Assembly (NCBI GenBank): GCA_965222345.1 | Contig: CBDCTS010000007.1 | Span: forward strand, 191,076 to 255,075 | Source of the DNA: Terriglobia bacterium | Lineage (GTDB): Bacteria; Acidobacteriota; Terriglobia; 2-12-FULL-54-10 | Length of the DNA stretch: 64,000 bases | Direction of reading: 5' to 3' | In this document: positions 1 to 64,000 of the stretch, in pieces | How positions within the stretch are numbered: the stretch's first letter is position 1 | Layout of the letters: each line of letters starts with the position of its first letter | The notes under the pieces: generated by a model | What the model was told of the DNA's origin: nothing | Seen by the model: only the letters and a program-made list of their open reading frames with translations | Database searches by the model: none | Program-made: the position numbers and the translations under genes

Positions 1-185
1 TTTGCTGGGAGTATTTGTCAGCGCCGGGTCGTTCTTCCTGGGCTTTTTATGGGCCGCCGTCGACGAGGAACGTCTCTCCTGGCACGACCGCATCTCCAAG
101 ACCTTCCTTACCACGGCCAATCGCCCGTAATGACGTTCTGACCTGCCGGAAGCGAGAACCCTGGCCGGGAACCGTCCGTAATTTA

Positions 186-1322
186 TTATTCCGGTTGAGT
201 TGCAACGGGAGGACCCCGAAAAACTTTGATGGCCAGATCGCGGGGACCAAGCCCCACTGGCACCAAAGTGAACAGTGACCGCACGGCTGTATCGATAACG
301 GCCAGCTCGCTCGACAGACTATTGAGGACCAGCAGATAATGATCATCCGGGGTAAGCGCCAGCGCATCCGGTTGCGCTCCAACGGGAACCGAAGCCAGCA
401 CCCTGCGGTTGATGATATCGAGCACTGAGACGGTGTTCGAGCCGAAATTCGTGATATAGAGCAAGGTCCCAGCGCGATTCGCCACGGCCCGGCTCGGGTT
501 GGAACCTGCCCTAAGATTTCCTGTCACCTCGTCGGCATAGGTATTGATCACCGTCACCGAGTCGGAGCCGAAATTGGTCACAAATAATTCTCCCGCATCC
601 GGCTTCAGGGCGAGGCCTGCGGATGTCTTCCCGGACTCAAGATGGGTAATCAGCTTATGCGATCTGAGATCAATGGCTGAAATATTGCCGCTACCCGTGT
701 TGCCGACAAAGACCTGAGAGCCGTCGGGAAGCATCGCCAGGGGACCCGGCTCGCTTCCCACCTTCACGTCGGCTACCTTCCTCATCTGTTCCAGGTCAAT
801 GATGCTGACTGTGTTGCTACCGCGGTTCGATACAACCAAAAGTTTTCCGTCCGGCGTGGCTTTGGCCTGTGTGGGGTATTCTCCGGTGGGGATGGTGTTG
901 CTGACTTTTCTGCCGAACAGATCCACGACGGAGACGGTGCCGGACCCCGCATTGGCAACGTAACCGGTTTTTCCGTCAGGTGAAAGCTCCAACCCAAACG
1001 GAGAGCGTCCCAGAGAGATCGCTTCTCCCGTCTCCAGATTTTCGGCATTCAGAAATTCGAGAGTTCCCGAACCGGTATTGACCACATAGACCTCGTTGCG
1101 GACCGGGCTGGCCGTCACCCCCGTAGGTCCCCTTCCCACGGGGATCGTGCCCCGCACCCGGAAGGTTCCGAGATCGATCACCGTCACCGTGTCGTTTTTT
1201 CCGTTGGTCACAAAAACGTACTGCCGCAGGACAGCAGCAGCGGTCTCCAGTGTGGCTTGCTGGCAGCCGGTCCAGAAAAGGGCGCAACTCAGAAATAGGG
1301 CCGCAGTCAGACTCTGTTTCAT
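186..1322 (-). CDS. YVTN-family beta-propeller repeat lipoprotein (secreted)
   Basis: 378-aa ORF. N-terminal lipoprotein signal (MKQSLTAALFLSCALFWTGC). Repeated approx. 40-aa units with the 'VYVVNTGSGTL / VTNFGSDSVTVI / YITNFGSNTVSV' pattern typical of YVTN beta-propeller repeats. Confidence 0.6.
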   Translation of the reverse strand: MKQSLTAALFLSCALFWTGCQQATLETAAAVLRQYVFVTNGKNDTVTVIDLGTFRVRGTIPVGRGPTGVTASPVRNEVYVVNTGSGTLEFLNAENLETGEAISLGRSPFGLELSPDGKTGYVANAGSGTVSVVDLFGRKVSNTIPTGEYPTQAKATPDGKLLVVSNRGSNTVSIIDLEQMRKVADVKVGSEPGPLAMLPDGSQVFVGNTGSGNISAIDLRSHKLITHLESGKTSAGLALKPDAGELFVTNFGSDSVTVINTYADEVTGNLRAGSNPSRAVANRAGTLLYITNFGSNTVSVLDIINRRVLASVPVGAQPDALALTPDDHYLLVLNSLSSELAVIDTAVRSLFTLVPVGLGPRDLAIKVFRGPPVATQPE

Positions 1323-1574
1323 TTCAAGAAAAATAGGAAAACTCCGTCAAACAAGCCGGGCGAGGCGGCCTGTGTGCGTTCTGCCAGTATGCCGCTTCAC
1401 TGAGTTCCCCTTTTATTTTATTATCTCCCATCTCCGGCCCAACTCTTCCGGTTATTTACGGCGCATCTGCTGCTTGCCGGCGGAAAAGGAACCGGCACTC
1501 TCCCAGCAAAGCGCCCCGGAGCTATGCTAGAATATGAGTTTATATCCCTTGCAGGAATCGCGCGACTTTCAGGA

Positions 1575-2258
1575 ATGGCGAGAATGGTTGAGATTATCCC
1601 CTCCATACTGTCGGCCGATATGGCGCGGCTGGCCGAAGCGATGGAATCGGTCAAGGCCGGCGGGGCCAATCACATCCACGTGGACGTGATGGACGGGCAC
1701 TTCGTGCCCAACATCACCATCGGCCCGCCCGTGGTCAGCTCGCTTCGCCGCGCCACGGATCTTTTGCTGGATGTCCATTTGATGATCGAAGACCCGGACA
1801 AATACATTCCCGATTTTGTGCGCGCGGGCGCCGACCTGCTGTCGGTTCATCAGGAGGCCACCCGGCATCTGGACAGATCCTTGAATCTGATCCGGTCGAG
1901 CGGCGCGCAGGCCGGCGTGGCGATTAATCCATCCACCCCGGTGGAAACCCTCTCGGCAGTGCTTGAAATGGCGGACTTTGTGCTGGTGATGTCGGTGAAT
2001 CCGGGCTTTGGAGGACAGAAGTTTATCCCTTATACTTTAGGGAAGGTCCGGCAATTGGACCAGATTCGGCGGGAGACCGGCCTGCCGTTTCGGATTGAGA
2101 TCGACGGAGGCTTGAATTCGGATAACATTGGAGAGGCCGTGCGGGCTGGCGCCGGGATGATTGTCGCCGGATCGAGCGTCTTTCACAGCGGGAATCCGCG
2201 CCAAGCCGTCGAACAGATACGCAAGGCGGGAAATGAGGCGACCTTGAGCCGGATTTGA
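1575..2258 (+). CDS. rpe: ribulose-phosphate 3-epimerase
   Basis: Motifs IIPSILSAD, HVDVMDGHFVPNITIGP, MSVNPGFGGQKF and a length of about 228 aa match Rpe. Start placed at the internal Met (MARMVEIIPS) rather than the track start at 1524. Confidence 0.85.
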   Translation: MARMVEIIPSILSADMARLAEAMESVKAGGANHIHVDVMDGHFVPNITIGPPVVSSLRRATDLLLDVHLMIEDPDKYIPDFVRAGADLLSVHQEATRHLDRSLNLIRSSGAQAGVAINPSTPVETLSAVLEMADFVLVMSVNPGFGGQKFIPYTLGKVRQLDQIRRETGLPFRIEIDGGLNSDNIGEAVRAGAGMIVAGSSVFHSGNPRQAVEQIRKAGNEATLSRI

Positions 2259-2309
2259 TTTCCGGCTGCGCGGACTTCAGGTTTATCGCTGATTTTTGGA
2301 GGATTTGAG

Positions 2310-3368
2310 ATGAGACCGAAGGCGAGGTGGGTGCTTCTTTTGGCGGCCGGAATATTTCTTGCTTCCGGATGTTCTCTCCGGCGGCATCCCATTGAGACCC
2401 CCATAGTCAACAATTCGCAGCAGCCGGACAAGGAGCTGTTTGACCGGGCTGTCGAAGATATGGAGCACTCCCGTTATACCGTTGCCCGCCTGACATTCCA
2501 AACGCTCATCAACGCCTACCCGGACAGCGAGTACCTGGCGAAAGCCAAATTGGGCATTGCCGATTCCTGGTATCGCCAGGGAGGCACCAGCAATCTGTTG
2601 CAGGCGGAAGCGGAGTACCGTGACTTTATCACCTTCTTTCCCACCATGCCGGAGGCGGGCGAGGCCCAGATGCGCGTGGCCATGATCCATTACCGGGCAA
2701 TGGAAAAACCTGACCGGGATCCTACGCGCGCGCAAAGAGCCGAGCAGGAATTTCAGAAATTATTGCTCACCCATCCGGACGGCCCTTTTGTTCCACTGGC
2801 CACCCAGCGGCTCCGGGAGGTGCAGGAGGTGCTGGCTCAGGGAGCCTTTGAGATTTGCCGTTTCTACTATCTTCAGGGCGCGGACCGGGCCACGCAGCCC
2901 CGCCTGCAGGAACTGGTCGAGCGTTACCCGAACTTCAGCCAAACCGACGAGGCCTTGTACATGCTGGGAAGCTCTCTAGAACGGTCCGAAGGCGAGGCTG
3001 TCGCCAGAGCGTCGGAGTACTATTCCCGTATCGTCCGGGATTACCCTCTCAGTCCGCGCGCCGAGGACTCTAAAAAGAGCCTGGCGGCTTTGGAGGCTCC
3101 GATCCCAGAGCCTGACCCGGCAGCGGTGGCTCGCATGACCTACGAAAACACTCACGCAGGCAGCATCGGATTGTGGGATAAAATGATGGGAGCCTTCAAA
3201 CGGCATCCCAATGTGAGCGCCGCCCAAGGAAAAACCGGCCCTCCCACCATGACCGCGCAGGGACCGGCACAAGTGGAGGCTTCCGTTGCCACCGGCGGCT
3301 CCTCCCCGAGCGGTTCCACCACGTCAATCTTCCTGGAACCGGTAACTGAGGAAGGTTCCAGCGAATAG
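2310..3368 (+). CDS. TPR-repeat outer-membrane lipoprotein, BamD/YfiO-like
   Basis: Lipoprotein signal (LLLAAGIFLASGCS), TPR-like helical repeats (AKAKLGIADSWYRQG..., EALYMLGSSL...) and a Pro/Ser/Thr-rich C-terminal tail. Call rests on the lipoprotein plus TPR architecture. Confidence 0.5.
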   Translation: MRPKARWVLLLAAGIFLASGCSLRRHPIETPIVNNSQQPDKELFDRAVEDMEHSRYTVARLTFQTLINAYPDSEYLAKAKLGIADSWYRQGGTSNLLQAEAEYRDFITFFPTMPEAGEAQMRVAMIHYRAMEKPDRDPTRAQRAEQEFQKLLLTHPDGPFVPLATQRLREVQEVLAQGAFEICRFYYLQGADRATQPRLQELVERYPNFSQTDEALYMLGSSLERSEGEAVARASEYYSRIVRDYPLSPRAEDSKKSLAALEAPIPEPDPAAVARMTYENTHAGSIGLWDKMMGAFKRHPNVSAAQGKTGPPTMTAQGPAQVEASVATGGSSPSGSTTSIFLEPVTEEGSSE

Positions 3369-3494
3369 CCGCTCCATGTCCCTGGACCGTGAAAGCTTCT
3401 CTCGAAGAGGATAGTTTCCCGGAACCGGTCCCTGCCTCCCAGCCGCTTCCGGAGAGAGACAAGTCCGGCTTGCCCCAAACTTCCCTTAAATCCG

Positions 3495-3803
3495 CTACTG
3501 ATTGAAGATCGAATCCCACTTTTTGCGGACATCGTCAGAGGAAACGCCCGACTTGCGGGTGAGGTCCACGCCCGTCCGGGCCTCGAAGTAGTCGCAGTAG
3601 TTTCCCTTGTCCTTGGATCGCACCCACTCGGCCTGGGTCTCACGGCATTCGTTATGAACCGAAGGATCGAAGAAGCGGCAGTTCTTGCAACAGTGCAGGT
3701 CGGCGTCGCAGTCGGGGCATGTATCCCGTTTCAGAACCTTCTGCCCGGCAAGCACCTGGATGGCCCGTCCGCAGCTAAAGCAGGAAAAGGTTACATCCGG
3801 CAT
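3495..3803 (-). CDS. small cysteine-rich zinc-ribbon protein (hypothetical)
   Basis: 102-aa ORF with CxxC...CxxC...CxxC spacing (CFSCG, CPDCD, CKNCRF) suggesting Zn-ribbon fold; not overlapping neighbours. Confidence 0.4.
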   Translation of the reverse strand: MPDVTFSCFSCGRAIQVLAGQKVLKRDTCPDCDADLHCCKNCRFFDPSVHNECRETQAEWVRSKDKGNYCDYFEARTGVDLTRKSGVSSDDVRKKWDSIFNQ

Positions 3804-3925
3804 GAAGGCATTTTAACATATGAAGGATCTCTCTGATCTGCAAGGCTCATCGGCGGGCCGTGCGCCGGGCCAAAAATCTCCCCGGACGGCTTTCCCATCC
3901 TGATCCTCATGCTATATTCCAACCG

Positions 3926-6082
3926 ATGATCACACTCTCCACTCCGGTCCAATTCATCAAAGGCGTAGGGGAGGAAAGAGCCCGGATTCTGCATAACAAG
4001 GGCATCTTCACCGCCGAGGACCTGCTCTACACCGTTCCCTTCCGATATGAAGACCGCACGGTGCTGCGCGGACCGGCCGAGGTTCGCTCGGGCGAGATGG
4101 CAACGGTGATTGCCCCGGTGCTCCGGGCCGGAATGCTGCGCCTGCGCCGGAAAAAATGGAGCATTTTCCAGGCGGAAGTCGGCGAAGGCCCCCATCGGCT
4201 GAACTGCAAATGGTTCAATGCCGCCTACCTGCAACGCCTCATCCATCCCGGCCAGTATTTGGCTCTCCATGGCAAGGTGGAAGAGGATGTCTACGAGGGC
4301 GGTCTGCAAATGACCCAGCCGCAATATGAAATCTTACCGGAGCCTCCCGGCAGTTCTGCCACTCCTGCCCAGTCCCTGGAGGTGGGCCGAATTGTTCCGA
4401 TCTACGAATCAGCCGGCAACGGTCGTCTGACCTCGCGTTTTTTCCGGCGGGTGATTCATTTCCTTCTGGAATCGCTTTCCGGAATAGAAGACCCGCTGCC
4501 CCTTGCGGTGGCCGAGCAGTACCGCCTGATCCCGCGCTGGGAGGCAATCCGCAACATTCATTTCCCTCCCCCGGGGAGCCGGCTCGCGGAGTTCGGGGAG
4601 TTCCGGAACGCCGCCCAACTTCGCCTGATCTTCGAAGAGTTTTTCTTTTTGGAGGTTGGGCTGGCGCTCAAGCGCAATCTGGCGCGCGAAATGCACGGCA
4701 TCGCCTTTCGTACGGACCCCAAAATTCGCGAGTCCCTGAAGAAGGTCCTGCCGTTTCACCCTACCTCCGCCCAGAAGAAGGCATTGTCGGAAATCGTAGC
4801 GGACATGCGCGCCCCCCGTCCAATGCACCGGCTGCTGCAAGGGGACGTTGGCAGCGGCAAAACCATCGTGGCCTTGCAGGCCGCCCTCATCGCGATGGAG
4901 AACGGATACCAGGTGGTGATGATGGCTCCCACCGAGGTGCTGGCCGCGCAGCACTTCTTCTATTTTCGCCGCATTCTGGACCCCTCCGGTTACCAGGTTC
5001 TTCTGCTGAGCGGCAGCGCCACGGCCCGCGAAAAAAAAGTCTTGAAAAGGCTGCTGCGGGAAGGCAGCGTCCAAATGGCCATCGGAACCCACGCCCTGGT
5101 GGAGCAGGACGTGGAGTTGCCGGCCCTTGGGCTGACCATCATCGATGAACAGCACCGCTTCGGTGTGATGCAACGTCTTCGCCTGATGCAAAAGGGCCGC
5201 ACGCCGGACACTCTGGTGATGACGGCTACGCCGATACCACGAACTCTGGCCCTGACGCTCTATGGTGACCTGGATGTTTCGACCATCGACGAGATGCCTG
5301 CCGGCCGCCTTCCCGTTCACACACGCCAGATCCCCGAGGAGGCCGCCTCGCAAGCCTACCAGTTTGTACGCTCCGAGGTGGCTTCCGGCGCCCAGGCTTT
5401 TATCGTTTACCCGCTGATTGAGGAATCCGTCCGGCCCCAGAAAACTACGTCGGCCCAAAAAAGGAAGTCCGGCATAGTAGACCTCAAATCGGCGCTGCAA
5501 ATGTATGAATTGCTGTCCAAGGAAACCTTTCCGGAATGCAAAGTCGGCCTCCTACATGGCCGCCTCCCGGCAGAGGAAAAAGAGCGCACGATGCAGGGAT
5601 TCCAATCCGGTGAAATCCAGATTCTTGTCGGCACCACGGTGATCGAAGTGGGAGTCGATGTGCCCAACGCCACCGTCATGGTGGTCGAGCAGGCCGAACG
5701 CTTCGGGCTTGCCCAGTTGCACCAGTTGCGAGGCCGCGTGGGCCGTGGGCGCAGGCAGTCCCACTGCCTGCTGCTGACCTCGCGACGGCAAACCGAGGTG
5801 GCGCGGCAGCGCCTGGCCGCTCTGGAGGGCAGTAACGACGGTTTTCAAATCGCCGAGCTGGACCTGCGCCTGCGCGGGCCGGGCGAATTTCTCGGCACCC
5901 GCCAGTCCGGCCTGCCCGCCCTGCGCATGGCCAATCTGCTGCGCGACCGCGAAATCCTGGAGTGGGCCCGCCGCTTGGCCGGCGACTTTGTCGAACGCGG
6001 CAACCGCCGGGAACTGGCTCGATTGACGAACTACATTAAGCAAAACTGGAATCGTCGATATGGTCTGGTAGAGGTGGGCTAA
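3926..6082 (+). CDS. recG: ATP-dependent DNA helicase RecG
   Basis: N-terminal wedge domain, Walker A (GDVGSGKT), DEQHRFGV, the helicase C domain and the QLHQLRGRVGRG motif; RecG-like length of about 718 aa from MITLSTPV. Confidence 0.9.
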   Translation: MITLSTPVQFIKGVGEERARILHNKGIFTAEDLLYTVPFRYEDRTVLRGPAEVRSGEMATVIAPVLRAGMLRLRRKKWSIFQAEVGEGPHRLNCKWFNAAYLQRLIHPGQYLALHGKVEEDVYEGGLQMTQPQYEILPEPPGSSATPAQSLEVGRIVPIYESAGNGRLTSRFFRRVIHFLLESLSGIEDPLPLAVAEQYRLIPRWEAIRNIHFPPPGSRLAEFGEFRNAAQLRLIFEEFFFLEVGLALKRNLAREMHGIAFRTDPKIRESLKKVLPFHPTSAQKKALSEIVADMRAPRPMHRLLQGDVGSGKTIVALQAALIAMENGYQVVMMAPTEVLAAQHFFYFRRILDPSGYQVLLLSGSATAREKKVLKRLLREGSVQMAIGTHALVEQDVELPALGLTIIDEQHRFGVMQRLRLMQKGRTPDTLVMTATPIPRTLALTLYGDLDVSTIDEMPAGRLPVHTRQIPEEAASQAYQFVRSEVASGAQAFIVYPLIEESVRPQKTTSAQKRKSGIVDLKSALQMYELLSKETFPECKVGLLHGRLPAEEKERTMQGFQSGEIQILVGTTVIEVGVDVPNATVMVVEQAERFGLAQLHQLRGRVGRGRRQSHCLLLTSRRQTEVARQRLAALEGSNDGFQIAELDLRLRGPGEFLGTRQSGLPALRMANLLRDREILEWARRLAGDFVERGNRRELARLTNYIKQNWNRRYGLVEVG

Positions 6083-6780
6083 AAGCCTGCTGGATAAAGC
6101 AATTTCAGGGTTTGCGTAAACATCGTTGTGGATGAGCAAACTTCCCATTTCGCCAACTGCCTCATTTCACCCATTTGACAGTAATAAACTTGGCTGTTTG
6201 GCGCCTGCACGTGGCTGTAGGAACGATAGAGTTGCACTTTTTTTGGCTTAGCAAAACAACTTTTTGTTGATTCTAATAGACCTGTTGGCTTCGTTTGGTA
6301 ATATATACCCCTTTCCCGCAAACTCATCTTCCTTCCAGACGCATTTCCAACGTCAGGCGGGGGAGCTAGGACGGCACCTCGGTCTCGGTGTTTATTCAGC
6401 GCGCTCATACGGTCGGTTATCCTGCAGCAGATTCCTGTGAAAAGAGAATCTTTTCGAGAATTCCAAGGATTCCGAATTGGTAAGTGGGGCAGGCATTCCT
6501 GCCTCAGGTAGCGACAGGCCTCCAGGCCTGTACCCCCTTTGCTCCGCATCGCAGCGTTTCCAGTTGCTTGCCATTTCTCATTTACACCTGCCGGCAAACC
6601 GCTCTAACCGCGCCGAATGGCTTTGCTTTGCAGAACAAAGCCAATGCCCAATCTTCTGAATATCTCATATCTCCTTTTTATACAATTGATTAGCTGGATA
6701 CCAGAAGTTTTGAAATGGCTTTGTTTTGCAAAAAAACTTTTCTTCCCGCTCCCCTTCCCCTGCAAGCTAAACAAAACCAG

Positions 6781-6902
6781 CTTCACAAACGCCCTCCGGC
6801 CCGATTGTCCCTCGCGGCAAATTTCGGAGGCAACAAAATTCTTCCGAATATTCCGAATCTGCCGAATCTACCGAGGAAACCGAATCTGCCGAATCCGTTC
6901 CG
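6781..6902 (+). repeat. copy A of an approx. 120-190 bp repeated element containing tandem TTCCGAAT/CTGCCGAAT units
   Basis: About 80% identical to the reverse complement of 54095-54215. Shared core 'ccggcccgattNtccctcgc...ggcaacaaaatt...ttccgaNNattccgaatctgccgaa...ccgaggaaaccga'. Confidence 0.55.
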
Positions 6903-7571
6903 ATAATGAGTTAAAGTGTTGATAAAACAGCTAATTTATGGAAATGACATTCAAGCTTACATTCTTAACCCACAGAATTTCGGCGCTGAACGGCCGTTTG
7001 AAGGGGGTAGCTCAAAAGCGGAAGTTCCGGCGCTTCAACCGATGGCTCTCTAAAACTGGATCCCGAACCTGTAAGAAGTCGGTGTATTCCCAGGCGTCGG
7101 AGTCCAACACCGCTTCCACCGTCAGCTCCGCACTGATCGAGAAGCGACTCTGGACAGTCGATCGCGTGCCGCCCGTGTTGATGTCGCCACGTCGTAAAAA
7201 CTGTTCGACGCGACGCGGTGGGGGCGGCACGGTTCGATTACGGCACTCGATCCGTAGAGGCCCGGGCGACCGTTGGGCCGTAGCCAGGGCATCGCATGAG
7301 CAAGGATTGCTGGACTAGGACAGAAGGCTGCATCAGCTGCTTCAATTCATGACCCACGGGACGCACCATCGCGAACAACTTCTCAATCATGATCACGCTG
7401 ATGGGTTAAAGCCAGCCCTTTGAGGACGGAGATTTCGGAGGCTGCTCCAATGCTCTTGACGAAGCTGCTTGAGACCCGCTTTTCTCGTTTGTTTTTGTCT
7501 CGACTGGGGGGTATCGTATACTCTATGCAGGGTGGTAAATTACGGGTGGAGACACCGGAACAGGAGATCAC

Positions 7572-8327
7572 ATGAACAATTTTTCGAAAATGGCCCAAGT
7601 GTTGACGGATGCATTGAAGTTGAAGACATCGCCCGTTGCTGTTTGCATCATGGACGAAGCTCCCAACGATGTGCCGGCCCACGGCGGCGCAGTAGCCGCC
7701 GGGTGTATGTTCTGGGAGGAAGGTTCGCAGAAGGCGTTCAACACCACGGGGAAGGATCATGAGAACTGCACCGTGGGAATGTACACCCACCACATGCCGA
7801 TTACCACCAAGACGCAAGAAGCAAACCTCAACGACAGCTTGAAGGTGTTTGGCGATCTCGGTTACGTCCGCCCAGAGGACCTGCCGCTGGTGCCGGTGCT
7901 GAATCGCGAGGCCAAAAATGTGGTCTACTCACCGCTCGGCAGCGCGCCCGCAACGCCGGATGTGGTGTTGTTGTTTGTGAACTTCGCCCAAGGGTTGATC
8001 GTGTCGGAAGCGGCACAGCAGGTGGAGGGCAGTATCGCTCCGGCGCTGGGCCGTCCGGCCTGCGCCGTCGTCCCGCAGGCAGCCAACACCAAGCTGGCTG
8101 CTCTCAGCCTGGGTTGCTGCGGCGCTCGCGCTTACCTCAATGTCATGACCGATGACATTGCACTGTGGGCCATTCCCGGCGACAAGCTGCAGGCGTACGT
8201 GGATCGAGTTGAGGTGCTGGCGAAGGCCAACGCGATCCTCACCCAGTTCCACGGGATGCGCAAGCAGGACATCGCCAGTGGAAAGAACCCGACCATACAG
8301 GAGTCGCTGGCCCGCTTCTCCGCGTAG
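7572..8327 (+). CDS. DUF169-domain protein (uncharacterized ArCR, COG2043-like)
   Basis: 251-aa ORF; sequence features and length consistent with DUF169 proteins; clean ORF with Shine-Dalgarno-like ggagatca upstream. Confidence 0.65.
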   Translation: MNNFSKMAQVLTDALKLKTSPVAVCIMDEAPNDVPAHGGAVAAGCMFWEEGSQKAFNTTGKDHENCTVGMYTHHMPITTKTQEANLNDSLKVFGDLGYVRPEDLPLVPVLNREAKNVVYSPLGSAPATPDVVLLFVNFAQGLIVSEAAQQVEGSIAPALGRPACAVVPQAANTKLAALSLGCCGARAYLNVMTDDIALWAIPGDKLQAYVDRVEVLAKANAILTQFHGMRKQDIASGKNPTIQESLARFSA

Positions 8328-8419
8328 TTGCCCGACATCGCAGGCGCGGCAAGGGTCTCCGGTAAACCAGAGTCCACGGCGGGAATCCCGCTCGCCGTGG
8401 ACCCCCCGTACCAATTTCA

Positions 8420-8610
8420 GCGAGGATATACGCATCGTGCCGTGCGACGCTTCATGCGACGGACACGGCCTGAAACTTCGCCTCGATCTTTCTGGCGCCA
8501 GACGTTGGCTGCAGCGGCTGGTCATTCACGGCAAGCCAAGAACGCTCGGCCTGGGCGGCTATCTGCTGGTTTCGCTGGCCGAGGCCAGAGAAAAGGCCTT
8601 CGCCAACCAA
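8420..8610 (+). pseudogene. remnant of tyrosine recombinase (P4-type integrase) N-terminal arm-binding domain
   Basis: The translation 'DGHGLKLRLDLSGARRWLQRLVIHGKPRTLGLGGYLLVSLAEAREKAFANQ' matches the DUF4102/Arm-binding consensus (GLyLrV.psGsKsW..RYr..GK...lGLG.YP.vSLAEAReKA). No catalytic domain follows. Confidence 0.5.
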
Positions 8611-9063
8611 GCTGACCACGCCGGAGGGGCTGGCCTGGTGAGCGAGTTCACCAACCGGGACACCTCGACCGGCCGACGTTATGCTCGCCGGGGAAAAAGA
8701 CCCTCGCTGGCTTTTTGTAGAAACCGGTCGTGCGGTTCGAAATGCTGGTCCGGCGGATTGCTTGTCGGCGGTAACACCTCAAAACAAGTACGGCGGGACA
8801 TCGTGCACCGACCTGATCCGTTTCGGATCAGGCTCCGACCCTCTGTAGAGCCTCAACCAATGCTTGCATACCATGACAGCCCGACGCGCGGTAACCAGAC
8901 CGCAGTCCGTCCACTGGCCGCACCCGTGTGCCGGAAGCACAACCAGCGATCTCCGATTCGCAGCCCACGCCGGTTGCTACCCCTAGCGTAGCCGTCAATC
9001 AAGACGCCGTTCACCTTCCGCGCCTTGGGGAGGGTTTCCAATCACGTGTGTCACCCACGAGGT

Positions 9064-9504
9064 TTATTTGATGAGTGCCGCTCCGCAGTGGCCGCAGAAG
9101 CGGTTGCCGGGAGGACTTTTCTTCGAGCAAGAAGGGCAAATTCGGGATGCGCTCTTGCCTTCAGCCTGCTCGGTTTTGGATTTCGCCTTCGACGCCGCCC
9201 CTTGCGAAGCGCCGCCTTTCTTCTTTTTCGCTCCAGCAGGCTGCAAGCGCTCGATGGCGTCCATCACCGCCGCCAAGTCGTACAGAAATCCGCCTTTCAG
9301 CGACTGATAATCTTCATCCGAAAGTTTCCCTTGGTGATACTCGAACTGGAGGTCTTTCAAATTTTCGTAGAGCACCTGCCGCTGATTCTCCAGATGCTTC
9401 AATTCCGGGTTCTCTACGGGTGCGGGCGGGATGTCGCGCTCCCGCACCAGCAGCGTAAAGCCGATGGCTCCAATGGCCAACAACGCGCAAATAACGACTA
9501 CCAC
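9064..9504 (-). CDS. membrane-anchored coiled-coil protein with C-terminal zinc ribbon (hypothetical)
   Basis: N-terminal TM helix (VVVICALLAIGAIGFTLLV), heptad-like region, Lys-rich linker and a C-terminal CPSC...CGHC ribbon. The opposite-strand ORF is Arg-rich and looks like antisense noise. Confidence 0.5.
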   Translation of the reverse strand: MVVVICALLAIGAIGFTLLVRERDIPPAPVENPELKHLENQRQVLYENLKDLQFEYHQGKLSDEDYQSLKGGFLYDLAAVMDAIERLQPAGAKKKKGGASQGAASKAKSKTEQAEGKSASRICPSCSKKSPPGNRFCGHCGAALIK

Positions 9505-10356
9505 AACTCACCCCCATTGCCGGTCCAACCCAGACCCGTTCTCGCTCTCCTGGATAACACCTCTATTATTTGCCAGTCAGTTAATTAGATCTGACCTGCA
9601 GGGCGAGTCAAGCGGTCCGGTTTCATACAGTCTACACGTTCTTGCCGCCGTTTCAACCGCAAACATCTTCGGTAACGGCGCCGTATCCTGGCGGGAGAAG
9701 CGCGGCTGTCGAAATACACAAACGCGGCCTTGTATCTTTTGAGTCATTAAAACAATTTGCTAAATCACCTCTTCTCCGTTGAGGGATTCCTGCGTTGCTG
9801 ATAGGATTTGCGCGGCTCGTCTTCTTCCTGGTGAAGCATTGGCGAGACTTTCCCGACAATCGACGAGGATAGGAAATTGCAAAACGGCCCTCTTAACAGA
9901 GAACTGAGCGTAAGAGCAGACGGCATCGCTGAACCCAACAGCGATCTCAACAAGAAGATATTCAACATCTGGCTGGAGTTGCTCATGAAAGCCACCTTGT
10001 GTGCCGGAGTCATGGGTTTGATCGCCGGACTTTCCGCTGCACTCTTCTTCCGTTCCTAAGCGCTCTGGAGGCAGCATTCCCTCCCTTCAGTTCTTTCACT
10101 GCATTATTCCCTTCCCGAACAGATGCTGATAAACCGTTCGAACCCGCTCCCTCAGCCCTCGGCTCTGCTCGGGGCAGGCTCTCGCGGCTCGGATCGCGCA
10201 CTTTGATCTTGGGGCAGTTGCCGATTCGTGCGCTAGCAAGCGAGAGCCCAAATCAATTTTTAAGCAACCTGCTAAGACCCATTCTGAAGGATAATTAACA
10301 GCTGTTGAACCTGTCCACGCAGGTTTTGCGCTGCCGGCTGCTCCGGTCAGAGGATT

Positions 10357-11811
10357 ATGGAAGCCTTACTAAAACAAGTTCTGGAAACGGTTCTAAAGTT
10401 TGGCATGATTTCCCCCGGCCAGCGGGTCGCGGTAGCCTGCTCGGGGGGGGCGGACTCCACCTCGCTGCTTTTGATTCTGGAAAAACTATCCATTCCTTTG
10501 GGCTGCACCCTTTCGGTCTGCCACTTTAATCACCGGCTGCGTGCGGAGGAGTCTGACGCAGACGAGCAGTTCGTCTGCCGTTTGGCCGAGCGCCTGCAAG
10601 TGCCTTTGTATATCAAACGGGCCGACGTGCGGCGCGCAGCCCGGTCTGCCGGAGCGAACCTGGAGGAAACTGCCCGCGAGCTGCGTACAGCTTTTCTGAT
10701 CTCACTCACCGAAACCGGGAAGGCAGACCGGGTAGCGGTGGGGCATACGGCCGACGACCAAGCCGAAACGGTGTTGCACCGTCTGGTGCGCGGCACGGGC
10801 ACGCGGGGGCTGGCTGGTATCTATCCTGTAGTGCAGGGCAAAATTATCCGGCCTCTTTTCCAGTCGCGACGCAATACCCTTTTGGACTGGCTGACGGCAC
10901 GGCAGCAGTCCTGGCGGGAGGATGCCAGCAATCAAGACCTGCGATATACCCGAAACCGCATCCGCCACCAGTTGTTGCCCCTGTTGTCGCAGTTCAACCC
11001 GCGAATTGTGGAAACCTTGGCGGCCAGCGCCGAAATTGCCCGAGACGAGGAAACCTTTTGGCAGGATTACTTGCAGCCGATTCTTCTGCAAAGTACGCGA
11101 AAATTCAAAGGGAAGATTCAAATTGACATAGAGAAAATTCGGGAAGCTCCGCCGGCAGTGGCCCGGCGTGTTCTGCGCTGGGCGACCGCGACCGTTGCTC
11201 AAATGGGACAGCACGCCGCAAACATCGATTCAGCCGGCACTCCCTACCGAAAACGGGGCAAGGCCCTCCCTCTCGATGCCCTCCAAATCGAGCAGCTTCT
11301 CCGCTTGGCCTGTGCAAAGCAAAGCGGCAGGATGATGTCGCTGCCCGGCAACATGGCGGCTGGAAAAGAATTCACGCGCCTGACCATAGCGCGCGTGGAA
11401 GATCTGAACCCCAAGCGGCAGGGATTTTCTCACCAGTTTCGAGTTCCCGGCAAACTCAAGGTTCCTGAAATTAACACTTTATTCGCCTTTAAATTAGTGC
11501 CTTGGGGTACTGACGAAGCGCGGTATAATCAAGAAGGGAATGTGTTGCTGGAGAGTAGGATCGCAGAGAACCCCTTGACTTTGCGGAACTGGCAACCGGG
11601 AGACCGATTCAGACAAAAGGGACATCAGCGGCGGCGGAAACTGAAAGAACTGTTCCAGAGATTCCGCATTCCCCAGAACGAGCGTCAGGGATGGCCGGTG
11701 CTTCTTAGCGGGGACGAGATTGTTTGGACCCGGGTGCTGGAAATTGCGGAAGGATTTTCACCCCAACGGCAAAGCAGTCATGCCATCCTGATCCAGGAAA
11801 GGGAACTGTGA
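10357..11811 (+). CDS. tilS: tRNA(Ile)-lysidine synthetase
   Basis: PP-loop SGGADS motif ([15 protein letters not shown]), the CHFNHRLR motif and a length of 484 aa. Directly upstream of ftsH, as is common. Confidence 0.85.
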
Positions 11812-11830
11812 CCGGAGACAGGAGGAGAAG

Positions 11831-13756
11831 GTGAACTCGACGGCAAAAACAATTGTATTCTGGACTGTCATGCTGGCCACTGCCCTGCTGCTGTGGCAGT
11901 TTGTCAAATCGGGGAGTCCTGCCGAAGACGAGCTTTCCTTTACGGAATTCATGGAACAGGTGGATCAGGAAAACATCTCGGAGATTACCCTCTACGGCAA
12001 CAATGAGGTTCAGGGCCACTTCAAGGAAGATAACAGCCTCCTGAAAACTGTGGTCCCCAACGACTATCCCGACTTGATCCCCATCCTCCAGGATAAAGGC
12101 GTCAGGATCAACGTCAAGGAAAGCTCCACCAGTTCCTGGGTCAGCATTCTCGTGAACGCTTCGCCTTTCCTGCTCTTGATCGGCTTCTGGATTTTCATGA
12201 TGCGGCAGATGCAGACGGGAGGCAACAAAGCCCTTTCGTTTGGTAAAAGCCGAGCCCGCCTGCTCTCGACCCAGCAGAAGAAAATCACCTTCAAGGACGT
12301 GGCCGGAGTGGACGAGGCCAAGGAAGAACTCCAGGAAATCATCGAGTTTCTGCGGGACCCGCAAAGATTTCAAAAGCTGGGGGGGCGGATTCCCAAAGGG
12401 GTCATTCTGGTGGGCGCGCCGGGGACCGGCAAGACGCTGCTGGCGCGCGCGATTGCCGGGGAGGCAAATGTTCCCTTCTTCTCCATCAGCGGTTCCGATT
12501 TCGTGGAGATGTTCGTCGGGGTGGGAGCCAGCCGGGTGCGGGACCTCTTTGATCAAGGCAAGAAGAACGCCCCCTGCATCATATTCATCGACGAAATCGA
12601 CGCCGTGGGCCGCCATCGCGGCGCGGGGCTGGGCGGCGGGCATGACGAGCGCGAGCAGACCTTGAACCAGTTGCTGGTGGAAATGGACGGCTTTGAGTCC
12701 AATGAAGGCGTCATCCTGGTGGCTGCTACCAACCGCCCTGACGTTCTGGACCCCGCCCTGCTCCGGCCGGGCCGGTTCGACCGCCGGGTGGTGGTCCCGC
12801 GGCCTGACGTAAATGGCCGCCTGGGAATTCTTCAGGTTCATACCAAGAAAATCCCTCTTTCCGAGGACGTGGATCTTTCGGTGATTGCTCGCGGCACGCC
12901 GGGCTTTTCCGGCGCCGATCTGGCCAATGCGGTCAACGAAGCGGCTCTCACTGCCGCCCGGCCGGGCCATACATCGGTCGGGATGGTCGATTTCGAGACA
13001 GCCAAGGATAAAGTCCTGATGGGAGTCGAGCGGAGGTCGCTCATCATCAGCGAAGAAGAAAAGAAAAACACCGCTTTTCACGAGGCGGGCCATGCCCTGG
13101 TTGCAAGCATCGTTCCCCATGCTGATCCCCTGCACAAGGTGACCATTATCCCGCGCGGCATGGCCTTGGGCGTGACCATGCAGCTCCCGGTCGATGACAA
13201 GCACACCTACACGAAAGAGTATCTTGAAAGCCAGCTCGCCGTCATGATGGGCGGCCGGCTGGCCGAGGAGCTTTTCCTCAATCATCAGACAACCGGAGCG
13301 GGTAACGACCTGGATCAGGCCACCTCAATGGCCCGCAAGATGGTCTGCGAATGGGGCATGAGCAATCTGGGACCGCTGACGTTCGGCAAGAAAGAAGAAC
13401 AGATATTCCTCGGACGCGAGATTGCCCAGCACCGCGACTTCAGCGAGGATACGGCCATTCGCATCGATCATGAGGTCAAGCGGCTTGTTGATCACGGCTA
13501 CCAGCAGGCCAAGACCATCCTGACGGAAAATCGCGACAGTCTCATCCGGATTGCCGAAGCTTTGCTGGTGCGGGAGGTCCTGGACGCAAACGAAGTCAAG
13601 ATGATCCTCCGGGGGGAATCGCTGCCGGTTAAGCAAGTGGTGGGGAATCCCCCCGACGAAACGGACCAGACACAACAGGTTCTCAAGCCGGGCCCCGCGC
13701 GAGCCCCTGAGAAATCGCCTAGCTTGGCTGAGGGCGAGAAACCGGCTCCCGCTTAA
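11831..13756 (+). CDS. ftsH: ATP-dependent zinc metalloprotease FtsH
   Basis: Two N-terminal TM segments, Walker A GPPGTGKT, the SRH motif, the zinc site HEAGHAL and a length of 641 aa. Confidence 0.95.
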
Positions 13757-13864
13757 GTTTGCCGGATCGAGATTTCACTCTCTAACTTGTCTCCTCAACA
13801 CCGCAAACGCTTTTTGTTGCGACTGTCCCGCCGGACACTGCCGCTAGGAAGAGGAACTCTGGTG

Positions 13865-14701
13865 ATGGGCGTTCTCAACGTCACGCCGGACTCTTTTTCC
13901 GAGCAGGGTATTTATTTTGACCGCCGCGCTGCCGTCGCACGGGGACTTGAGATCGAGCGCGAAGGCGCCGACCTTCTGGATATCGGGGGGGAATCCACTC
14001 GCCCGGGCGCACAGCCGGTCGAGGCAGCCGAGGAGCTTGACCGCACGATTCCCGTCATCGAAGCTCTCCGCCGCAAAGGGCTCCGGATTCCTATTTCAAT
14101 TGACACTACCAAGACTGCTGTCGCCGACCGAGCGCTCGGCGCGGGCGCCGAGATCGTCAACAACGTCAGCGGCCTGCGCTTTGATCCGGCACTGGCCCAA
14201 GTTGTACGGGACCATCAGGCGGCCCTGGTGCTGATGCACCTGCGCGGCACCCCCCGCACTATGCAGAATCTTCCCCCAGTGAAAAACCTGCTGCCCGGTA
14301 TTCGCCGGGGGCTCTCCGCCTCCATTCGCCGGGCACTCGAAGCGGGAATCAAAAAGCGGCAGATTGTCATCGATCCCGGAATTGGGTTTGGGAAGGACGC
14401 CGGTCAGAATTTTGAAATCTTGAAAGGCCTGCCGAGCTTGATTCCTCTCGGATACCCCATCCTGGTTGGGCCCTCGCGAAAATCGTTTCTCCGATGGGCT
14501 TTATCGGGCCAATCTGCACCGCTTTCTAAGGCCAAGAGATTTTCACGAAGCAAGGAGGCGGAAGATGGAGTGCCGGAAGATTTGTTGTTCGGAACGGCTG
14601 CGGCGGTAACGGCAGCCATCCTGAACGGCGCGCATATCGTCCGTGTTCATGATGTGCGGCAGATGGTCAAGGTTGCGAGGATCGCGGATCAGGTTGTCTA
14701 A
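13865..14701 (+). CDS. folP: dihydropteroate synthase
   Basis: MGVLNVTPDSFSEQG start, DIGGESTRPG motif and the classic ftsH-folP linkage; start moved to the internal Met. Confidence 0.85.
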   Translation: MGVLNVTPDSFSEQGIYFDRRAAVARGLEIEREGADLLDIGGESTRPGAQPVEAAEELDRTIPVIEALRRKGLRIPISIDTTKTAVADRALGAGAEIVNNVSGLRFDPALAQVVRDHQAALVLMHLRGTPRTMQNLPPVKNLLPGIRRGLSASIRRALEAGIKKRQIVIDPGIGFGKDAGQNFEILKGLPSLIPLGYPILVGPSRKSFLRWALSGQSAPLSKAKRFSRSKEAEDGVPEDLLFGTAAAVTAAILNGAHIVRVHDVRQMVKVARIADQVV

Positions 14702-15988
14702 CTAAAGCACTCTCTCTTCCCAATTTTCCAAGTAGCTCTTCAGCGAACCCATAAACTGGTCGGCCACATACCCGTCAATTACGCGGTGATCGTAGCTGAG
14801 CGACAGGTACACAACCGAGCGAATGGCAATGGCGTCGTTGATTACGACCGGCGTCTTGTTGATCCCGCCGACACCCAGGATGGCCACCTGCGGCTGGTTG
14901 ATGATGGGCGTAGCAAACAGGCTTCCGAGTGCGCCGGGGTTGGTGATGGTAAAGGTCCCGCCCTGCACCTCGGTTGGGGAAAGCTTCTTGCGGCGGGCTC
15001 GGTCGGCCAGGTCATTGATGGCGCGCGTCAGCCCCAGAAAGCTTTTTTCGTCGGCATTGTGGATCACCGGGACGATCAGGCCCCAATCCAGCGCCACGGC
15101 GATCCCCATGTGGACGTCCTTCTTGTAGAGCAGATCATCCCCGGAGAGAGAGCTGTTGACGATAGGAAACCGCTTCAAGGCATCAATGGCTGCCCGGACG
15201 AAGAACGAGGTGAAGCTGAGCTTTGTGTTCTCCTGGCTGGCGAACCGTCCTTTCTCTTGCTGATAAATTCCCGAAACCCGCGTTAGATCCACCGTAAAGA
15301 CGGTGGTGACGTGCGCCGAGGTGTGCCGGCTCAGGACCATATGTTCGGCAATTTTTTTTCGCATGGTGCTCATCGGAACTTTCTGTACGCGACCAGGACC
15401 CATCGCCGCCGCAATTGTGGTAACGGAAGCCGGTGCCGGAGGCGCTGCTTTCCGGGCTTCCACATAGGCAAGAAGGTCCTCCTTGGTGATCCTTCCTCCT
15501 GAGCCGCTGCCTTTCACCTGGGTCAAGTCCACCTTGTGTTCCGCCGCCAGCTTCTTCACCAGCGGAGAGCTGCGGACCGGCGCGGCTGTTGCTTGTGCTC
15601 TTATCGTTACAGGGTCCTGCCGTCCAGCTTCCGGCTTCGCAGGTTCTTCTGTGGCTGTTTCCTGGCGGTCGCCCACCGCAGTTTGCTCAGAGACCGGGAC
15701 GGGGCCCGGCTTGGCGGCCGCTTCGGCCTGGAAAGAACTTCCGTCTTCCTTTGCGGATTGAATCTGCGCCACGACACTATGGACCGCCACCGTTTTCCCT
15801 TCGGCGGCCAGAACTTGAATGAGGGTGCCGGCCTCCGGAGAGGGAATTTCCGCATCCACCTTGTCTGTCGAGATTTCAAACAGCGGCTCGTCCTTCTCCA
15901 CCGTCTCCCCCACTTTCTTGAGCCACCGGGTCACGGTTCCTTCGGAAATGCTCTCGCCCATCTGGGGCATCTTCACATCGGTCGGCAT
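14702..15988 (-). CDS. 2-oxo acid dehydrogenase complex E2 component (dihydrolipoamide acyltransferase)
   Basis: N-terminal lipoyl domain with the lipoyl-Lys motif (EISTDKVDAEIPSPEAG), Ala/Pro-rich linkers, E3-binding domain and a catalytic domain ending DHRVIDG. Confidence 0.85.
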   Translation of the reverse strand: MPTDVKMPQMGESISEGTVTRWLKKVGETVEKDEPLFEISTDKVDAEIPSPEAGTLIQVLAAEGKTVAVHSVVAQIQSAKEDGSSFQAEAAAKPGPVPVSEQTAVGDRQETATEEPAKPEAGRQDPVTIRAQATAAPVRSSPLVKKLAAEHKVDLTQVKGSGSGGRITKEDLLAYVEARKAAPPAPASVTTIAAAMGPGRVQKVPMSTMRKKIAEHMVLSRHTSAHVTTVFTVDLTRVSGIYQQEKGRFASQENTKLSFTSFFVRAAIDALKRFPIVNSSLSGDDLLYKKDVHMGIAVALDWGLIVPVIHNADEKSFLGLTRAINDLADRARRKKLSPTEVQGGTFTITNPGALGSLFATPIINQPQVAILGVGGINKTPVVINDAIAIRSVVYLSLSYDHRVIDGYVADQFMGSLKSYLENWEERVL

Positions 15989-16040
15989 ACTGCTCTCCTT
16001 TCCTGACTAGCCCTGCCTGGCTGGCCCGGCAAACCTTCTC

Positions 16041-16784
16041 TTAAAATTGCGGCAATTGTTCCGGCGCAGCCAGCCGCATACGCAGTCCAAACAATTTCCC
16101 TATGTGACCGGCGACGGACTCCTCAACCTGACTGAGATTCACAGACCTGCCCAGCAACTCGCGGAATGATGTCACCGGACAGGCTGAGATTCCGCAGGGA
16201 ACAATGTGCTGGAAAGAACCGAGGTCCGTGCTCACATTCAGAGCAAACCCGTGGGAGGTGATCCAGCGGCTGATGCGCACTCCAATGGAGGCGAGCTTGC
16301 ATCCGTCCACCCACACTCCGGTCAGCTTTTCCCTTCGTCCGGCTCGTATCCCGAAATCCCGCGCCGCGCGGATGAGGGCTTCCTCCAGGGTCCGCACATA
16401 CCAGACCACGTCCTTGCGGATGCCGCTGAGATTCAGGATGGGATAGCCGACCAGTTGGCCGGGCCCATGATAGGTGATGTCGCCGCCGCGATCGGTTTCA
16501 ACAAATTCGATGCCCTGTTCATCGAGTAGCTCCGCCGAACTCAACAGGTGCTGCCTGTCTCCGTTCCGTCCCAATGTGATAACCGGTGGATGCTCCAAAA
16601 GCAGCAGTAAATCGCCGGTCTCCCCTGCCTTTCGGCGGGCAACCAGGGCGCGTTGCAGCTCCCAGGCGCGGCGGTAGGACACGCGGCCTAAATGATATAC
16701 CTGGCAGTCCGCTCCCTGCGGTCGGTCCGTCTTCTCCACAACGGGGCTGGAAACTCCGCTCAACTCTTCAATCGTCGTCTTCAT
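16041..16784 (-). CDS. lipB: lipoyl(octanoyl) transferase
   Basis: HPPVITLGR and RGGDITYHGPGQLVGYPILNL motifs; 247 aa. Confidence 0.85.
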   Translation of the reverse strand: MKTTIEELSGVSSPVVEKTDRPQGADCQVYHLGRVSYRRAWELQRALVARRKAGETGDLLLLLEHPPVITLGRNGDRQHLLSSAELLDEQGIEFVETDRGGDITYHGPGQLVGYPILNLSGIRKDVVWYVRTLEEALIRAARDFGIRAGRREKLTGVWVDGCKLASIGVRISRWITSHGFALNVSTDLGSFQHIVPCGISACPVTSFRELLGRSVNLSQVEESVAGHIGKLFGLRMRLAAPEQLPQF

Positions 16785-16840
16785 CGAAAACTCAATTGGA
16801 AATACTCCGCTTGACCGCGCACAAAAACTCCCGCCGCCTC

Positions 16841-18238
16841 TCAGGCATTGATCGTCAAGGAATGCACCGCATTGGCCGCATCCATCAATGCCTCGGAAAG
16901 CGTGGGGTGGGCGTGGATCGTGTACATAATGTCCTCAACCGTAGCTTCCAGGCGTATGGCCAGGGCGACTTCGGCGATCATCTCCGTGACCGCGGGGCCG
17001 ATCATATGGGCGCCCAGAATCTCCCCGTACTGTTCTTCGCAGACGAGCTTCACAAATCCCTCATGAGACCCCAGGATGCTCGCCTTGCTGTTGGCCAGAA
17101 ACGGGAATTTGCCGACTTTGACCGAGTAGCCCTCCTCCCGCGCCCTGGCCTCGGTCAAGCCCACGCCCGCAACTTGGGGCTCGGTGTAGATGCAATCGGG
17201 AACGTGGCGAGGATTGATCGGGGGCACGTCCTTGCCGCAGATCTTCCCCACGGCGACGATGCCTTCCATCGAGGCCGCGTGGGCCAGTTGCGGAGTGCCT
17301 GCCACGATGTCGCCGATGGCATAGATTCCCGGCTCGGCCGTCTGCATAAACTCGTCTGTTTTGACATATCCTCTCTCGGTCTCAACCCGTGTTTCTTCGA
17401 GGCCTATGCCTGCCGTGTTGGGCCTCCGCCCCACCGCCACCAGGGCCTGCTGGGCCTGGAGCGTCTTCGTATCGTTCCCCTGGGTGACCTCCACTGCAAT
17501 GGCTTCACCCTTCTTTTGAAAGCTTGTCACCCGTGCACTCGTCAGAATCTGGACGCCTTGCTTCTTTAGAGATTTCTCCAGTTCCCGGGAAATCTCTTCG
17601 TCGGCCAAAGGGAGGATGCGGGGAAGCATTTCCACCAGCGTCACCTCGGAACCGAAGCGGCGGTAGATGGAGGCAAACTCCACTCCCACGGCGCCGGCGC
17701 CGATGATCAGCAGGGATTGGGGCTGCTGCCGAAGCCACAGAATCCCTCGATTGGTGAGCACCCGCTTCTCGTCCGCCTCCATCCCCGGCAACATGCTGGC
17801 TTCCGAGCCCGTCGCCAGGATGATATTTTTGGCCCGGAGTTCGCGTTCTCCATCCGGCCCCTGCACCTGGATTCGGCCGCCGCCCTGGAGCTTTCCGAAG
17901 CCGCGGATGTTTTCAATCCGATGCTTCTTGAACAGATACTCCAGCCCTTTATTGTGCTTCCGGACCACCTTCGCCGTGCGCTGCTGCACCGTCTCAAATC
18001 TCAGCTTCACCTCTCCGCATTCAATGCCGAATTCCTTTCCGCGCATCACGGCGTCATAGACTTCCGCATTGAACAGCAATGCCTTAGTTGGAATACAGCC
18101 CACGTTCAGGCAGGTTCCTCCCAGGCGGTCCTCTTTTTCCACGACGGCTGTGCGCAGACCCCACTGGGAGGCCCGAATGGCTGCCACGTAGCCGCCCGGC
18201 CCGCTCCCCAAAATCACCAGATCCAATTCATCAGCCAC
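16841..18238 (-). CDS. lpdA: dihydrolipoyl dehydrogenase (E3)
   Basis: FAD-binding GSGPGGY, redox disulfide GGTCLNVGCIPTK, NAD-binding GAGAVGVE and the C-terminal HAHPTLSE motif; 465 aa. Confidence 0.9.
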   Translation of the reverse strand: MADELDLVILGSGPGGYVAAIRASQWGLRTAVVEKEDRLGGTCLNVGCIPTKALLFNAEVYDAVMRGKEFGIECGEVKLRFETVQQRTAKVVRKHNKGLEYLFKKHRIENIRGFGKLQGGGRIQVQGPDGERELRAKNIILATGSEASMLPGMEADEKRVLTNRGILWLRQQPQSLLIIGAGAVGVEFASIYRRFGSEVTLVEMLPRILPLADEEISRELEKSLKKQGVQILTSARVTSFQKKGEAIAVEVTQGNDTKTLQAQQALVAVGRRPNTAGIGLEETRVETERGYVKTDEFMQTAEPGIYAIGDIVAGTPQLAHAASMEGIVAVGKICGKDVPPINPRHVPDCIYTEPQVAGVGLTEARAREEGYSVKVGKFPFLANSKASILGSHEGFVKLVCEEQYGEILGAHMIGPAVTEMIAEVALAIRLEATVEDIMYTIHAHPTLSEALMDAANAVHSLTINA

Positions 18239-18575
18239 GGGAACAACCTCCTGAATACGAACTTAGTCTTGGCGGCTATCGAAGATGGCGGTCGTTTCTG
18301 TATCTTTGCCATCCTATCTCTAATCTTTGCAACACTATCTTTGCACCAACGGAAGGCCGATCAAAACAAGGATACTATCAACTTTCACCACGCCCACACA
18401 AGCGGCTGCCTGTCCTTCGCATCCAAGGCAAAGCCCCTGCGGACGGCGCAGGTTTTCTTGACGGGTAGTACCAACAGTGCTAGGCTAGAATTGATGCTAG
18501 CCAGGACGCAAGGGCCGGTGAAGCGTGGATAGCTTTTTTATCTAAAGCCTAACTTTCACTCGCCCGACGCATTAG

Positions 18576-19586
18576 ATGAGAAAAGAAGTAAAACTCAGCA
18601 GCGGCATCGAGACCTTGTTCGGCACCCTGGATGAAAATCTCCGGTTGCTGGAAACCACGCTCCAATTGACGGCTCATCTAAAAAACGACTCTCTGGAAAT
18701 CGAAGGGGAACCTGTCAACGTCGAGCGAATGGAGCGGATCGTCGAAGAGTACGGCCAGCTCGTGAAGGAAGGATTGTCGTTCAACAACGGCGACCTGCAG
18801 GGCTATCTGCAAGTTGTCGCCGAGGACCCTTCCTTCAGCCTCCGCTCCCTGGTGCTGAGTGGGCGGCAGCGCAGCTTCGGCAAAAAATCGGTGGTTCCCA
18901 AAGGCATCAATCAGCGGCTGTACCTGGAAGCGATCGACCGGCACGATATGGTATTCGGGATCGGCCCCGCCGGGACCGGCAAGACCTATCTGGCAGTGGG
19001 CATGGCGATCTCTTATCTGCTGGCGCGCAAGGTGAACCGGATCATCCTGGCCCGCCCGGCGGTGGAGGCGGGCGAGCGGCTGGGCTTCCTGCCGGGAACC
19101 CTCCAGGAAAAAATTGACCCCTATCTGCGCCCGCTCTACGATGCTCTCTATGATCTGTTGGACGCCGAAAAGGTGGAGCGGTACATGGACCGGGGAACCA
19201 TCGAGATTGCCCCGATTGCTTTTATGCGCGGGCGAACGCTCAATGACAGCTTCGTGATCCTCGATGAGGCCCAGAACACCACTGGAGAGCAGATGAAAAT
19301 GTTCCTGACCCGGCTGGGCTTTCACTCCAAGGTGGTCATCACGGGAGACATCACCCAGATCGACCTGCCCGAGGACCGGCGCAGCGGCTTGCTGACCGCA
19401 ATCGATGTGGTGCGGTCGATTCCGGAAATCAGCTTTGTGTACTTCAACGAGAAAGACGTCGTTCGTCACCATTTGGTCCAGCGAATCATCCGGGCGTACG
19501 AGCAGTACACGCAGTCCGGCAATGGTTCTCCCCAAGTTTCGCGCTCATCGGGGCAGGACAATTCAGAGGACGACAAAAAATTGTAA
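18576..19586 (+). CDS. phoH: PhoH-family ATPase (YbeZ-like)
   Basis: Walker A GPAGTGKTYLAV, DEAQN Walker B and the conserved phoH-ybeY-corC-era neighbourhood. Confidence 0.85.
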   Translation: MRKEVKLSSGIETLFGTLDENLRLLETTLQLTAHLKNDSLEIEGEPVNVERMERIVEEYGQLVKEGLSFNNGDLQGYLQVVAEDPSFSLRSLVLSGRQRSFGKKSVVPKGINQRLYLEAIDRHDMVFGIGPAGTGKTYLAVGMAISYLLARKVNRIILARPAVEAGERLGFLPGTLQEKIDPYLRPLYDALYDLLDAEKVERYMDRGTIEIAPIAFMRGRTLNDSFVILDEAQNTTGEQMKMFLTRLGFHSKVVITGDITQIDLPEDRRSGLLTAIDVVRSIPEISFVYFNEKDVVRHHLVQRIIRAYEQYTQSGNGSPQVSRSSGQDNSEDDKKL

Positions 19587-19634
19587 CGTTCCCGTTGGCG
19601 GAAGAGCAGCCACTCGATCCGTCTTTTTTATTCT

Positions 19635-20201
19635 ATGGTTCACTCCTCCAGCTCCGAGTCAGAAAATTCCGACGACGGCAACCCGGCCCATCCCCGGCGT
19701 AATAACGGCCTGCCGCAACCAGCAGTTCTAATTAACCGCCAGCGAACCATCGAAGCTGACTGGGAGGAAGTAAGGAGGTTTCTTCGCCAACTGCCTCCCC
19801 GGCTGGCCCCGCATTCCTTCAGCGTCTGCCTGCTCTCCGACCTGGGCATCCGCCGCTATAACAAACAATTCCGCCACAAGGCGGAATCCACCGACGTCCT
19901 TTCCTTCCCCTCCGGGGAACGCGGAAACGATCCCGGCAAGTATTTGGGCGACATCCTGATCTCTGCCGAGACCGCCCGCGCCAACTCACGGCGGCATGGA
20001 CTTCGGCTGCAAGAGGAGATCAAGATTCTGGTGCTGCACGGGCTTCTCCATCTTCTGGGTTACGACCATGAGAGCGATGCAGGCAGGATGGCCCGCCAGG
20101 AGCGGATCTGGCGCGTCAAACTGGGCTTGCCGACCACTCTGACGGAAAGGTCCCGGGGAGGGGCCTCGCGCGGGATGATCCCTCGCGGCAGAGCTTCCTA
20201 A
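19635..20201 (+). CDS. ybeY: rRNA maturation endoribonuclease YbeY
   Basis: The HGLLHLLGYDHE zinc-binding motif. The 5' end may be shorter; the first approx. 35 codons are Ser/Pro-rich. Confidence 0.8.
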   Translation: MVHSSSSESENSDDGNPAHPRRNNGLPQPAVLINRQRTIEADWEEVRRFLRQLPPRLAPHSFSVCLLSDLGIRRYNKQFRHKAESTDVLSFPSGERGNDPGKYLGDILISAETARANSRRHGLRLQEEIKILVLHGLLHLLGYDHESDAGRMARQERIWRVKLGLPTTLTERSRGGASRGMIPRGRAS

Positions 20202-20206
20202 ACCGC

Positions 20207-21514
20207 ATGTTTATCCTTCTCTCAGCCCTGGTCTTGCTGTTCAGTCTTCTTCTCACGCTGTTCTCCTATGTGAACCGTTTGTACAGCGAAAAAGGCCGCT
20301 TCCTGATTCGCGGTTCCCGGGATAACGTCGATTTCTTTGAGGGCTATGTTGAGCCGAAGCTGAAAGTGGAAATAGAGAAAGCCGGGTTTACTTTCCCGCT
20401 CCTGGTCCGCGTGAACCTCATCGCGCTGGCCATGGTGGTGGCATGGTGGAATCTTTCCGAACCTCTGCACTGGCATATGGCGGCGGAGGCCGGTGTCTTT
20501 CTGGTGCTGGACGTGATGCTTTTTGCGCAGGTGATTCCTCACGTGCTGCTGACCCGCACGCGCGGAAAATGGCTGCTGTCGGCCACGGGGTTGCTGCGAT
20601 TGTGCGTCCTGCTGATCTTCCCCCTGGCTGCGATCAGTCAGTTTCTCTACGGCATTGCCACCTTAGGCAAGGACGCCGAACAGGAAGAAGACAAGCCCTC
20701 TGCCAGCGAGAATATCGAGGCCCTGATTCAGGCGGGCGAGGAAGAAGGGCTACTCGAAGAAGAAGACCGCAAGCTGATTCGGTCCGTTGTAGAGTTCGGA
20801 GACAAAACCGTCCGCGAAGTGATGACTCCGCGCCCGGAGATCTTTGCCGTTCCGGCCGAGACTCTCTTGAATCAGCTCAAGCAAAGGCCTGCGGAGCGGC
20901 GCTTCTCCAGAATCCCCATCTATCAGGGCGACCTGGATCATATCCTCGGATTCATTCACGTGCGGGACCTGCTTCCGCTGAGCGATGAGGAGTTGGCACA
21001 GCATCCCGTCACCAAGTTCCTGCAGCCGGTTTCCTTTGTGCCGGAAACCAAACCCGTTGCGGACCTGCTGAAAGAAATCCAGCAAAAGGCGCAGATTGCC
21101 ATTGTGGTGGACGAATACGGCTCCGTCGCCGGCCTGGCCACGGTGGAGGATATGGTGGAGGAAATCGTAGGAGAGATTCACGAGGAACATGAAGCCCGCG
21201 ACGCTACCCCCCTGGGAAATCGCGCCTACAGCGTCTCCGGAAGCATGGACCTGGACCGTTTGCAGGAACTGTTCGGCGTGCGAGTGGAGGAAACGGGCGG
21301 CGCAACCACGGTCTCCGGCTTGATGACCAATGCGATGGGGCGCGTACCCGCCCAGGGGGAGGTTCTGGAGAAGAATGGCTTGGTGTTCCAAGTGACCGAA
21401 TCGAATGGCCGGCGAGTGCTCCGTCTGTCGATCTCCCATCCGGCAGAGAGCCCTACGGCGACCCCAGTCCCCCAGGGAAATCCCGACCCGAAGAATTCCT
21501 CGGAGATAGCCTAG
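20207..21514 (+). CDS. CNNM/CorC-family transporter-associated protein (DUF21 + CBS pair + CorC_HlyC)
   Basis: N-terminal four-TM DUF21 region, tandem CBS domains and a C-terminal CorC/HlyC transporter-associated domain; 435 aa. Confidence 0.8.
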   Translation: MFILLSALVLLFSLLLTLFSYVNRLYSEKGRFLIRGSRDNVDFFEGYVEPKLKVEIEKAGFTFPLLVRVNLIALAMVVAWWNLSEPLHWHMAAEAGVFLVLDVMLFAQVIPHVLLTRTRGKWLLSATGLLRLCVLLIFPLAAISQFLYGIATLGKDAEQEEDKPSASENIEALIQAGEEEGLLEEEDRKLIRSVVEFGDKTVREVMTPRPEIFAVPAETLLNQLKQRPAERRFSRIPIYQGDLDHILGFIHVRDLLPLSDEELAQHPVTKFLQPVSFVPETKPVADLLKEIQQKAQIAIVVDEYGSVAGLATVEDMVEEIVGEIHEEHEARDATPLGNRAYSVSGSMDLDRLQELFGVRVEETGGATTVSGLMTNAMGRVPAQGEVLEKNGLVFQVTESNGRRVLRLSISHPAESPTATPVPQGNPDPKNSSEIA

Positions 21515-21575
21515 AAGTTCAGCAGCGCCTTCCGGCGCAGGGCCGGTTGGATTGCGGTGAGCCAAGGAACATTGC

Positions 21576-22532
21576 ATGAAACGTCGCAGCGGTTTTGTGA
21601 CCATTTTGGGTCGGGCGAATGCAGGCAAGTCCACGCTGCTGAACGCCCTGGTCGGCTCCAAGATTGCCATTGTCACCAACAAACCGCAGACTACACGAAC
21701 CGCCATTCAAGGAGTTGTCACCTTACCTGAGCCGCGGGCGGCACGGGGCTCTTCACGGCGGACAAAGAAACCAGCGTCGCCGGGAGCCGCCGCCCAGATC
21801 ATTTTTCTGGATACCCCTGGAACTCAGCGATGCGGCTCGCGCTTGGATCAGCAAATGATGCATGAGGTTCGTGCAGCACTGGCAGGCCGCGACCTGCTTT
21901 TGCTTCTGGTCGATGCCGCCCAACGGTTCGGTTCCGGCGACAGGGCCGCCGTAGAAAGAGCGCGCGAAACCGGGGTCCCCTGCTTTCTGCTGCTGAACAA
22001 AATCGACAAGGTGGCGAAAGCCAAACTGCTGCCTCTGATTGACCAATACCGGAAACTGCACGACTTCAAGGAAGTGATTCCCATCTCCGCGTTGAAAGGG
22101 GACAACCTGCCCCTGCTGCTCGACCGGATTGTCGCTTGCCTGCCGGAGGGTCCCCTCTATTTTCCGACGGACCACATCACGGAACAGCCTGTTCGTTTCC
22201 TGGCCGGGGAGATCGTCCGGGAAAAGGTCATTGTTCAGACGCGCCAGGAACTTCCTTACGCCAGTTCCGTCATCGTAGGTACGTTTGAAGAGAAACCGAA
22301 ACTGGTTCATATTGCCGCCGAAATTTTTGTCGAACGCGAAGGGCAGAAGGCCATCCTGATCGGAAAAAAGGGCGAGATACTGAAGCGGGTGGGTAGCCTG
22401 GCGCGGAAAGAGCTGGAATCCATTCTGGGGGAAAAAGTGTTCCTGGACCTTCATGTGAAGGTTCGGGAGAAATGGCGCGACGACTCCAGGTTCCTGCAAG
22501 CATTGGACTGGCGCAGCATGGCTGGCAAGTAA
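21576..22532 (+). CDS. era: GTPase Era
   Basis: G1 GRANAGKSTLLN, G3 DTPG, G4 NKID and a C-terminal KH domain (VEREGQKAILIGKKG). An approx. 24-aa insert lies between G2 and G3. Confidence 0.9.
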   Translation: MKRRSGFVTILGRANAGKSTLLNALVGSKIAIVTNKPQTTRTAIQGVVTLPEPRAARGSSRRTKKPASPGAAAQIIFLDTPGTQRCGSRLDQQMMHEVRAALAGRDLLLLLVDAAQRFGSGDRAAVERARETGVPCFLLLNKIDKVAKAKLLPLIDQYRKLHDFKEVIPISALKGDNLPLLLDRIVACLPEGPLYFPTDHITEQPVRFLAGEIVREKVIVQTRQELPYASSVIVGTFEEKPKLVHIAAEIFVEREGQKAILIGKKGEILKRVGSLARKELESILGEKVFLDLHVKVREKWRDDSRFLQALDWRSMAGK

Positions 22533-22630
22533 GCCCGCTCGGTAAGCTTGCAGCCTGCCCGGAGCCTGTCGAAGGGACAGGCCATAGCAGGAAGTAATTT
22601 CCAGCAATTTATTAGAGGAGTGCACGTCAT

Positions 22631-23470
22631 ATGTATTATGGAGTGACCCTGACTGGTGTCGGACCGATGGCCGACCCGGAAATTTTGCGGCGCACGGCGC
22701 GTAAAGCCGATCAACTGGGCTTTCGCTCGTTGTGGATTTACGAGCATACCGCCTTCCCCACGGCAATTCCCGAAAGCTATGGCAAGATTCCGTTCAGTCC
22801 CGAGATGTCTTTTCTGGAGCCGATCACTACGCTGGCCTATCTGGCCGCCGAGACGACCCAAATCCGGCTGGGAACCGGCATCCTGCTGGTGGCCCTACGG
22901 CATCCCCTGCAGGTGGCCAAGGCCATCTCAACGCTCGATGTCTTTTCCGGCGGACGCGCCATGCTGGGAGTGGGGCTGGGATGGCTGGCGGAAGAGTATC
23001 AGGCTCTGGGAGTACCTTTCGGACAACGTGTGGGGCGAGTCCGCGAATCGGTCGAGGTACTGCGAAAGATTTGGACCACGGGGAAGCTCCGGCACCAGGG
23101 GCGCTACTACCCCTTCTCCGAAGTCACTTCCTACCCGCTGCCGGTCCAGACAGGCGGACCGCCCATCTGGTTTGGAGGTTTCGCCGAGCCGGCCCTGAAG
23201 CGCGCCGTGGAGCTAGGTGACGGCTGGCTGGGAACCGGAGGGCGTTTGGATAAGGTCTGCCTCAAGATCAGTATGGTAAGACAGCAGGCGCAGGAATCGG
23301 GCAAAGAGGGTTTCCAGATTGCCGTGAGCGCGAGTCCCGAGGTCAGCCGGGAAGAAGTGGATCAGCTCCGCCAGGCAGGCGCAGACCAGATCAATCTCTC
23401 GTTCCTGTCCGGAGAGGCTTCCGAGATTGAAAACCTCATGGAAGCGGCGGCCCGCAGGCTCTTCAAGTAA
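22631..23470 (+). CDS. LLM-class flavin/F420-dependent oxidoreductase
   Basis: Luciferase-like TIM-barrel features (GRAMLGVGLGW, EEYQALG); 279 aa. Confidence 0.7.
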   Translation: MYYGVTLTGVGPMADPEILRRTARKADQLGFRSLWIYEHTAFPTAIPESYGKIPFSPEMSFLEPITTLAYLAAETTQIRLGTGILLVALRHPLQVAKAISTLDVFSGGRAMLGVGLGWLAEEYQALGVPFGQRVGRVRESVEVLRKIWTTGKLRHQGRYYPFSEVTSYPLPVQTGGPPIWFGGFAEPALKRAVELGDGWLGTGGRLDKVCLKISMVRQQAQESGKEGFQIAVSASPEVSREEVDQLRQAGADQINLSFLSGEASEIENLMEAAARRLFK

Positions 23471-23557
23471 TCGATGCAGCCCGGAAGTATCTGCTCCTGC
23501 TCGAAGCTCCGCAAGCGCGGGTCACGGAAAACAAACCCGGACAGTCTGAAAACGGCG

Positions 23558-24913
23558 TCAGTTATTCAGAGTAATTCCCAGGGTTTTCATCTTGCGGTAG
23601 AGGTGGGTTCGCTCCAGTCCCAGCAGTTCCGCCGTGCGGCTGACGTTGCCTTTGTTTTCTTCTAGCTTCCGTAGGATAAAATCTTTTTCATAAGCGGCGC
23701 GGGCCTGTTGCAAGGTGGAAGCCTCCGTCAGCGCCCCGCGCCGGGTATTGTCCCGGTACAACAGAGAGGGCAAATCTTTTTTCTGAATCAGCGGCTGAGA
23801 ATTCATGATGACAATCCGCTCGATGAGGTTTTTCAATTCTCGAATGTTACCCGGCCAACTGTAGGCTGTCAGGACCTTCAGAGCTTCCGGAGCAAGCTGT
23901 TTTGGTTTGCGGCCATAGCTCGAACAAAATTCCCGCAAAAAATGCTCTGCCAGCAGAGGCACGTCTTCCACGCGCTCCCGTAAAGGCGGAACCACGAAGG
24001 GCACCACATTCAAACGGTAAAAAAGGTCTTCGCGGAAGTTGCCCCGGGCAATTTCCTCCTCCAAGTCTTTGTTTGTGGCGGCGATCACGCGCACATCCAC
24101 GTTGACGCTGGTGGCGGCTCCCACCGGCTCGAAGCGCTGCTCTTGCAGGGCCCGCAGAACCTTGGATTGGGTCTTGAGGCTCATGTCGCCCACTTCATCC
24201 AGGAACAACGTTCCGCAGTCGGCTTTCTGAAACTTTCCTACCTTATTTTCGAGCGCCCCGGTGAAGCTTCCCTTGACATGTCCGAACAATTCGCTCTCAA
24301 TCAACTCTTCGGGAATGGCGGCGCAGTTGAGCTCCACAAAAGGGCGCTTGGCCCGGAGGCTTTGCGCATGCAGGGCGTGCGCCACCAGTTCCTTGCCGGT
24401 CCCGCTCTCCCCGTAGATCAGCACGCGGCCATTGGTGGGAGCCATCAGAGCCATCTGTTGCCGCAACGCCTTCACCGGCACGCTTTCGCCGATGATGCGG
24501 TAACGGACCTCCAGTTGGTCACGGAGCCGGCGATTCTCTTCCAGCAACGTCTGGTGCTCCAGAGCATTCTTCACCACAACCAGAGTCCGCTCGATGGAGA
24601 GCGGTTTCTCTAAAAAATCAAAAGCTCCCAGTTTGGTGGCGCGCACGGCCGTTTCCACCGTGCCATGGCCGGAGATCATCACGACCACCGTCTCCGGATG
24701 CGTTTCCTGAAGCCGGCGCAACACCTCCAATCCGTCCATCCCGCGCATCCAGACATCGAGCAACACGATGTGAAAACGGTCTGCTTCCATAGCCCGCAGA
24801 CATTCCTCACCCGTCGCCACGGCCAGCACGCGATACCCTTCGTCCTGGAGAACAGCCGAAAGGGATTGCCGAATCCCCTGCTCATCGTCTACTAAAAGGA
24901 GTTGTCCTTTCAT
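23558..24913 (-). CDS. sigma-54-dependent response regulator (NtrX/NtrC family)
   Basis: Receiver domain (LLVDDEQGIR...D), AAA+ sigma-54 activator domain with GESGTGKE and the GAFTGA-like FTGA motif, and a C-terminal Fis-type HTH. Confidence 0.85.
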   Translation of the reverse strand: MKGQLLLVDDEQGIRQSLSAVLQDEGYRVLAVATGEECLRAMEADRFHIVLLDVWMRGMDGLEVLRRLQETHPETVVVMISGHGTVETAVRATKLGAFDFLEKPLSIERTLVVVKNALEHQTLLEENRRLRDQLEVRYRIIGESVPVKALRQQMALMAPTNGRVLIYGESGTGKELVAHALHAQSLRAKRPFVELNCAAIPEELIESELFGHVKGSFTGALENKVGKFQKADCGTLFLDEVGDMSLKTQSKVLRALQEQRFEPVGAATSVNVDVRVIAATNKDLEEEIARGNFREDLFYRLNVVPFVVPPLRERVEDVPLLAEHFLREFCSSYGRKPKQLAPEALKVLTAYSWPGNIRELKNLIERIVIMNSQPLIQKKDLPSLLYRDNTRRGALTEASTLQQARAAYEKDFILRKLEENKGNVSRTAELLGLERTHLYRKMKTLGITLNN

Positions 24914-24966
24914 GGCAAGCGAATATCTGATGGCCGGAGAGCTTGGGTTTCTGGAATGATGCCCCG

Positions 24967-27174
24967 CTAGGCTGCCAGAATCGGCAGCTCAATGACGAAC
25001 CGTGCTCCCACAGGCTGGTTCTCTTCCACCCGGATGACGCCTCCGTGCTCGGTGACGATCCGGCTGACGATTGCCAGTCCAAGACCCGTTCCGCGATCCT
25101 TGGTGGAGAAATAGGGCAAAAACAGTTTCTCTCTTTCCTCCAGCGTCACCCCCGGGCCGGTGTCCGAAATCATTACTTCCACAATCTCCCGCTGCGAATC
25201 GGTTCGCGTAGAAACCATCAGATGGCGCACCAGGGAGTCCTCCATCGCCTCGGCTGCATTGTCGATCAAATTGACAAAAACACGCCGGAAGTGGTTGGCA
25301 TCCACTTGAACCATAGGCAGGTCTGTAGCCAGGCTGGTCTGGATACTGATTCCATTCAGGCGTCCGTCGAACAGGCCGATAGCGCTTTTCACTATCTGGT
25401 TCAGGTCGGCCGGGGCCGGGTGCGCTTTGGGAAACTGGGCAAATTGGGAAAAGGTATCCACCAGATGCCTCAGATTTTCCACCTCTTGGTCGATCAGGGA
25501 ACAGGACTCCTGGATTACCTGGCTGAACTCCGGGGAGTTTTCCCTGGATTGAGGAGGCCGCTTCAGCCACAGGTTGATTCGCTCGGCTGAAAGCGCAATC
25601 GGCGTAAGCGGATTCTTGATCTCGTGGGCAATGCGCTGAGCCACTTCGCCCCATGCCGCCTCTTTCTGGGCCCGCAGCAGATCGCTCAGGTCCTCCAGTA
25701 CGACCACAAACCAGCTTGTGTCCGTCCCGTCCCGGCTGGAGCCGGGAGGCTCCCCGAGGGCTGCAACCGTGACGGCCAGTTGCCTGGCACGGCCATTGAG
25801 CTTGAGCTCCAACTGGCGCGACGCCTGCCCCACTCGCGCCGCCCGTTTCATGAGGTGGTTCAACTCCCGCATGTCCTCCGCAGAAAACAGCTTCGCCAGG
25901 TGGCTGGCCGACCCCGGGTCGCGGTCGAACAGACGGCGCGCGGCCGGGTTACTTCCGAGCACCGTCCCTTCCCTGGAAACGGAGATCACGCCCGTTGGAA
26001 TGCTCTCCAAAATCGCCTCCGTGAAGCGGCTTCTCTGGTCCAACTGCGTGTTCACCTGTTCCAGTTCTGCACGTCCCGCGGCGAGCTGTCCCGTCATCTC
26101 GTTGAATGACCGGACCAGAATACCCAGCTCGTCGGCGGCCTTTGCGCGCACACGGTGAAGCAGGTTGCCGCGCGAGACTTCACGGGTCGCTTCAGCAAGG
26201 GCCTGAATGGGAACCGTGACCTGGCGAGACAGGAAGAGGGCAAACCATGTGGCAATGAACAAAATCAGGAGCGTGAGAAGGAACAGGATGGAAATGTATG
26301 TCTGGCGAAGGGACTTTCGCTCCTGGCTGAGTTCTTCATAGAGGACGCTTTCCTGGCGCAAGCGGGCCGTGCTTTCCGAAAATTGCGCGGGCATCCCCAT
26401 CCCCACCACAATCACACCGGTCTCCTCCGCGCCGATCTGCAGGGGCGCCTGCGCCAGCACATAGCTCTGCGTGCCGAATTCGGCGAGCAGGGAACGAGCA
26501 CCTCCGCTTGCCGACTGCTCCCCGGTCGGAAATGCAGCGGACAGGTCCGGCAACTCCTGCCGCAAGTTGCGTTCCAGCAGCCGCTCTCCAGCCCCATTGA
26601 TCACCGCAAGATAATCAACTCCCTCGGGCGGGCGGAGCGTCTGAAATTTTTGTTCGAGCCCGCCCGGCTTATCCGTGCCGGCAGCCCCCGCCGTTTCCAA
26701 CTCCAACGCCAGCATCCTGGCATCCGCTTCGGCCCGTCTCCGGGCAAATTGCTCCAGCCCATCCACTATGGCGTTTGCCTCCAAACCGACCGCCTCCAGG
26801 GGACGGCTAAACCATTTGTCCAGGGTGCGGTTGATCAGACTATAGGAAAACAGGAACAGGAAGCAGACCGGCAACAGCGACAAACCCAGCGCACCGCACA
26901 CCATCTTCGTTTTGAACTTGGAACCCAGCTGGTTTGACCGCCGCTCGATATAAAGCTTCAGGATGCTTCGGAACAGAATGAATCCGAGGATCACCAGGCT
27001 AAGGAAAATGATGGTGGATAAAACGAACAGCAGAATCGTCTGCACGGAGTCGCTGGGGCTGATAAAGGGGAGGTTCAGCGACGTCAGTCCGAAAAGACTG
27101 ACCAGCAGCACCAACAGCACGATGCTTGCAGCAATGATGAAGCCCGGTCGCATCCTTAGGTCGGGCATCTTCAT
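24967..27174 (-). CDS. sensor histidine kinase (NtrY-like: TM-HAMP-PAS-HisKA-HATPase)
   Basis: N-terminal TM helices, HAMP, PAS region, H-box (RIAHEIKNPLTPI) and N/G boxes (DNAAEAM, DTGPGV, GTGLGLAIV). Lies directly upstream of the cognate regulator. Confidence 0.8.
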   Translation of the reverse strand: MKMPDLRMRPGFIIAASIVLLVLLVSLFGLTSLNLPFISPSDSVQTILLFVLSTIIFLSLVILGFILFRSILKLYIERRSNQLGSKFKTKMVCGALGLSLLPVCFLFLFSYSLINRTLDKWFSRPLEAVGLEANAIVDGLEQFARRRAEADARMLALELETAGAAGTDKPGGLEQKFQTLRPPEGVDYLAVINGAGERLLERNLRQELPDLSAAFPTGEQSASGGARSLLAEFGTQSYVLAQAPLQIGAEETGVIVVGMGMPAQFSESTARLRQESVLYEELSQERKSLRQTYISILFLLTLLILFIATWFALFLSRQVTVPIQALAEATREVSRGNLLHRVRAKAADELGILVRSFNEMTGQLAAGRAELEQVNTQLDQRSRFTEAILESIPTGVISVSREGTVLGSNPAARRLFDRDPGSASHLAKLFSAEDMRELNHLMKRAARVGQASRQLELKLNGRARQLAVTVAALGEPPGSSRDGTDTSWFVVVLEDLSDLLRAQKEAAWGEVAQRIAHEIKNPLTPIALSAERINLWLKRPPQSRENSPEFSQVIQESCSLIDQEVENLRHLVDTFSQFAQFPKAHPAPADLNQIVKSAIGLFDGRLNGISIQTSLATDLPMVQVDANHFRRVFVNLIDNAAEAMEDSLVRHLMVSTRTDSQREIVEVMISDTGPGVTLEEREKLFLPYFSTKDRGTGLGLAIVSRIVTEHGGVIRVEENQPVGARFVIELPILAA

Positions 27175-27308
27175 CCTCCTTCCGAACGGCAACCCAGTAT
27201 AGCATGGCGGCGGAAGCCGCCGGGAATGCGGCGGGTTCGGCAAACAACCGCAAAGAAGATGTCCCATCCCGGAGGCACTCTGCTATACTCCGGTTGCTCT
27301 GTAAACTG

Positions 27309-28250
27309 ATGAATTTCTCTCACTCGTCCGCCGCCCGGCATCTTGGCAACCGTCTTCTCTACACGCTGCCCGTCATTTTTATCGTCATCACTCTGGTTTT
27401 CTTTTTGATTCACCTGGTTCCGGGAGACCCAGTCCAACAGATGCTGGGAGAAGGAGCGCGGGCGGGCGACGTGGAGCAGATGCGGCGCGCCTTGGGCCTG
27501 GACCTGCCCCTTTCGGTGCAGTACAGGAATTATTTGGCGGGGCTGTTGAAGGGAGACCTCGGCGCCTCCATCCGCTTCAGCTCCCCCGTCTCGGGAATCA
27601 TCCTGACGCGCTACCCGGCTACGATGGAGCTGACGGTAGCGGCCTTGTTGGTGGCTCTGTTGTTTTCGATCCCCGCCGGAGTCGTCTCCGCCGTGAATCG
27701 AGGCAAATGGCGCGACCGCCTGCTGGGATTCGTCTCTCTGCTGGGGCTCTCAGTCCCCAACTTCGCCTTGGGCCCGGTGCTCATTCTGATCTTCGCTCTG
27801 CAGTTCAACTGGCTGCCGGTCTCGGGCCGGGGGGCGCTGGCGCACCTCATCCTTCCCGCGCTGACTCTGGGCACTGCGATGGCGGCGATTCTCACCCGGA
27901 TGGTGCGCACCTCCGTGCTGGAACAACTCGGCCAGGACTACGTGCGAACCGCTCGGGCCAAGGGCCTGCCCGAGCGGGCGGTCCTCTACAAACACACCTT
28001 GCGCAACGGGTTGATTCCGGTGATAACGCTGGTCGGTCTGCAATTCGGAGCCCTGCTGACCGGCGCCATGGTCACGGAAACGATCTTCTCCTGGCCGGGC
28101 ATCGGACGGCTGACTCTGGAAGCTATCCAGGCACGCGACTATCCGCTGGTGCAAGGATGTTTTCTCGCCATATCGGTCACCTATATTGCGGTGAATTTAC
28201 TGACCGATATGGTGTACACCTTGGTGGACCCCCGCATCCGCCAAAGTTAA
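27309..28250 (+). CDS. ABC transporter permease (DppB/OppB family)
   Basis: Six TM segments, an EAA-like motif region and the conserved N-terminus LYTLPVIFIVITLVF; start set at the internal Met. Confidence 0.8.
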   Translation: MNFSHSSAARHLGNRLLYTLPVIFIVITLVFFLIHLVPGDPVQQMLGEGARAGDVEQMRRALGLDLPLSVQYRNYLAGLLKGDLGASIRFSSPVSGIILTRYPATMELTVAALLVALLFSIPAGVVSAVNRGKWRDRLLGFVSLLGLSVPNFALGPVLILIFALQFNWLPVSGRGALAHLILPALTLGTAMAAILTRMVRTSVLEQLGQDYVRTARAKGLPERAVLYKHTLRNGLIPVITLVGLQFGALLTGAMVTETIFSWPGIGRLTLEAIQARDYPLVQGCFLAISVTYIAVNLLTDMVYTLVDPRIRQS

Positions 28251-28295
28251 CGTTATTTCTGGACGATATTGAAGTCATTTTGAAAGACAAGAACC

Positions 28296-29117
28296 ATGGT
28301 CCGCAATCCACTGACCCTGTTTAGCCTTGCCATTATCGGGCTGCTGCTGCTGTGCGGCCTGGCGGCTCCTGAGATTGCTCCCCAGGACCCCTCGGCGCAG
28401 GAGCTTCCCAGCCGCTTGATGGGACCGGGGAGCGGGCATTGGTTGGGAACCGACGAATTGGGCCGGGATGTGCTCTCGCGGATTATCTATGGCGCTCGCA
28501 TCTCGCTGCAGGTGGGGATCAGCGTGGTTGTAGTCTCACTGCTGGTCGGCTCGCTGATCGGATCGCTGGCTGGGTTTTACGGTGGGATGCTCGACCGCTT
28601 TATCAATGTGATTGTCATCAATTCACTTCTGGCTTTTCCCGGTGTCTTGTTAGCTCTGGCATTTGTCGCTTTTCTCGGCCCTGGAATCTGGAAACTTGTG
28701 ATCGCGCTTTCGCTCGGCGGATGGATCGGATACGCGCGGTTGATTCGCGGCGAAATCCTGAAGGAAAAAGAGCTTGACTATGTGCAGGCGGCCCGCGCTC
28801 TGGGGGAGCCGGACTGGCGGCTGTTGATCTTCCATATCTGGCCGAACGTCGTCTCGCCGATCATCATCCAGGCGGCCATCGGCCTGGGGGGAGCTATTCT
28901 CGCTGAGGCTACGCTGAGCTTTCTCGGCTTGGGTGTTCCTCCTCCCGCGCCCAGTTGGGGAACCATGCTCAATGACGGCCGCGCCCATATCTTCGATGCT
29001 CCGCACCTGATCGTCTTCCCTGCCCTGGCCGTGATGCTGGCTATCCTGGCCTGCAATTTCCTGGGAGATGCTCTCCGCGACCACCTGGACCCAAGATTGA
29101 AGAACGAATTTCGGTGA
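28296..29117 (+). CDS. ABC transporter permease (DppC/OppC family)
   Basis: Typical OppC N-terminus with periplasmic loop and permease core; 273 aa. Confidence 0.8.
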   Translation: MVRNPLTLFSLAIIGLLLLCGLAAPEIAPQDPSAQELPSRLMGPGSGHWLGTDELGRDVLSRIIYGARISLQVGISVVVVSLLVGSLIGSLAGFYGGMLDRFINVIVINSLLAFPGVLLALAFVAFLGPGIWKLVIALSLGGWIGYARLIRGEILKEKELDYVQAARALGEPDWRLLIFHIWPNVVSPIIIQAAIGLGGAILAEATLSFLGLGVPPPAPSWGTMLNDGRAHIFDAPHLIVFPALAVMLAILACNFLGDALRDHLDPRLKNEFR

Positions 29118-29186
29118 AGGGCTGCGCAAAAAAATTCGAGCCGCGGCCCCGCGAAAGGCAAGTCTGAATACCGAAGAAACCGATCA

Positions 29187-30587
29187 CTAGCTGAAATACC
29201 GCACGGTGGTGGCCACCAGGAAGGTTACCAGGAAGGCAAACGCGAGAGGCATCAGCGCTCCAACCGTCGTCCACTTGCGGCTGCGGGTTTCTTTCCATAT
29301 TGTCAAGATGGTGGTGGCACAGGGGCTGTGCAGAAGCGAGAACAGCATCAGGCAGACGGCCGTCAACAGCGTCCAGCCATGCTGGTCAATTAACAAGGTC
29401 CGCAACTGATCGAAGGATACAAGATCGGTCATCTGGCCGACGCCCATATAAACCATCAGCATCGTCGGCACCACAATCTCGTTGGCGGGAATCGCAATCA
29501 CATAAGCCAGCAGAATCACGCCGTCGAGGCCGAGCGCCAGCCCGAAGGGGTCCAGAAAGCTGGCGGCGTGCTGAGCCAGGTTCGTGCCGCCGACAGAGAT
29601 GTTGCCCAAAATCCAGATCACGCCCCCGGCAGGCGCCGCCGTCAGCATGGCCCTGCCCATGACGAAGATCGTGCGGTCGATTAACGAAGTGTAGAGAATG
29701 CGCAGGATGCTGGGACGCCGGTAGGGAGGCAGCTCCAGCGTGAAGGCGGATGCTTCCCCTTGAAGAACTGTGCGGGCCAGCAGCCACGACACAAACAATG
29801 TAAAGCCGACTCCGATCAGCACGATTGCCACCACGGCTCCGGCGGCGGCAACCGAGGCAAAGGCAGCCGGGACCGTGGTGGCAACGAAGATCGTGGCCAG
29901 CATGATGAGGGTGGGGTAGCGGCCGTTGCAGGGAACGAAGTTGTTCGTCAGGATCGCGATCAAACGCTCCCGGGGCGAGTCGATCACCCGTGCCGCGATC
30001 ACGCCGGCGGCGTTGCAGCCAAACCCCATAGCCATCGTCAGCGCTTGCTTGCCGTGCGCGCCTGCTTTGCGGAACAGCCAATCCAGGTTGAAGGCTACCC
30101 GGGGCAGATAACCCAGGTCCTCCAGAATCGTGAACATGGGGAAAAAGATGGCCATCGGCGGCAGCATGACGCTGACTACCCAGGCCAACCCTCGGAAAAC
30201 TCCATGCCACAGAAAACCGGAGACCCACCACGGCACGCCCCATCTCCCGAACAAGTCCGAGGCCTGAGCTTCCACCCAGAAAAACAGATTGGCCAGCGCC
30301 TGGGAGGGATAGTTGGCCCCAATGATGGTGATCCAGAAGATCACCGACAGCACCAGAAGCATTAAGGGGAGGCCGAAAATCGGAGAGGTGACGAGGCGAT
30401 CGATGCGCTGATCGAGGTCCCACTTGCTCTCGCCCCGGTGGCGCACCGCGCGCGCGGCGATGCGTTGCGCCTCCGAATACAGCGAGGCGACCATCTGATC
30501 CCGAAAGCCTTCTCCCAGATCGCGCCGCAGCTCGTCGGCGCGCACCAGCACAGAATGGGGGCCTGGTTCCAACGCTCGATCGCTCAT
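29187..30587 (-). CDS. feoB: ferrous iron transporter FeoB, membrane (C-terminal) portion
   Basis: Polytopic nucleoside-recognition/gate-motif domains typical of the FeoB membrane region. Start ATG overlaps the stop of the upstream G-domain ORF (ATGA). Confidence 0.8.
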   Translation of the reverse strand: MSDRALEPGPHSVLVRADELRRDLGEGFRDQMVASLYSEAQRIAARAVRHRGESKWDLDQRIDRLVTSPIFGLPLMLLVLSVIFWITIIGANYPSQALANLFFWVEAQASDLFGRWGVPWWVSGFLWHGVFRGLAWVVSVMLPPMAIFFPMFTILEDLGYLPRVAFNLDWLFRKAGAHGKQALTMAMGFGCNAAGVIAARVIDSPRERLIAILTNNFVPCNGRYPTLIMLATIFVATTVPAAFASVAAAGAVVAIVLIGVGFTLFVSWLLARTVLQGEASAFTLELPPYRRPSILRILYTSLIDRTIFVMGRAMLTAAPAGGVIWILGNISVGGTNLAQHAASFLDPFGLALGLDGVILLAYVIAIPANEIVVPTMLMVYMGVGQMTDLVSFDQLRTLLIDQHGWTLLTAVCLMLFSLLHSPCATTILTIWKETRSRKWTTVGALMPLAFAFLVTFLVATTVRYFS

Positions 30588-31348
30588 TGTGCTCCATGCA
30601 GGGAGACCAGGGAACTGGCCCTGTCGGCAGGGGCAGTCTGTGCCCTCTCCAATTGAGCCAGCTCTCCGTTGAGCAGCGCCTGACGCAGCCGGTAGTCTCC
30701 GTCCAGCAACCGGTAGGCGACCCAGCGGGCATTGGGAAAGCCGGGCACCAACGTTTCGATCAGCGGCACCAACTCCTCAACCGCGCGCTGAATGCGGGGA
30801 TGAGTCCCTGGCCGAAAAGGCTCCGTTGGGATCTCGCCCTGAATCACCCCGGCAATCGTGCGCACCAACTCTCCCAGGCCTTCTTTTGTGCGGGCCACGG
30901 TGGGGACGGCAGGAACTCCGAGGTCGCGGGACAGGCTCCTCACATCAATATCCAGGCCTTTCCGTTCTGCTTCATCCATGAGATTCACGCAGATGACAAC
31001 TCTTTCGGTGATCTCCAGCACCTGCAGCACAAGGTTCAGATTTCGCTCCAGGGCCGTAGCGTCTACTACGACGACGGTGCAGTCCGGCCGGCCGAACAGC
31101 AGGAAGTTCCGGCTGATCTCTTCGTCCTGGGAAGTGGAGAGCAGAGAGTAGGTGCCGGGCAGGTCCACCAGCTTGTAACGCACCCCGTCGTAAACGAAGC
31201 CGCCTTCGGCCCGCGTCACAGTCTTGCCGGGCCAGTTGCCGACGTGCTGTCGCAGGCCGGTCAGCGCGTTGAACACGGATGACTTGCCTGTATTCGGATT
31301 GCCCGCCAAGGCTACCAGCCGGTCATGTTTCAGGAGGCTGATTCCCAT
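30584..31348 (-). CDS. feoB: ferrous iron transporter FeoB, N-terminal G-protein and GDI domain portion
   Basis: G1 GNPNTGKSSVFNALTG, G3 DLPG and the helical GDI domain; start set at MGISLL, which removes the overlap with the upstream gene. Confidence 0.8.
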   Translation of the reverse strand: MGISLLKHDRLVALAGNPNTGKSSVFNALTGLRQHVGNWPGKTVTRAEGGFVYDGVRYKLVDLPGTYSLLSTSQDEEISRNFLLFGRPDCTVVVVDATALERNLNLVLQVLEITERVVICVNLMDEAERKGLDIDVRSLSRDLGVPAVPTVARTKEGLGELVRTIAGVIQGEIPTEPFRPGTHPRIQRAVEELVPLIETLVPGFPNARWVAYRLLDGDYRLRQALLNGELAQLERAQTAPADRASSLVSLHGAQ

Positions 31349-31410
31349 CTGGGCGAGCTGCGCGTTGGCGGGACATGCTTCGCAACTGCTGGCGGAAAAT
31401 GCCGGCGTCT

Positions 31411-32451
31411 TCATGCTGTCAACACTCCCGACTGCGAATCGTCCTGCGAGGGCCTCGAACCGGGCCGTACCCAAACGTGGGCAGCCTGATCCTTCCGCAA
31501 GGCGATCAAAGTTCCCCGAACGCGAAAGGCGCGCGGATCTCCAAACGGATTGGTCAGCTCAGGCTGTACCCACGCTTGCGGTGTCAGGCCGAGGTCCAGC
31601 AGCCGGCGGCGACCGTGTCCCCGGTACTGCGCGTCGATAACCACCACTTCAGCCTCCTCCCCTTCTCCTAAATCCACCAGCCGGACCAGGTTAGCCGGAC
31701 GCTCCGGCACTTTCGGCGCAGCAGTGACCTGGATGTTGGCGGCCAGAACCGGCGCCAGGCGGTGCTCCTGCTCGCCGTCACTGAGGATCAGCCCTTGCGG
31801 TCCACTCTCCAGGACGCGGATGATGCTGCCGGGGCGCAACCCCGTGGTCAGGATTTGCTTCAGGATCACCGCCGGCTCGTCCTCCACGTGGACGATCTGA
31901 GCCGTCTCGCCCGGCTGCCAATCGGTCAACGGCACACCTTCCATCGACGCCACCGAGGCGTCGGCGCCGGGGATTGGGTCGCCATGTGGGTCGAGCGCCG
32001 GGTGGCCCAACTGCGCTTCCAGGGCGTCCAGCCGTTCCGGAGTCAAGTGATGCTCGGCGCGCTCCGCGGCTCCGTGGAGCTGTTCCATGGGAACACCGGC
32101 TTCGTCAGCCAGATACCGCTCCCAAAGCCGGTGGGCTCGGACGACCTGCAATGCCCATCGTTCTCCTTCCGGGCTCAGATGCAGCCCGCCGCCAGCGGAA
32201 TGCAACACGCCGCGAGTTTCCATGTGCACAATCAGCTTTACCATACGTTTCTGCGACAAACCCAGGGCGCCGGCCAGCGATTCCAGGGTGCCGCACTGCC
32301 CGCGATGCTCAAAAGCCAGCAAATGCTTCAGGGCGTCCTCAAACAGCGCTCTCTCGCGAAGCTTCCGCCAGTTGCGAAATTTGGTCACGGCTTTCAGCCA
32401 CCAGCCCAAAACAACCACAACAAGAAGCCCTAACAAAATCCAAAGTGACAT
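31411..32451 (-). CDS. membrane-anchored DtxR-family metalloregulator fused to two FeoA (SH3-like) domains
   Basis: N-terminal TM helix (SLWILLGLLVVVVLGWWL). DtxR-type wHTH and dimerization region (VRAHRLWERYLADEAG...ERAEHHL...HGDPIP). Two FeoA-like segments (LTDWQPGETAQIVHV...IIRVLES and LVDLGEGEEAEVVVIDA...RVRGTLIALR). Confidence 0.65.
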   Translation of the reverse strand: MSLWILLGLLVVVVLGWWLKAVTKFRNWRKLRERALFEDALKHLLAFEHRGQCGTLESLAGALGLSQKRMVKLIVHMETRGVLHSAGGGLHLSPEGERWALQVVRAHRLWERYLADEAGVPMEQLHGAAERAEHHLTPERLDALEAQLGHPALDPHGDPIPGADASVASMEGVPLTDWQPGETAQIVHVEDEPAVILKQILTTGLRPGSIIRVLESGPQGLILSDGEQEHRLAPVLAANIQVTAAPKVPERPANLVRLVDLGEGEEAEVVVIDAQYRGHGRRRLLDLGLTPQAWVQPELTNPFGDPRAFRVRGTLIALRKDQAAHVWVRPGSRPSQDDSQSGVLTA

Positions 32452-32547
32452 ATCATCCCCGTAACACAGGTCCCTTATTTGGAATCACTGATTTGCGCAC
32501 CGGTTCACGCTGGTAAAAATATTTAATCTGCGTTAACATTACATTTT

Positions 32548-32565
32548 AATCTAACTATAGATTAC
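32548..32565. promoter_or_regulatory. palindromic iron-box-like operator (TAATCTA-ACTA-TAGATTA) in the divergent dtxR / feoA-fusion promoter region
   Basis: Perfect 7-bp inverted repeat arms with 4-bp spacer, resembling the DtxR/IdeR 19-bp iron-box consensus TTAGGTTAGSCTAACCTAA. Sits between two divergent DtxR-family genes and is flanked by 'ttacatttt' direct repeats. Confidence 0.4.
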
Positions 32566-32582
32566 ATTTTCTGTCAAGGCGG

Positions 32583-33248
32583 GTGAAGATGGCGACGATA
32601 GCGTCGGAGAACCTGTTAAAAGCAATTCTGGAGCTGAATGAGAACGGGGAAGAGGTGATCGCGGCGCGCCTGGCCGAGTTTCTCCAGATATCCTCAGCCG
32701 CGGTCAGCATGGCCTTGAAGCGATTACAGAAAAAAGGGCATGTGCGCGTTTCTCCCAAGCGCTCGATTCATCTGACCCCGGAAGGCTTTCGGAGCGCCTG
32801 CGACTTGGTGCGACGGCACCGGCTTGTGGAGCGATTGCTGACAGACATCCTCAAGATGCCTTGGGAGGGAGTCCACCAGGAGGCGGAAAAGTTGGAACAC
32901 GCCATCTCACCGGAGTTGGAAAAGCGGCTGCTGGAGATATTCGGCAAGAACGGAACATGCCCTCACGGGAGTCCTTTCACTCCTGCGCTGCATCCCAAGC
33001 GGAGACTGCGAGGCTTTCCCTTGGCCGAAGCCTCGGAAAACACCCGACTGCGGGTAGTCCGCATCGCCGAGCTTTATGAAAAGGAAACGGAATTCTTGAA
33101 CTCTCTGGCGGCAATGCGGCTGCTGCCCGGCTGCCAGCTCACACTTCTGCGCAAGACCTTCGACGGAGTCTTGGAATTGCGCGTCGGAGATCGCAAGACG
33201 GCTTTCTCGAACGAATCCGGCTCCCGCATCTGGGTAGAGAACGCCTAA
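32583..33248 (+). CDS. iron-dependent repressor, DtxR/IdeR family (cytoplasmic, with C-terminal SH3/FeoA-like domain)
   Basis: The wHTH region, the metal-site motif CPHGSP and a C-terminal SH3-like domain; 221 aa. Confidence 0.8.
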   Translation: MKMATIASENLLKAILELNENGEEVIAARLAEFLQISSAAVSMALKRLQKKGHVRVSPKRSIHLTPEGFRSACDLVRRHRLVERLLTDILKMPWEGVHQEAEKLEHAISPELEKRLLEIFGKNGTCPHGSPFTPALHPKRRLRGFPLAEASENTRLRVVRIAELYEKETEFLNSLAAMRLLPGCQLTLLRKTFDGVLELRVGDRKTAFSNESGSRIWVENA

Positions 33249-33276
33249 GGACCCTGCCGGGAAGCCTCGCTGCCTT

Positions 33277-34728
33277 CTACAAATAGGGGGACAGCAGAAT
33301 GTGAATCATCGCGACCAAGATTGAGAATACGATCGTAGCGGTTGCGCCGACCCGAATCATATTCTTCATGTCAATTTCCCCGGTGGCGAAGGCCGTTCCC
33401 GCTGCCGCGCCCGCCCAGGGCAGCATGATTCCCAAAGCCACGTTGGGAATCAGCATGGCCATCGAGGCCGGGTTGAAACCGATTTCCTGAGCTGCCGGGA
33501 TCAAGATGCTCGCGAACAACGCGGTGGCAGCCGTTCCGGAGAGGAAGTTGGTGCTGAGCGCCACCAGCGGAGCGGAGACAAACGGCAACGAATAACGTCC
33601 CAGGCCCATCTCAGCCACCATACCCTTCGCCAACTCATCCAAGCCGAACTGGCGGAGAGCGGCGATCATGGCTACCGCGGCGGTGCACAGGATCATGATG
33701 CCCCAGGGGGAGTGCTCCACTGCCTCACGCCAACTCAGAACAAACTCACCCTTTTTCCAATTCACTGGTGTGGAGAACAAGAGCAGCATGACGGCAGGCG
33801 GCACCACCCAGATGGAGAGGGCCGTTCTAGCCCACACCGCAACCTGGTGTTCCGGACCCATCGTCAGATTGATGAGAGTCGGCAGGACGAACAGGAAGAC
33901 CATGGCCAGGAATACAAAAAGGGTGCTGCGTTCGCCTGGGGTGAGAGGACCCAGCTTCTCTTGTTCCCTTCGGATAAAATCCTCCCCGCCGGGAACACGA
34001 GAAATCTCCGGCTTCAGAAACAGGCGCAGGACAAAATAAAACGCGAGCAGGGTTGCCAGAAAAATCGGTATCCCGGCGCTCATCCAGTTGAAAAAGCTGA
34101 ACTGGCGTCCGGTTATTGTTTGCAGCAAGTCAACGCTCAGGGCATTGTGCGGAATCCCCATTATGGTGGCTGTACCACCGGCCGTGGCGCCGTACAGAGC
34201 CCCCAGCGCCAGGAAGGCTCCAAAATTACTCTTCACCGATTTGCTGGTTCCCGTAATGGTCCGAACGAATGAAGCCAGAGAGATTCCTACCGGAATCATC
34301 ATGGCCACCGTAGCAGCATCGGAAACCCACATGGAAAGGCACCCCGTCACCAGCATGAAGCCGAATGCCAGGCGATAGGTGCTGCCGCTCACCACGCGCA
34401 GGGACAAAAACCAAAGGGCAAATCGCTTGGCCAGCCCGTGGCGGTGCATGGCATAGCCCATCAGAACCGTTCCCATGATCCAGAAAAAAATGTTCTGCCC
34501 ATATAGGCTGACGGTGCTGCCAATGTTCATGAGACCAAAGCCCGGAAACAACAGCAACGGCAGAAGAGAAGTAATGGCCCAGGGGATCGGCTGGGTCATC
34601 CACCACATGACCACCCAGCCGAAAATTGCCAGCGCCACGCGGCCTTCCGGAGACGAGGCTTCATAGGGAAGGAAATACAGAACGAGGAAAGTAAGAGGTC
34701 CAGCGGCGAACTGCAGCAACAGCTTCAT
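33277..34728 (-). CDS. DASS/SLC13-family (ArsB/NhaD superfamily) anion permease
   Basis: 483-aa polytopic membrane protein; internal repeat with the motifs TQPIPWAITSLLP and a second-half hairpin typical of Na+/dicarboxylate-sulfate symporters. Confidence 0.6.
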   Translation of the reverse strand: MKLLLQFAAGPLTFLVLYFLPYEASSPEGRVALAIFGWVVMWWMTQPIPWAITSLLPLLLFPGFGLMNIGSTVSLYGQNIFFWIMGTVLMGYAMHRHGLAKRFALWFLSLRVVSGSTYRLAFGFMLVTGCLSMWVSDAATVAMMIPVGISLASFVRTITGTSKSVKSNFGAFLALGALYGATAGGTATIMGIPHNALSVDLLQTITGRQFSFFNWMSAGIPIFLATLLAFYFVLRLFLKPEISRVPGGEDFIRREQEKLGPLTPGERSTLFVFLAMVFLFVLPTLINLTMGPEHQVAVWARTALSIWVVPPAVMLLLFSTPVNWKKGEFVLSWREAVEHSPWGIMILCTAAVAMIAALRQFGLDELAKGMVAEMGLGRYSLPFVSAPLVALSTNFLSGTAATALFASILIPAAQEIGFNPASMAMLIPNVALGIMLPWAGAAAGTAFATGEIDMKNMIRVGATATIVFSILVAMIHILLSPYL

Positions 34729-35074
34729 AAAACGCTCCCCTCAGGCCTGACGCCGATTGTCGGCCAGCGGCATCCGCCAAGGTAGATGTATAAACGAGAT
34801 GGCGCATTATAGACCGAAAATCGCGGAGAGGAAATGCCTATGTGCGGCGCATTGATTCGGAGAGGAACCTCAGCCTCGGTGCAGAGACACCCCTGCTGGA
34901 AGGCATATGCTTCGACAACAAGCTGTTTTGCGGGGTGGTATGGCGCAGCCGCAAAAGCAGGGACAGGCCTCCAAGGCTACCTTACCTTCGGGCTTTGCAG
35001 CAACAAGGATTGTTGGAAGTGAGCGAAGATGGGCAGCCACAATGGCTGCCCATCTTCGCAAAGGATTGTATTTC

Positions 35075-38000
35075 TTAGAAGGTCAGCTTCAGGCCGAGCT
35101 GAATCTCGCGGGAGCTGTTGTTAAGGGTCTGGGTAATGGTGCCTGCCCGTCTGTCGACTCCCCTTCTGTTTCTAAAGACGCGGGCCGCCGGATTGCGGAG
35201 TTGAGCACGGTTGAACAGATTGAAGAACTCACTGCGGAACTGGAGGCGAGTGCGCTCTCCTAACTGGAAGCTCTTGCTGAGCGTGAAGTTGATATTTCGC
35301 AGGTCCGGCCCAAGCAGCAGGTTCCGCCCCGCTGTACCGATTCTACCCGGCTCAGGCGCGGTGAAGGCGCAGGGATCAAAATATTTGACGTTCGCCCCCG
35401 TATCGAAAGCATCAATAAGCGCTTGCCGATCTCCCACTGATCCAGCCACCACTCCCTGGCAGCCGGCAGTGCTGCCGCTGGTCAACTTATTCACGTCCAC
35501 TCCGGGATTCAGGTTGGGCCGGTTCGCACGGAACAGATAGCCCCTGTCACTGATGCGCGAACCGACGGAGAAGGGAAGACCTTGCTGGAGGGTCACAATG
35601 CCGCCGATCTGCCAACCACCCAAGATAGCGTCGGCAATGCCTCCGGTATTCATGTATGGCTTGCCCGAACCAAACGGCAGTTGGTAGATTCCATTGAACA
35701 CCAAGACGTGGGGTACGTTGTAGACGGAACGGGCCCGCTCCAGGGTGCGGTCCTGACCGTATGATCCCCTCGCCCCGGTCTCACCCGTAAAGTTGGTCTC
35801 CGACTGGGAATAGTCGTCGATGGATTTCGAAAAAGTGTAGCTCGCCTGGAAGGTCAGGCCGCGGCTAAACCGTTTCTGCAGGTTCACCGCCAAAGAGCTG
35901 TAGATCGAATTCACGTCGCTGGACATCCACTCGAGATTGTTGAAATGGGGATTGGGCCGCTGTGGGGCCTCCGAAGCAGGCGGGAAAAACAGCGCACCGT
36001 CCCGTTCTACAGGAATCGAGTGGCCATTATATAACGAGCGCCGGGCCATGTGGCGGCCAATTGCGCCCACATAGCCGATCCGCAGAGCCATTTCCCCCGG
36101 CAACTGCCGCTGCAAAGTCAGGTTGTACCGGTAGAACGTCGGCGTCTTGAAGTTTTCGAAATCAAAATGCCGGGTATTCCGAAATTTTACATTAGCATCC
36201 CGAATCGCCGCCTCAATGTCCGGGAAGTTCCCGGAGACATTGATATTGGGAGCAGTTGCCCGGAAATTGAAGGGGAGCTGGGACCGGAAAGAGACAAAGC
36301 TGTTGTGCAGGATCTGGTTGTGGAAGATTCCGAAGCCCCCACTCAGGGCGGTCATCTGATCCTGGCCGAGCGCCCAGTTGAATCCCAACCGGGGCTCGAA
36401 GTTTTTGATGTGATTTTGCCACAACTGACCTGGGATCAAATCGTCGAGTGTGGCCGTGTACACGTCAGCGCCCAAGTAGGTAACCTTATTGTTGACTTCA
36501 GTCATTCCCGTGGTGAACTCCCAGCGGAAGCCCAGGTTCAACGTCAGGCTGGGGCTCACTCGGTAGTCGTCCTGGGCAAAGAACGCCAACAAGACGGTCC
36601 GGACACCGCGGTTGGTGCTGGATTCAGGCAACCGATAAGTAGCGTTGGTACCCGAGGGTCCAGCCAGCAAAAAGGCCCGCAGATCGTCGAAGTCGTAGTC
36701 GCCTTGCCAGAACGCCGGGTTGTCGGTGTTCCATTGGAAGCGCTGCGCCATGGCCCCGAACTTTATGGTATGGGGACCGCTCGTGTAGGACAGGTTATTC
36801 TCAAACTGAAAGGAATTCTGGACGTCATCGACTATGCCGATTCCGTTCGGGCCCAAGTGGTCTAGGTTACCCGCGCTGAGCGTGCCCAGCGGAACGCCCG
36901 GCGCAAAGCCCAGCGATTCGGAGGCTCCCTCCACTTGCGTGGGTTGGACATCACCGATCGATCGGCTAAACCCCACCCGGAAGGTATTCAGCAGATTGGG
37001 GCCGAAGATGTGGTCTTCCTGAATCGTCAGAATTTGCTTGGAAGTAAACGAGGCTGAGCTGGAGAGCAACCGGGCGACCCGGGTGGCGTTTGCCCGGCTG
37101 ATGGTATAGCGGCCGAACAGGAAGTCGTTCTCAGAGATATGGTGGTCAATTCTCCCCGACAGGAAGTTTTCCGAGGTGGGCTGGCTTCGGTCCTCAATGA
37201 ACTGTCCAGTGCCATCGCCATTGTCAACTCCGTTCGGGAGCGGATAGAGATTGATGTAAGGAGGAATCCGCGGGTCCACTTCCTCGCCGGGACCCAAAAC
37301 TCCGATTCCTTGGCGTCCCTCCGCCGTGGGCACTCTCCACACGTTGGTATCGTTCAGGCGCTGCCGCAATCCCTCGTATCCCACGAAGAAGAAGGTCTGG
37401 TCTCGCCGGATGGGCCCACCGATGGTGGCCCCGAATTGGTTCCGTTTGAAGGGCGGCACCACATCATCCACGTCCTCTAACTGCGGCGCGTCCATCTTGT
37501 TGTTGCGAACGAACTCGAAGGCCGAGCCGTGCCACTCATTGGTTCCCGAGCGGCTGACGGCGTTGACGACGGCGCCGGCGTTGCGGCCGTACTCCGCTTT
37601 GCCGTTGGTGGTGACCACCTGAAATTCACGGATGGTGTCCACGCCCAACTGCACCCCGGCCGCGCTGCCTGGATTCTGGTTTCGAGTGTCCATCAGGTCG
37701 GTGCCGTCAAGCCGGAAACTGTTGGCATCCGTGCGGGCGCCGGCCACCGACAACTGCGGGGCGAAACCATAGTTGGCGCCCCTGCCCTGGCCAATGTGGG
37801 GCGTAACCGCTCCCGGGTTTAAGGTGACCAGGTCCGCAAAGCTGCGTCCGTTGAGCGGCAATTCCCGCAACTGCTCCTGGCTTACGTTCGTCGCGACCGA
37901 GGAGATGGTGGTCTCCACCACCGGGGCCTCGCCCGTCACCACCACTTCTTGCTCTACCGCACCGACCTGGAGGGTGAAATTCAGTGTCAGCTCCCGGCCA

Positions 38001-38299
38001 AACTCCAGGACGATTTCCTGGCGTACCTCGCGGTTAAAGCCGGCCATCGAAACCGTAATCTGATAGGTTCCCGGTTGCAGTTCCCCGACCCGGTAAAGCC
38101 CCGACGGACCGCTCTCTCTGGCGCGGGTAATTCCGGTTTCGACATTGGTGACAGTCACCTCGGCCCCCGCAATGACTGCTTCGGTGGCGTCCTGCACCAC
38201 GCCGACTATGGCGCTGCTGGAGATCTGGCCAAAGGTTGCCCTCGGCACGCCCAAACAGACCAACAATCCAACGATCAATACCCACTGAATCCTTTTCAT
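35075..38299 (-). CDS. TonB-dependent outer-membrane receptor with N-terminal carboxypeptidase-regulatory-like domain
   Basis: Signal peptide; CarboxypepD_reg-like beta-sandwich (VVGVVQDATEAVIAGAEVTVTNVETGITR...YQITVSMAGF); plug and 22-strand barrel regions; C-terminal aromatic residue (..LGLKLTF). 1074 aa. Confidence 0.85.
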   Translation of the reverse strand: MKRIQWVLIVGLLVCLGVPRATFGQISSSAIVGVVQDATEAVIAGAEVTVTNVETGITRARESGPSGLYRVGELQPGTYQITVSMAGFNREVRQEIVLEFGRELTLNFTLQVGAVEQEVVVTGEAPVVETTISSVATNVSQEQLRELPLNGRSFADLVTLNPGAVTPHIGQGRGANYGFAPQLSVAGARTDANSFRLDGTDLMDTRNQNPGSAAGVQLGVDTIREFQVVTTNGKAEYGRNAGAVVNAVSRSGTNEWHGSAFEFVRNNKMDAPQLEDVDDVVPPFKRNQFGATIGGPIRRDQTFFFVGYEGLRQRLNDTNVWRVPTAEGRQGIGVLGPGEEVDPRIPPYINLYPLPNGVDNGDGTGQFIEDRSQPTSENFLSGRIDHHISENDFLFGRYTISRANATRVARLLSSSASFTSKQILTIQEDHIFGPNLLNTFRVGFSRSIGDVQPTQVEGASESLGFAPGVPLGTLSAGNLDHLGPNGIGIVDDVQNSFQFENNLSYTSGPHTIKFGAMAQRFQWNTDNPAFWQGDYDFDDLRAFLLAGPSGTNATYRLPESSTNRGVRTVLLAFFAQDDYRVSPSLTLNLGFRWEFTTGMTEVNNKVTYLGADVYTATLDDLIPGQLWQNHIKNFEPRLGFNWALGQDQMTALSGGFGIFHNQILHNSFVSFRSQLPFNFRATAPNINVSGNFPDIEAAIRDANVKFRNTRHFDFENFKTPTFYRYNLTLQRQLPGEMALRIGYVGAIGRHMARRSLYNGHSIPVERDGALFFPPASEAPQRPNPHFNNLEWMSSDVNSIYSSLAVNLQKRFSRGLTFQASYTFSKSIDDYSQSETNFTGETGARGSYGQDRTLERARSVYNVPHVLVFNGIYQLPFGSGKPYMNTGGIADAILGGWQIGGIVTLQQGLPFSVGSRISDRGYLFRANRPNLNPGVDVNKLTSGSTAGCQGVVAGSVGDRQALIDAFDTGANVKYFDPCAFTAPEPGRIGTAGRNLLLGPDLRNINFTLSKSFQLGERTRLQFRSEFFNLFNRAQLRNPAARVFRNRRGVDRRAGTITQTLNNSSREIQLGLKLTF

Positions 38300-38537
38300 G
38301 GTTTTCTCCTCAAAATAGACGATCCAACCCTCTTACAGAGCACCCCCGCCTGGAGGCCGCCGTTTAAAGCAGATCGGACTGAAAACAAATAGACTAGACA
38401 CACAATACAATTGCTAAAGCTACAATTCAAAAACCCTTATTGTCAAGGCCTTTTTAGGCTTTGGGCCACAAAAAAGGGTTACATCTTCTCATTCCGGCAT
38501 CCTGCGGGGAACGCCAAGCAAAGCCGCCAGCGGCATC

Positions 38538-40439
38538 CTACTCGGCCCTCGCCGTCGCGTACCGGGATTCGTTGCTAAATTCCAGCTGTGGCCCGATGGG
38601 GTCCCGGCCCAGCTCTTGGGCAAACTCGTTTCGCAATACCTCAATCTTTCCGCCCACCACCGTCAGGACGGGAAAGAGATTGGGAATCTCTTCTTCGGGA
38701 ACTGTGAAGTAATCCTGGTTCAATACCACCAGATCGGCCAGTTTGCCCGCTTCGAGAGTTCCTAATTCGTTCTCCCGCATGACAAACTCGGCCGGCCAGG
38801 ACGTCATCATCTTCATCAGCGTCATGCGGTCAATCGCCTCTTCCGGCGCCACCATCGCCCCGTACTCGTTCCTGCGGGTGATCAGGGCGTAACCCTGGCT
38901 GAAGTAGGTTTCGCCCACGTTTCCGCTTATCCCGGCTTCGTTTTCGTAGACCGTTCTCACTCCGCCATCGATCAAACTCTTGACCGGCGAAATCCAGTTG
39001 GCGTATTGCATGCCGTAGCGTTCCAGCCACGGGTAGCTTCGGCTCAGCACGTTGCCGCCGCAACTGATCATCATGCCGAGACGGGCCATGCGGGGAATCT
39101 GATCCGGACGCGGATAGAAACCGCAATGGTCGGAGCTGAACCGCCGCGAGCGGATATAGTCCAGCGTGATGGTGGGATCGAGCGTCATGGCCTCTTCCAG
39201 GGTGTCCATGAAATAATCCACCGCCTTGTCCCCATAGGCATGGCCTGCGGCCACCCGTTCCTTCGACAGGACTGCGGTCAGAACGGCTTTCCCGGTGGCC
39301 GAGCCGGGCGTGTCCCGGCAATACTCTCGCTCTTTGATCTCCGGAGGAGCTTCCATGGTGCTGCAAATCATCGGGGGCCCGGAATCCAAGTTGCCCAGCC
39401 CCACTCCGGCAGACCAGAAGTAATCGTTTCCAAGCCCTTCCATGTCACCCAGCCGCATGTAAAAAGAGGCCGGGTCGGAATTGCCCTGGAATCCAAAGTA
39501 ATGCGTGTAGGCATACCGGATGGGCATGCGGTTCTCCCGAATGAGAATCTGGTAGGCATTGAGGAATTGCAGGCCCATCATATGCGATGAGAACGTGGTA
39601 ATGCCCGCCGCCGCATTTTTCCGCAGGCCTTGTTCCACAATATCGGCCAGTTCTCTGGGCCTGATCCGAAAGTAGCCGTCCACCAGCAAACCCCTTCGAT
39701 ATTGCGTCAGTTCGCCGACTCCTGCGTCGTCGGTGGTGTCCATGACCACTTCCGGAACTTTCCCGTATATCTTTTCAATGGCCTCTTTCCCCCGCGTATT
39801 GATCATGTACGCCGGATGGGACAGAAGAAACACCGGATTGTCGGGAGCGAGCGCGTCCAAATCCTTGAGGCCCATTTGATCTTCCTGCAAAAATTTCACT
39901 CCAATCCCTGTCCCGGAGCCGGGATTTTCCGGATCATTGGTGGGCAAAGTAATAAAGGCCCACTGGTCCGGGTCCGTTCCGGTCATGCGCTCCTTCAGGA
40001 CCAGTTCAATGCCCTTTTTCAACTCCTCGTAGGACATCCCTCCGACTACAAAGCGCCTGCCCATGGTATCGAAGGCAGCCGGATTCTGGCTGACCCACCA
40101 GTTCACCTCATTGTTGTGTATGTGAGTGTGGGAGTCCACAAAGCCCGGGACCACCGTTTTGCCCTGCAAGTCGATTCTTTCGGTGTTGGGGCCGGCGTAG
40201 GAGAGGATTTTGGCGTCGTCTCCGAGAGCCTGGATTCTGCGGTTGTGGACCGCGACAGCTTGGAAGATACTTCCCGGCGAAGAACCCGTGGAAGTGTCAT
40301 CCATCGTCACGATCCTGCCGTTGTAAAGGATCAAGTCCGGATAGGAGATGATGGCCACCGGCACGGTCGCCGTCTCCTGCGCAGCCGCCCAGGAAACCAT
40401 CACACACAACACCGCACACATTCGTATCAGGTTACCCAT
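38538..40439 (-). CDS. secreted metal-dependent amidohydrolase (Amidohydro_3 family), paralogue 1
   Basis: Signal peptide (MGNLIRMCAVLCVMVSWAAAQ); metal-binding HxH (DSHTHIH); C-terminal ...VVGGKIEVLRNEFAQELGRDPIGPQLEF shared with paralogues 2 and 3. Confidence 0.8.
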   Translation of the reverse strand: MGNLIRMCAVLCVMVSWAAAQETATVPVAIISYPDLILYNGRIVTMDDTSTGSSPGSIFQAVAVHNRRIQALGDDAKILSYAGPNTERIDLQGKTVVPGFVDSHTHIHNNEVNWWVSQNPAAFDTMGRRFVVGGMSYEELKKGIELVLKERMTGTDPDQWAFITLPTNDPENPGSGTGIGVKFLQEDQMGLKDLDALAPDNPVFLLSHPAYMINTRGKEAIEKIYGKVPEVVMDTTDDAGVGELTQYRRGLLVDGYFRIRPRELADIVEQGLRKNAAAGITTFSSHMMGLQFLNAYQILIRENRMPIRYAYTHYFGFQGNSDPASFYMRLGDMEGLGNDYFWSAGVGLGNLDSGPPMICSTMEAPPEIKEREYCRDTPGSATGKAVLTAVLSKERVAAGHAYGDKAVDYFMDTLEEAMTLDPTITLDYIRSRRFSSDHCGFYPRPDQIPRMARLGMMISCGGNVLSRSYPWLERYGMQYANWISPVKSLIDGGVRTVYENEAGISGNVGETYFSQGYALITRRNEYGAMVAPEEAIDRMTLMKMMTSWPAEFVMRENELGTLEAGKLADLVVLNQDYFTVPEEEIPNLFPVLTVVGGKIEVLRNEFAQELGRDPIGPQLEFSNESRYATARAE

Positions 40440-40637
40440 AGAATCACCGCCTTCAGCAGATGGATTACAGTATCACAAACGGAGCCCAGCTTACCCAAAA
40501 GCCAATATGCGGTAGTGGGTCAGTTCCCGTCAGGCACAACTCCACCCGATTTACCAGGGCACGGGTTTAACCCGTGCCCTGAAGTTGAAACGAACTCACT
40601 ACCCAATCTGCTTATCCTGAAAAGTTGCAGCTCTCTG

Positions 40638-42551
40638 CTATTGCGCCGCCGCGTACCGTTCTTCGAATATAAATTCCAGTTGGGGTCCGATGGGGTCCCG
40701 GCCCAGTTCCTGGGCTAACTCACCGCGCAACACCCGAATCTTGCCGCCGACAATCGTCATGAGTGGAGTGGTGTCTTCCAGTTCTTCCACAGGAACGGTG
40801 AAATAGTCGTTACTGAGCACCAGAATATCGGCGAACTTCCCCGGCTCCAGCGTCCCCAGCACGTCTTCCTTGAGAACAAACCGGGCAGGCCAGGAGGTCA
40901 TCATCTTCATCAAGGTGATGCGGTCAACGGCTTCTTCCTCGGCAACAAAATAACCGTACTCATTTTTCCGGGTCAGAAATGGCGCCGCTGAGCCAAAATA
41001 CGAGCGGCTGACATTCCCTCTGACTCCAGCCTCGTTTTCCAAAACTACCATCACCCCGCCCTCGATGGCGCTGCGGACCGGAGCGATCCGGTCGATGTAA
41101 TCCATGGAATATCTCTGCAGATGGGGATAGCTTCGGCTCAGCACATTCGCCCCGCAACTGATAATCATGCCGAACCGGGCCAGGCGGGGAATCTGCGCTT
41201 TGCGCGGATAGAAACCGCAATGATCCGAGGTCAGCCGCCGCGAGCGGATATAGTCCAATGTGATCGCAGGATTGTCACGCATGGCAGACTCCACGGCATC
41301 CAGGAAATAATCCACGCCTTTGTCCGCGTAGGCATGCCCCACGGCCACCCGTTGGTAGTTGGCAATTGCCGTTCGAGTTGCCTCGTAGTAAACAGTACCC
41401 TCGGCATTGTCGCACCACTCCATATCCTTCACTTCCCCGGGGGCCTCCATGGTGGAACACATCCGCGGCGGGCCGGAATCGATGCTGGAGAGTCCCACAG
41501 CGGTTTGCCAGAAATAGTCGCTCCCCATTCCAGCCATGTCGCCCATCCGCCGGTAGAAGTTTTCCGCCTCCCCATAGCCGGCTTGGAAACCAAACCAGTG
41601 CGTGTAGGCAAAACGAATCGGCATGCGATTTTGCCGGACCAGCATGTTAAAGGCGTCGAGGAACCGCAGACCCATGATGTGAGACGAGTAGGCTGTAATT
41701 CCTACGGCGGCGTTTTTCAGCAAGCCTTGCTCCACCAAGTCAGCCAGTTCCGGCACCCGCGTATGGAAATACATATCGATGATCAACGCCCGCCTGTACT
41801 GCGCCGCCGTGCTGCGGACTCTTCCGGACTCATCGAGCCCGGCCGCTCTGGGGTCGAATTTGGAGCCGTAGAGCCTTTCCATGCCCCGCGTGGCATCAGT
41901 GTTCATCACATAGGAAGGATGCGAATAAAGCATGATCGGGTGATTCGGGGCCAGCGTGTCCAGCATCTCCATAGTGAATTTTTTTCCAGCCAGATACGCC
42001 ACGCCCGGCGACAATCCCGAGCCGCCTCCTCCGGTGGTGCTGACGGTTATAAAGGCCCACCGACCCGGGGCCGCACTATTGACATGTTGCTGGACCGCCA
42101 GCCGGACCGCTTGCTCCATCTCCTCGTCCGTATTGCCGGACACACTGACCGACTCCGCCAGCTCCGTCAGCACCTGCGGATTCTGACTGACCCAGTAGTT
42201 CAGCTCGTTGTTGTGGATATGCGTGTGGGCGTCGACGATGCCGGGCATCACCATCCTGCCTTTCACGTCGATCCGGCTGGTTTCCGGGCCGGCCAGGCTC
42301 AAAATCCGGTCATTGCTTCCGACCGCCTGGATTTTGCCGTCCCGGATCGCCACCGCCTCCGCCGTCGTTCCCCGCGATGTGTTCAGGCCGAAGGAGGTGT
42401 CATCCATCGTCACAACCTTGCCGTTGTGGAGAACCATATCGGGGTAGGCCGCAATCTCTTGCGGGACGGTAACCGTGTTCTGCGCACTTGCTACCGCGCA
42501 GAAAAGAAAAAAACTAATACAGAAAACCAAGCTGTTACTTATTCTACTCAT
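40638..42551 (-). CDS. secreted metal-dependent amidohydrolase (Amidohydro_3 family), paralogue 2
   Basis: About 70% identical to paralogue 3 by eye; signal peptide; DAHTHIHN motif; start set at MSRISNSLVF. Confidence 0.8.
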   Translation of the reverse strand: MSRISNSLVFCISFFLFCAVASAQNTVTVPQEIAAYPDMVLHNGKVVTMDDTSFGLNTSRGTTAEAVAIRDGKIQAVGSNDRILSLAGPETSRIDVKGRMVMPGIVDAHTHIHNNELNYWVSQNPQVLTELAESVSVSGNTDEEMEQAVRLAVQQHVNSAAPGRWAFITVSTTGGGGSGLSPGVAYLAGKKFTMEMLDTLAPNHPIMLYSHPSYVMNTDATRGMERLYGSKFDPRAAGLDESGRVRSTAAQYRRALIIDMYFHTRVPELADLVEQGLLKNAAVGITAYSSHIMGLRFLDAFNMLVRQNRMPIRFAYTHWFGFQAGYGEAENFYRRMGDMAGMGSDYFWQTAVGLSSIDSGPPRMCSTMEAPGEVKDMEWCDNAEGTVYYEATRTAIANYQRVAVGHAYADKGVDYFLDAVESAMRDNPAITLDYIRSRRLTSDHCGFYPRKAQIPRLARFGMIISCGANVLSRSYPHLQRYSMDYIDRIAPVRSAIEGGVMVVLENEAGVRGNVSRSYFGSAAPFLTRKNEYGYFVAEEEAVDRITLMKMMTSWPARFVLKEDVLGTLEPGKFADILVLSNDYFTVPVEELEDTTPLMTIVGGKIRVLRGELAQELGRDPIGPQLEFIFEERYAAAQ

Positions 42552-42697
42552 TGGAGCTGACCTCCTTAGTTTTGCTAATGTCGCTAGTTTGAAGCGGCTG
42601 GTTTGGCCGCGAAAACGCAGGCCGTCATCCATTCGCTTGCCGCATCTTTATAAATTTCCGCACCTTGCACCTAACGGACCGGCCGGACTCGGACAAG

Positions 42698-44626
42698 TTA
42701 CATGGCCGGCGGCCGCTCCGGAGGGGAATAAAGAGGATCGTTCCGGAACTCGATCTGCGGCCCGACGGGATCACGGCCCAGTTCCTGAGCCAACTCGTTG
42801 CGCAACACGACGATCTTCCCTCCAACAACCGTCATGAGCGGGATCGTGTTCGGCATCTCCTCTATCGGTATGGTGAAATAGTCCTTGCTGAGCACCAGGA
42901 AGTCCGCGAACTTGCCCGGTTCGAGCGTTCCCAGCACATCCTCCTTCAGGACGAAGAGCGCTGCCCAGGAGGTCATCATTTTCATCAGGGTGATGCGGTC
43001 AATGGCCTCCTCCGGCGCAACCAGCGCTCCCTGCTCGTTTCTTCGGGTCAGCAGCGTGGAGGCATCCCGGAAATAGCTGGCGGCTGTATTGCCGCGACGG
43101 ACGGTGCTGCCTCCCTCGTCCTCGAGCACCACCCGCACTCCGGCCTCGATGGCGCTGCGGACCGGAGAGATACGGTTGGCGTATTCCGGGGAATATCTTT
43201 GCAGCCAGGGATAGCTTCGGCTGAGCATATTCCCCCCGCAGGCGATTGTGATGCCGAGCCGTTTCATGCGGGGAAGCTGCTCTTTGCGCGGATAAAAACC
43301 GCAGTGGTCGGTGGTGATGCGCCGGGAACGGATATATTCCAACGTGATGGCCGGATTGTCGCGCATCGCCTCCTCAATGGCGTCCATTACGTAATCGAAC
43401 GACTTATCGCCATAAGCATGTCCCACCTGAACTCGCTGATAGTTGGCGATCGCCGTTTTCGTGGCCTCATAGGTGAGCGTGCCCGCAAAATTCTGGCAGA
43501 ACTCCTTTTCCTTTACGGCACGCGGCGCCTCCATGGTGGAACAAATCCGGGGCGGGCCGGAATCCACGCTTCCCAGCCCCACGGCAGTTTGCCAGAGATA
43601 GTCGTTCCCCATCCCGGCCATGTCGCCCATTCTCCGGTAGAAATTTCCCGCTTCCTGGTAGCCCGCCTGGAAACCAAACCAGTGGGTGTAAGCGAAACGG
43701 AGCGGCATGCGCTTTTGCCGGGCCAGCATGTTGAAAGCGTCCAGAAATCGCAGCCCCATGATGTGAGAGTTATAGGTGGTAATTCCTACGGCGGCGCTTT
43801 TCGCCAGGCCTTCCTCCACAATCTCGGCAAGCTGACCGACCCGGGTATGAAAATACTGATCGATAATCAATTCCCGGTTGTATTGAGCAGCCGTATTGTG
43901 GGCGTTGCCGTGCTCATCGACCGCTTCGGCGGAGAGCTGGGAACCGTAGAGGTTCTCCATGGCGGCGACGGCTGCCGAGTTCATTACGTAGGCGGGGTGG
44001 GAGTGCAACAAAACCGGATGATTCGGGGCTATTTGGTCCAACCGCTGCCTGGGAAACTTCCGCTCCTGCAGAAACGCCACCCCCGGCGCCATTCCCGAGG
44101 GACCCCCTCTGCTTCCCACGGCAACAAAAGCCCACAGACCGGGCTGCGCTTCCTCTACATGCTGCTCGACCGACAGCGCGACCCCCTGCTCCAACTCCGA
44201 GTCTCTCGTGCCCGCAATCACATAGGCCTTGGACACGGCCTCCAGCACCTCCGGATTCTGGCTGAGCCAGTAGTTCAAGGAGGTGTTGTGGATGTGCGTG
44301 TGGGCGTCGATGATGCCAGGCATCACCGTCCTGCCGTTCACGTCGATCCTCTCCGTTTCGGGACCTGCCATGCGCAGGATTCGGGCATTGCTCCCGACCG
44401 CCTGAATCTTGCCGTTCCGGATCGCCATCGCCTCTGCCGTTGTTCCCTGCGACGTGTTCAGTCCGAAAGAGACGTCATCCATCGTGGCGATCTTGCCGTT
44501 GTGTATGATACGGTCCGGGTAGGCGGCAATCTCCTCCGGGACGGTAACCATATCCTGCGCGCTCATCGTCCCGCATAGCAACAACAGGCTGACGGCCTCC
44601 AACACCACTCCCCGTAATTGTTTCAT
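42698..44626 (-). CDS. secreted metal-dependent amidohydrolase (Amidohydro_3 family), paralogue 3
   Basis: Signal peptide; DAHTHIHN motif; long collinear identity with paralogue 2 (e.g. RFLDAFNML.RQ.RMP.RFAYTHWFGFQAGY). Confidence 0.8.
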   Translation of the reverse strand: MKQLRGVVLEAVSLLLLCGTMSAQDMVTVPEEIAAYPDRIIHNGKIATMDDVSFGLNTSQGTTAEAMAIRNGKIQAVGSNARILRMAGPETERIDVNGRTVMPGIIDAHTHIHNTSLNYWLSQNPEVLEAVSKAYVIAGTRDSELEQGVALSVEQHVEEAQPGLWAFVAVGSRGGPSGMAPGVAFLQERKFPRQRLDQIAPNHPVLLHSHPAYVMNSAAVAAMENLYGSQLSAEAVDEHGNAHNTAAQYNRELIIDQYFHTRVGQLAEIVEEGLAKSAAVGITTYNSHIMGLRFLDAFNMLARQKRMPLRFAYTHWFGFQAGYQEAGNFYRRMGDMAGMGNDYLWQTAVGLGSVDSGPPRICSTMEAPRAVKEKEFCQNFAGTLTYEATKTAIANYQRVQVGHAYGDKSFDYVMDAIEEAMRDNPAITLEYIRSRRITTDHCGFYPRKEQLPRMKRLGITIACGGNMLSRSYPWLQRYSPEYANRISPVRSAIEAGVRVVLEDEGGSTVRRGNTAASYFRDASTLLTRRNEQGALVAPEEAIDRITLMKMMTSWAALFVLKEDVLGTLEPGKFADFLVLSKDYFTIPIEEMPNTIPLMTVVGGKIVVLRNELAQELGRDPVGPQIEFRNDPLYSPPERPPAM

Positions 44627-44841
44627 ATGACACCGGTCTCCTTGAGATTTCCCGAAGCCGACTGCTTAGCCCTCTCAAAAGGGATAATACCAGAATCGCG
44701 CACTTTTGCCAGTCAATGAAAATCCAGCCGCCTGGCTGCACGCATTCAGGATGAGAATGCAGCCCAACGCGGCCAAAGTCGAAATACCTCAAAAAGAAAA
44801 AGGCGACGGGCAATATCGTCACCCTGCCGCAAGAATCCCGT

Positions 44842-46755
44842 CTACCGCTGCGAAGTCCGCCTCGAGGTCAGTTCTTCGTAGGTGGCAATCACGGCTCCGC
44901 TGGGCTGTAAGCTATATTCCCCGGCAAACTGCGGATGGACGAAAATGACTTTCCCGTCGAACACGGTCATCTGAGGCTGCATCTCGCTCAACTCTTCGGC
45001 GGGAATCGTCATGTAGTCGCGGTCCAGCACCACCAGGTCGGCCAGCTTGCCCGCTTCAATCGATCCCAGCTTGTCCGGCTTGAGCACATACTCGGCAGCC
45101 CATAGGGTGATCATCTGCAAGGCGGTGGTTCGGTCCACGCGTTCCTGTTCGCCCCATACCTTCCCGTCACGCGCTACCCTCGTCATCAACAACTCCAGCT
45201 CGTGCCACACGTTCATGTCACGGTCCGCCTCATACACCACCTTGACGCCCGCATCCAACATGCTCTTCACCGGAACAACGAAATTGTTCGCCACTTCATC
45301 ATTGAAGGCTCTGGCTATGTCCGGAGAACCCTCAATATACTTTGGCGCGCAACTGAACATCACGCCCAGCCGGGCTGCCCTCGGGAAATCCACAGGGTCT
45401 ACATACCGGCAGTGATCAAAGGCCCATCCCTGGGTCGCCGAAGGTCCCAATTGCTGTTGTATCTCTTCAATCATATCCAGCAGGTTCCCCACCGAGCGAT
45501 CCCCGGCCACATGGGTATTGGCAAATCGGATTCCGTTGCGAGCGGTGGCGAACACCCAATCCCGAAAGTAGTTGTCCTGCACCGGACCCGCCCTCCCGCT
45601 TGCGCCCCGAAATTCGTCGTCGGTATGGCACTGCCCCGTTGGCCACCAGTTGTCGATGGCTTCCATGGCGCCGAGTTGTTTTTTCTGATTGGAGCAGGCC
45701 CGGGTCCCCCCGCCATCCACTGCGGTGGGGGCCATTGAGGTGATCCATAGCTTGTCATCGCCGCTCCCGGTCTGATTGGCGAAGGGTTTCAGACCATTTT
45801 CCAGATCCGTGATGGCGCCAAAATAATCTTGCATTCCGCCCGCCAGCCGGATCGTCAGCTCCCCTCGCAACTCCAGCAGCTTGTACGCTTCCTCGCTGTA
45901 GCGAGGCAGCCGCGTGGATACCGTGGTGAGCCCGGTGGCCGCCAGCTCTTCCAGATACTTCTTGTAAACAGGCGCGACATCCTCCGGAGCCGGGTCCGGT
46001 AAATACTGCAACAGCAGCCGGCTCGCGGGCGGTTCCAGGTGGCCATCCGGCCTGCCGGCCTCGTCAATCCAGAAACGCCCGTACCTCCGGACGAAATCAC
46101 CATACTTCCCCATGATAATTTCCATGGCCTTGCCATTCAGCAAAAAGCCGTTGAAGTCCGGGATTCCGAGAGAGAGAACTATGGGATTGTCGGGGGTTAC
46201 CTTATCCAGCTCCCATTGGTTCAACTCGTCATAGAGAATTTTCACCTGCTCGACCGAGCCGCCCCTCCGGAACTGCAGCTGGTTTTCAAAGTAAATCCAT
46301 TCGCCGGGTCTGAATTGATACCTCTCCATCAGCCCCTGAATCTGGTCCAGCACGTCTTCTTTGCTTCCTACGCCCCGCCAATCCACCGGATACTGACGCA
46401 TTCTCTCCGGCCCTAACTCCCCGCCATAAACGCTCTCCGTATAGTTGTGGAGATGCAGATGCGTGTCGATCAAGCCGGGGATGACCGTTTTTCCCTTCAG
46501 GTCGATCACCAGCGATTCCGGCCCGGCCAGGCGCAGGATGTCGGGGTCTGCTCCCACCGCCGTAAATTCTTGACCGCTGATGGCGACCGCTTCGGCAGTG
46601 GAAAAGTTGCTGTCGACGGTAAGGATTTTTCCATTATGCAAAACAATATCTGCTCCTCCTGCACCTCCTTGTCCCATGAGCCAGGAGGCAGAAAGGACGG
46701 TCCAGAAGATTAGTTGTAGCGTACAGACGGAAACTTTCCCGAATAGCAGTTGCAT
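44842..46755 (-). CDS. secreted metal-dependent amidohydrolase (Amidohydro_3 family), divergent paralogue 4
   Basis: Signal peptide, DTHLHLHN metal motif and similar length; more diverged from paralogues 1-3. Confidence 0.75.
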   Translation of the reverse strand: MQLLFGKVSVCTLQLIFWTVLSASWLMGQGGAGGADIVLHNGKILTVDSNFSTAEAVAISGQEFTAVGADPDILRLAGPESLVIDLKGKTVIPGLIDTHLHLHNYTESVYGGELGPERMRQYPVDWRGVGSKEDVLDQIQGLMERYQFRPGEWIYFENQLQFRRGGSVEQVKILYDELNQWELDKVTPDNPIVLSLGIPDFNGFLLNGKAMEIIMGKYGDFVRRYGRFWIDEAGRPDGHLEPPASRLLLQYLPDPAPEDVAPVYKKYLEELAATGLTTVSTRLPRYSEEAYKLLELRGELTIRLAGGMQDYFGAITDLENGLKPFANQTGSGDDKLWITSMAPTAVDGGGTRACSNQKKQLGAMEAIDNWWPTGQCHTDDEFRGASGRAGPVQDNYFRDWVFATARNGIRFANTHVAGDRSVGNLLDMIEEIQQQLGPSATQGWAFDHCRYVDPVDFPRAARLGVMFSCAPKYIEGSPDIARAFNDEVANNFVVPVKSMLDAGVKVVYEADRDMNVWHELELLMTRVARDGKVWGEQERVDRTTALQMITLWAAEYVLKPDKLGSIEAGKLADLVVLDRDYMTIPAEELSEMQPQMTVFDGKVIFVHPQFAGEYSLQPSGAVIATYEELTSRRTSQR

Positions 46756-47224
46756 CAAAGCACCTCCAGCCATGACGTGTTCATAGGGTGATCCACCCCT
46801 TCATGGACTTCTGTTAGCCTGATGATTTACTTTGCATGGTTTTGTCCGCCAGCGACAAATAGTATCTCTGAGTTCCCAAGACTCAAAAACATATTCCCGC
46901 TCTGAGGTTCCTTCAAAAGCTTTCCAGGAACCAGCATGTCAGAATAGCATCCAGAAACTGGTAAGAGATTATCACGCTTTCTTTCCCAAAGGAAACAGCC
47001 GACCGTATTCTCTTATTCCCTGTAGAAATCCAACACGCCATCAAACAACCCTCAACCTGCCACAAATTGCTTTACCCTTCCCCCTCGTGTAAGCTTCCCC
47101 CATATTTGCAATCCGGCGGGGCACTGACCACCGCCGGGAGGGAAAACCAACGCCGCGTCCAAGTTCCCTTCCGTATCTTTTCGACCGCGAAGGGTCAACC
47201 ACGCAGGGTCAATGAGGAGGAGCC

Positions 47225-48649
47225 ATGCGGAAACATCTTTGGGGAGTCGCAGGCATACTGGCGTGCTGGGTCCTGGCTCAGCCACAGCCCGTCGCCGGTC
47301 AGGAATCGAATTTCCGGCAGAACGCCTGGGCGCGGATCGCGGAAAGCGATGCCGCTCAAGTGGAGGCGCTGGCCGGAGATTATAAGGACTTCTTGCACCG
47401 TGCCCGTCACGAACTACTGGTGGTGGCGGAGGCCGAACGGCTGGCGCAAGCGCAGGGCTTTCGCCCGATTGAATCCGTGGATCAACTCAACCCGGGCGAC
47501 AGGGTTTACGCGGTGAACCGAGGGCGGGCAATGATTCTTGCGGTGGTGGGGAAAACACCACTTACGGAGGGGTCTGTCCTGATTGCTTCCCACATCGACA
47601 CACCACGTATCGAGCTGAAAGCGAATCCGCTGTATGAAAGCGAGGGGTTTGCGATGTTCCAAACCACCTACCACGGCGGCATCAAAAGCTACCAGTGGGC
47701 GAGCGTACCGCTGGCGATGGTGGGGCGGATCAATAAGAAAGACGGCAGCGAGGTCAACATAGCCATGGGGCTGGACGGCGAGCCCTATCTGGTGATCCCC
47801 GATCTAGCGCCGCACGTAGACCGGGATTTCCGGGAGCGGAGCCAGCGCGAGGTTCTGAAAGCGGAGGAACTCGACCCCGTAGTGGGCAGCCGCCCGGACG
47901 CCAATGGTTCGGTGACCGGGACGGTGGAGGCCGTGCTGAAACAGAAGTATGGGCTGACGATGGAAGATTTCGTCAGCGCGCAACTGGCGCTGGTGCCCGC
48001 GCTGCCAACGGCGGACGTTGGCCTGGACGCCAGCATGATTGGAGCCTACGGCCACGACGATCTGCTCTGCTCCTTTGTGTCGCTCCGGGCGCTGTTTGAC
48101 GTGCCCGCCCCGGCGCAGACGGCGATGGTCTATCTGGCGGCGAATGAAGAGGTGGGCAGCCACAACGTGATGGGGGCACAGTCGCCTTTTCTGGCCGATA
48201 CGGTCTTGACGCTCCTCGAGAAGCAATCGGGGCGCGAGGCCGGGCTGCGGGCTCACCGGCAAGCGCTGTCCGCCATCCACGCCATCTCCGCCGACGTGAC
48301 CACGGGAGTCCATCCAACGTTTGCCAGCGTACAGGAAAAGACGAACGCGGCGCGGCTGGGCGGCGGCGTGGTGATCAAGCGCTATGGGCGCGGGACTGAA
48401 CCTACTACGGAAATGCTGGCGCAGGTGCGCCGGTTGCTGGACGACAACGATATTCCCTGGCAGACACATACTCACAAGGTCGGCACCGGCGGCGGCAGCA
48501 CGCTGGGCCGCTACCTGAGCGACGATGGGATGGATACAGTGGATATCGGGGTGGCAATCCTGGCCATGCACGCCACCTGGGGGCTGGCATCGAAGGTTGA
48601 CCTGTGGTCGCTCTACCGGTATTTCCTGGCAAGTTATGCGGCAGAATAG
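47225..48649 (+). CDS. M18-family aminopeptidase (aspartyl aminopeptidase-like) with signal peptide
   Basis: M18/M42 aminopeptidase motifs (SHIDTPR, a later region containing GHDD, and EEVGS). N-terminal cleavable signal (MRKHLWGVAGILACWVLAQPQPVAGQ). Confidence 0.8.
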   Translation: MRKHLWGVAGILACWVLAQPQPVAGQESNFRQNAWARIAESDAAQVEALAGDYKDFLHRARHELLVVAEAERLAQAQGFRPIESVDQLNPGDRVYAVNRGRAMILAVVGKTPLTEGSVLIASHIDTPRIELKANPLYESEGFAMFQTTYHGGIKSYQWASVPLAMVGRINKKDGSEVNIAMGLDGEPYLVIPDLAPHVDRDFRERSQREVLKAEELDPVVGSRPDANGSVTGTVEAVLKQKYGLTMEDFVSAQLALVPALPTADVGLDASMIGAYGHDDLLCSFVSLRALFDVPAPAQTAMVYLAANEEVGSHNVMGAQSPFLADTVLTLLEKQSGREAGLRAHRQALSAIHAISADVTTGVHPTFASVQEKTNAARLGGGVVIKRYGRGTEPTTEMLAQVRRLLDDNDIPWQTHTHKVGTGGGSTLGRYLSDDGMDTVDIGVAILAMHATWGLASKVDLWSLYRYFLASYAAE

Positions 48650-48899
48650 CTGATATGCCGAACCGAAGACCGAGGCATGGGATCTTCCCCGAGCAAGGGG
48701 AAAGGCCAGAAGATAATCCCCCGGCAGGCGATGCCCAGGCTCCGGCGGCCACATGGCCAGCTAGAAACCGGTGCTACGAACCGATCAGGGCGAGAGTGAT
48801 TATTGGAAAATCCAGACAGAGTCTATAGAATGAGGCAGGAGCCGGCTGATGCTGGCCGGTCAGCCGTGAGAACACTTCACCCAGGGGGAATTCCCTGAA

Positions 48900-50069
48900 T
48901 TGGAACCAAAGATTGGAACCGAAATGAAGATGATTCGCCACGCCGTTGCACATCCGATCGGAAAGAATCTGAACACACTGCATTCTTCAGCGCATACCAC
49001 ATCCCCACATTCATCAGTCCGCTGCAAGCGCCGCTTCCAGGGGGGTCTGCGGAGTGCAGCCAGGGCTGGTTTATTGCTATCGCTCTGCGGATGGTTGCTC
49101 ATGGGAGGCTGGCCGAAAGCGGCGGCCCAGACAGCAGAACAAAAGCCCGTGGCGGTGATAGGAGAGACGACCCTCTACGAAAAGGATTTCCTGCCGCAGA
49201 TACAGGGCGAGGTTTACAAGATTCGCAGGCAGGAGTATGAATTCAAACGCAAAGCTCTGGAAGAGGTAATCAATCAACGACTGTTGCGGGCAGAGGCCCA
49301 AAAACAGGGCATGACTGCGGAGGATTTGCTCCACCAGGAAGTGGATTCCAAAGTGCCGGAACCGACCAACGCCGAAGTCGAGCAAACATACGTGAATCAG
49401 ATGATGCAAATCAATCGCCCCATCAACATGGTGATAGATCAGATTCGCGATCAACTGAAGCAAGCCAACCTACAGCAAGCTCGTGATGCGTATTTCGGAA
49501 GTTTGCGAACGCGGGCAGGGGTGAAAATCTATCTGCTGCCGCCGAGAATGGAGGTGGCCTATGATCCGTCGCGAGTCCGTGGAAGCTCGGATGCCAGTAT
49601 CACCATTGTGGAGTTCTCCGACTTCCAATGCCCCTTCTGCCTGCAAGCCTATACGATGATCAAGGGGCTCCTCGCAAAGTACGACGGGAAGGTAAAGCTG
49701 GCGTACCGCGACCTGCCTCTGCAGCCGATTCAGCCGGGCACGCACGGATCAGCAGAAGCATCCCGGTGCGCCGGCGAGCAAGGGAAGTTCTGGGAGTATC
49801 ACGACCTGCTCTTTGAAAACCAGGATTATTTCGGAAATGATGCCTTCCAAGAATACGCCGAATCCTTGCAGCTCGACACGGAGCAGTTTACCACCTGCCT
49901 GGAGAGCGATAAGTTCCAGCCCCAAATCCAGGAAGATTTTCAGGAAGCAGTGCGGCTGGGGATCAAAGGGACTCCATTTTTCTTTATCAACGGAGTTCCT
50001 GTGAACGGGGCTCAACCGACGCCGGTATTTGAAGAAATCATCGAGGTGGAACTGGCCACGATCCAATAG
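48900..50069 (+). CDS. DsbA-family thiol:disulfide oxidoreductase with N-terminal SurA-like helical domain
   Basis: CPFC active site (FSDFQCPFC) in a thioredoxin fold; hydrophobic export segment; the exact start is uncertain. Confidence 0.65.
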   Translation: MEPKIGTEMKMIRHAVAHPIGKNLNTLHSSAHTTSPHSSVRCKRRFQGGLRSAARAGLLLSLCGWLLMGGWPKAAAQTAEQKPVAVIGETTLYEKDFLPQIQGEVYKIRRQEYEFKRKALEEVINQRLLRAEAQKQGMTAEDLLHQEVDSKVPEPTNAEVEQTYVNQMMQINRPINMVIDQIRDQLKQANLQQARDAYFGSLRTRAGVKIYLLPPRMEVAYDPSRVRGSSDASITIVEFSDFQCPFCLQAYTMIKGLLAKYDGKVKLAYRDLPLQPIQPGTHGSAEASRCAGEQGKFWEYHDLLFENQDYFGNDAFQEYAESLQLDTEQFTTCLESDKFQPQIQEDFQEAVRLGIKGTPFFFINGVPVNGAQPTPVFEEIIEVELATIQ

Positions 50070-50587
50070 CATGGCGTGCCGGCGATTTCCGCAAATGCCT
50101 AAGCGAACGCCCAAAACTTCTTTGGTCATTTGCCTTCGATGCAGACCGGGCGGCTGGCGTATGCTTTCGGCAAAGGGAAGCTCAGACCGGAATTTGTGGA
50201 GAAATCGAATACCCGGTGAATAGCGTCACCCGTTAACCAGCATTGATAAACGAAAAGCGGCTTATGGGAAGCAACCCAGGACTTGCTGCCTCGACCGCAC
50301 TCGGCGCTCGGTGATATGCCGAGTAGGTTTCCTGTCTCCAATTGCTTTGCAAACTCACCTCGTGTAATCTGACGCCTATACCTTCAATCAGGCAGGCGCT
50401 AACCAGAATGGCCTATCCCAGATGCCGCATCTCCTATTCCAGGAAAGCATCATGAGATATGAAGTATTCATCCCTATCTTTTCTCCTTGCCCTCGCCTCC
50501 GGGAGTGGATAAACTTTGCCATATCGAATCCCGTCTCTGCGGGCGAGGTAAGTTCGCGCAGGGCATCTGTACATTCAGGAGCCAGCC

Positions 50588-51052
50588 ATGATTTCACTGA
50601 ACGTCAATGGAAAGCAACACGAAGTGGATGTCAGCCCGGATACCCCTTTGCTGTGGGTCATCCGGGAGACGCTGGGAATGACCGGAACGAAGTTCGGCTG
50701 CGGCATAGCGCAGTGCGGCGCCTGCACCGTGCATCTGGAAGGCACCCCGGTCCGCTCTTGCAGCACTTTGGTCTCGGCGGCTGCCGGGAAGAAGATTACG
50801 ACCATCGAAGGCCTCTCGGCCGATTCCACGCACGCCCTGCAGCGGGCTTGGATCGCCGAGCAGGTGCCGCAGTGCGGCTATTGCCAGTCTGGACAGATCA
50901 TGTCGGCGGCTTTCTTGCTGGCCAGCAACCCCAACCCCACCGACGAGCACATCAACAACGCCATGTCAGGCAATATCTGCCGGTGTGGAACCTACCAGCG
51001 CATCCGCCGCGCCATTCACCGCGCGGCGCAGACGATCCGAGCGGAGGCGTAA
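50588..51052 (+). CDS. (2Fe-2S)-binding small subunit of a molybdenum hydroxylase (IorA/CoxS-like)
   Basis: Two [2Fe-2S] cysteine clusters ([11 protein letters not shown] and [11 protein letters not shown]...CRCGTYQRI); 154 aa. Confidence 0.85.
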
Positions 51053-51054
51053 CA

Positions 51055-53219
51055 TGGCACAGGCAACGGGTCTCACCAGACGCACATTCTTGAAAGTCGG
51101 GGCTGCCGCCGGCGGCGGTCTCGCGATCGGGCTTTATTTGCCCAGCTACCTCGGAATGAGTGAAGAAACGACGGCTGCTTCGGAGGCATTCGAGCCGAAC
51201 GTGTGGATCCAGATTGGCACCGACGATACTGTGACGATCACTCTCACTCAACTGGAGATGGGCCAGGGCGTGATGACTTCCATGCCGATGCTGATCGCCG
51301 AAGAGCTCGACATGGACTGGCAGAAGCTGGATACCGTTTGGGCTCCTGCCGACCCCGTTTACGGCAATCCCGGTTTTGGCGGATCGCAGTCCACCGCCGG
51401 CAGCCGCAGCGTGCGGGGTATGTGGAAGTTGTTCCGCGAGGCCGGCGCTACCGGCCGCGCCATGCTGGTCACTGCCGCATCCCAAACCTGGGGCGTCCCG
51501 GAAAATGAATGCTCCAGCGAAAAGGGAGAAGTCATCCACTCCTCCACGGGCCGCCGTCTGAAATACGGCCAACTCGTCGAAAAGGCCTCGACTCTGCCGG
51601 TCCCCGAACAGGTAACTCTCAAGAACTTCGACGAATTCCGTCTGCTGGGCCAGTCCCTGGCGCGCCTCGATATTCCAGAGAAGGTCAACGGCAGCGCGGT
51701 TTACGGCATCGACATCTCGCGGCCTAATATGCTCGTAGCGCGGGTCGTCCGCTGCCCCGTCTTCGGAGGGAAGATCAAAAGCTTCAACGCCGACAAGGCC
51801 AAAGCTGTTCCCGGCGTCCGTCACGTCATCCAGATCAGCTCCGGGATTTCCGTCATCGCGGACAATTACTGGGCTGCCACCAAAGGCGTCCAGGCCCTGG
51901 AAATCCAGTGGGACGAAGGCCCCCTGGCTGAATTGAGCAGTGCCGACATCAGCAAGCAACTGGCGGAACTCGGCCAGAAAACGGGTGCCGTGGCGCGCAG
52001 CGACGGTGACTTCACCGCTGCCATGTCGGGGGCTTCCCGCACTTTCGAGGCTACTTACGAAGTTCCCTACTTGGCGCACGCCTGCATGGAACCGATGAAC
52101 TGCACCGCCGATGTCCGCGCAGACGGCTGCGATGTTTGGGTCTCCACCCAATCCCAGACCAGCACTCACCGCGCAGCGATCGAGATCACCGGTCTGCCGC
52201 CAGACGCTGTCAAGGTCCACACTCCCTATCTGGGCGGTGGCTTCGGCCGACGCGGCCAGACCGATTTTGTCGCCGACGCCGTGGAATCCTCCAAGGCTGT
52301 AGGCCGTCCGGTGAAGGTGATCTGGACCCGTGAGGACGACATCCAGCATGACTATTACCGCCCCGTCTCTTACGCCCGCTTTTGGGCTGCTCTGGATGAG
52401 TCCGGCATGCCCGTTGCCTGGATGCAGCGGCTGGTGCAGCCCTCGCTGCGCGCCCGGGACAACCCTCGGGCTCTGGATGCAGCAGGAGGCGTTGACCGCA
52501 ACTCTATGGAAGGCGCCGCCGACCTGCCTTACAACATTCCCAACGTTCGCGTCGAGTACGTGAGATTCGAACCGGGCATCCCGGTGGGTTACTGGCGCTC
52601 GGTCGGCAATTCCGTCAACGGCTATGTCACGGAGTCTTTCCTCGACGAAATCGCCGTCACCGCCGGCAAGGACCCCTTAGAGCTGCGCCGGCAACTGCTC
52701 GACAAGGCTCCCCGCCACAAAGCAGCTTTGGAATTAGCCTGCGAAAATGCCGGCTGGGGAAAGCCATTGCCCAGCGGCAGGGCACGAGGCATCTCCGTGC
52801 ACGAATCCTTCGGCAGCATCATCGCCCAAGTGGCAGAAGTCTCCGTCGGCCGGGACGGCGAGGTTCGCGTGCACCGCGTCACGGCGGCGGTGGACTGCGG
52901 CTGGATCATCAACCCCGACACAATCAAGGCGCAGATCGAAAGCGGCATCGTTTACGGTCTGACCGCACTCCTGAAGGGCGAGATACTCATTGACCGGGGC
53001 CGGGTCGTCCAGTCCAACTTTCACGATTACGATATGCTGCGGATGAACGAAATGCCGGAGATCGATGTCCACATCGTGCCCAGCACGGAACCCCCCGGTG
53101 GCATGGGTGAGCCGGGCACGCCCCCGATCTTCTCAGCAGTCGTCAACGCCATCTACGCCGCAACCGGCAAACGCATACGCCGGCTGCCCATCCGCCCGGC
53201 GGAACTGAGCATGGCCTGA
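51055..53219 (+). CDS. molybdopterin-dependent oxidoreductase large subunit (IorB / aldehyde oxidase-xanthine dehydrogenase family), Tat-exported
   Basis: Twin-arginine signal (TRRTFLKVGAAAGGGLAIG) immediately after the small-subunit stop; MoCo-binding a/b hammerhead and XDH family domains; about 721 aa from ATG at 51055. Confidence 0.85.
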
Positions 53220-53575
53220 TCCTGCCACGTCCAGGCAAGAACGCTTGCGGCTCCGGCATCGACATCCGACATCGGGGACTGTTTTTTCCGGCGGATGAAT
53301 TCCCTTACGGATTTCTTTGGTCGAAGCGAAATCAGGAATGAGTCCGGATATTGCGGAATGCCTCGCTCAATTCGAATCAGAGGGTCAGGGCCGAACGCTG
53401 CAACCCCATAGTCGTCTCAGCCAACAGCCATCTAACAACTCGGCGGGCATCGATCTGAAACGATGCATGCAAGCCCCCTCGGTTCGTATTGCAGGAGGCG
53501 TCCTGTTTGTGCAAGGCCCGGCAATGTTAGGCGATTTGGGCATACCTCGGCTATACTGGGATTAGGTTTGCCGCG

Positions 53576-53926
53576 ATGCACAAACTGCTTCCAACCCTTG
53601 GCGTTTTTCTGCTTTCATTCCCTTTTCCCACTCTCCGTGCCGCTGAAATAAAACTTTCCGGCTCTCTCGCTTATCTTCCAGGCTGGACGGTCATAGTGGG
53701 GCAGGAGGAAATGTGCCGGAACCCATTGGTTCACGCTCACGAACGGGTCATTGAATGTCCATCTCAAAGAAGCGGAACAGTCCAACCAGACGGTAACGCA
53801 ACCATCGAGGGGGACGCCGGCGCACTTTCCGGCTGGATAGCCGGAGGAGAAAAATTCCTTTGCAGAGACCCCCAAGCCAACACCCATACCAACCAGATTC
53901 AATGCCCGGCCAGTACCCTGCGATAA
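53576..53926 (+). CDS. small secreted cysteine-containing protein (hypothetical)
   Basis: 116-aa ORF with signal peptide (MHKLLPTLGVFLLSFPFPTLRAA) and 4 Cys. Confidence 0.35.
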   Translation: MHKLLPTLGVFLLSFPFPTLRAAEIKLSGSLAYLPGWTVIVGQEEMCRNPLVHAHERVIECPSQRSGTVQPDGNATIEGDAGALSGWIAGGEKFLCRDPQANTHTNQIQCPASTLR

Positions 53927-54094
53927 ACTGCGGCAGCTTAGGTGATTCCGCTCTGCATAGCTGGTTGAGAATAAAAGTGCGGATTCCGTTATGGTTTTGG
54001 GCCGAGAGCACGAAAGCTCTCTATCTTATTCCATGACCAAGTAGTGAGTGCCGTTAGGTGAAATGCTCTAGGGAACCATCCCCCTTGCAGCCAT

Positions 54095-54215
54095 TTCGGA
54101 ATTATCGGGATCCTCGGTTTCCTCGGTTGATTCGGTTCCTTCGGCAGATTCGGAATCCTCGGAATAATTTTGTTGCCCCCGGAATTTGTGCGAGGGAGAA
54201 TCGGGCCGGAAGTAG
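54095..54215 (-). repeat. copy B (inverted orientation) of the CCGAAT-tandem repeated element
   Basis: The reverse complement aligns at about 80% identity to 6781-6902, including the ccggcccgatt..ccctcgc, ggcaacaaaatt and ttccgaatctgccgaa cores. Confidence 0.55.
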
Positions 54216-54464
54216 TTTGTGAAACTTACGAGGAGAGGCGAGTGGAGGTGAAAAAAAGTATAAATTACGAAACAAAGCCAACAAGTCTTTTAGAATCAAC
54301 ATAAGTGCTTGAGAAGAGGTGCAAAAAACCACCAGAAAACGGAACGAAATTCCTGAACCAAGCCCCTAATAGGGGTTATTCAGTGGCTTTTAGAGCAGTT
54401 TGGCAGGTGAAAATCAGGAATGGCAAGCAACCAGAAGCGCGGTCATGCGGAGCAAAGCATGAGC

Positions 54465-54512
54465 ACAGGCCTTCCGGCCTGTACTCTGAGGGGACAGGCA
54501 AGATTGCCTGTC
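54465..54512 (-). terminator. two tandem GC-rich hairpins downstream of the minus-strand amidohydrolase gene
   Basis: The hairpins acaggcc-ttcc-ggcctgt and gacaggca-agat-tgcctgtc lie immediately 3' of the stop at 54532; no strong U-tract follows. Confidence 0.3.
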
Positions 54513-54531
54513 GCTACCTGAATTAACTATT

Positions 54532-56418
54532 TCACCTTCGCTGAGGGTCTGTCGGACGACCGCGTACCCACCAGGTAGGGTTTTCACGGAAACCAACCTG
54601 GGGCAATCCCATGCTTTGGGCGTAGTTCGGTTCCGTATATTTGATCTGTCCCCCCACAATGGTCACCAAGGGATCGATATTGTGGATGTCCTCATCCGGG
54701 ATTGTCAGAAAGTCGCGGTCGAGCACCACCAAGTCAGCCCACTTGCCGGGCTCGATGGAGCCAATGTTTTTTTCCTTCCACACATACTCGGAAGCCCAGC
54801 GGGTGTAAGCATATAGCGCCTCCCGGCGGCTGATTCGTTGCTGGGACCCCCACAGTTTTCCGTCCTTGTCCTTCCGCAGGACTGCAATCTCCATCCCCAA
54901 AAAGGCGCTGAACCCATGCTGGTCGGACTGCAGAGTCGGCTTCACTCCCGCATCCACCATTCGGCGCAAGGGAACGACCGAATCGCCCGAGGCCTCCTCG
55001 CCAAACAGAATGGAGAATGCGCCCACATCTCCTTTTTCGCCGCCCCAAACGTATTTTGGACCGCAGCTAAACGTCATGCCCAGCCGTTTGGCCCGGTCCA
55101 CGTGTTCCTGGGTGATGTAGCGGCAATGGTCAATGGCAAAACGGCGGTCCGTGATCGGATATTTCTTGTTGACCTCTTCTAAAATATCGAGATATTTATT
55201 TGCGGCCCGATCCCCGCCAAAGTGGTAGCCGGTGATCCGCCACCCGAACTGGGCGGCGGCTTCGACAACTCGCCGGGCCGTGGACAGCTTTTCATCCTCC
55301 AGGTAGCAAATCCCATGGGGACCGTACATCTGAAAACGCCAGAGCGGAAAGTTGATGGCCTCGCGGGGGTAGGTGGCCGTCACGCAGGCTCCGGCCGTGC
55401 TGGGAACGTGATCCGCATTGATGGCGGTCGTGCCGATCACCCAAAACCAATCGGTTCCGTTCCCCATCATGCCGGGGTAGCGACGCAGGATCATCTCCGG
55501 ATCGGCCGACTCGGTGGCAAGCTGGCTGGTATAGGCCACCCGCACCGGCATCTCGCCCCGTTGGTCCAGCAGGTGGAAGCTGCTCATGCTTTCATTCGGC
55601 ATCCGCGTGGAGACGGTGGTCATCCCCATGGCTGCCGCTTCCTCCATCTCTTTCTTGTGCATCACCGCCAATTCCTCGGTAGACTCCGGCGGCCAGAACT
55701 CATAACGCATCGTACGGGCGGCCGTCGAAAGCAAGCGGCCCGTGGGCTTGCCGTTTTCGTCCCGTTCCAGCCCAGCAATACCCTGGGGATAGCGTTTTAA
55801 CAGTAGCTCCAGTGCCTTGCTATTCACCAGCGGCATGCTGTTGTCGACTCCGTTGGAAACGTTGACAGGGTTGTTGGGGGCCACCTGGTCCAGGTCGACA
55901 ACCGTGGTGTCAGGGAAAAACCCGGGCGGGGGGGCGGAACCGCTGCCGGTCGCTACCACGATCCACTCGCCTGGTTCCTTTCCCAGGGCGATGGTTCGGA
56001 TTTGAGCCAAAGCATCGTCCTTGCTTGTCCACTTAAAGTCGTCGGTTATACCTATTGCGCGGCCGGGCCTGTAATGCCCGAAAGCATAACTCTGAATATG
56101 TTGGTGGGTTTCCACGATGCCCGGGATGACCGTTCTCCCAGCCAAATCGATTTTCCGGGTGCTGGGTCCGGCCATCTCCAGCGCCTCCTCATCGGTTCCC
56201 ACAACGATGATCTTGCCGTCATACAGCGCTACCGCCTGGGCGACTGTGAAGCCGTTGGGGTCCGGACTGTCGGCAGTAAGAAACTTGCCGTTGTAGATCA
56301 CCATGTCCGCTTCTAAGCCCGCCGCCGCGGCTCCCGGGCCCATGAGCAAAAGAACGAATCCAAAAACAAGCATGATGAAAGCCTGCTTCTTTTTGTTACC
56401 AGCTATGGTTTTATTCAT
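54532..56418 (-). CDS. secreted metal-dependent amidohydrolase (Amidohydro_3 family), paralogue 5
   Basis: Signal/TM segment (MNKTIAGNKKKQAFIMLVFGFVLLLMGPGAAAA), ETHQHIQS metal motif and the family-typical C-terminus; start set at the internal Met. Confidence 0.8.
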   Translation of the reverse strand: MNKTIAGNKKKQAFIMLVFGFVLLLMGPGAAAAGLEADMVIYNGKFLTADSPDPNGFTVAQAVALYDGKIIVVGTDEEALEMAGPSTRKIDLAGRTVIPGIVETHQHIQSYAFGHYRPGRAIGITDDFKWTSKDDALAQIRTIALGKEPGEWIVVATGSGSAPPPGFFPDTTVVDLDQVAPNNPVNVSNGVDNSMPLVNSKALELLLKRYPQGIAGLERDENGKPTGRLLSTAARTMRYEFWPPESTEELAVMHKKEMEEAAAMGMTTVSTRMPNESMSSFHLLDQRGEMPVRVAYTSQLATESADPEMILRRYPGMMGNGTDWFWVIGTTAINADHVPSTAGACVTATYPREAINFPLWRFQMYGPHGICYLEDEKLSTARRVVEAAAQFGWRITGYHFGGDRAANKYLDILEEVNKKYPITDRRFAIDHCRYITQEHVDRAKRLGMTFSCGPKYVWGGEKGDVGAFSILFGEEASGDSVVPLRRMVDAGVKPTLQSDQHGFSAFLGMEIAVLRKDKDGKLWGSQQRISRREALYAYTRWASEYVWKEKNIGSIEPGKWADLVVLDRDFLTIPDEDIHNIDPLVTIVGGQIKYTEPNYAQSMGLPQVGFRENPTWWVRGRPTDPQRR

Positions 56419-56748
56419 ATTTCTTCCTTTCGGTTCGTAAGGGCTCAAGTGTCTACCCGGAAAATGGCCGCGTTGTTGCCTCTCGTTTGTTTGGAACTGT
56501 TGGGGAAAGATTACACGAGGGAAGAGGGGAAAGCAATTGGTGACCGGAGCGATTTTGTTTAGGTAGGCAGTCTTCATAGACTCTGTAGTGAGTGTAGTGA
56601 CTTGTGAGGAGGGTATGAGAAGAAGGGCCGGAGGCGGCCACTCGAAGCTCCGGAGAGCAAACCGGCTCTGAAAGGGCTCATTTGCAGGCCAACAGGTTTA
56701 TACTGTCAACTGCCGCAGGGTCAAAAACTACTTTCGGAGAAAAGCTTC

Positions 56749-58569
56749 ATGAAAATGCTGATGACTACATTTAGCAAGAAGTTCGTCGTCTTTTTGGGAG
56801 TGGCTTTAGCCTTTAATTGTTCCATCGCCCAATCCCAGCAGAGGCCTGCAAGTAAGCAAGTGGTTCTGCAAGGCGCAACCGTCATTGATGGGCTAGGAGG
56901 TTCCCCTGTCACGGAAGCTGTCATTGTCATCGAGGGTGATCAGATTAAATCTCTCGGGAGGGAAGGTGAGGATTATCCCTCCGAAGCGGCCGTTGTGGAC
57001 GTTGCGGGAAAGTTCATTATTCCCGGGTTGATAGACTCCCATGTTCATTATGAGGAGTGGATGGGAGAACTGTATCTAAATCATGGCGTGACGGCAGTCA
57101 TGGCAATGGCAAGCGGCGGTCGGGTTCCGGAAGGGTTTAGCAAAATGAGAGTGGATGCGCAGCAGGCTGGGGTACGGACACCCAGGTTGTACACCTCACT
57201 CAGCCCACAAGTCAACACTTCGATGACGCGGGAACAGGTGCGTCGCAGCATCCAGGAATGGTTAAAGGGAAACCCGGATTTTGCCAGACTTCCTACCTAT
57301 AACGACCGCTCCAAACAAGTGTACCTCTGGGCAGCCGAGGAGCTTCACCGGGCCGGACTGCTGACTTTTGGGCACGCCGAGAATGCTCCTGAAGCTATTG
57401 TAGCGGGGCTGGACATCGTTGAACATATATGGGGATTTGTACAGGCCCAAATGTCTCCCCAGGAACTGGACGAATTCCAAAAGGGGAAATACTTGCACTG
57501 GGGTATTTTCTTGAAGGATTGGTCTCGGCTGGATCAAATGATCCGGGATGCGGTCGACCGGGAAGCCTACATTAATCCTACTTTCCTCTATGAACTGGGT
57601 TCGCTAAGCCGCTGGGCAGCCAGACACGAACTGGAAGACTATCGTTTGTATAGCAACCCAGACTTAATGGCCTATTATCCGAGAAACATTGCCGAGTCGC
57701 TCTTGCAAAAACACAGACAGATTCGAAATTTTTCTCAGAAATATGGAGCCCTGGTTCTGATTTCCCGACTGGCCCCAGAGGAAGTGCAGGAATTCAGGCA
57801 AAGCTATCGGTTGGCGGGTGAGTTTGTGAAGCGGTTCGTGCAAGCGGGGGGTAAGATTCAGGCGGGCACAGATGCCTCCTCTGGAGGGACTCCCGGCATC
57901 AGTCTTCATCAAGAGATGGATATGTTGGTGGAAGCGGGACTGACGCCGATGCAAGCGCTCCAGTCCGCAACCCTTTGGTCGGCTGAAATGCTTGCCGGGA
58001 AAGGCGGGGCTCTGGGCAGTCCGAAGGTAGGATTGATTGCCGAGGGAGCTTTTGCCGATTTGGTAATCCTTACAGCAAATCCGTTGGACGATATCGCCAA
58101 CGCAAGGAAAATTGAGCGCGTGATGAAAGCAGGAGAGTTTATCGAATTTGGGTATGATCCTGCCTACTTCACGTTCACTCGCCCTCCGCGAAAGATCGCG
58201 TCGGCAACCCCCATTCCGGGGATAAGTGCCATTACCCCTCATACGGTGGTGGAAGGGAGTTCGGAGTTCGAAATGATTGTAGAGGGATCAGGTTTTATGG
58301 AAAACTCAGTCGTCCGGGTAAACGGCGTTTCCGTGTCCACTACGTTTCTCAACCCGCGCACGTTAAAGGTTAGGATTCCCGCGAATACAGTTGCGCAAGC
58401 CACACCGAACCCTTTCCGCTCGCCGGGCCCGGCGCAGATGACCGGTATTTACGGCGACCGAAGCGTGCCGATCACGGTTTACACTCCTCCTCCCGAGGGA
58501 GGAACATCCAACGCCATCCTGTTGCGAGTCAGAGCGAAGTGGTTGGGTATAGATAGCGTTGCCGAGTAA
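56749..58569 (+). CDS. secreted amidohydrolase (Amidohydro_1-like) with C-terminal IPT/TIG-like Ig-fold domain
   Basis: Signal peptide; LIDSHVHYEEW metal motif; the C-terminal approx. 100 aa (ITPHTVVEGSSEFEMIVEGSGFMENSVVRVNGVSVSTTFLNPRTLKVRIP) resembles an IPT/TIG beta-sandwich. Confidence 0.75.
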   Translation: MKMLMTTFSKKFVVFLGVALAFNCSIAQSQQRPASKQVVLQGATVIDGLGGSPVTEAVIVIEGDQIKSLGREGEDYPSEAAVVDVAGKFIIPGLIDSHVHYEEWMGELYLNHGVTAVMAMASGGRVPEGFSKMRVDAQQAGVRTPRLYTSLSPQVNTSMTREQVRRSIQEWLKGNPDFARLPTYNDRSKQVYLWAAEELHRAGLLTFGHAENAPEAIVAGLDIVEHIWGFVQAQMSPQELDEFQKGKYLHWGIFLKDWSRLDQMIRDAVDREAYINPTFLYELGSLSRWAARHELEDYRLYSNPDLMAYYPRNIAESLLQKHRQIRNFSQKYGALVLISRLAPEEVQEFRQSYRLAGEFVKRFVQAGGKIQAGTDASSGGTPGISLHQEMDMLVEAGLTPMQALQSATLWSAEMLAGKGGALGSPKVGLIAEGAFADLVILTANPLDDIANARKIERVMKAGEFIEFGYDPAYFTFTRPPRKIASATPIPGISAITPHTVVEGSSEFEMIVEGSGFMENSVVRVNGVSVSTTFLNPRTLKVRIPANTVAQATPNPFRSPGPAQMTGIYGDRSVPITVYTPPPEGGTSNAILLRVRAKWLGIDSVAE

Positions 58570-58934
58570 GGAGGAACGCTAACTTGATTTCCCTCAAGGA
58601 AAGTTAGAAAACTATATCAAGCCCCCCGCGAAACAACCTTCGCGGCCCTGAAAAAGCCGGCTAGAGAGGATCTTTACACCGGAGCGCAGCTTATTGATCC
58701 CACATCCGTATCCAAACACATGGTTTAATATGGCCAGAAATGGCAGAAGCCTCTATTGATTCCTCAAAGATTTAGCAAGGCCTGACTTGTGGCCCTTTGG
58801 CACAAGGGACCGGAGTAAGGCGACCTCTGCCTTTTCGGAGGGTCAGTTTGCCGGCGGCGGCAAGTTTCTGCAAAGCCGACTTGCCAGCCATTGGCGCCGC
58901 ACAGCGCTATCAGATTGAAGCTTTGCTCGCCCGA

Positions 58935-59837
58935 CTAATGCTTGCGGATAAACTCGAGAACAGCCTGGTTGAAAATCTCCGGCTGCTCCCAGTAGGTGGA
59001 GTGTCCCGCATTAGGCACAATCAGAGATTCGGCATTTTTGATACGGGCCGTGTAAAAGCGTTGCAGCGGAGGCGGAGCGGAAAGGTCCGCGCCCCCTGCG
59101 ATTAGCAGGGTCGGGGTCTCGATCCTCTCGAGAAGAGAGAACGTCAGGCGGTTCCGCAACGGCTGAGTAGCCAGTAGCGGCCCCTCCGGCCGGCTTCTGC
59201 TTTCGAACTCCATCCAGCGGCGAGTGCCCTCCGGGTTGGCCGCACGGTACAAAGGCCCTAACTCCCGGAACCAGCGAGGCAAGTCGGGGTACTGGGGCGG
59301 CCGAAGAGTGCTTACCAACTCCAGAAACTCTTCATCCTCTACTCTGCCGACGTTGTTGGCGATCACGAGGCTCCGCAGCCGCTGGTGAAACGACACGGCA
59401 TAGTCCATAGCGACAGATCCACCAGCCGCCGTAGCCACCAAGTGAAAGCGGTCCACGCCCAGGTAGTCCATCAGGCGGTGCAGGTCGTCGGCGGCGGTGT
59501 CGGGCTGCTCACCCGAGGGGTCAATCACAGAGCGGCCCCATCCCCGCCGATCGTAGGCGATGAAGCGGTATCCGGCCGCGGTGAATGCCGGAATTTGGTG
59601 CTCCCAGACCTCGCTGCTGCCGGATGCCGCGTGCAGGAACACCACGGGCACTCCACTGCCGCCGGTGTCCTTGAACCAAACGCGGACGCCGGGAAGCTCC
59701 GCGTACGTCTCGCGGGCTGGAGCCGCGGCCGGCGCCTGACCGGGGACCTGCGCCGACGATGCGAAGGTGGTGAACACCCCGCTGCCAAAGATCACAAGAA
59801 TTGACACAACGATCAGCCATTGATAGAACCGTTGCAC
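58935..59837 (-). CDS. alpha/beta-fold hydrolase (secreted or membrane-anchored)
   Basis: N-terminal hydrophobic segment; alpha/beta hydrolase core (PVVFLHAASGSSEVWEHQ, nucleophile elbow region, HxxxxE-like tail NAGHSTYWEQPE); 300 aa. Confidence 0.75.
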   Translation of the reverse strand: MQRFYQWLIVVSILVIFGSGVFTTFASSAQVPGQAPAAAPARETYAELPGVRVWFKDTGGSGVPVVFLHAASGSSEVWEHQIPAFTAAGYRFIAYDRRGWGRSVIDPSGEQPDTAADDLHRLMDYLGVDRFHLVATAAGGSVAMDYAVSFHQRLRSLVIANNVGRVEDEEFLELVSTLRPPQYPDLPRWFRELGPLYRAANPEGTRRWMEFESRSRPEGPLLATQPLRNRLTFSLLERIETPTLLIAGGADLSAPPPLQRFYTARIKNAESLIVPNAGHSTYWEQPEIFNQAVLEFIRKH

Positions 59838-60085
59838 CTTGTCCTCCTACGCGGCCCCGTCATGCGCCAAGCATACTAGGAGCAGAACTGCTACTTTCGT
59901 GGGATAGCATTAGCAGCGGCTAACATTCAGGGAAATCTTCTGGTGGGCCTTGATTTGACTTGTATCCAGCAAGGTCATTTTGGTGTTCCCACAAGCCACC
60001 TGCTCAGGCGCTGCCGACAATGACGGAATACTCCCGGCTGCGTAACAACAACTGGTTGGCGGAAGCACCGCAGCCGGCGGCAACC

Positions 60086-61171
60086 CTACTGCTCACCTAT
60101 CCAGAACCATAGCGACACCGTCTTGGGTATCACCCGTTCCGTGCCTTGGTTGAACTCGTTGAGGTCCACATCGAAAGGGCGACCGATGTGGTTGCCGGCC
60201 AGATCCTCGAGCACCGTATCGACCAGGAGTTGATATTCGCCGGGTCGCCACGGCTCAGCCGGGATAAAGCGCCACTCGGTTTCGTTCCTTTCGACGGCGA
60301 CAGAACCAGCAACGGGTCCTGCTGGCCCAGAGATATTGAGCACCCTCTGCAGCAGCGCCCAGTCCAGCGGTTCCGGAAAGCGAACAACCACGGCGTCTGC
60401 CGTGTGTGCCTCCGGAACAATGAGCCGCCAATTGCTGACATCGGGTGGAACGCGGTCGGAAGGAGCGACGCGGAACTGTTTACGGAACCCTTCCTGGAGG
60501 GGCACGCCTCGGGCATCTCGCCAGCCGCTGTCGATCACCAGGGTGTACTGTCTGCCCTCGATCAGCGGTGGTCCTGCCTCTTCGCGCGGCAGCAGACCCC
60601 GCTTGATTCGGCCCGGATCGAACAGGACTGTAAGCCGCCGGTTCTCCGGACCCCAAAGCTCTTGATCAATTTCTACAAATGGAAGCTCGACAGGGGAACC
60701 ACTCTCGTCAAGCAGGTGGATCCGCTCCCAGGCCTCGCTGCGGGCCATTGAAGCGGAGAACTGAATATAAAGTTTCAACTGGTTGTCGGGGAGCACGTCC
60801 GTGGAGGGATAGACATGCTCCACATAGGTTGAAGGCGAAGCGTTCGCCTTTTCCGTTTCGAATACGGCCTCCAGCGGAGGTCCATCCGGCATACGGAAAA
60901 CCGCCCGAATGCGAACGCCGGGCACGGGAGGGTAACGCGGGCTGAAAACCAAAACCTCATCCTCAACGGAGTAGGTTCCCAGCATGGGTGGCACGTCACC
61001 CTCTCCGGCATAGAGGGCGAAGATCGATGCCCACCCGTCCGGGGGTTCCTCAGAACCGGGGTTCCAACCGGCCACACTGTACCTTCCGGTACCCTGCTGG
61101 ATGGAAACGTTTTCAACTGCCCCAGCCAGAGCGCCCGCCAAGAATGCAACCAGTATCCCTATGCCCAGCAC
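60086..61171 (-). CDS. hypothetical secreted protein
   Basis: 361-aa ORF with N-terminal signal/TM; no recognisable family motifs. Confidence 0.45.
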   Translation of the reverse strand: MLGIGILVAFLAGALAGAVENVSIQQGTGRYSVAGWNPGSEEPPDGWASIFALYAGEGDVPPMLGTYSVEDEVLVFSPRYPPVPGVRIRAVFRMPDGPPLEAVFETEKANASPSTYVEHVYPSTDVLPDNQLKLYIQFSASMARSEAWERIHLLDESGSPVELPFVEIDQELWGPENRRLTVLFDPGRIKRGLLPREEAGPPLIEGRQYTLVIDSGWRDARGVPLQEGFRKQFRVAPSDRVPPDVSNWRLIVPEAHTADAVVVRFPEPLDWALLQRVLNISGPAGPVAGSVAVERNETEWRFIPAEPWRPGEYQLLVDTVLEDLAGNHIGRPFDVDLNEFNQGTERVIPKTVSLWFWIGEQ

Positions 61172-61182
61172 GTGCTGTCACC

Positions 61183-62292
61183 TTAGGGCAGAGGCACCGT
61201 GCGGAGGTCCAGTGTGCCGCCGCCATCGGTGAGGATCAGCGCGCTGTTCTCATCTAACTTGTCGAGCTGCTGGACGCCCTGAAGATTGGCAATCGTCTCA
61301 TACGGCATGCCTTCCATGTCCTCTACTTCCGAGGTAATCGCCTGAAACTTCTCCAGCCCTTTGGCCGCCAGCTTCATGACGCCACGGCTCGAGTTCGCCA
61401 TCAAGAAGTACTCCTGTCCGCCTTTGCTGTAGGCGATCATGTCCAGCGGCCGGTTGCGGTTCCCGAGTTCGGCGATGGTGACACCTTGCACCTTGTGGCC
61501 TGACTTCAGCGCAGCAATGGGAATCTTTACCAGTGGCGTACATGTGTAGGCAGCCAGAATATAAGGCTCCCCAGCCAGTTGAAACGGCAGGAACGTCCGG
61601 ATAGGGGAGTAGGTCTCAAAGCGGCCGTGGGAGCCGTGATATATCTCAATACCGGCACCCTTGTTCACCTCCTGGAAGGGGAATGAGATCGAACGGAAGC
61701 TGGAAGTGAACTCCTCATTGGAGAGACCGGCCACAAACACTTTGCCTTCAACGTAGGCGAGGTCGGTGATGGTTGCCACTCGTAGTCCCCTTCCACGTGA
61801 GTCCTTCGCGTCCACAGCAGGGGCATCCGTCAAGCTAGCGACGGAATGCTTGATATTATCGAGAGGCAGTTCCGTGATCGTGCCAGAGGCATTCACCCGA
61901 AGAATGACCGGAATGGCATCCGGACCAAGACCGCGGGATACCGAGAGGTACACATTCTTGGATATAGGATTCACCACGGCATCATTCACCAGAATCTGGT
62001 CCGGGGTGGTGCCGAGTAACGCGGCAATCTTTTGATTGATGGCCTTGACATTCACCTTGGCGGCGGACTTCGCGGGAGTGCGGTCCCCGGTGTCAAGGGC
62101 AATGATGGAAGCACTCATGGAGTCGCCGACAAAGAGGATGGCTTCCGGACCAAACGCCATCTGCCCGGCGGACTTGATTCCGACTCTACCCGCGCTAAGA
62201 CTATCCAAATTTGCACTGAACGCAAATGGGCCTGAGAACGCCAAAACTACGGCCAGCCCAGTGACCACGATGGAAAATCTAATTATACCCAC
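61183..62292 (-). CDS. hypothetical secreted protein
   Basis: 369-aa ORF with signal peptide (MGIIRFSIVVTGLAVVLAFSGPFAFSA); 12 bp downstream of the previous ORF, so probably co-transcribed. Confidence 0.45.
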   Translation of the reverse strand: MGIIRFSIVVTGLAVVLAFSGPFAFSANLDSLSAGRVGIKSAGQMAFGPEAILFVGDSMSASIIALDTGDRTPAKSAAKVNVKAINQKIAALLGTTPDQILVNDAVVNPISKNVYLSVSRGLGPDAIPVILRVNASGTITELPLDNIKHSVASLTDAPAVDAKDSRGRGLRVATITDLAYVEGKVFVAGLSNEEFTSSFRSISFPFQEVNKGAGIEIYHGSHGRFETYSPIRTFLPFQLAGEPYILAAYTCTPLVKIPIAALKSGHKVQGVTIAELGNRNRPLDMIAYSKGGQEYFLMANSSRGVMKLAAKGLEKFQAITSEVEDMEGMPYETIANLQGVQQLDKLDENSALILTDGGGTLDLRTVPLP

Positions 62293-62399
62293 TCGTTTTA
62301 CCTCCTAAATTGTCAGGATTGGCCTGCCCCATACTATCACAACTTACTTTTGGGGTGAACTTTTGTACCGTCCCCTTTGTCCTGTAATAAGATGTTTAG

Positions 62400-64000
62400 C
62401 CACAAGTCCAGTTGCTTCTACTACACCCGCATTTCCCGTTTGAAATCGTAGAAGCAACCCTCGACTAACCTCCAACATCAATATTGATGCGGGTTCCAGC
62501 ATCAACATTGCATTCCGGAGGTGTATACCTAATGGGTGAGAGCCAAAAACAGGCATTTCAACTGTCATTCAACCGGTTTTTGCGGGTTGCCTTTCAAGGA
62601 TCGCGAGTGACATCCAACGGTGGGCTGATTCTGGTGCGAGAGCTGGACGAGCGATTGGGATTCGATGAACTCGTCGAACAGCACTTGACCGACTCTCGGG
62701 CAAACAATGCGCGGTTGTCTTTTGCGGACCTACTTCGACAGTCGGTCTACAGCCGTCTGGCTGGATACGAGGATGTGAACGATGCCGAGCGGCTATCTCA
62801 GGACCCGGCGTTGCGGCTGATCGGTTCGGAGAAGATTTGGGATCGAGGGGCGGCTCTGACTTCTCGGTTGCAGACCTTCGAGACGGAGATGCTGGCTGAG
62901 GAAGGGAACTTCGCAGGGCTGGCACGGGTGAACCGGGAACTGATCGGCAGAGCAGAAGCAATCCATTCGCACTACCGAACTGTGCTGGACATGGATTCGA
63001 CCGAGATTCCGGTCTACGGGGAGCAGGAGAATAGCGCCTACAACGGGCACTTCGAGTCCACCTGCTATCACCCCCTGCTGTTATTCAATCGAGACGGCGA
63101 CTGTCTGGCTGCCAAATTGCGACCGGGCAACGTCCACAGCGCCGAGGAATGGGAAGAACTTCTCCTGCCGGAGATCGAGCGGCAGCAGAAGCGGGGCAAG
63201 GAGGTGGTATTTCGTGCCGACGCGGCCTTTGCGAAGCCGGAGATTTACGAGGCGTTGGAGAAGCGGGGTGTGAAGTATGCCATCCGCATCCCTTCCAACG
63301 AGAACCTCCAGCGGGACATCGAGGAGTTGCTGAAACGTCCGGTAGGAAGGCCGGGCCAGAAGCCGTTGGTGGAGTACAAGGGGTTTCTGTACCAAGCCGA
63401 GAGTTGGAAGACGGCCCGACGGGTGGTAGCCAAGGTAGAACATCATCCGGGGGAGTTGTTCCCGCGAGTGGGGTTCATTGTGACGAACCTGACGCTTCCG
63501 AGTCGAGCGGTGGTGCGGTTCTATAATAAGCGAGGGACAGCAGAGCAGTGGATTAAGGAAGGCAAGCAGGCGGTGAAGATGACGCGGCTCAGTTGCCATC
63601 GGTTCCGGTCCAACGAGGTACGGCTGTGGCTGACCATCATTGCCTATAATCTGGGAAATCTGTGGCGGCGACTGGTGCTGCCACAGAGAATCGGGAACTG
63701 GTCCTTGACGAGCTTGCAGCAGCGGTTGGTGAAAACCGGAGGACGCCTGATTAAGCATGCCCGCTACTATTGGCTATTGCTGGCAGAGAGCCATCTGACT
63801 CGGCGGCTGTTTGCCAGCATGCTGGGGCGGATAAATGGGCTGTCGCTTCCGTCGGGATAGCCTAGCCTGCGGCACCCAATAAAATGATTCCGATATCCCC
63901 CGGGAATGGAGGGGTGTCTGAAAAAGCTGGTTCTGGAAGCCGAGGCGATGGGTTTTTGGGGACTCGGAAAGAGCGGCTGGAAGCCGCTGGCAGTATCTCG
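62400..64000 (+). mobile_element. IS1380-family insertion sequence (right end probably outside or at the window edge)
   Basis: Single transposase ORF flanked by non-coding sequence; terminal inverted repeats could not be confirmed by eye. Confidence 0.5.
62484..63860 (+). CDS. IS1380-family DDE transposase
   Basis: The N-terminal VTSNGGLILVRELDERLG motif and the C-terminal RFYNKRGTAEQWIKEGK motif are hallmarks of the IS1380 family; about 440-458 aa. The probable true start is the internal MGESQKQ. Confidence 0.8.
   Translation: MMRVPASTLHSGGVYLMGESQKQAFQLSFNRFLRVAFQGSRVTSNGGLILVRELDERLGFDELVEQHLTDSRANNARLSFADLLRQSVYSRLAGYEDVNDAERLSQDPALRLIGSEKIWDRGAALTSRLQTFETEMLAEEGNFAGLARVNRELIGRAEAIHSHYRTVLDMDSTEIPVYGEQENSAYNGHFESTCYHPLLLFNRDGDCLAAKLRPGNVHSAEEWEELLLPEIERQQKRGKEVVFRADAAFAKPEIYEALEKRGVKYAIRIPSNENLQRDIEELLKRPVGRPGQKPLVEYKGFLYQAESWKTARRVVAKVEHHPGELFPRVGFIVTNLTLPSRAVVRFYNKRGTAEQWIKEGKQAVKMTRLSCHRFRSNEVRLWLTIIAYNLGNLWRRLVLPQRIGNWSLTSLQQRLVKTGGRLIKHARYYWLLLAESHLTRRLFASMLGRINGLSLPSG

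Follow-up and report, generated by a model that had tools for sequence, protein, structure and literature searches.

Arrays of short, multivalent motifs are known in bacteria both as RNA and as DNA. In the protein-sequestering small RNAs, namely CsrB, RsmY and RsmZ, which act on CsrA, and CrcZ and CrcY, which act on Hfq–Crc, an intergenic stand-alone unit displays GGA or AAnAAnAA many times in an accessible context, the GGA motifs mostly in hairpin loops; several paralogs occur per genome, and the number of motifs differs between homologs. At the DNA level, ribbon-helix-helix proteins occupy tandem arrays such as the omega heptads and the MetJ met-boxes. ParG of plasmid TP228 recognizes 8 (OF) and 12 (parH) tetramer boxes, 5′-ACTC-3′, separated by regular 4-bp AT-rich spacers, with one dimer bound per box and a binding strength that grows with box number (PMC3130281). 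CrcZ titrates its binder (PMC4063720), a logic that we propose may also apply to the element described here.

The present study concerns a repeated, gene-free element of ~200–430 bases from an uncultured, soil-type acidobacterium, whose architecture resembles these multivalent-motif arrays, as a variant. Acidobacteria are abundant in soil and genetically poorly studied, and to our knowledge their regulators at the post-transcriptional or nucleoid level are almost uncharacterized. The window, that is, the whole 64,000-nucleotide stretch of DNA analyzed, holds at least three copies: two in tandem at locus A, of which one is decayed (A1) and one is intact (A2, referred to as copy A where A1 is not at issue), and one at locus B. 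An ortholog is present in a close relative (contig L121). The element is genuine, does not code for protein, is confined to one lineage, and has no relation to any curated family. It is most likely a multi-site docking platform for a putative RNA- or DNA-binding factor and, as judged by sequence comparison, the CCGA core of its strain-variable 9-nt array appears to be the only part clearly under constraint.

Set beside CsrB, CrcZ, and parH, the element is a member of none, as each comparison leaves at least one defining feature wanting. The intergenic, stand-alone setting, the repetition of a short motif, the several paralogs per genome, and the variable motif number are shared with the protein-sequestering RNAs; unlike theirs, its core is CCGA(R), and its motifs form a strict head-to-tail 9-nt array rather than sitting in hairpin loops. 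What separates it from CsrB/RsmZ is that GGA, present in four of B's eight units, in one of A's six, and a single time in the array of L121, is not conserved from copy to copy, and that the arrays contain no motif-presenting hairpins. CrcZ differs in its A-rich AAnAAnAA motifs, of which the element has none, and in its RpoN promoter of the GG-N10-GC type; a sigma-54 promoter was considered for A2 at TGGC...TTGCA (TGGCTTTGTTTTGCA) and rejected, the spacing there being GG-N9-GC rather than N10, and B lacks the GC.

With parH and OF the element shares tandem 4-bp boxes (5–10 of them here), mostly direct, with regular short spacers in AT-rich non-coding DNA. However, its period is 9 bp rather than 8 bp, and its core is invariant and strictly direct, whereas the parH boxes are degenerate and function in either orientation (PMC3130281). 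Moreover, Pfam searches of the two gaps that hold the element and of their neighbors reveal no partner gene, whether for a ribbon-helix-helix protein, ParA, or another, and the element is chromosomal and multi-copy. Shifts in unit number among nearly identical strains (from 6 to 5 and from 8 to 10) recall bacterial VNTRs or minisatellites; unlike these, the units are heterogeneous around an invariant 4-nt core, and the array is set in a larger, conserved, duplicated module. REP/BIME and MITE sequences are likewise multi-copy intergenic DNA with GC-rich hairpins at gene ends, but in the element the hairpins are one module only, terminal inverted repeats are absent, and it is the direct-repeat array that defines it. 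Nor is it a CRISPR, as the first-pass annotation had already held: CRISPRs consist of 23- to 50-nt repeats with unique spacers of similar length, in contrast to 9-nt head-to-tail units without spacers. A search of the literature on comparable 9-nt repeat sRNAs found nothing relevant.

Results

A modular repeat in two gene-free gaps

Positions 6779–6883 on the plus strand and 54226–54114 on the minus strand are 80.7% identical over 114 columns (blastn, E 1e-26), and MAFFT and a repeat finder give the same pairing. The first-pass report of two inverted copies, ~47 kb apart and ~80% identical, thus holds under proper alignment. Its estimate of size does not: the repeat is genuine, but the homology extends in modules across 6504–6905 in A and 54521–54094 in B, so that the full repeated unit is ~400–430 nt rather than 120–190 bp. 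The unit has a modular anatomy. In reading direction, a GC hairpin pair and a conserved block termed C come first; a spacer of variable sequence then leads to a P-module, a CU-rich stretch, and a conserved core, and the CCGA array closes the unit. The polarity of the modules is identical in all four copies (A1, A2, B, and L121; four-way alignment). The two copies originally noted are joined by a third, degenerate one, A1, at 6262–6535, so that locus A consists of two tandem copies.

Both loci lie in AT-rich non-coding gaps, as first described. The gap with copy A spans 1.49 kb (6083–7571) and that with copy B 1.31 kb (53220–54531); GC content is 0.47 in 6001–7000 and 0.53 in 54001–55000, against ~0.58 elsewhere. 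Pfam gives no match for any ORF in the two gaps, nine small gap ORFs included, and public gene callers place almost no genes in either. The genes neighboring the two gaps encode RecG, a DUF169 protein, an amidohydrolase, and a MoCo-binding dehydrogenase, and no co-oriented gene lies downstream of the B and L121 elements. The parts are:

6262–6308, plus strand: P-module of A1, with TAGACC at 6277–6282, a 16-nt spacer, and TAATAT at 6299–6304 after TGG
6309–6480, plus strand: body of the decayed A1, with a degenerate 3-unit array at 6451–6477, TTTTCGAGA ATTCCAAGG ATTCCGAAT
6486–6531, plus strand: GC-rich hairpin pair of locus A, GGGGCAGG-CATT-CCTGCCTC and ACAGGCC-TCCA-GGCCTGT
6537–6607, plus strand: block C on the A2 side, conserved, upstream of copy A2
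6701–6745, plus strand: diverged P-like module of A2, placed by alignments, with TGGCTTTGTTT at 6716–6726
6746–6780, plus strand: CU-rich stretch of A2, differing in sequence and length between copies; 83% identical to L121
6781–6840, plus strand: conserved 5′ core of A2, TTCACAAAC...TCCGGCCCGATT.TCCCTCGC...CGGRGGCAACAAAATT; 92% identical to L121 and ~85% to B
6841–6907, plus strand: CCGA array of A2, six 9-nt units at 6841–6894 and then the out-of-register TTCCGATAAT
54465–54521, minus strand: GC-rich hairpin pair of B, upstream of copy B and just past the amidohydrolase stop codon at 54532
54390–54457, minus strand: block C of B, placed by the repeat finder and blastn
54258–54304, minus strand: P-module of B, with AAGACT at 54289–54284, a 16-nt spacer, and TAATTT at 54267–54262
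54166–54257, minus strand: CU-rich stretch (with CACCUCC) and conserved 5′ core of B, the core at 54226–54166; placed by alignments
54094–54165, minus strand: CCGA array of B, eight 9-nt units

The P-module of A1, the best at locus A, is 87% identical to the B module (54304–54258) and 89% identical to the L121 ortholog. Farther along A1, positions 6414–6477 match positions 114–178 of the element model (nhmmer, E 4e-4), with which the four-way alignment agrees, and the first unit of the A1 array reads TTTCCGAGA in strains L130 and L133. The hairpin pair of locus A directly follows the A1 array on its 3′ side and doubles as the 5′ edge of the A/B homology; the region 6470–6545 folds with −30.2 kcal/mol (z −1.97), and perfect matches to the hairpin pattern are confined, within the window, to the two element loci. 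Block C is 84% complementary to 54402–54457 by the repeat finder and 78% identical over 96 columns by blastn (E 6e-17); it is missing from L121, and in strain L131 it carries an 18-nt deletion. A P-module motif, TGGCTTYGYTT, has 7 matches in the window against 1.25 expected, six of them in the two element loci, and is found in both orientations.

An invariant CCGA core in a strain-variable array

The imperfect units of 8–10 bp noted at first pass, thought to number five or six, are real, but they follow a regular 9-nt period and number six and eight. In copy A, CCGA recurs every 9 nt over six units (6844–6889), with a further CCGA 11 nt on; in copy B it recurs every 9 nt over eight units on the minus strand (54162–54099). 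The pattern CCGA-N5-CCGA-N5-CCGA has 10 matches in the window against 0.04 expected, all of them inside arrays A and B. Pooled, A, B, and the L121 ortholog provide 22 in-register units with the consensus ATTCCGAAT, in which positions 4–7 are CCGA. CCGA is kept in 22/22 units, with changes at 0/88 core positions as against departures from the consensus at 43/110 (39%) of the five non-core positions (Fisher p 2e-13; 6e-10 for inner units only), values to be read with the shared descent of the units in mind, which are not independent, the first three of A and B being positionally homologous. Counted conservatively, the five non-core positions show at least 11 distinct mutational states and the four core positions 0, the chance of which, by our own arithmetic, is (5/9)^11 = 0.0016. 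A purine occupies unit position 8 in all but one unit (21/22).

The same contrast is seen between copies. All 14 differences between the window array and the L121 array fall outside CCGA, and the cores of the A2, B, and L121 arrays are intact although their non-core positions differ at 28–50%. In the decayed A1 the cores are mutated to TCGA and CCAA, which shows that mutation can reach the core in a degenerating copy.

The arrays have the behavior of VNTRs. With flanks that are more than 99% identical, the copy A array of strain L153 is exactly one unit shorter (6 to 5), and the B array of strain L139 has gained 19 nt, giving ten units instead of eight, one of which is 10 nt long. This unit and the 11-nt step in A are the exceptions to the 9-nt period.

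Coding potential, folding, and candidate transcription signals

The 9-nt period equals three codons, and a Shine-Dalgarno-like GGRGG stands 7 nt ahead of an AUU in all copies, inside the best-conserved block, GGCAACAAAATT. A small protein or leader peptide could accordingly be imagined that starts from GGAGG/GGGGG-N7-AUU just before the array and repeats a tripeptide, which would be x-Pro-Asn/Lys/Arg if the CCG frame is read or Ser-Glu-x if the following frame is; copy A does have an ATG ORF (6715–6906) that runs through the array. This reading is scarcely tenable and can be regarded as largely refuted already. When all frames were examined, none was open with a canonical start across all three copies; a 1-nt core indel sets A apart from B and L121; the 19-nt insertion within the B array of strain L139 breaks the frame, and the paralogs, too, differ by frameshifting indels; each reading frame has one invariant third-codon position; and public gene callers call nothing over the array. 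The lack of a conserved frame, the frameshifting indels, and the invariant third positions point to a constraint on nucleotides rather than on a protein, and the element has no coding potential, in agreement with the first-pass view. A concatenated six-frame translation of the three copies found no match at E ≤ 10 among 5.8 billion proteins.

The Rfam scan that had been proposed in the first-pass annotation returned no family at gathering thresholds over the whole window; at E ≤ 10 it gave chance-level eukaryotic miRNA- and snoRNA-like models, with 13–19 bits against cut-offs of 49–101. There is no stable fold: compared with shuffled controls on both strands, the 180-nt bodies have z-scores of −0.49 to +1.6, none of them significant. 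The arrays fold weakly (−10 to −13 kcal/mol, z −0.15 to +1.7), which is compatible with an accessible single strand. In the 5′ core of A2 a hairpin CCUCCG(G)/(C)CGGRGG is possible, and the CCUCCGG/CCGGRGG stem shows three one-sided, G-U-compatible changes in three sequences on the reading strand of the element, a weak hint of an RNA made from that strand. The independent sequences number three or four, too few for covariation.

Hexamers resembling −35 and −10 elements occur at 16-nt spacing in the P-modules of A1, B, and L121; they were read by inspection, lie below the 9/12 threshold of the promoter scanner, and have degenerated in A2 and in the element copy of L121. In A1 and in L121 (z −3.7 in L121) the array is succeeded within ~10–20 nt by a strong pair of GC hairpins, while the terminator scan and the folds find no terminator directly after the array in A2 and B. 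Several other candidate signals were rejected. A sigma-28 −10 box, suggested by CCGATAA at the array end, has no −35 partner and is missing in L121. The YC recognition of a Rho-utilization site leaves the invariant G and A unexplained, and for an Hfq (ARN)n site each unit does offer one A-R-N triplet, but the triplets are not contiguous.

Distribution and strain variation

The best named relatives of the RecG protein come from uncultured Acidobacteria MAGs. L121, whose RecG has 94.6% amino-acid identity and has diverged by 13.1% at four-fold sites, has the element in the corresponding position behind RecG (12902–13124), with eight CCGA units. Between the window and L121, identity is 89% in the P-module, 83% in the CU-rich stretch, 92% in the 5′ core, and 72% in the array, where the four-fold sites of RecG, taken as the neutral reference, are ~87% identical. 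The 5′ core and the P-module barely exceed this level, and there is accordingly little evidence for purifying selection outside the CCGA core.

The element is absent from the RecG loci of relatives at 74–88% RecG identity (L122–L125 and L128), in which a TonB-dependent receptor gene comes directly after RecG, and from beside the amidohydrolase gene of L127, whose product is 93% identical. In view of these absences the family is young and narrow, found only in the strains of this acidobacterium and in one close relative. The first-pass annotation had reasoned that if only two copies existed, conserved in no related genome, a local duplication remnant would be suggested. This is borne out in part: a third, decayed copy and the L121 ortholog exist, yet the relatives at 74–88% lack the element at the RecG locus, and L127 lacks it beside its amidohydrolase gene.

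Among the strain contigs retrieved, 15–16 share an identical DUF169 protein, and element A is identical in all except L153; the B locus is covered by two strain contigs, one of them with the two extra units. Searches further afield added no member. In genome contigs, the pattern (CCGAR-N4)x4-CCGA found perfect 9-nt coding repeats, mostly from Actinobacteria, none of which resembles the element; in metagenome contigs, TCCGGCCCGATTNTCCCTCGC had one match (L126), without an array or further similarity; the four matches of GGCAACAAAATTNTTCCGA in viral contigs were all due to chance and lay inside coding sequence; and distant-mode blastn against plasmids and phages gave no match.

Discussion

With a probability that we put at roughly one in three, the element represents a family of small non-coding RNA genes whose unstructured 3′ CCGA(R) array titrates a putative binding factor. 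The genes would be stand-alone units of ~200–250 nt, three of them in the window with one decayed, transcribed from the P-module through the CU-rich stretch and the conserved core into the CCGA array, from a predicted promoter to a predicted 3′ end at the hairpin pair. The unstructured 3′ half would display 5–10 single-stranded (U)CCGA(R) motifs, and this multivalent decoy would titrate a sequence-specific factor in the manner of CsrB/RsmZ or CrcZ, with gain and loss of units tuning its capacity. The invariance of the core (0/88 against 43/110) speaks for this proposal, as does the tolerance of 10- and 11-nt steps, which suits independent single-stranded motifs better than a phased DNA filament; recognition of a single strand typically involves an invariant 4–5-nt motif and a tolerance of spacing errors. 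The layout is gene-like, with an upstream hexamer module, a hairpin pair after the array in A1 and L121, and constant polarity; the elements in B and L121 do not lead into a co-oriented gene; tandem paralogs, such as A1 and A2, are common in sRNA families; and the arrays are weakly folded while the sole conserved stem changes only in G-U-compatible ways. On the other hand, the hexamers are sub-threshold and in part degenerate, A2 and B have no terminator right after the array, neither strand shows significant structure, non-core conservation between orthologs is barely above neutral, and a motif that occurs in both orientations, as TGGCTTYGYTT does, looks more like a DNA site. The invariant 4-nt core amid turnover points to a specific putative binder, and the array could be used as bait to fish it out. 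If the RNA reading is true, it would add a new recognition motif and a strain-variable architecture to the few known protein-sponge RNAs. The bolder version, in which a so far unseen decoy RNA class of the Acidobacteria sequesters a global RNA-binding regulator with VNTR-adjustable capacity, is doubtful.

An iterated binding site and a small RNA, both named in the first-pass annotation, are still the two best readings, and we rank them as close rivals. In the former, itself tentative and placed second, 4-bp CCGA boxes with 5-bp spacers in double-stranded DNA would be cooperatively coated by a small DNA-binding protein, for example with one ribbon-helix-helix dimer per box, and would serve as an operator, a titration site, or a centromere-like site, with the surrounding TGGCTTYGYTT motifs as further protein sites. 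The architecture is like that of the ParG sites of TP228 (PMC3130281), the surroundings are AT-rich and free of genes, the same loci contain another short motif in both orientations, unit number differs between strains, and an RNA fold, a strong promoter, and a terminator are lacking. Such an array would be the chromosomal, multi-copy counterpart of the box arrays that form plasmid centromeres or operators, but the missing partner gene, the chromosomal and multiple copies, and the strictly direct, invariant core set out above weigh against it, as do the one 10-nt and the one 11-nt step, which disrupt the phasing. It is also conceivable, although unlikely, that the array is a functionless minisatellite in a duplicated intergenic segment, shaped by slippage, with the core invariant through descent from few unit types; in that case it would be a lineage-specific minisatellite of little consequence. 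The restriction of the family to one species and one close relative, the near-neutral non-core conservation, the unit-number polymorphism at more than 99% flank identity, the positional homology of the first three units of A and B, which are thus not independent observations, and the ongoing decay of A1 all fit this explanation. It is countered by the absence of any core change (0/88) against at least 11 independent states at flanking positions, and by cores that stay intact in three diverged copies (A2, B, and L121) at 28–50% non-core difference.

Locus A is, in addition, a hot spot of integration. The RecG-side sequence is replaced in several strains by an island whose junction with the window sequence falls exactly at 6506/6507, within the hairpin GGTAGCGACAGGCC, where the A/B homology has its left edge. 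Encoded on the island are a tyrosine integrase (Arm-DNA-bind_3, Phage_int_M, and Phage_integrase) and PIN-TPR-GreABC-type cargo. A further integrase, truncated but with the same arm domain, is found at 8278–8991, and the relatives are without the entire 6083–9000 segment. These observations would suit a mobile-element remnant, either a MITE or a set of arm-type sites to which a tyrosine integrase would bind through its arm-binding domain, which we nevertheless consider very improbable. In the relatives the whole segment is missing, and a clean empty site is not seen. The MITE-like nature suggested at first pass finds no support, since A and B share no terminal inverted repeats, there is no evidence of mobility, and the RecG-side copy has the same place in L121. 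Known arm-site clusters contain 2–3 sites, not 5–10 of varying number. Repeats of attP arms would lie in the element's own DNA beside the att core and return at the partner arm or on other islands; against this reading, the island's junction-proximal DNA is without CCGA repeats, locus B is without an integrase, and the array at locus A, 335–400 bp from the junction, is identical with or without the island.

A genomic island at locus A

Some strains of the window species have acquired a genomic island that separates RecG from the element, the non-coding repeat with a 9-nt CCGA array.

1-1935 or 1-8935 in strain contigs L129, L132, L137 and L145: island side, joining the window at 6506/6507
8278-8991, + strand: truncated integrase gene, sole domain kept Arm-DNA-bind_3 (Pfam E 4e-9)

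The junction coincides exactly with the hairpin GGTAGCGACAGGCC. The island carries a full tyrosine integrase, with Arm-DNA-bind_3, Phage_int_M and Phage_integrase domains, and it also encodes a 1364-aa PIN-TPR-GreABC protein and a 643-aa Permuted_GreAB-C protein, genes that by appearance are defence cargo. The truncated integrase of the window is 65% identical to the island integrase over 51 aa, which suggests that segment 6507-9000 is the leftover of an earlier island. In relatives, a TonB-dependent receptor gene occupies the position of this segment.

Short repeats at the element loci

Two kinds of short repeat accompany the element.

6486-6531 and 54465-54521: GC-rich hairpins, window
12460-12900 and 13125-13230 in L121, a related genome with an ortholog of the element after RecG: GC-rich hairpins
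6285-6296, 6617-6644, 6715-6726, 6769-6779 and 54270-54281, both orientations: short motif TGGCTTYGYTT

Within the window, the GC-rich hairpin family (patterns GTAGCG-NC-AGGC..GCCTG and GGCAGGCATTCCTGCC) is confined to the two element loci. In L121, the hairpin has been amplified to 4-5 tandem copies, and three more follow the array (fold z -3.7). The two element loci also hold six of the seven window matches to TGGCTTYGYTT (1.25 expected), including an inverted pair with perfect spacing at 6618-6643; the motif may be a separate protein-binding site.

An unrelated metagenome contig, L126 (Ga0335075_10411997), resembles the element only in the 21-nt search pattern. At 600-880 it holds an intergenic segment of ~270 nt between 22-nt inverted repeats (TAGAGGCTGTTATTAACT...) that looks like a MITE.

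Strain variation and tandem paralogs

Block C, the conserved block upstream of element copy A2, has an 18-nt deletion in strain L131 (window 6571-6588), and in strains L133, L148 and L152 an insertion of 28 nt repeats a portion of the second hairpin. Indels are thus tolerated in this region of the unit. Elsewhere, strains are distinguished by an indel of ~810 nt between folP and the gene for a 428-aa 2-oxoacid dehydrogenase E2; the insert holds a 163-169-aa ORF, and the window has the short form.

About 14700 in the window, 16294-17943 in loci L145-L154: indel downstream of folP
38538-46773, - strand: four tandem paralogous genes, about 633-664 aa each (repeat families D1-D5)

The four paralogs are spaced ~2.1 kb apart and share 68-81% DNA identity. 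They may be further paralogs of the amidohydrolase at locus B, because contigs of the window species carry several database matches ~50-55% identical to that protein.

Follow-up and report, generated by a model that had tools for sequence, protein, structure and literature searches.

Feo is the most widespread bacterial Fe2+ uptake system. Gammaproteobacteria also have FeoC, a small winged-helix protein that partners NFeoB and may act in contacts with proteins and not in transcription. What FeoA does and how the FeoB G-domain is controlled have long been open questions (PMC8749426, PMC8980893). In Bacteroides fragilis FeoAB, FeoA is fused to FeoB and is held near the G-domain by a covalent linker, but the survey of FeoA-NFeoB fusions explicitly left out DtxR-FeoA fusions (PMC8980893). 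A protein of that kind, PgMntR (PG1044) of Porphyromonas gingivalis, was characterized in 2016 as the founding member of a "twin FeoA" DtxR subfamily; it is soluble, binds its own promoter DNA, and loses both DNA and Mn binding when its second FeoA domain, FeoA2, is deleted (PMC4805248). The word "transmembrane" does not occur in that paper, although its S1 Fig alignment includes, unremarked, homologues with hydrophobic N-termini (PMC4805248). Solved Mn(II)-sensing repressors, among them M. tuberculosis MntR (5zr4/5zr6), D. radiodurans DR2539 (8pvt/8pw0), ScaR, and SloR, are likewise soluble, have one SH3 domain, are not encoded first in a feoB operon, and keep DNA-contact residues such as Tyr12 of the EDYLK motif. 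A DNA-binding-type fold held on the inner membrane by a single helix is known from ToxR, CadC, and TcpP, in which an N-terminal cytoplasmic OmpR-type winged helix-turn-helix (wHTH) is followed by the transmembrane helix and then by a periplasmic sensor domain.

The 64-kb stretch of DNA analyzed here (the window) contains a feo operon whose first gene encodes a 346-aa protein, labelled FUS. Judged from its sequence, FUS is an anchored member of the PgMntR-like twin-FeoA branch, which is found in hundreds of bacterial species. Both proteins have, in order, an N-domain, a dimerization/metal domain, SH3/FeoA-1, and FeoA-2, both are encoded first in an operon with a FeoB homologue, and both have Asp at the Met10 position, an H-x-x-D-E motif in the first SH3-like domain, and a basic second FeoA domain; Cys108 of PgMntR corresponds to Glu130 of FUS. 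In contrast to PgMntR, in which the DNA-binding domain begins at residue 13 with no hydrophobic N-terminus and the HTH is recognized by the NCBI Conserved Domain Database, FUS has a membrane helix and basic linker (∼36 aa together) and an HTH without a match to PF01325; its gene is followed by a split FeoB and adjoins that of another DtxR, a soluble one. An earlier note on this DNA had taken the architecture to be undescribed. That is too broad, because PgMntR had already provided a twin-FeoA DtxR encoded first in a feoB operon, but within the literature library searched there was no report of a membrane-anchored DtxR/FeoA protein, and the anchor of this family appears never to have been discussed before.

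The FUS gene and its predicted membrane anchor

The features of the operon are as follows.

31411..32451, minus strand: FUS gene, a 346-aa predicted membrane-anchored DtxR/MntR-like protein with an extra FeoA domain (ORF, Pfam, AF2, Foldseek)
32392..32448, minus strand: predicted transmembrane helix of FUS, residues ∼2-20, SLWILLGLLVVVVLGWWLK (Kyte-Doolittle, conservation, AF2)
32344..32391, minus strand: basic juxtamembrane linker helix of FUS, residues 21-36, AVTKFRNWRKLRERAL (charge, conservation, PRK11050 alignment)
32173..32343, minus strand: DtxR N-domain of FUS, residues 37-93, comprising α1 (EDALKH, with primary-site ligand D39) and a diverged wHTH (AF2)
31969..32172, minus strand: dimerization and metal-binding domain of FUS, residues 94-161 (PF02742, conserved columns)
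31723..31935, minus strand: SH3-like ancillary domain of the DtxR type (SH3-1), residues ∼173-243 (PF04023, 38.5 bits)
31462..31686, minus strand: extra C-terminal FeoA domain (FeoA-2), residues 256-330, motif RRRLLDLGLTP (PF04023, 56.5 bits)
30584..31414, minus strand: NFeoB gene, a stand-alone FeoB G-domain plus helical domain, 276 aa from the ATG at 31414 (PF02421, FeoB_Cyto)
29187..30587, minus strand: gene for the permease (membrane) part of FeoB, 466 aa, with a 4-nt overlap with NFeoB (Gate twice, FeoB_C)

The FUS ORF is real and intact, and the ORF listing agrees with the 346 codons on the minus strand (31411-32451) given by the earlier note. From N- to C-terminus the protein comprises a membrane helix, a DtxR/MntR N-domain, the dimerization/metal-binding core, an SH3 domain, and the extra FeoA domain; Pfam finds PF02742 once and PF04023 twice, AF2 models a single compact protein (pLDDT 91.4, pTM 0.83), and the top Foldseek matches are MntR, IdeR, ScaR, and SloR. 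One could argue that the true start lies downstream, leaving no complete membrane helix, or that a frameshift has joined a regulator gene to feoA, and the automatic gene call in the near-identical P0001 does begin 11 codons downstream (335 aa). However, more than 100 homologues of 326-384 aa from many phyla share an identical architecture with the full helix, GGGGA precedes the FUS ATG at 32451, the reading frame runs on through a conserved linker from SH3-1 to FeoA-2, and the model is that of one compact protein. Such an artifact is thus exceedingly improbable and, given the conservation of the full-length form, effectively refuted.

The hydrophobic N-terminal helix that the earlier note had recognized (Kyte-Doolittle value of 2.6 over a 17-residue window) is kept in all 107 of 107 close homologues and is seen in 66 of 78 FUS-type loci of other genomes, which span Acidobacteriota, Chloroflexota, Ignavibacteriota, Bacteroidota, Gemmatimonadota, Verrucomicrobiota, and Calditrichota. 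In the close homologues, a short, slightly acidic tail (mean 4.6 residues) precedes the helix, while a net charge of about +5.8 flanks it on the C-terminal side, and AF2 gives an unbroken helix over residues 2-49 of FUS. FUS is therefore very probably membrane-anchored, with a predicted N-out/C-in topology that leaves about 1-5 residues outside the cytoplasm and every functional domain within it; the single helix is strongly predicted to hold the DtxR core, cytoplasmic and of the homodimer type, at the inner membrane. The earlier comparison with ToxR and CadC does not hold beyond the single-helix attachment of a DNA-binding-type fold, as FUS carries its anchor at the N-terminus, has next to nothing in the periplasm and no sensor domain there, would sense in the cytoplasm, and has a fold of the DtxR type.

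FeoB partners and the FeoA domain

Instead of a canonical FeoB, with G-domain, helical domain, and permease in one polypeptide, the window has two ORFs overlapping by 4 nt. NFeoB (PF02421 at 203 bits, a FeoB_Cyto match) covers positions 1-189 of the TIGR00437 profile and has a gene call of 276 aa in the near-identical L001, and the permease part covers positions 213-594. FeoB is split in this way in 45 of 66 homologous loci and fused in the other 21, and within the literature library searched there was no account of a split FeoB. The FUS stop codon shares 4 nt (ATGA) with the NFeoB ATG, so that, as the earlier note proposed, the gene heads the feoB operon, and tightly: FUS is strongly predicted to be translationally coupled to NFeoB, and NFeoB in turn to the permease. 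The arrangement is general, since all 74 loci that offer sufficient DNA have a FUS-type gene directly before feoB, with an overlap of 4 nt in 36 of the 74 and most others within ±17 nt. At least 70 genomes, from seven phyla, encode a FUS-type protein ahead of feoB, among at least 598 species matches. The idea that the anchor makes up for the split in FeoB is weakened by 18 loci in which FeoB is fused and the helix is kept, and replacement of a lost covalent link is consequently an insufficient explanation; three of the four family members without the helix (L054, L059, L074, L079) are paired with a fused FeoB.

Both C-terminal matches to PF04023 exceeded the cut-off of 23 bits when scanned separately, and in that sense the two tandem FeoA domains of the earlier note are present. 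The first, however, is the ordinary SH3-like domain that full-length DtxRs possess, the soluble neighbor included, so that one FeoA domain is extra. SH3-1 holds the invariant motif H188-x-x-D191-E192, in which D191 is the counterpart of Asp163 of DR2539 and the three residues correspond to H166/D169/E170 of PgMntR, whereas the PDB FeoA proteins 2k4y, 2k5f, 3e19, and 2k5l align to residues 257-328, i.e., to the basic domain FeoA-2. Conservation is 0.59 for FeoA-2 and 0.51 for SH3-1, compared with 0.41 for the SH3 domain of the soluble DtxR. Searching all stop-to-stop ORFs of the 64-kb window with phmmer (queries FeoA-2, SH3-1, and E. coli FeoA) returned the FUS gene and no other FeoA ORF, ruling out a separate small feoA elsewhere in the window. 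By these comparisons FeoA-2 is the sole bona fide FeoA in the operon. As the earlier note stated, then, FUS is not a small FeoA, the stand-alone cytosolic form having ∼75-85 aa and FUS being a multidomain, anchored protein of 346 aa, yet it supplies the FeoA domain.

Metal-binding core and winged helix

A DtxR-family metal-sensing core, which the earlier note also claimed, is evident: residues 94-161 match PF02742 (Fe_dep_repr_C) with 83.7 bits (cut-off 27), and this domain is present in 110 of 110 family members and in FUS includes the ligands H107, E111, H126, E130, E133, H134, D154, H156, and D158. The primary-site ligands, in the Mn(II)-type form, are Asp39, Glu130, Glu133, and His134, and the ancillary-site ligands are His107, Glu111, His126, Asp154, His156, and Asp158 together with Asp191 from the SH3 domain. 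This D39-D191 set is invariant or more than 90% conserved among 110 sequences and maps by alignment onto the metal sites of DR2539 and IdeR; the solved Mn(II)-sensing repressors named above, which are the best sequence and fold matches to FUS, share its primary and binuclear ancillary ligands, the SH3 Asp included. With Asp and Glu in place of Met10 and Cys102, the ligand set is by alignment a Mn(II)-type signature. Because the FeoB2 of the characterized relative is moreover a Mn transporter, the iron sensing ascribed to FUS by the earlier note is an assumption only.

The wHTH is less straightforward. That it is complete, as the earlier note had it, agrees with the AF2 model, which predicts the fold at pLDDT >90 (H56-63, H67-79, E83-86, E89-92), and with MntR, IdeR, and DR2539 alignments and Foldseek matches that span the N-terminal wHTH region; however, PF01325 (the DtxR HTH) gave no match in FUS, even at E≤10 on residues 1-100, and matched only 10 of 110 family members, all below threshold (best E = 0.0013). 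These results bear on the possibility that FUS is a tethered conventional metal-dependent repressor, in effect an anchored PgMntR whose metal-bound dimer shuts off its own operon. The predicted fold is consistent with such a repressor, as is the precedent of PgMntR, a promoter-binding protein that shares the domain order and operon position of FUS and requires FeoA2 for DNA and Mn binding; the failure to detect PF01325 counts against it. In DR2539 the residues just N-terminal of the primary-site Asp contact DNA phosphates, and in the AF2 model the equivalent segment of FUS is part of a continuous helix into the membrane; yet the FUS linker aligns, from residue 22, with N-terminal residues that PRK11050, the profile of E. 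coli-type MntR, has in front of α1, so a conventional MntR also extends there. We dropped the argument that an extension of α1 must clash with DNA, as PRK11050 is a real repressor family with such an extension. Nor is the loss of the DNA-contact Tyr of EDYLK, replaced by Ala in FUS, decisive, because PgMntR, also without the Tyr (SEDTLK), binds DNA.

In a conventional repressor the second FeoA domain of FUS would have only a structural or DNA-affinity role, as in PgMntR.

The soluble DtxR and the intergenic region

The gene divergent from FUS and the intergenic region contain the following features.

32583..33248, plus strand: divergent soluble DtxR/MntR-family regulator, 221 aa, with a recognizable HTH (PF01325, PF02742, PF04023)
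32521..32538, no strand assigned: candidate operator ATTTAATCTGCGTTAACA (11 of 12 arm positions of WTTTAR-N6-YTAAAW)
32547..32564, no strand assigned: palindrome with perfect 7-nt arms TAATCTA/TAGATTA and a 4-nt spacer (overlaps the −10 of the feo promoter-like site)
32522..32567, no strand assigned: two tandem 23-nt units, 74% identical, holding the candidate operator and the palindrome (repeat comparison)
32548..32577, minus strand: sigma-70-like feo promoter, TTGACA, 18-nt spacer, TAGATT, 10/12 matches (promoter scan)

The divergent gene is, as proposed earlier, a soluble DtxR, with HTH, dimerization, and SH3 domains all detected. The motif WTTTAR-N6-YTAAAW occurs upstream of 39 of 68 homologous cassettes, compared with 2.1±1.3 in shuffles; it was derived from the same loci as were counted, so that the match in the window alone is an independent test, and 32521-32538 is the only match at ≥11/12 in the 64 kb scanned. 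The earlier note had placed an iron-box-like operator at 32548-32565. There is indeed a perfect inverted repeat, but it lies at 32547-32564 and is unlike an IdeR/DtxR iron box, and the element that matches the cassette-wide motif is the adjoining 32521-32538. The promoter scan found one site where 0.4 were expected in shuffles. No riboswitch was found in the feo leader (Rfam at E≤1, 32350-32700), and comparison of the intergenic region with the only close relative, L001, was uninformative because the two are 100% identical there.

The recognition helices of the two proteins differ. In 35 genomes carrying both a FUS-type protein and a soluble DtxR, recognition-helix conservation was 0.37 (entropy 2.54 bits) for the former and 0.57 (1.66 bits) for the latter, while the dimerization domains were conserved alike (0.65 and 0.67). 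At operator-bearing loci the helix of the soluble DtxR is near-invariant (APASVTGMLRKLA), whereas that of the fusion is hypervariable and often acidic; mean net charge of α3 is −0.06±2.0 for the fusion and +1.19±1.0 for the soluble DtxR. Because it is the invariant helix that matches the conserved operator, it is doubtful that the fusion binds it, contrary to the earlier suggestion that the HTH of the fusion reads the operator. This divergence, the dedicated soluble DtxR adjoining 29 of 71 cassettes, the absence of another FeoA, and the translational coupling to NFeoB, the last two of which a conventional repressor would leave unexplained, together make that possibility unlikely. It is favored in turn by the occurrence of the motif upstream of many cassettes with no adjacent soluble DtxR, barring an unlinked one, and by the window FUS itself: there and in its close acidobacterial clade α3 is basic (+3) and partly conserved (LSQxRxxxLIxRME), and the window FUS may for this reason still bind DNA.

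Alternatively, FUS could be bifunctional, as the earlier note envisioned, both repressing the feo promoter from the membrane and serving as FeoA subunit, and coupling transporter assembly with transcription. Such a protein would account for the linkage to feoB, the sole FeoA, and the FeoA-2 score, and would draw on the DNA-binding precedent of PgMntR and the basic α3 of the window clade; on the other hand, the HTH has diverged, a dimer ∼16-20 helical residues from the bilayer and engaged on NFeoB/FeoB would need to catch chromosomal DNA as well, and the additional, soluble DtxR suggests that the two tasks are divided between proteins. We therefore consider this, too, improbable.

The reading that we prefer, and to which we give roughly an even chance, is that FUS is a membrane-resident, metal-sensing FeoA-type subunit of the Feo importer and that transcription is controlled mainly by a soluble DtxR. 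At the membrane, FeoA-2 would bind NFeoB, the G-protein, in the way that FeoA docks in other Feo systems; where FeoAB fuses FeoA to FeoB, FUS joins it to a metal sensor and an anchor, and closeness to the G-domain, again genome-encoded, would come from membrane co-localization and translational coupling. Metal occupancy of the DtxR core could shift the geometry of the dimer and so modulate its engagement with G-protein and permease, with the outcome that cytosolic Mn2+/Fe2+ would feed back post-translationally on uptake. Transcription of the operon would be mainly under a conventional soluble DtxR/MntR, here the divergent 221-aa protein, which would bind the operator region 32521-32564 overlapping the feo promoter and start site; in many relatives, a co-directional soluble DtxR directly upstream is a candidate for the same role. 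The winged helix of FUS is then probably a structural or protein-contact module and not an operator reader.

A further step, which we put forward tentatively and regard as possible but somewhat doubtful, is that a DtxR/MntR repressor has become a DNA-binding-dead, membrane-resident allosteric subunit of Feo in at least seven phyla, its dimer switching a separate G-protein on or off through the FeoA domain in response to cytosolic Mn2+/Fe2+. The relic winged helix would perhaps help in a FeoC-like manner, the likeness to FeoC being one of analogy only. If true, this would constitute direct product feedback on Feo and would assign to FeoA a definite function, that of coupling a metal sensor to the FeoB GTPase. 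Because sensor, adaptor, GTPase, and permease are distinct and genetically separable parts in the FUS system, the questions of FeoA function and G-domain regulation become directly testable in it. These "Feo" systems may import Mn2+ rather than Fe2+. The FUS-type proteins form a large group whose automatic annotation reads "DtxR family Mn-dependent transcriptional regulator" or "FeoA domain-containing protein", and it may be that they do not act as transcription factors at all.

The anchored fusion protein and its relatives

We found that the first gene of the feo operon encodes a real, conserved and widely distributed protein that belongs to the twin-FeoA DtxR subfamily, as its anchored form. 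The genes concerned are as follows.

31411-32451, minus strand: fusion ORF, 346 aa
31414-30584, minus strand: NFeoB, a 276-aa FeoB G-domain plus helical-domain protein, its ATG overlapping the fusion stop codon
30587-29187, minus strand: FeoB permease, 466 aa, with a 4-nt overlap with the NFeoB gene
32583-33248, plus strand: soluble DtxR, start at 32583, 221 aa, complete (PF01325, PF02742 and FeoA/SH3), divergent from feo

The Pfam search bore out the Fe_dep_repr_C (residues 94-161, 83.7 bits) and FeoA domains that the earlier note had read in the fusion, the latter in two stretches, but no HTH family rose above noise in residues 1-100. Scanned singly, residues 169-248 and 250-346 scored 38.5 and 56.5 bits for FeoA (cut-off, 23 bits). 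Among NCBIfam models, nearly the entire Thermus-type MntR aligns with residues 38-244 and the E. coli-type MntR with residues 22-146, both scoring below the equivalog cut-off; by sequence, M. tuberculosis MntR, D. radiodurans DR2539 and IdeR are the top matches in the PDB, and genuine FeoA structures match residues ~257-328 only. The AlphaFold2 model (110-sequence alignment; pLDDT 91.4, pTM 0.83) has a single unbroken helix at residues 2-49, a winged helix (H56-63, H67-79, hairpin 83-92), dimerisation helices at 94-147 and two SH3 barrels (183-244 and 267-330), and Foldseek groups it with MntR, IdeR, ScaR, SloR and DR2539. Together, these results give the order transmembrane helix, basic linker, full-length DtxR/MntR (N-domain, dimerisation domain, SH3) and one extra C-terminal FeoA (FeoA-2).

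The N-terminal transmembrane helix, also proposed in the earlier note, held up across the family. Of the 120 best database homologues (53-97% identity, 326-384 aa), nearly all start with a hydrophobic stretch, then an Arg-rich segment and an EDALKH motif. In the 110-sequence alignment, the 17-residue Kyte-Doolittle maximum is at least 1.7 in all 107 scorable members (mean 2.35); a mean of 4.6 residues with net charge -0.6 precedes the helix and a mean of 20.6 residues with net charge +5.8 follows it, a positive-inside pattern that, as judged from sequence, is that of an N-out/C-in anchor and not of a signal peptide. The fusion is thus strongly predicted to be membrane-anchored with a cytoplasmic body, a topology on which the suggested analogy to ToxR and CadC fails. 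Of 78 fusion ORFs in loci taken from species-representative genomes, 66 have the helix, and those without it are mostly cut by contig ends or frameshifts; the true helix-less members, with in-frame stops upstream, are those of loci L054, L059, L074 and L079, two of them from Verrucomicrobiota and three adjoined by an unsplit FeoB. In a 97%-identical homologue (P0001; L001:7968-9008), the automatic gene call starts 11 codons late, giving 335 aa and halving the helix; among the sequences compared, it is the long form that is conserved. Start-site errors of this kind may leave the anchor unnoticed in database entries.

The protein most closely related to the fusion is PgMntR, the twin-FeoA DtxR of Porphyromonas gingivalis, which binds Mn(II) and Fe(II) as well as its own promoter; removal of its FeoA2 (pI 11.36) abolishes binding of both DNA and Mn (PMC4805248). 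Because its DNA-binding domain begins at residue 13, PgMntR lacks an anchor; the homologues in S1 Fig of the same paper from Formosa, Melioribacter, Capnocytophaga, Cytophaga, Ignavibacterium, Thermophagus, Roseiflexus and Anaerolinea have plainly hydrophobic N-termini, and a transmembrane segment is never mentioned (PMC4805248). To call the architecture undescribed was therefore an overstatement, the subfamily being known, although the fusion system differs from PgMntR in its anchor, diverged HTH, split FeoB and accompanying soluble DtxR. The sole remark in a 2022 survey of Feo evolution is that "FeoA has an additional domain" in some cases, and DtxR-FeoA fusions were deliberately excluded from the data of the FeoAB-fusion survey (PMC8980893).

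Distribution and linkage to a split FeoB

When one genome was scanned for each species, at least 598 encoded relatives of the fusion, and the 80 loci retrieved, cultured Maribacter and Melioribacter species among them, cover seven phyla (Acidobacteriota, Chloroflexota, Ignavibacteriota, Bacteroidota, Gemmatimonadota, Verrucomicrobiota and Calditrichota); that the fusion is an artefact is, given this conservation, extremely improbable. In every locus with enough DNA, feoB lies directly downstream, the two genes overlapping by 4 nt in 36 of 74 loci and meeting within about ±17 nt in most of the rest. Of 66 homologous loci, 45, from several phyla, have FeoB split into G-protein and permease, and the other 21 have it as one polypeptide; the break coincides exactly with the NFeoB/membrane boundary, as also seen in L003, L004, L006 and L007, among others. 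Because 45 homologous loci share it, the split in the window is a conserved state. A frameshift as its source is ruled out by the same conservation, and gene calls in the homologues agree. The literature searched gave nothing relevant on a membrane-anchored DtxR/FeoA and no description of a split FeoB.

Comparison of L002:6949-8348 with L003:6949-8346 shows that on one of these two contigs, both of which carry an identical fusion protein, the FeoB permease gene is in three ORFs (375, 172 and 95 aa), either through an assembly or frameshift error or as a pseudogene. Beside the feo operon of the window lies a HAMP-PAS histidine kinase (24967-27267, minus strand); its L001 counterpart (L001:13251-16861) is followed, across two ABC permease genes, by a sigma-54 response regulator.

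The winged helix, the soluble DtxR and the operator

PF01325 matches 10 of the 110 family members, all below threshold. In the 35 genomes where a soluble DtxR is encoded next to the fusion, the recognition helix (alpha3) is relaxed in the fusion (mean top-residue frequency 0.37, entropy 2.54 bits) as compared to the soluble protein (0.57, 1.66 bits), whereas the dimerisation domains are equally conserved (0.65 and 0.67). Side by side, the soluble proteins carry APASVTGMLRKLA, or xAAxTDMxKKLS in Bacteroidota and Ignavibacteriota, and the fusions vary from LSQKRMVKLIVHM to QNDKMVIDSIDNM or ISADEAAKVVKKL; mean alpha3 net charge is -0.06±2.0 in the fusion and +1.19±1.0 in the soluble DtxR. However, alpha3 is basic (+3) and partly conserved in the window fusion and its acidobacterial clade, and PgMntR binds DNA though it too lacks the Tyr of EDYLK (PMC4805248). 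These two points would suit a conventional repressor tethered to the membrane, which we consider unlikely beside so relaxed a helix, and equally a truly bifunctional protein, which we likewise doubt.

Upstream of the cassettes (fusion plus feoB loci), palindromes of the pattern AATTTAGGC-N2-GCCTAAATT appear repeatedly. Written as the motif WTTTAR-N6-YTAAAW and required to match at 11 or more of its 12 arm positions, this conserved 18-20-bp palindrome (e.g., AATTTAGGCAAGCCTAAATT) lies upstream of 39 of 68 cassettes in different phyla, among loci L003-L081, as compared to 2.1±1.3 of 68 in shuffles and 0.013 per 210 nt elsewhere in the loci; the motif was derived from the loci in which it was counted, so that the only independent test is the 64-kb window, where it matches exactly once, in the feo/dtxR intergenic region (32521-32538). 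It usually stands 30-45 nt before the first start codon of the cassette. The palindrome that the earlier note had placed between feo and dtxR exists (TAATCTA-N4-TAGATTA), but its true position is 32547-32564; of the two units of a 23-nt tandem repeat, the first contains the conserved-type site and the second is this palindrome, which overlaps the -10 of a feo promoter-like site (TTGACA-18-TAGATT). Both sites thus stand where they could repress.

WTTTAR-N6-YTAAAW is probably the operator of an MntR-like soluble regulator. Considered along with helix conservation in the soluble DtxR, it points to that protein as the putative reader, a role that we infer only, because many operator-bearing cassettes have no soluble DtxR adjacent. 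The soluble gene adjoins 29 of 71 cassettes, usually co-directional and a few bases upstream; it is divergent in the window and L001. The soluble DtxR of the window, which shares only ~33% identity with its counterparts in other cassettes, has ENLLK for EDYLK and TCPHGSPFT for DPHGDPIP, and may belong to another DtxR lineage that replaced the usual partner. Adjoining its gene, and ordered as they are in L001, are a DASS/SLC13-type transporter (Na_sulph_symp/CitMHS; 33277-34728, minus strand) and a 1074-aa CarboxypepD_reg TonB-dependent receptor (35075-38299, minus strand).

Metal ligands and a possible role for FeoA-2

Metal ligands of DR2539 and the corresponding residues of the fusion, mapped by pairwise alignments with PDB sequences and the ligand lists of the DR2539 paper
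Primary site: DR2539 Asp11, Glu102, Glu105, His106; fusion D39, E130, E133, H134
Binuclear ancillary site: DR2539 His79, Glu83, His98, Asp126, His128, Asp130; fusion H107, E111, H126, D154, H156, D158
SH3 ligand: DR2539 Asp163; fusion D191

All mapped ligands of the fusion are invariant or more than 90% conserved among the 110 sequences. Asp and Glu in place of IdeR/DtxR Met10 and Cys102 are reportedly a Mn(II)-responsive signature (Guedon and Helmann, 2003, a paper cited in PMC8516115), and since the fusion has this pair, the metal of the window system may be Mn2+ rather than Fe2+. The FeoB2 partner of PgMntR is a Mn2+ transporter (PMC4805248).

One could envision FeoA-2 as the FeoA of the system, in contact with free NFeoB, with metal occupancy of the DtxR core modulating that contact as a post-translational feedback and most transcriptional control exerted by the soluble DtxR; we give this reading as a whole an even chance. 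No FeoA-like ORF other than the fusion was found anywhere in the 64-kb window. With sensor, FeoA, G-protein and permease as separate parts, these loci offer specialists in Feo and metallostasis a natural system.

An unfused cassette occurs in Actinomycetospora chlora (L076:5974-9252), with a 239-aa DtxR, a separate 79-aa FeoA, NFeoB and FeoB permease, and may represent the state before or after fusion.

Follow-up and report, generated by a model that had tools for sequence, protein, structure and literature searches.

In the account of this locus to which we lean, if only slightly, the genes for three exported amidohydrolases (AH2, AH3 and AH4) and for a TonB-dependent receptor (TBDR) are the core of a dedicated scavenging unit, with a fourth amidohydrolase (AH1) separate and a neighbouring M18 aminopeptidase unrelated. 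The genes are located in a 64-kb stretch of DNA, here called the window, of an uncultured soil-type acidobacterium of the Terriglobia, Solibacteraceae- or Ca. Sulfopaludibacter-like. A first-pass annotation had read the region as a PUL-like pathway of outer-membrane import, periplasmic hydrolysis and inner-membrane uptake. The coupling of AH2–4 to the TBDR is supported by synteny, while the M18 enzyme probably drops out, its contexts elsewhere being unrelated, and the DASS permease is a doubtful member, being atypical and found in variable contexts. The seven open reading frames reported for the region (four Amidohydro_3 proteins, the TBDR, the DASS permease and the M18 enzyme) are all intact and lie where they had been placed, as judged by Pfam and ORF checks. 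The features are, in order of position:

33277–34728, minus strand: DASS-fold permease (SLC13/VcINDY-like), 483 residues; Pfam Na_sulph_symp, 141.9 bits
35023–35059, minus strand: 17-bp stem-loop after the TBDR gene; the enclosing 70 nt fold at −35.1 kcal/mol
35075–38299, minus strand: TBDR, 1074 residues; CarboxypepD_reg, Plug and OMP_b-brl_4 (610 bits)
38538–40439, minus strand: AH4, YtcJ-like amidohydrolase with export signal, 633 residues; Pfam Amidohydro_3
40555–40581, minus strand: 13-bp perfect stem-loop after AH3; the enclosing 80 nt fold at −36.6 kcal/mol
40638–42551, minus strand: AH3, YtcJ-like amidohydrolase with export signal, 637 residues from M28; Pfam Amidohydro_3
42698–44626, minus strand: AH2, YtcJ-like amidohydrolase with export signal, 642 residues; Amidohydro_3, 146.7 bits
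44684–44712, minus strand: promoter-like site past the AH1 hairpin
44790–44825, minus strand: intrinsic-terminator-like hairpin with T-run, directly after AH1
44842–46755, minus strand: AH1, YtcJ-like amidohydrolase with export signal, 637 residues from M7; Amidohydro_3, 166 bits
47225–48649, plus strand, divergent: M18 "aminopeptidase 1"-type enzyme with signal peptide; Peptidase_M18, 229 bits

Two start sites were moved: that of AH3 to 42551 (M28), with the reading frame open to 42632, and that of AH1 to 46755 (M7), with the reading frame open to 46773. Both starts are preceded by a ribosome-binding motif (AAGGAGG and GGAGG, respectively) and agree with an independent gene call. The six amidohydrolases mentioned in the first-pass annotation are AH1–4 plus two more, at 54532–56577 (minus strand) and 56749–58569 (plus strand). 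The GC content of the cluster, 0.56–0.59, is the same as that of the remainder of the window.

AH1–4 match Pfam Amidohydro_3 with 119–166 bits (gathering cut-off 29.7; E-values 4e-34 to 3e-48). They belong to a large clade confined to Acidobacteria, of which each genome contains many copies, frequently in tandem, and whose members carry the JGI label "predicted amidohydrolase YtcJ". Signal-peptide-like N-termini, called with a simple heuristic (positive n-region, hydrophobic core and AxA-type site) rather than with SignalP, are present in AH1–4, the TBDR and the M18 enzyme; by the same heuristic they are found in 108 of 120 AH2-family homologues and 105 of 125 representatives of the wider family. 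The five window paralogues have three invariant cysteine columns in common, the AH2–4 clade has four, and a DsbA-like gene is located near the cluster, a 51% homologue of which also adjoins an amidohydrolase gene at locus L024. The N-termini, the invariant cysteines and the DsbA-like neighbour support export, and AH1–4 are plausibly exported metallo-amidohydrolases, active by prediction.

AH2, the sole paralogue modelled (AF2; pLDDT 79.8, pTM 0.80), is predicted to fold into a (beta/alpha)8 barrel to which an N/C-terminal beta-sandwich is attached. The nearest folds are YtcJ-like (COG1574 / cd01300): the top Foldseek matches are 3ICJ (E 6e-22) and 3IGH (9e-22), Pyrococcus structures of unknown function, with TM-scores of 0.67–0.69 per target. 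The N-terminal beta-sandwich, the barrel, the HxH motif, the HAxGD-type beta5 histidine and the (D/E)H beta6 histidine are common to these structures and the window enzymes, and the beta5, beta6 and beta8 motifs align to both. However, sequence identity is 16–19%, and the window enzymes are about 150 residues longer and have a signal peptide, four cysteines conserved in the AH2–4 clade, a glutamate at beta8 in AH2–4 and no carboxylated beta4 lysine that could be placed.

When metal-binding residues and secretion signals were checked in AH1–4, the histidine ligands were found to be kept and signal-peptide-like N-termini to be present, in agreement with the earlier description of secreted amidohydrolases. 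The HxH after beta1, the histidine after beta5 and the histidine after beta6 can all be aligned. In AH2 numbering these are H109, H111, H403 and H441, shared by each of the five long window paralogues; among 130 family sequences they are conserved in 128, 123, 129 and 130, respectively. The beta8 acid is an aspartate in AH1 (EAD) and AH5 and a glutamate (E504) in AH2–4, where it may substitute in the ligand role. This glutamate is at least 90% conserved in the AH2–4 clade, and family-wide the position is Asp in 76 and Glu in 13 of the 130 sequences. Neither the window paralogues nor the 130-sequence alignment contain a conserved lysine on the predicted beta4 strand (AH2 residues 344–353); an aspartate near this strand, D355, is conserved in 101 of 130. 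Since the carboxylated beta4 lysine is lacking, the metal site is likely to be mononuclear.

Because this lysine cannot be placed and the beta8 aspartate is replaced in AH2–4, catalytic activity is presumed for these enzymes. The same two features, the first seen in a five-way as well as in the 130-sequence alignment, would fit AH2–4 being catalytically dead or re-purposed as binding proteins. We consider this very unlikely: the four histidine ligands are kept in 123–130 of the 130 sequences, the beta8 residue remains acidic, and conservation this strong over many paralogues implies selection on the metal site. Amidohydrolase subtypes with a mononuclear site function without the lysine. The Streptomyces epsilon-lysine acylases SmELA and SgELA are YtcJ-like PF07969 enzymes acting on N-acyl amides; the ligands listed for SgELA are H, H, H, H and D, with no lysine, and its oxyanion-hole histidine lies about 100 residues past the HxH (PMC10699109). 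Set beside that published description, AH2–4 have a near-invariant histidine, H210, at the same spacing.

The metallo bile-salt hydrolases BwBSH1 and BwBSH2 of Bilophila wadsworthia (bioRxiv 2026, PMC13081902) are secreted PF07969 proteins with a Sec signal, are encoded in groups of two or three neighbouring paralogues (BwBSH1 and BwBSH2 are about 51% identical) and cleave the N-acyl amide bond between bile acid and taurine, the HxH, two histidines and an acid ligand being essential. They are 945 residues long, with an extra C-terminal domain, contain KCX373 in a dinuclear site and adjoin a type II secretion system (PMC13081902). By this description, the window enzymes are similar in being secreted Amidohydro_3 enzymes with co-localised paralogues, and different in having a TBDR rather than a type II secretion system as neighbour and an environmental rather than a gut habitat. 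Compared with the published features, their length of 633–642 residues, without the extra C-terminal domain and without the beta4 lysine, speaks against their being metallo bile-salt hydrolases. D-aminoacylase or N-acyl-D-amino-acid deacylase (1M7J, 1RJP) was also rejected as an identity, as family-profile matches cover only residues 65–123 (E about 8e-5), the N-terminal beta-sandwich and HxH region. The N-substituted formamide deformylase NfdA is a further YtcJ-like PF07969 amide hydrolase; neither NfdA nor SmELA/SgELA is known to be associated with a TBDR, unlike AH2–4. Those YtcJ-like enzymes that have been characterised hydrolyse amides, and some of them are exported; by analogy, AH1–4 may be read as amide hydrolases too, with N-acyl amide conjugates as the putative substrate class. 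The N-acyl or acidic amino-acid conjugates proposed in the first-pass annotation are a guess that would fit the few characterised YtcJ-like enzymes.

Pairwise, AH2 and AH3 are 67–68% identical, close to the 70% estimated earlier, AH4 is 54% identical to each of them, and AH1 is a distant paralogue (29–30% identity to AH2–4, 34% to AH5). The recent tandem duplication that had been proposed for AH2 and AH3 is not supported, as separate orthologues of the two are found in other genomes: an AH2 orthologue (90% identity) is present at locus L004, and an AH3 orthologue (88%) adjoins DASS and DtxR genes at loci L002/L003/L005. AH4 orthologues are located at L004 (93%) and L011/L046–48 (73%), each directly followed by an orthologous TBDR.

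The TBDR matches Plug with 25.7 bits (cut-off 23.9), CarboxypepD_reg with 65.9 bits and, full-length over 838 positions, the beta-barrel family OMP_b-brl_4. A putative TonB box, QEVVVTGE, was located by eye. There is no SusD-like gene beside it, the flanking genes being AH4 and the DASS permease, with no other ORF of at least 100 residues in the gaps, and a SusC/SusD-type polysaccharide utilisation locus was thus rejected. Orthologues with 81% identity are embedded in the amidohydrolase arrays of two other genomes, the order being AH2 (90%), AH3 remnant, AH4 (93%), TBDR (81%) at L004 and AH, AH (73%), TBDR (81%), AH at L011/L046–48. The AH2-AH3-AH4-TBDR core array is conserved in relatives, which supports a coupling of hydrolases and receptor. 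Other TBDR paralogues, with 32–37% identity, directly adjoin other amidohydrolase paralogues at L006, L019, L022, L034 and L015, the two genes of a pair being co-oriented and 4 to about 400 bp apart. This recurrence across paralogous pairs in several genomes makes outer-membrane import coupled to hydrolysis reasonable for AH2–4 and the TBDR. A TBDR is present within 600 bp at seven of 31 amidohydrolase loci, a lower bound since many contigs are short; the chance background, by a rough guess, is 5–10%. The coupling is not obligatory, as the other 24 loci have no adjoining TBDR.

These 24 loci are also what would be expected if there were no dedicated pathway and the region were a duplication and rearrangement hot spot of a hugely expanded family of exported, broad-specificity amidohydrolases, with TBDR, DASS permease and M18 enzyme incidental. 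Each amidohydrolase would then work on its own, probably outside the cell, as part of a general scavenging of nitrogen and carbon, in genomes rich in TBDRs and secreted hydrolases. We regard this as possible, yet unlikely. The family does have at least eight loci in each of two MAGs, and the wider profile collects, at E<=1e-30, 2288 representatives of clusters formed at 50% identity; the make-up of the array differs among relatives, AH3 being reduced to a remnant between the AH2 and AH4 orthologues at L004; AH5, AH6 and an S33 alpha/beta hydrolase, all exported, are found in the same window; there are hairpins between the genes; and the contexts of the M18 and DASS genes are not conserved. However, the orthologous AH4-TBDR pair is kept in two other genomes (73–93% and 81% identity), and chance poorly explains why different TBDR paralogues pair with different amidohydrolase paralogues, closely and in one orientation.

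The intergenic regions suggest several transcripts rather than a single operon. The T-run hairpin after AH1 and the promoter-like site past it suggest that AH1 is transcribed separately. The stem-loop after AH3, which has no T-run, may be a terminator, a processing site or a stabiliser, and the one after the TBDR gene separates it from the DASS gene, 346 bp downstream. These three structures disfavour one operon, as do the gaps of 146–346 bp and the fact that each gene has a Shine-Dalgarno site of its own. Motif searches found no shared operator, sigma-54 promoter or riboswitch that would tie the cluster genes together.

The permease had been described as a DASS/SLC13 dicarboxylate-type protein. 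The fold is confirmed by the Na_sulph_symp match and by homology to VcINDY along its full length (E 7e-29, residues 12–472), but it is not a canonical dicarboxylate carrier. The SNT hairpin-tip motifs of VcINDY bind Na+ and carboxylates; in the alignment both are replaced, by SDA (residues 136–138) and SGT (residues 397–399). The SDA motif is shared by 106 of 121 aligned sequences (120 homologues and the window protein), and the second motif is conserved as SG[T/V/L] across the orthologue set. With these replacements and a TIGR00785 score of 181.3 bits, below the trusted cut-off of 198.6, neither substrate nor coupling ion should be assumed. Orthologues are mostly found away from amidohydrolases, and twice near DtxR/FeoA-ZIP-multicopper-oxidase genes: the order DASS-DtxR-ZIP-multicopper-oxidase recurs at L002/L003/L005, and a 60% orthologue is near FeoA/ZIP/MCO genes at L052. 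In the window, the DASS gene converges, 28 bp apart, with the gene for a DtxR/FeoA-domain repressor, next to which is feoAB. The association with metal-homeostasis neighbours is at least as good as that with hydrolases; membership of the hydrolase-receptor unit is doubtful, and the permease probably stands outside it.

These neighbours could also mean that the locus serves metal acquisition, the TBDR importing a metal chelate, for instance a siderophore of the amide-linked, citrate type, the amidohydrolases degrading it, the atypical DASS/CitMHS-like permease taking up the metal-carboxylate product and the DtxR-family repressor controlling all of them. Apart from the gene order, the aspartate aligned with the asparagine of the first SNT motif and a match of the permease to Pfam CitMHS are in its favour; the latter is probably a cross-hit, CitMHS and Na_sulph_symp being related families. 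We consider this reading very unlikely as well. The sole DtxR-type palindrome, TAATCTATAGTTAGATTA (32547–32564), is confined to the divergent feoA/dtxR promoter; the amidohydrolase cluster contains no copy of it, even allowing three mismatches, and no IdeR/DtxR consensus box was found there. The L002/L003/L005 arrangement combines amidohydrolases and DASS without a TBDR, and no siderophore biosynthesis or ferric-reductase genes were seen.

The M18 enzyme scores 228.9 bits against Peptidase_M18 and 445.9 bits against NF002600, under the equivalog cut-off of 529. It belongs with the "aminopeptidase 1" proteins (PRK02256; 2GLJ, 1Y7E, 2GLF) and aligns to 2GLJ over residues 32–463 (E 5e-91), with the motifs HIDTPR, NEEVGS, ISADV and LAMHA of the metal and catalytic surroundings identical or conservatively substituted. 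It differs from 2GLJ in an additional N-terminal segment of about 25–30 residues, signal-peptide-like by the heuristic. Such a segment had been called unusual, but 89 of the 120 nearest homologues have one; those without include both named Firmicutes, Desulfotomaculaceae and Peptoniphilus. An M18 gene lies beside the array only at L001, where genes are 89–100% identical to those of the window, and L049, with the same lengths and order, while orthologues with 75% and 66% identity have unrelated contexts away from amidohydrolase clusters. Most probably this exported peptidase has nothing to do with the array and is a neighbour by chance.

TBDR-centred utilisation loci are known as the SusC/D PULs of Bacteroidota and the TBDR "CUT" loci of Xanthomonas and Caulobacter. 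The scavenging unit proposed here is similar to them in that a TBDR is grouped with hydrolases that are exported, and perhaps with a carrier of the inner membrane; the N-terminal CarboxypepD_reg extension of its receptor is one that SusC-type receptors also have. It differs from them in having no SusD-like lipoprotein, glycoside hydrolases or linked sensor or regulator, its hydrolases being amidohydrolases instead, and in its doubtful operon.

With AH2-AH3-AH4 and the TBDR as functional core, the receptor would take up an organic compound that contains amide bonds and exceeds porin size. The three Sec-exported, metal-dependent amidohydrolases would cut its amide bonds, either in the periplasm or, ahead of import, at the cell surface, and their divergence (54–68% identity) may cover related substrate variants. 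AH1, the distant paralogue transcribed apart, would have a related task, and the products would enter the cell via inner-membrane carriers, for which the adjacent atypical DASS-fold permease is one candidate. For its host, the locus is probably an ordinary, yet uncharacterised, nutrient-scavenging unit.

The window is a portion of a 3.77-Mb contig from a metagenome assembly (ENA). The seven open reading frames named in the first-pass annotation were found intact in it, with coordinates in agreement, and two further amidohydrolases (AH5 and AH6) lie at higher coordinates:

33277-34728, minus strand: permease of the DASS fold (Pfam Na_sulph_symp, 141.9 bits)
35075-38299, minus strand: TonB-dependent receptor of 1074 amino acids (CarboxypepD_reg, Plug and OMP_b-brl_4, 610 bits)
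38538-40439, minus strand: amidohydrolase AH4 (Pfam Amidohydro_3)
40638-42632, minus strand: amidohydrolase AH3 (Pfam Amidohydro_3), start shifted to 42551
42698-44626, minus strand: amidohydrolase AH2 (Pfam Amidohydro_3)
44842-46773, minus strand: amidohydrolase AH1 (Pfam Amidohydro_3), start shifted to 46755
47225-48649, plus strand: M18 protein (Pfam Peptidase_M18), divergent from the array across a 451-bp gap
54532-56577: AH5, fifth YtcJ-like paralogue, probable exported hydrolase
56749-58569: AH6, sixth amidohydrolase, of Amidohydro_1 type, probable exported hydrolase

The starts of AH3 and AH1 were shifted in line with an independent gene call and the positions of Shine-Dalgarno sites. 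By a simple heuristic of hydrophobicity, charge and AxA motif, AH1 to AH4, the receptor and the M18 protein all have signal-peptide-like N-termini, and inspection of the same N-termini revealed no lipobox. In AH5, a downstream methionine (M54), followed by a hydrophobic stretch, is possibly the true start, while AH6 resembles Xaa-Pro-dipeptidase-like Amidohydro_1 proteins and carries a C-terminal 'choice-of-anchor Z' repeat. Their region (54532-59837), which also encodes a signal-peptide-bearing S33 alpha/beta hydrolase, is part of a hydrolase-rich island; a DDE transposase is located at 62484-63860. Between the array and AH5 (50588-53219), a 2Fe-2S small subunit is encoded, which in the homologous locus L001 is a called gene of 154 aa matching Fer2 and Fer2_2, together with a molybdopterin-binding large subunit that matches Pfam TAT_signal weakly, below threshold; the pair looks like IorAB or an aldehyde-oxidase-like hydroxylase. 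Horizontal acquisition, considered from base composition, was rejected, the GC content of the cluster being that of the rest of the window.

The arrangement had been interpreted as a scavenging locus resembling an import, hydrolysis and uptake pathway, with the receptor, the hydrolases, the permease and the M18 protein as members. The observation itself was confirmed, and the interpretation is supported in part: recurrent synteny favours the coupling of hydrolases and receptor, the contexts of M18 orthologues speak against membership of that gene, and the varying contexts of the DASS gene make its membership doubtful. In the reading we prefer, with somewhat better than even confidence, AH2 to AH4 and the receptor would form a scavenging module in which TonB-powered import is coupled with amide-bond hydrolysis by exported, probably mononuclear, metallo-amidohydrolases; AH1 would be a distant, separately transcribed paralogue, the DASS permease a doubtful member and the M18 protein an unrelated neighbour.

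Pairwise comparison gives 67-68% identity between AH2 and AH3, close to the 70% or so first estimated; AH4 is 54% identical to either, and AH1 shares only 29-30% with AH2 to AH4, being nearer to AH5 (34%). The recent tandem duplication proposed for AH2 and AH3 was rejected on the evidence of a neighbour-joining tree and of an AH3 remnant in L004, the locus of the closest other metagenome-assembled genome (MAG). The tree contains an AH2 orthologue in L004 and AH3 orthologues in three other loci (L002, L006 and L007) and, as separate orthologues exist in other MAGs, the split must be older than those lineages. In L004, the order is AH2 (90% identity), AH3 remnant, AH4 (93%) and receptor (81%), so the array is ancestral to both lineages. 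The remnant (L004 3433-3819, MAG B32T1B5), located between the AH2 and AH4 orthologues, has residues 1-32 joined directly to 539-637, which reflects either a deletion within the gene or the collapse of paralogous repeats during assembly; the array is decaying or mis-assembled there.

A more distant genome (L011/L046-48) contains an NMT1-type binding protein, an AH gene, a second one (73% to AH4), a receptor (81%) and another AH gene, followed by a UbiD-family decarboxylase, a small Zn-ribbon protein and a DASS permease of a different type (27% identical). Other receptor paralogues (32-37% identical) adjoin other AH paralogues in L006, L015, L019, L022 and L034. A receptor is found at 600 bp or less in 7 of 31 AH loci, a lower bound because many contigs are short, with a binomial P of 7e-4 or 0.03 for chance adjacencies of 5% or 10%, both rates being rough guesses; the coupling is thus recurrent, not obligatory. 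The main rival explanation, that no dedicated pathway exists and the locus is just a hot spot for duplications within an exported enzyme family of broad action, can draw on the multi-copy nature of the AH family, with at least eight loci in each of two MAGs, and has to account for the repeated receptor neighbours; we regard it as possible, with a probability well short of even.

Full-length AH2 relatives were found only in MAGs of Acidobacteria/Terriglobia (Ca. Sulfopaludibacter, Solibacteraceae and 'Terriglobia bacterium'), the nine remaining AH2-matching loci (Gammaproteobacteria and one Flavobacteriales MAG) matching over just 21-58 residues around the HxH motif. With a wider-family profile, built from the five long AH paralogues of the window, 2288 of 1.84 billion cluster representatives (50% identity) were matched at E<=1e-30. 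No NCBIfam model names the AH proteins, matches being sub-threshold and confined to the N-terminal region, and family members are labelled 'predicted amidohydrolase YtcJ' by JGI. Literature searches on TonB-dependent receptors with Amidohydro_3, or on amidohydrolase clusters of Acidobacteria, returned nothing relevant.

The AlphaFold2 model of AH2 (pLDDT 79.8, pTM 0.80) finds its best matches in 3ICJ and 3IGH, two uncharacterised YtcJ-like hydrolases (E 6e-22, TM 0.67-0.69 per target, 16-19% identity), followed in the ranking by mononuclear amidohydrolases (triazine hydrolase, imidazolonepropionase and adenosine deaminase). Since PDB searches with single proteins and with the family profile gave partial alignments only, metal ligands were placed by combining partial HMM alignments to 3ICJ and 3IGH with multiple alignments (AH2 numbering, 130 family sequences):

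H109/H111: HxH motif, conserved in 128/130 and 123/130
H403: beta5 histidine (HAYGD), conserved in 129/130
H441: beta6 histidine (DHC), conserved in 130/130
E504: beta8 acid, Glu in AH2 to AH4 and Asp in AH1 and AH5; family-wide Asp in 76 and Glu in 13

In these alignments, a carboxylated lysine on beta4 could not be placed in any of the window paralogues; instead, an aspartate (Asp355) is at this position in 101 of the 130 sequences. BwBSH1 is a dinuclear member of the family with a carboxylated lysine, KCX373 (PMC13081902), and no lysine figures among the published ligands of SgELA, a YtcJ-like epsilon-lysine acylase (PMC10699109). Like SgELA, AH2 to AH4 have a histidine (H210) at the spacing of the oxyanion-hole histidine. 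The ligand pattern, as aligned, fits a mononuclear site, and from the sequences we infer hydrolase activity. With the ligand histidine positions conserved, the paralogues have kept their metal-binding residues, as the original proposal presupposed; that they are dead enzymes, a reading the altered beta4 and beta8 positions might bring to mind, is very unlikely. The active-site deviations of the AH2 to AH4 clade are worth noting and, together with the remoteness from solved structures, mean that these enzymes could be of biocatalytic interest.

Four cysteines are invariant in the AH2 to AH4 clade, three of these columns being invariant in AH1 and AH5 too. Downstream of the M18 gene, a DsbA-like protein of 389 residues (48900-50069) with a C-terminal DsbA/Thioredoxin_4 domain is encoded, of which a homologue with 51% identity divergently adjoins another AH-family gene (L024 2143-3261, a Ca. 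Sulfopaludibacter MAG). The invariant cysteines and the nearby DsbA-like gene fit AH export into an oxidising compartment, and the DsbA-like protein possibly serves the cysteine-rich hydrolases as their own disulfide oxidoreductase.

Orthologues of the M18 protein at 75% and 66% identity are located in unrelated gene contexts, and the gene is found beside the AH array only in the near-identical loci L001 and L049. Its signal peptide had been called unusual; as 89 of its 120 nearest homologues have signal-peptide-like N-termini, an exported form is normal in its clade. The few named homologues with such N-termini are from Acidobacteria, Planctomycetota and Thalassotalea, and those without include the two named as Firmicutes.

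DASS orthologues (53-82% identity) are common in Acidobacteria, and only the one with 82% identity (L002/L003/L005) adjoins AH genes, with no receptor there. Elsewhere, its neighbour is a di-haem oxidoreductase in L050 and, in L053, an EutA-like protein together with an ABC transporter. In L051 it adjoins a glucose/sorbosone dehydrogenase gene, and an amidohydrolase of shorter length (479 aa) is encoded some 2 kb downstream. The order in L002 is DASS-DtxR-ZIP-multicopper oxidase, and in L052 the gene is near FeoA, ZIP and multicopper oxidase genes, so the permease goes with the metal-homeostasis genes beside it no less closely than with hydrolases. Two different DASS types are present at the ends of AH/receptor arrays (in the window and in L046-48), so the permease may yet be functionally linked to the arrays. 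When aligned with VcINDY (E 7e-29), both SNT hairpin-tip motifs are replaced, by SDA (aa 136-138) and SGT (aa 397-399), and the score is below the TIGR00785 cut-off; the protein, first described as dicarboxylate-type, should therefore not go by the name of dicarboxylate permease. The SDA motif is shared by 106 of 121 aligned DASS sequences, which suggests a distinct subfamily. In two contexts, a UbiD-family decarboxylase directly adjoins a DASS gene: L052 (9001-12073) and L046-L048 (19603-21893), the latter with the different DASS type at the end of the AH/receptor array; the two may form an acid uptake and decarboxylation pair.

The genes from AH1 to DASS are separated by 215, 146, 198, 238 and 346 bp, and each has its own Shine-Dalgarno site. 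Three stem-loops stand between them:

44790-44825: hairpin with T-run after AH1, followed by a promoter-like site
40555-40581: perfect 13-bp stem after AH3
35023-35059: 17-bp stem after the receptor gene

The inferred transcription units would be AH1, AH2-AH3, AH4-receptor and DASS. No DtxR-type operator, sigma-54 promoter, Rfam element or significant shared motif links the cluster genes: no riboswitch or known RNA element was found in 32000-50500 at E<=0.1, window-wide sigma-54 matches are below chance with none inside the cluster, and the six intergenic regions share 23 near-matches of 11-mers, with about 16 expected by our own estimate. The 12-mer GATGCCGCTGGC occurs twice, immediately after the AH4 stop codon (38526-38537) and some 35 bp ahead of the DASS start codon (34763-34774), and an inverted repeat with a similar core, TTGTC-N7-GACAA, precedes AH1 by about 85 bp (46842-46858). 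Neither reaches statistical significance. Sigma-54 promoters in the cluster would have tied it to a two-component system at 23558-27267, made up of a HAMP/PAS histidine kinase and an NtrC-type sigma-54 response regulator. This system lies beside OppB/OppC-like ABC permeases, in a region (23558-29117) that is 4-10 kb away from the cluster.

The divergent feoA/dtxR promoter region (32452-32582, GC 0.38) contains the perfect palindrome TAATCTATAGTTAGATTA (32547-32564), which overlaps a sigma-70-like promoter close to the consensus. It has no second copy in the window, even with three mismatches allowed, and is likely the operator of the adjacent DtxR-family repressor. The neighbouring region (29187-32451) encodes a 346-aa protein with an Fe_dep_repr_C domain joined to FeoA domains, upstream of FeoB, which is split into a G-domain frame (30584-31474) and a membrane frame (29187-30587) with a 4-nt overlap, called as separate genes in L049 as well. 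Iron/DtxR control of the AH cluster was rejected as unsupported, since neither this palindrome nor the IdeR/DtxR consensus is copied there, even with three mismatches. A metal or siderophore linkage of the locus, to which the neighbours of the DASS orthologues might point, is the least probable of the readings considered.

To our knowledge, all characterised YtcJ-like enzymes cleave N-acyl amides, and some are secreted. NfdA is one of these enzymes. Others are the secreted, co-localised metallo bile-salt hydrolases of Bilophila (PMC13081902) and the epsilon-lysine acylases of Streptomyces (PMC10699109). By analogy, N-acyl amide conjugates would be the likeliest class of substrate. The usual substrates of UbiD enzymes are carboxylic acids that are aromatic or unsaturated, so the decarboxylase in L046-48 could hint at an acid of this sort as product. 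More speculatively, and with a low probability for the whole, the AH2 to AH4 clade and its paired receptors could be an unrecognised, Acidobacteria-specific type of 'amide utilisation locus'. TonB-powered import would then be coupled to YtcJ-like enzymes with a new subtype of active site, without carboxy-lysine, with Glu for the beta8 Asp and with the conserved Asp355 and cysteine set. The system could be specialised for one defined class among the natural products with amide linkages, for example lipoamino acids, N-acyl amines or the amide-bound nitrogen of organic matter in soil, and the SDA-motif permeases could be a new DASS subfamily whose substrate is metal-complexed or at any rate no dicarboxylate.

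The locus is a plausible scavenging unit of kinds already known, YtcJ-like amidohydrolases and utilisation loci centred on TonB-dependent receptors, and involves no new principle; its two notable features are the AH2 to AH4 active site and the SDA-type DASS subfamily. A major part of the organic nitrogen in soil is amide-bound. Acidobacteria, which rank with the most abundant bacteria there, have many TonB-dependent receptors, almost none of which, as far as we know, has an assigned substrate. The exported AH family, large, lineage-specific and repeatedly paired with receptors, provides a concrete, testable handle on the possible harvest of amide compounds by Acidobacteria.
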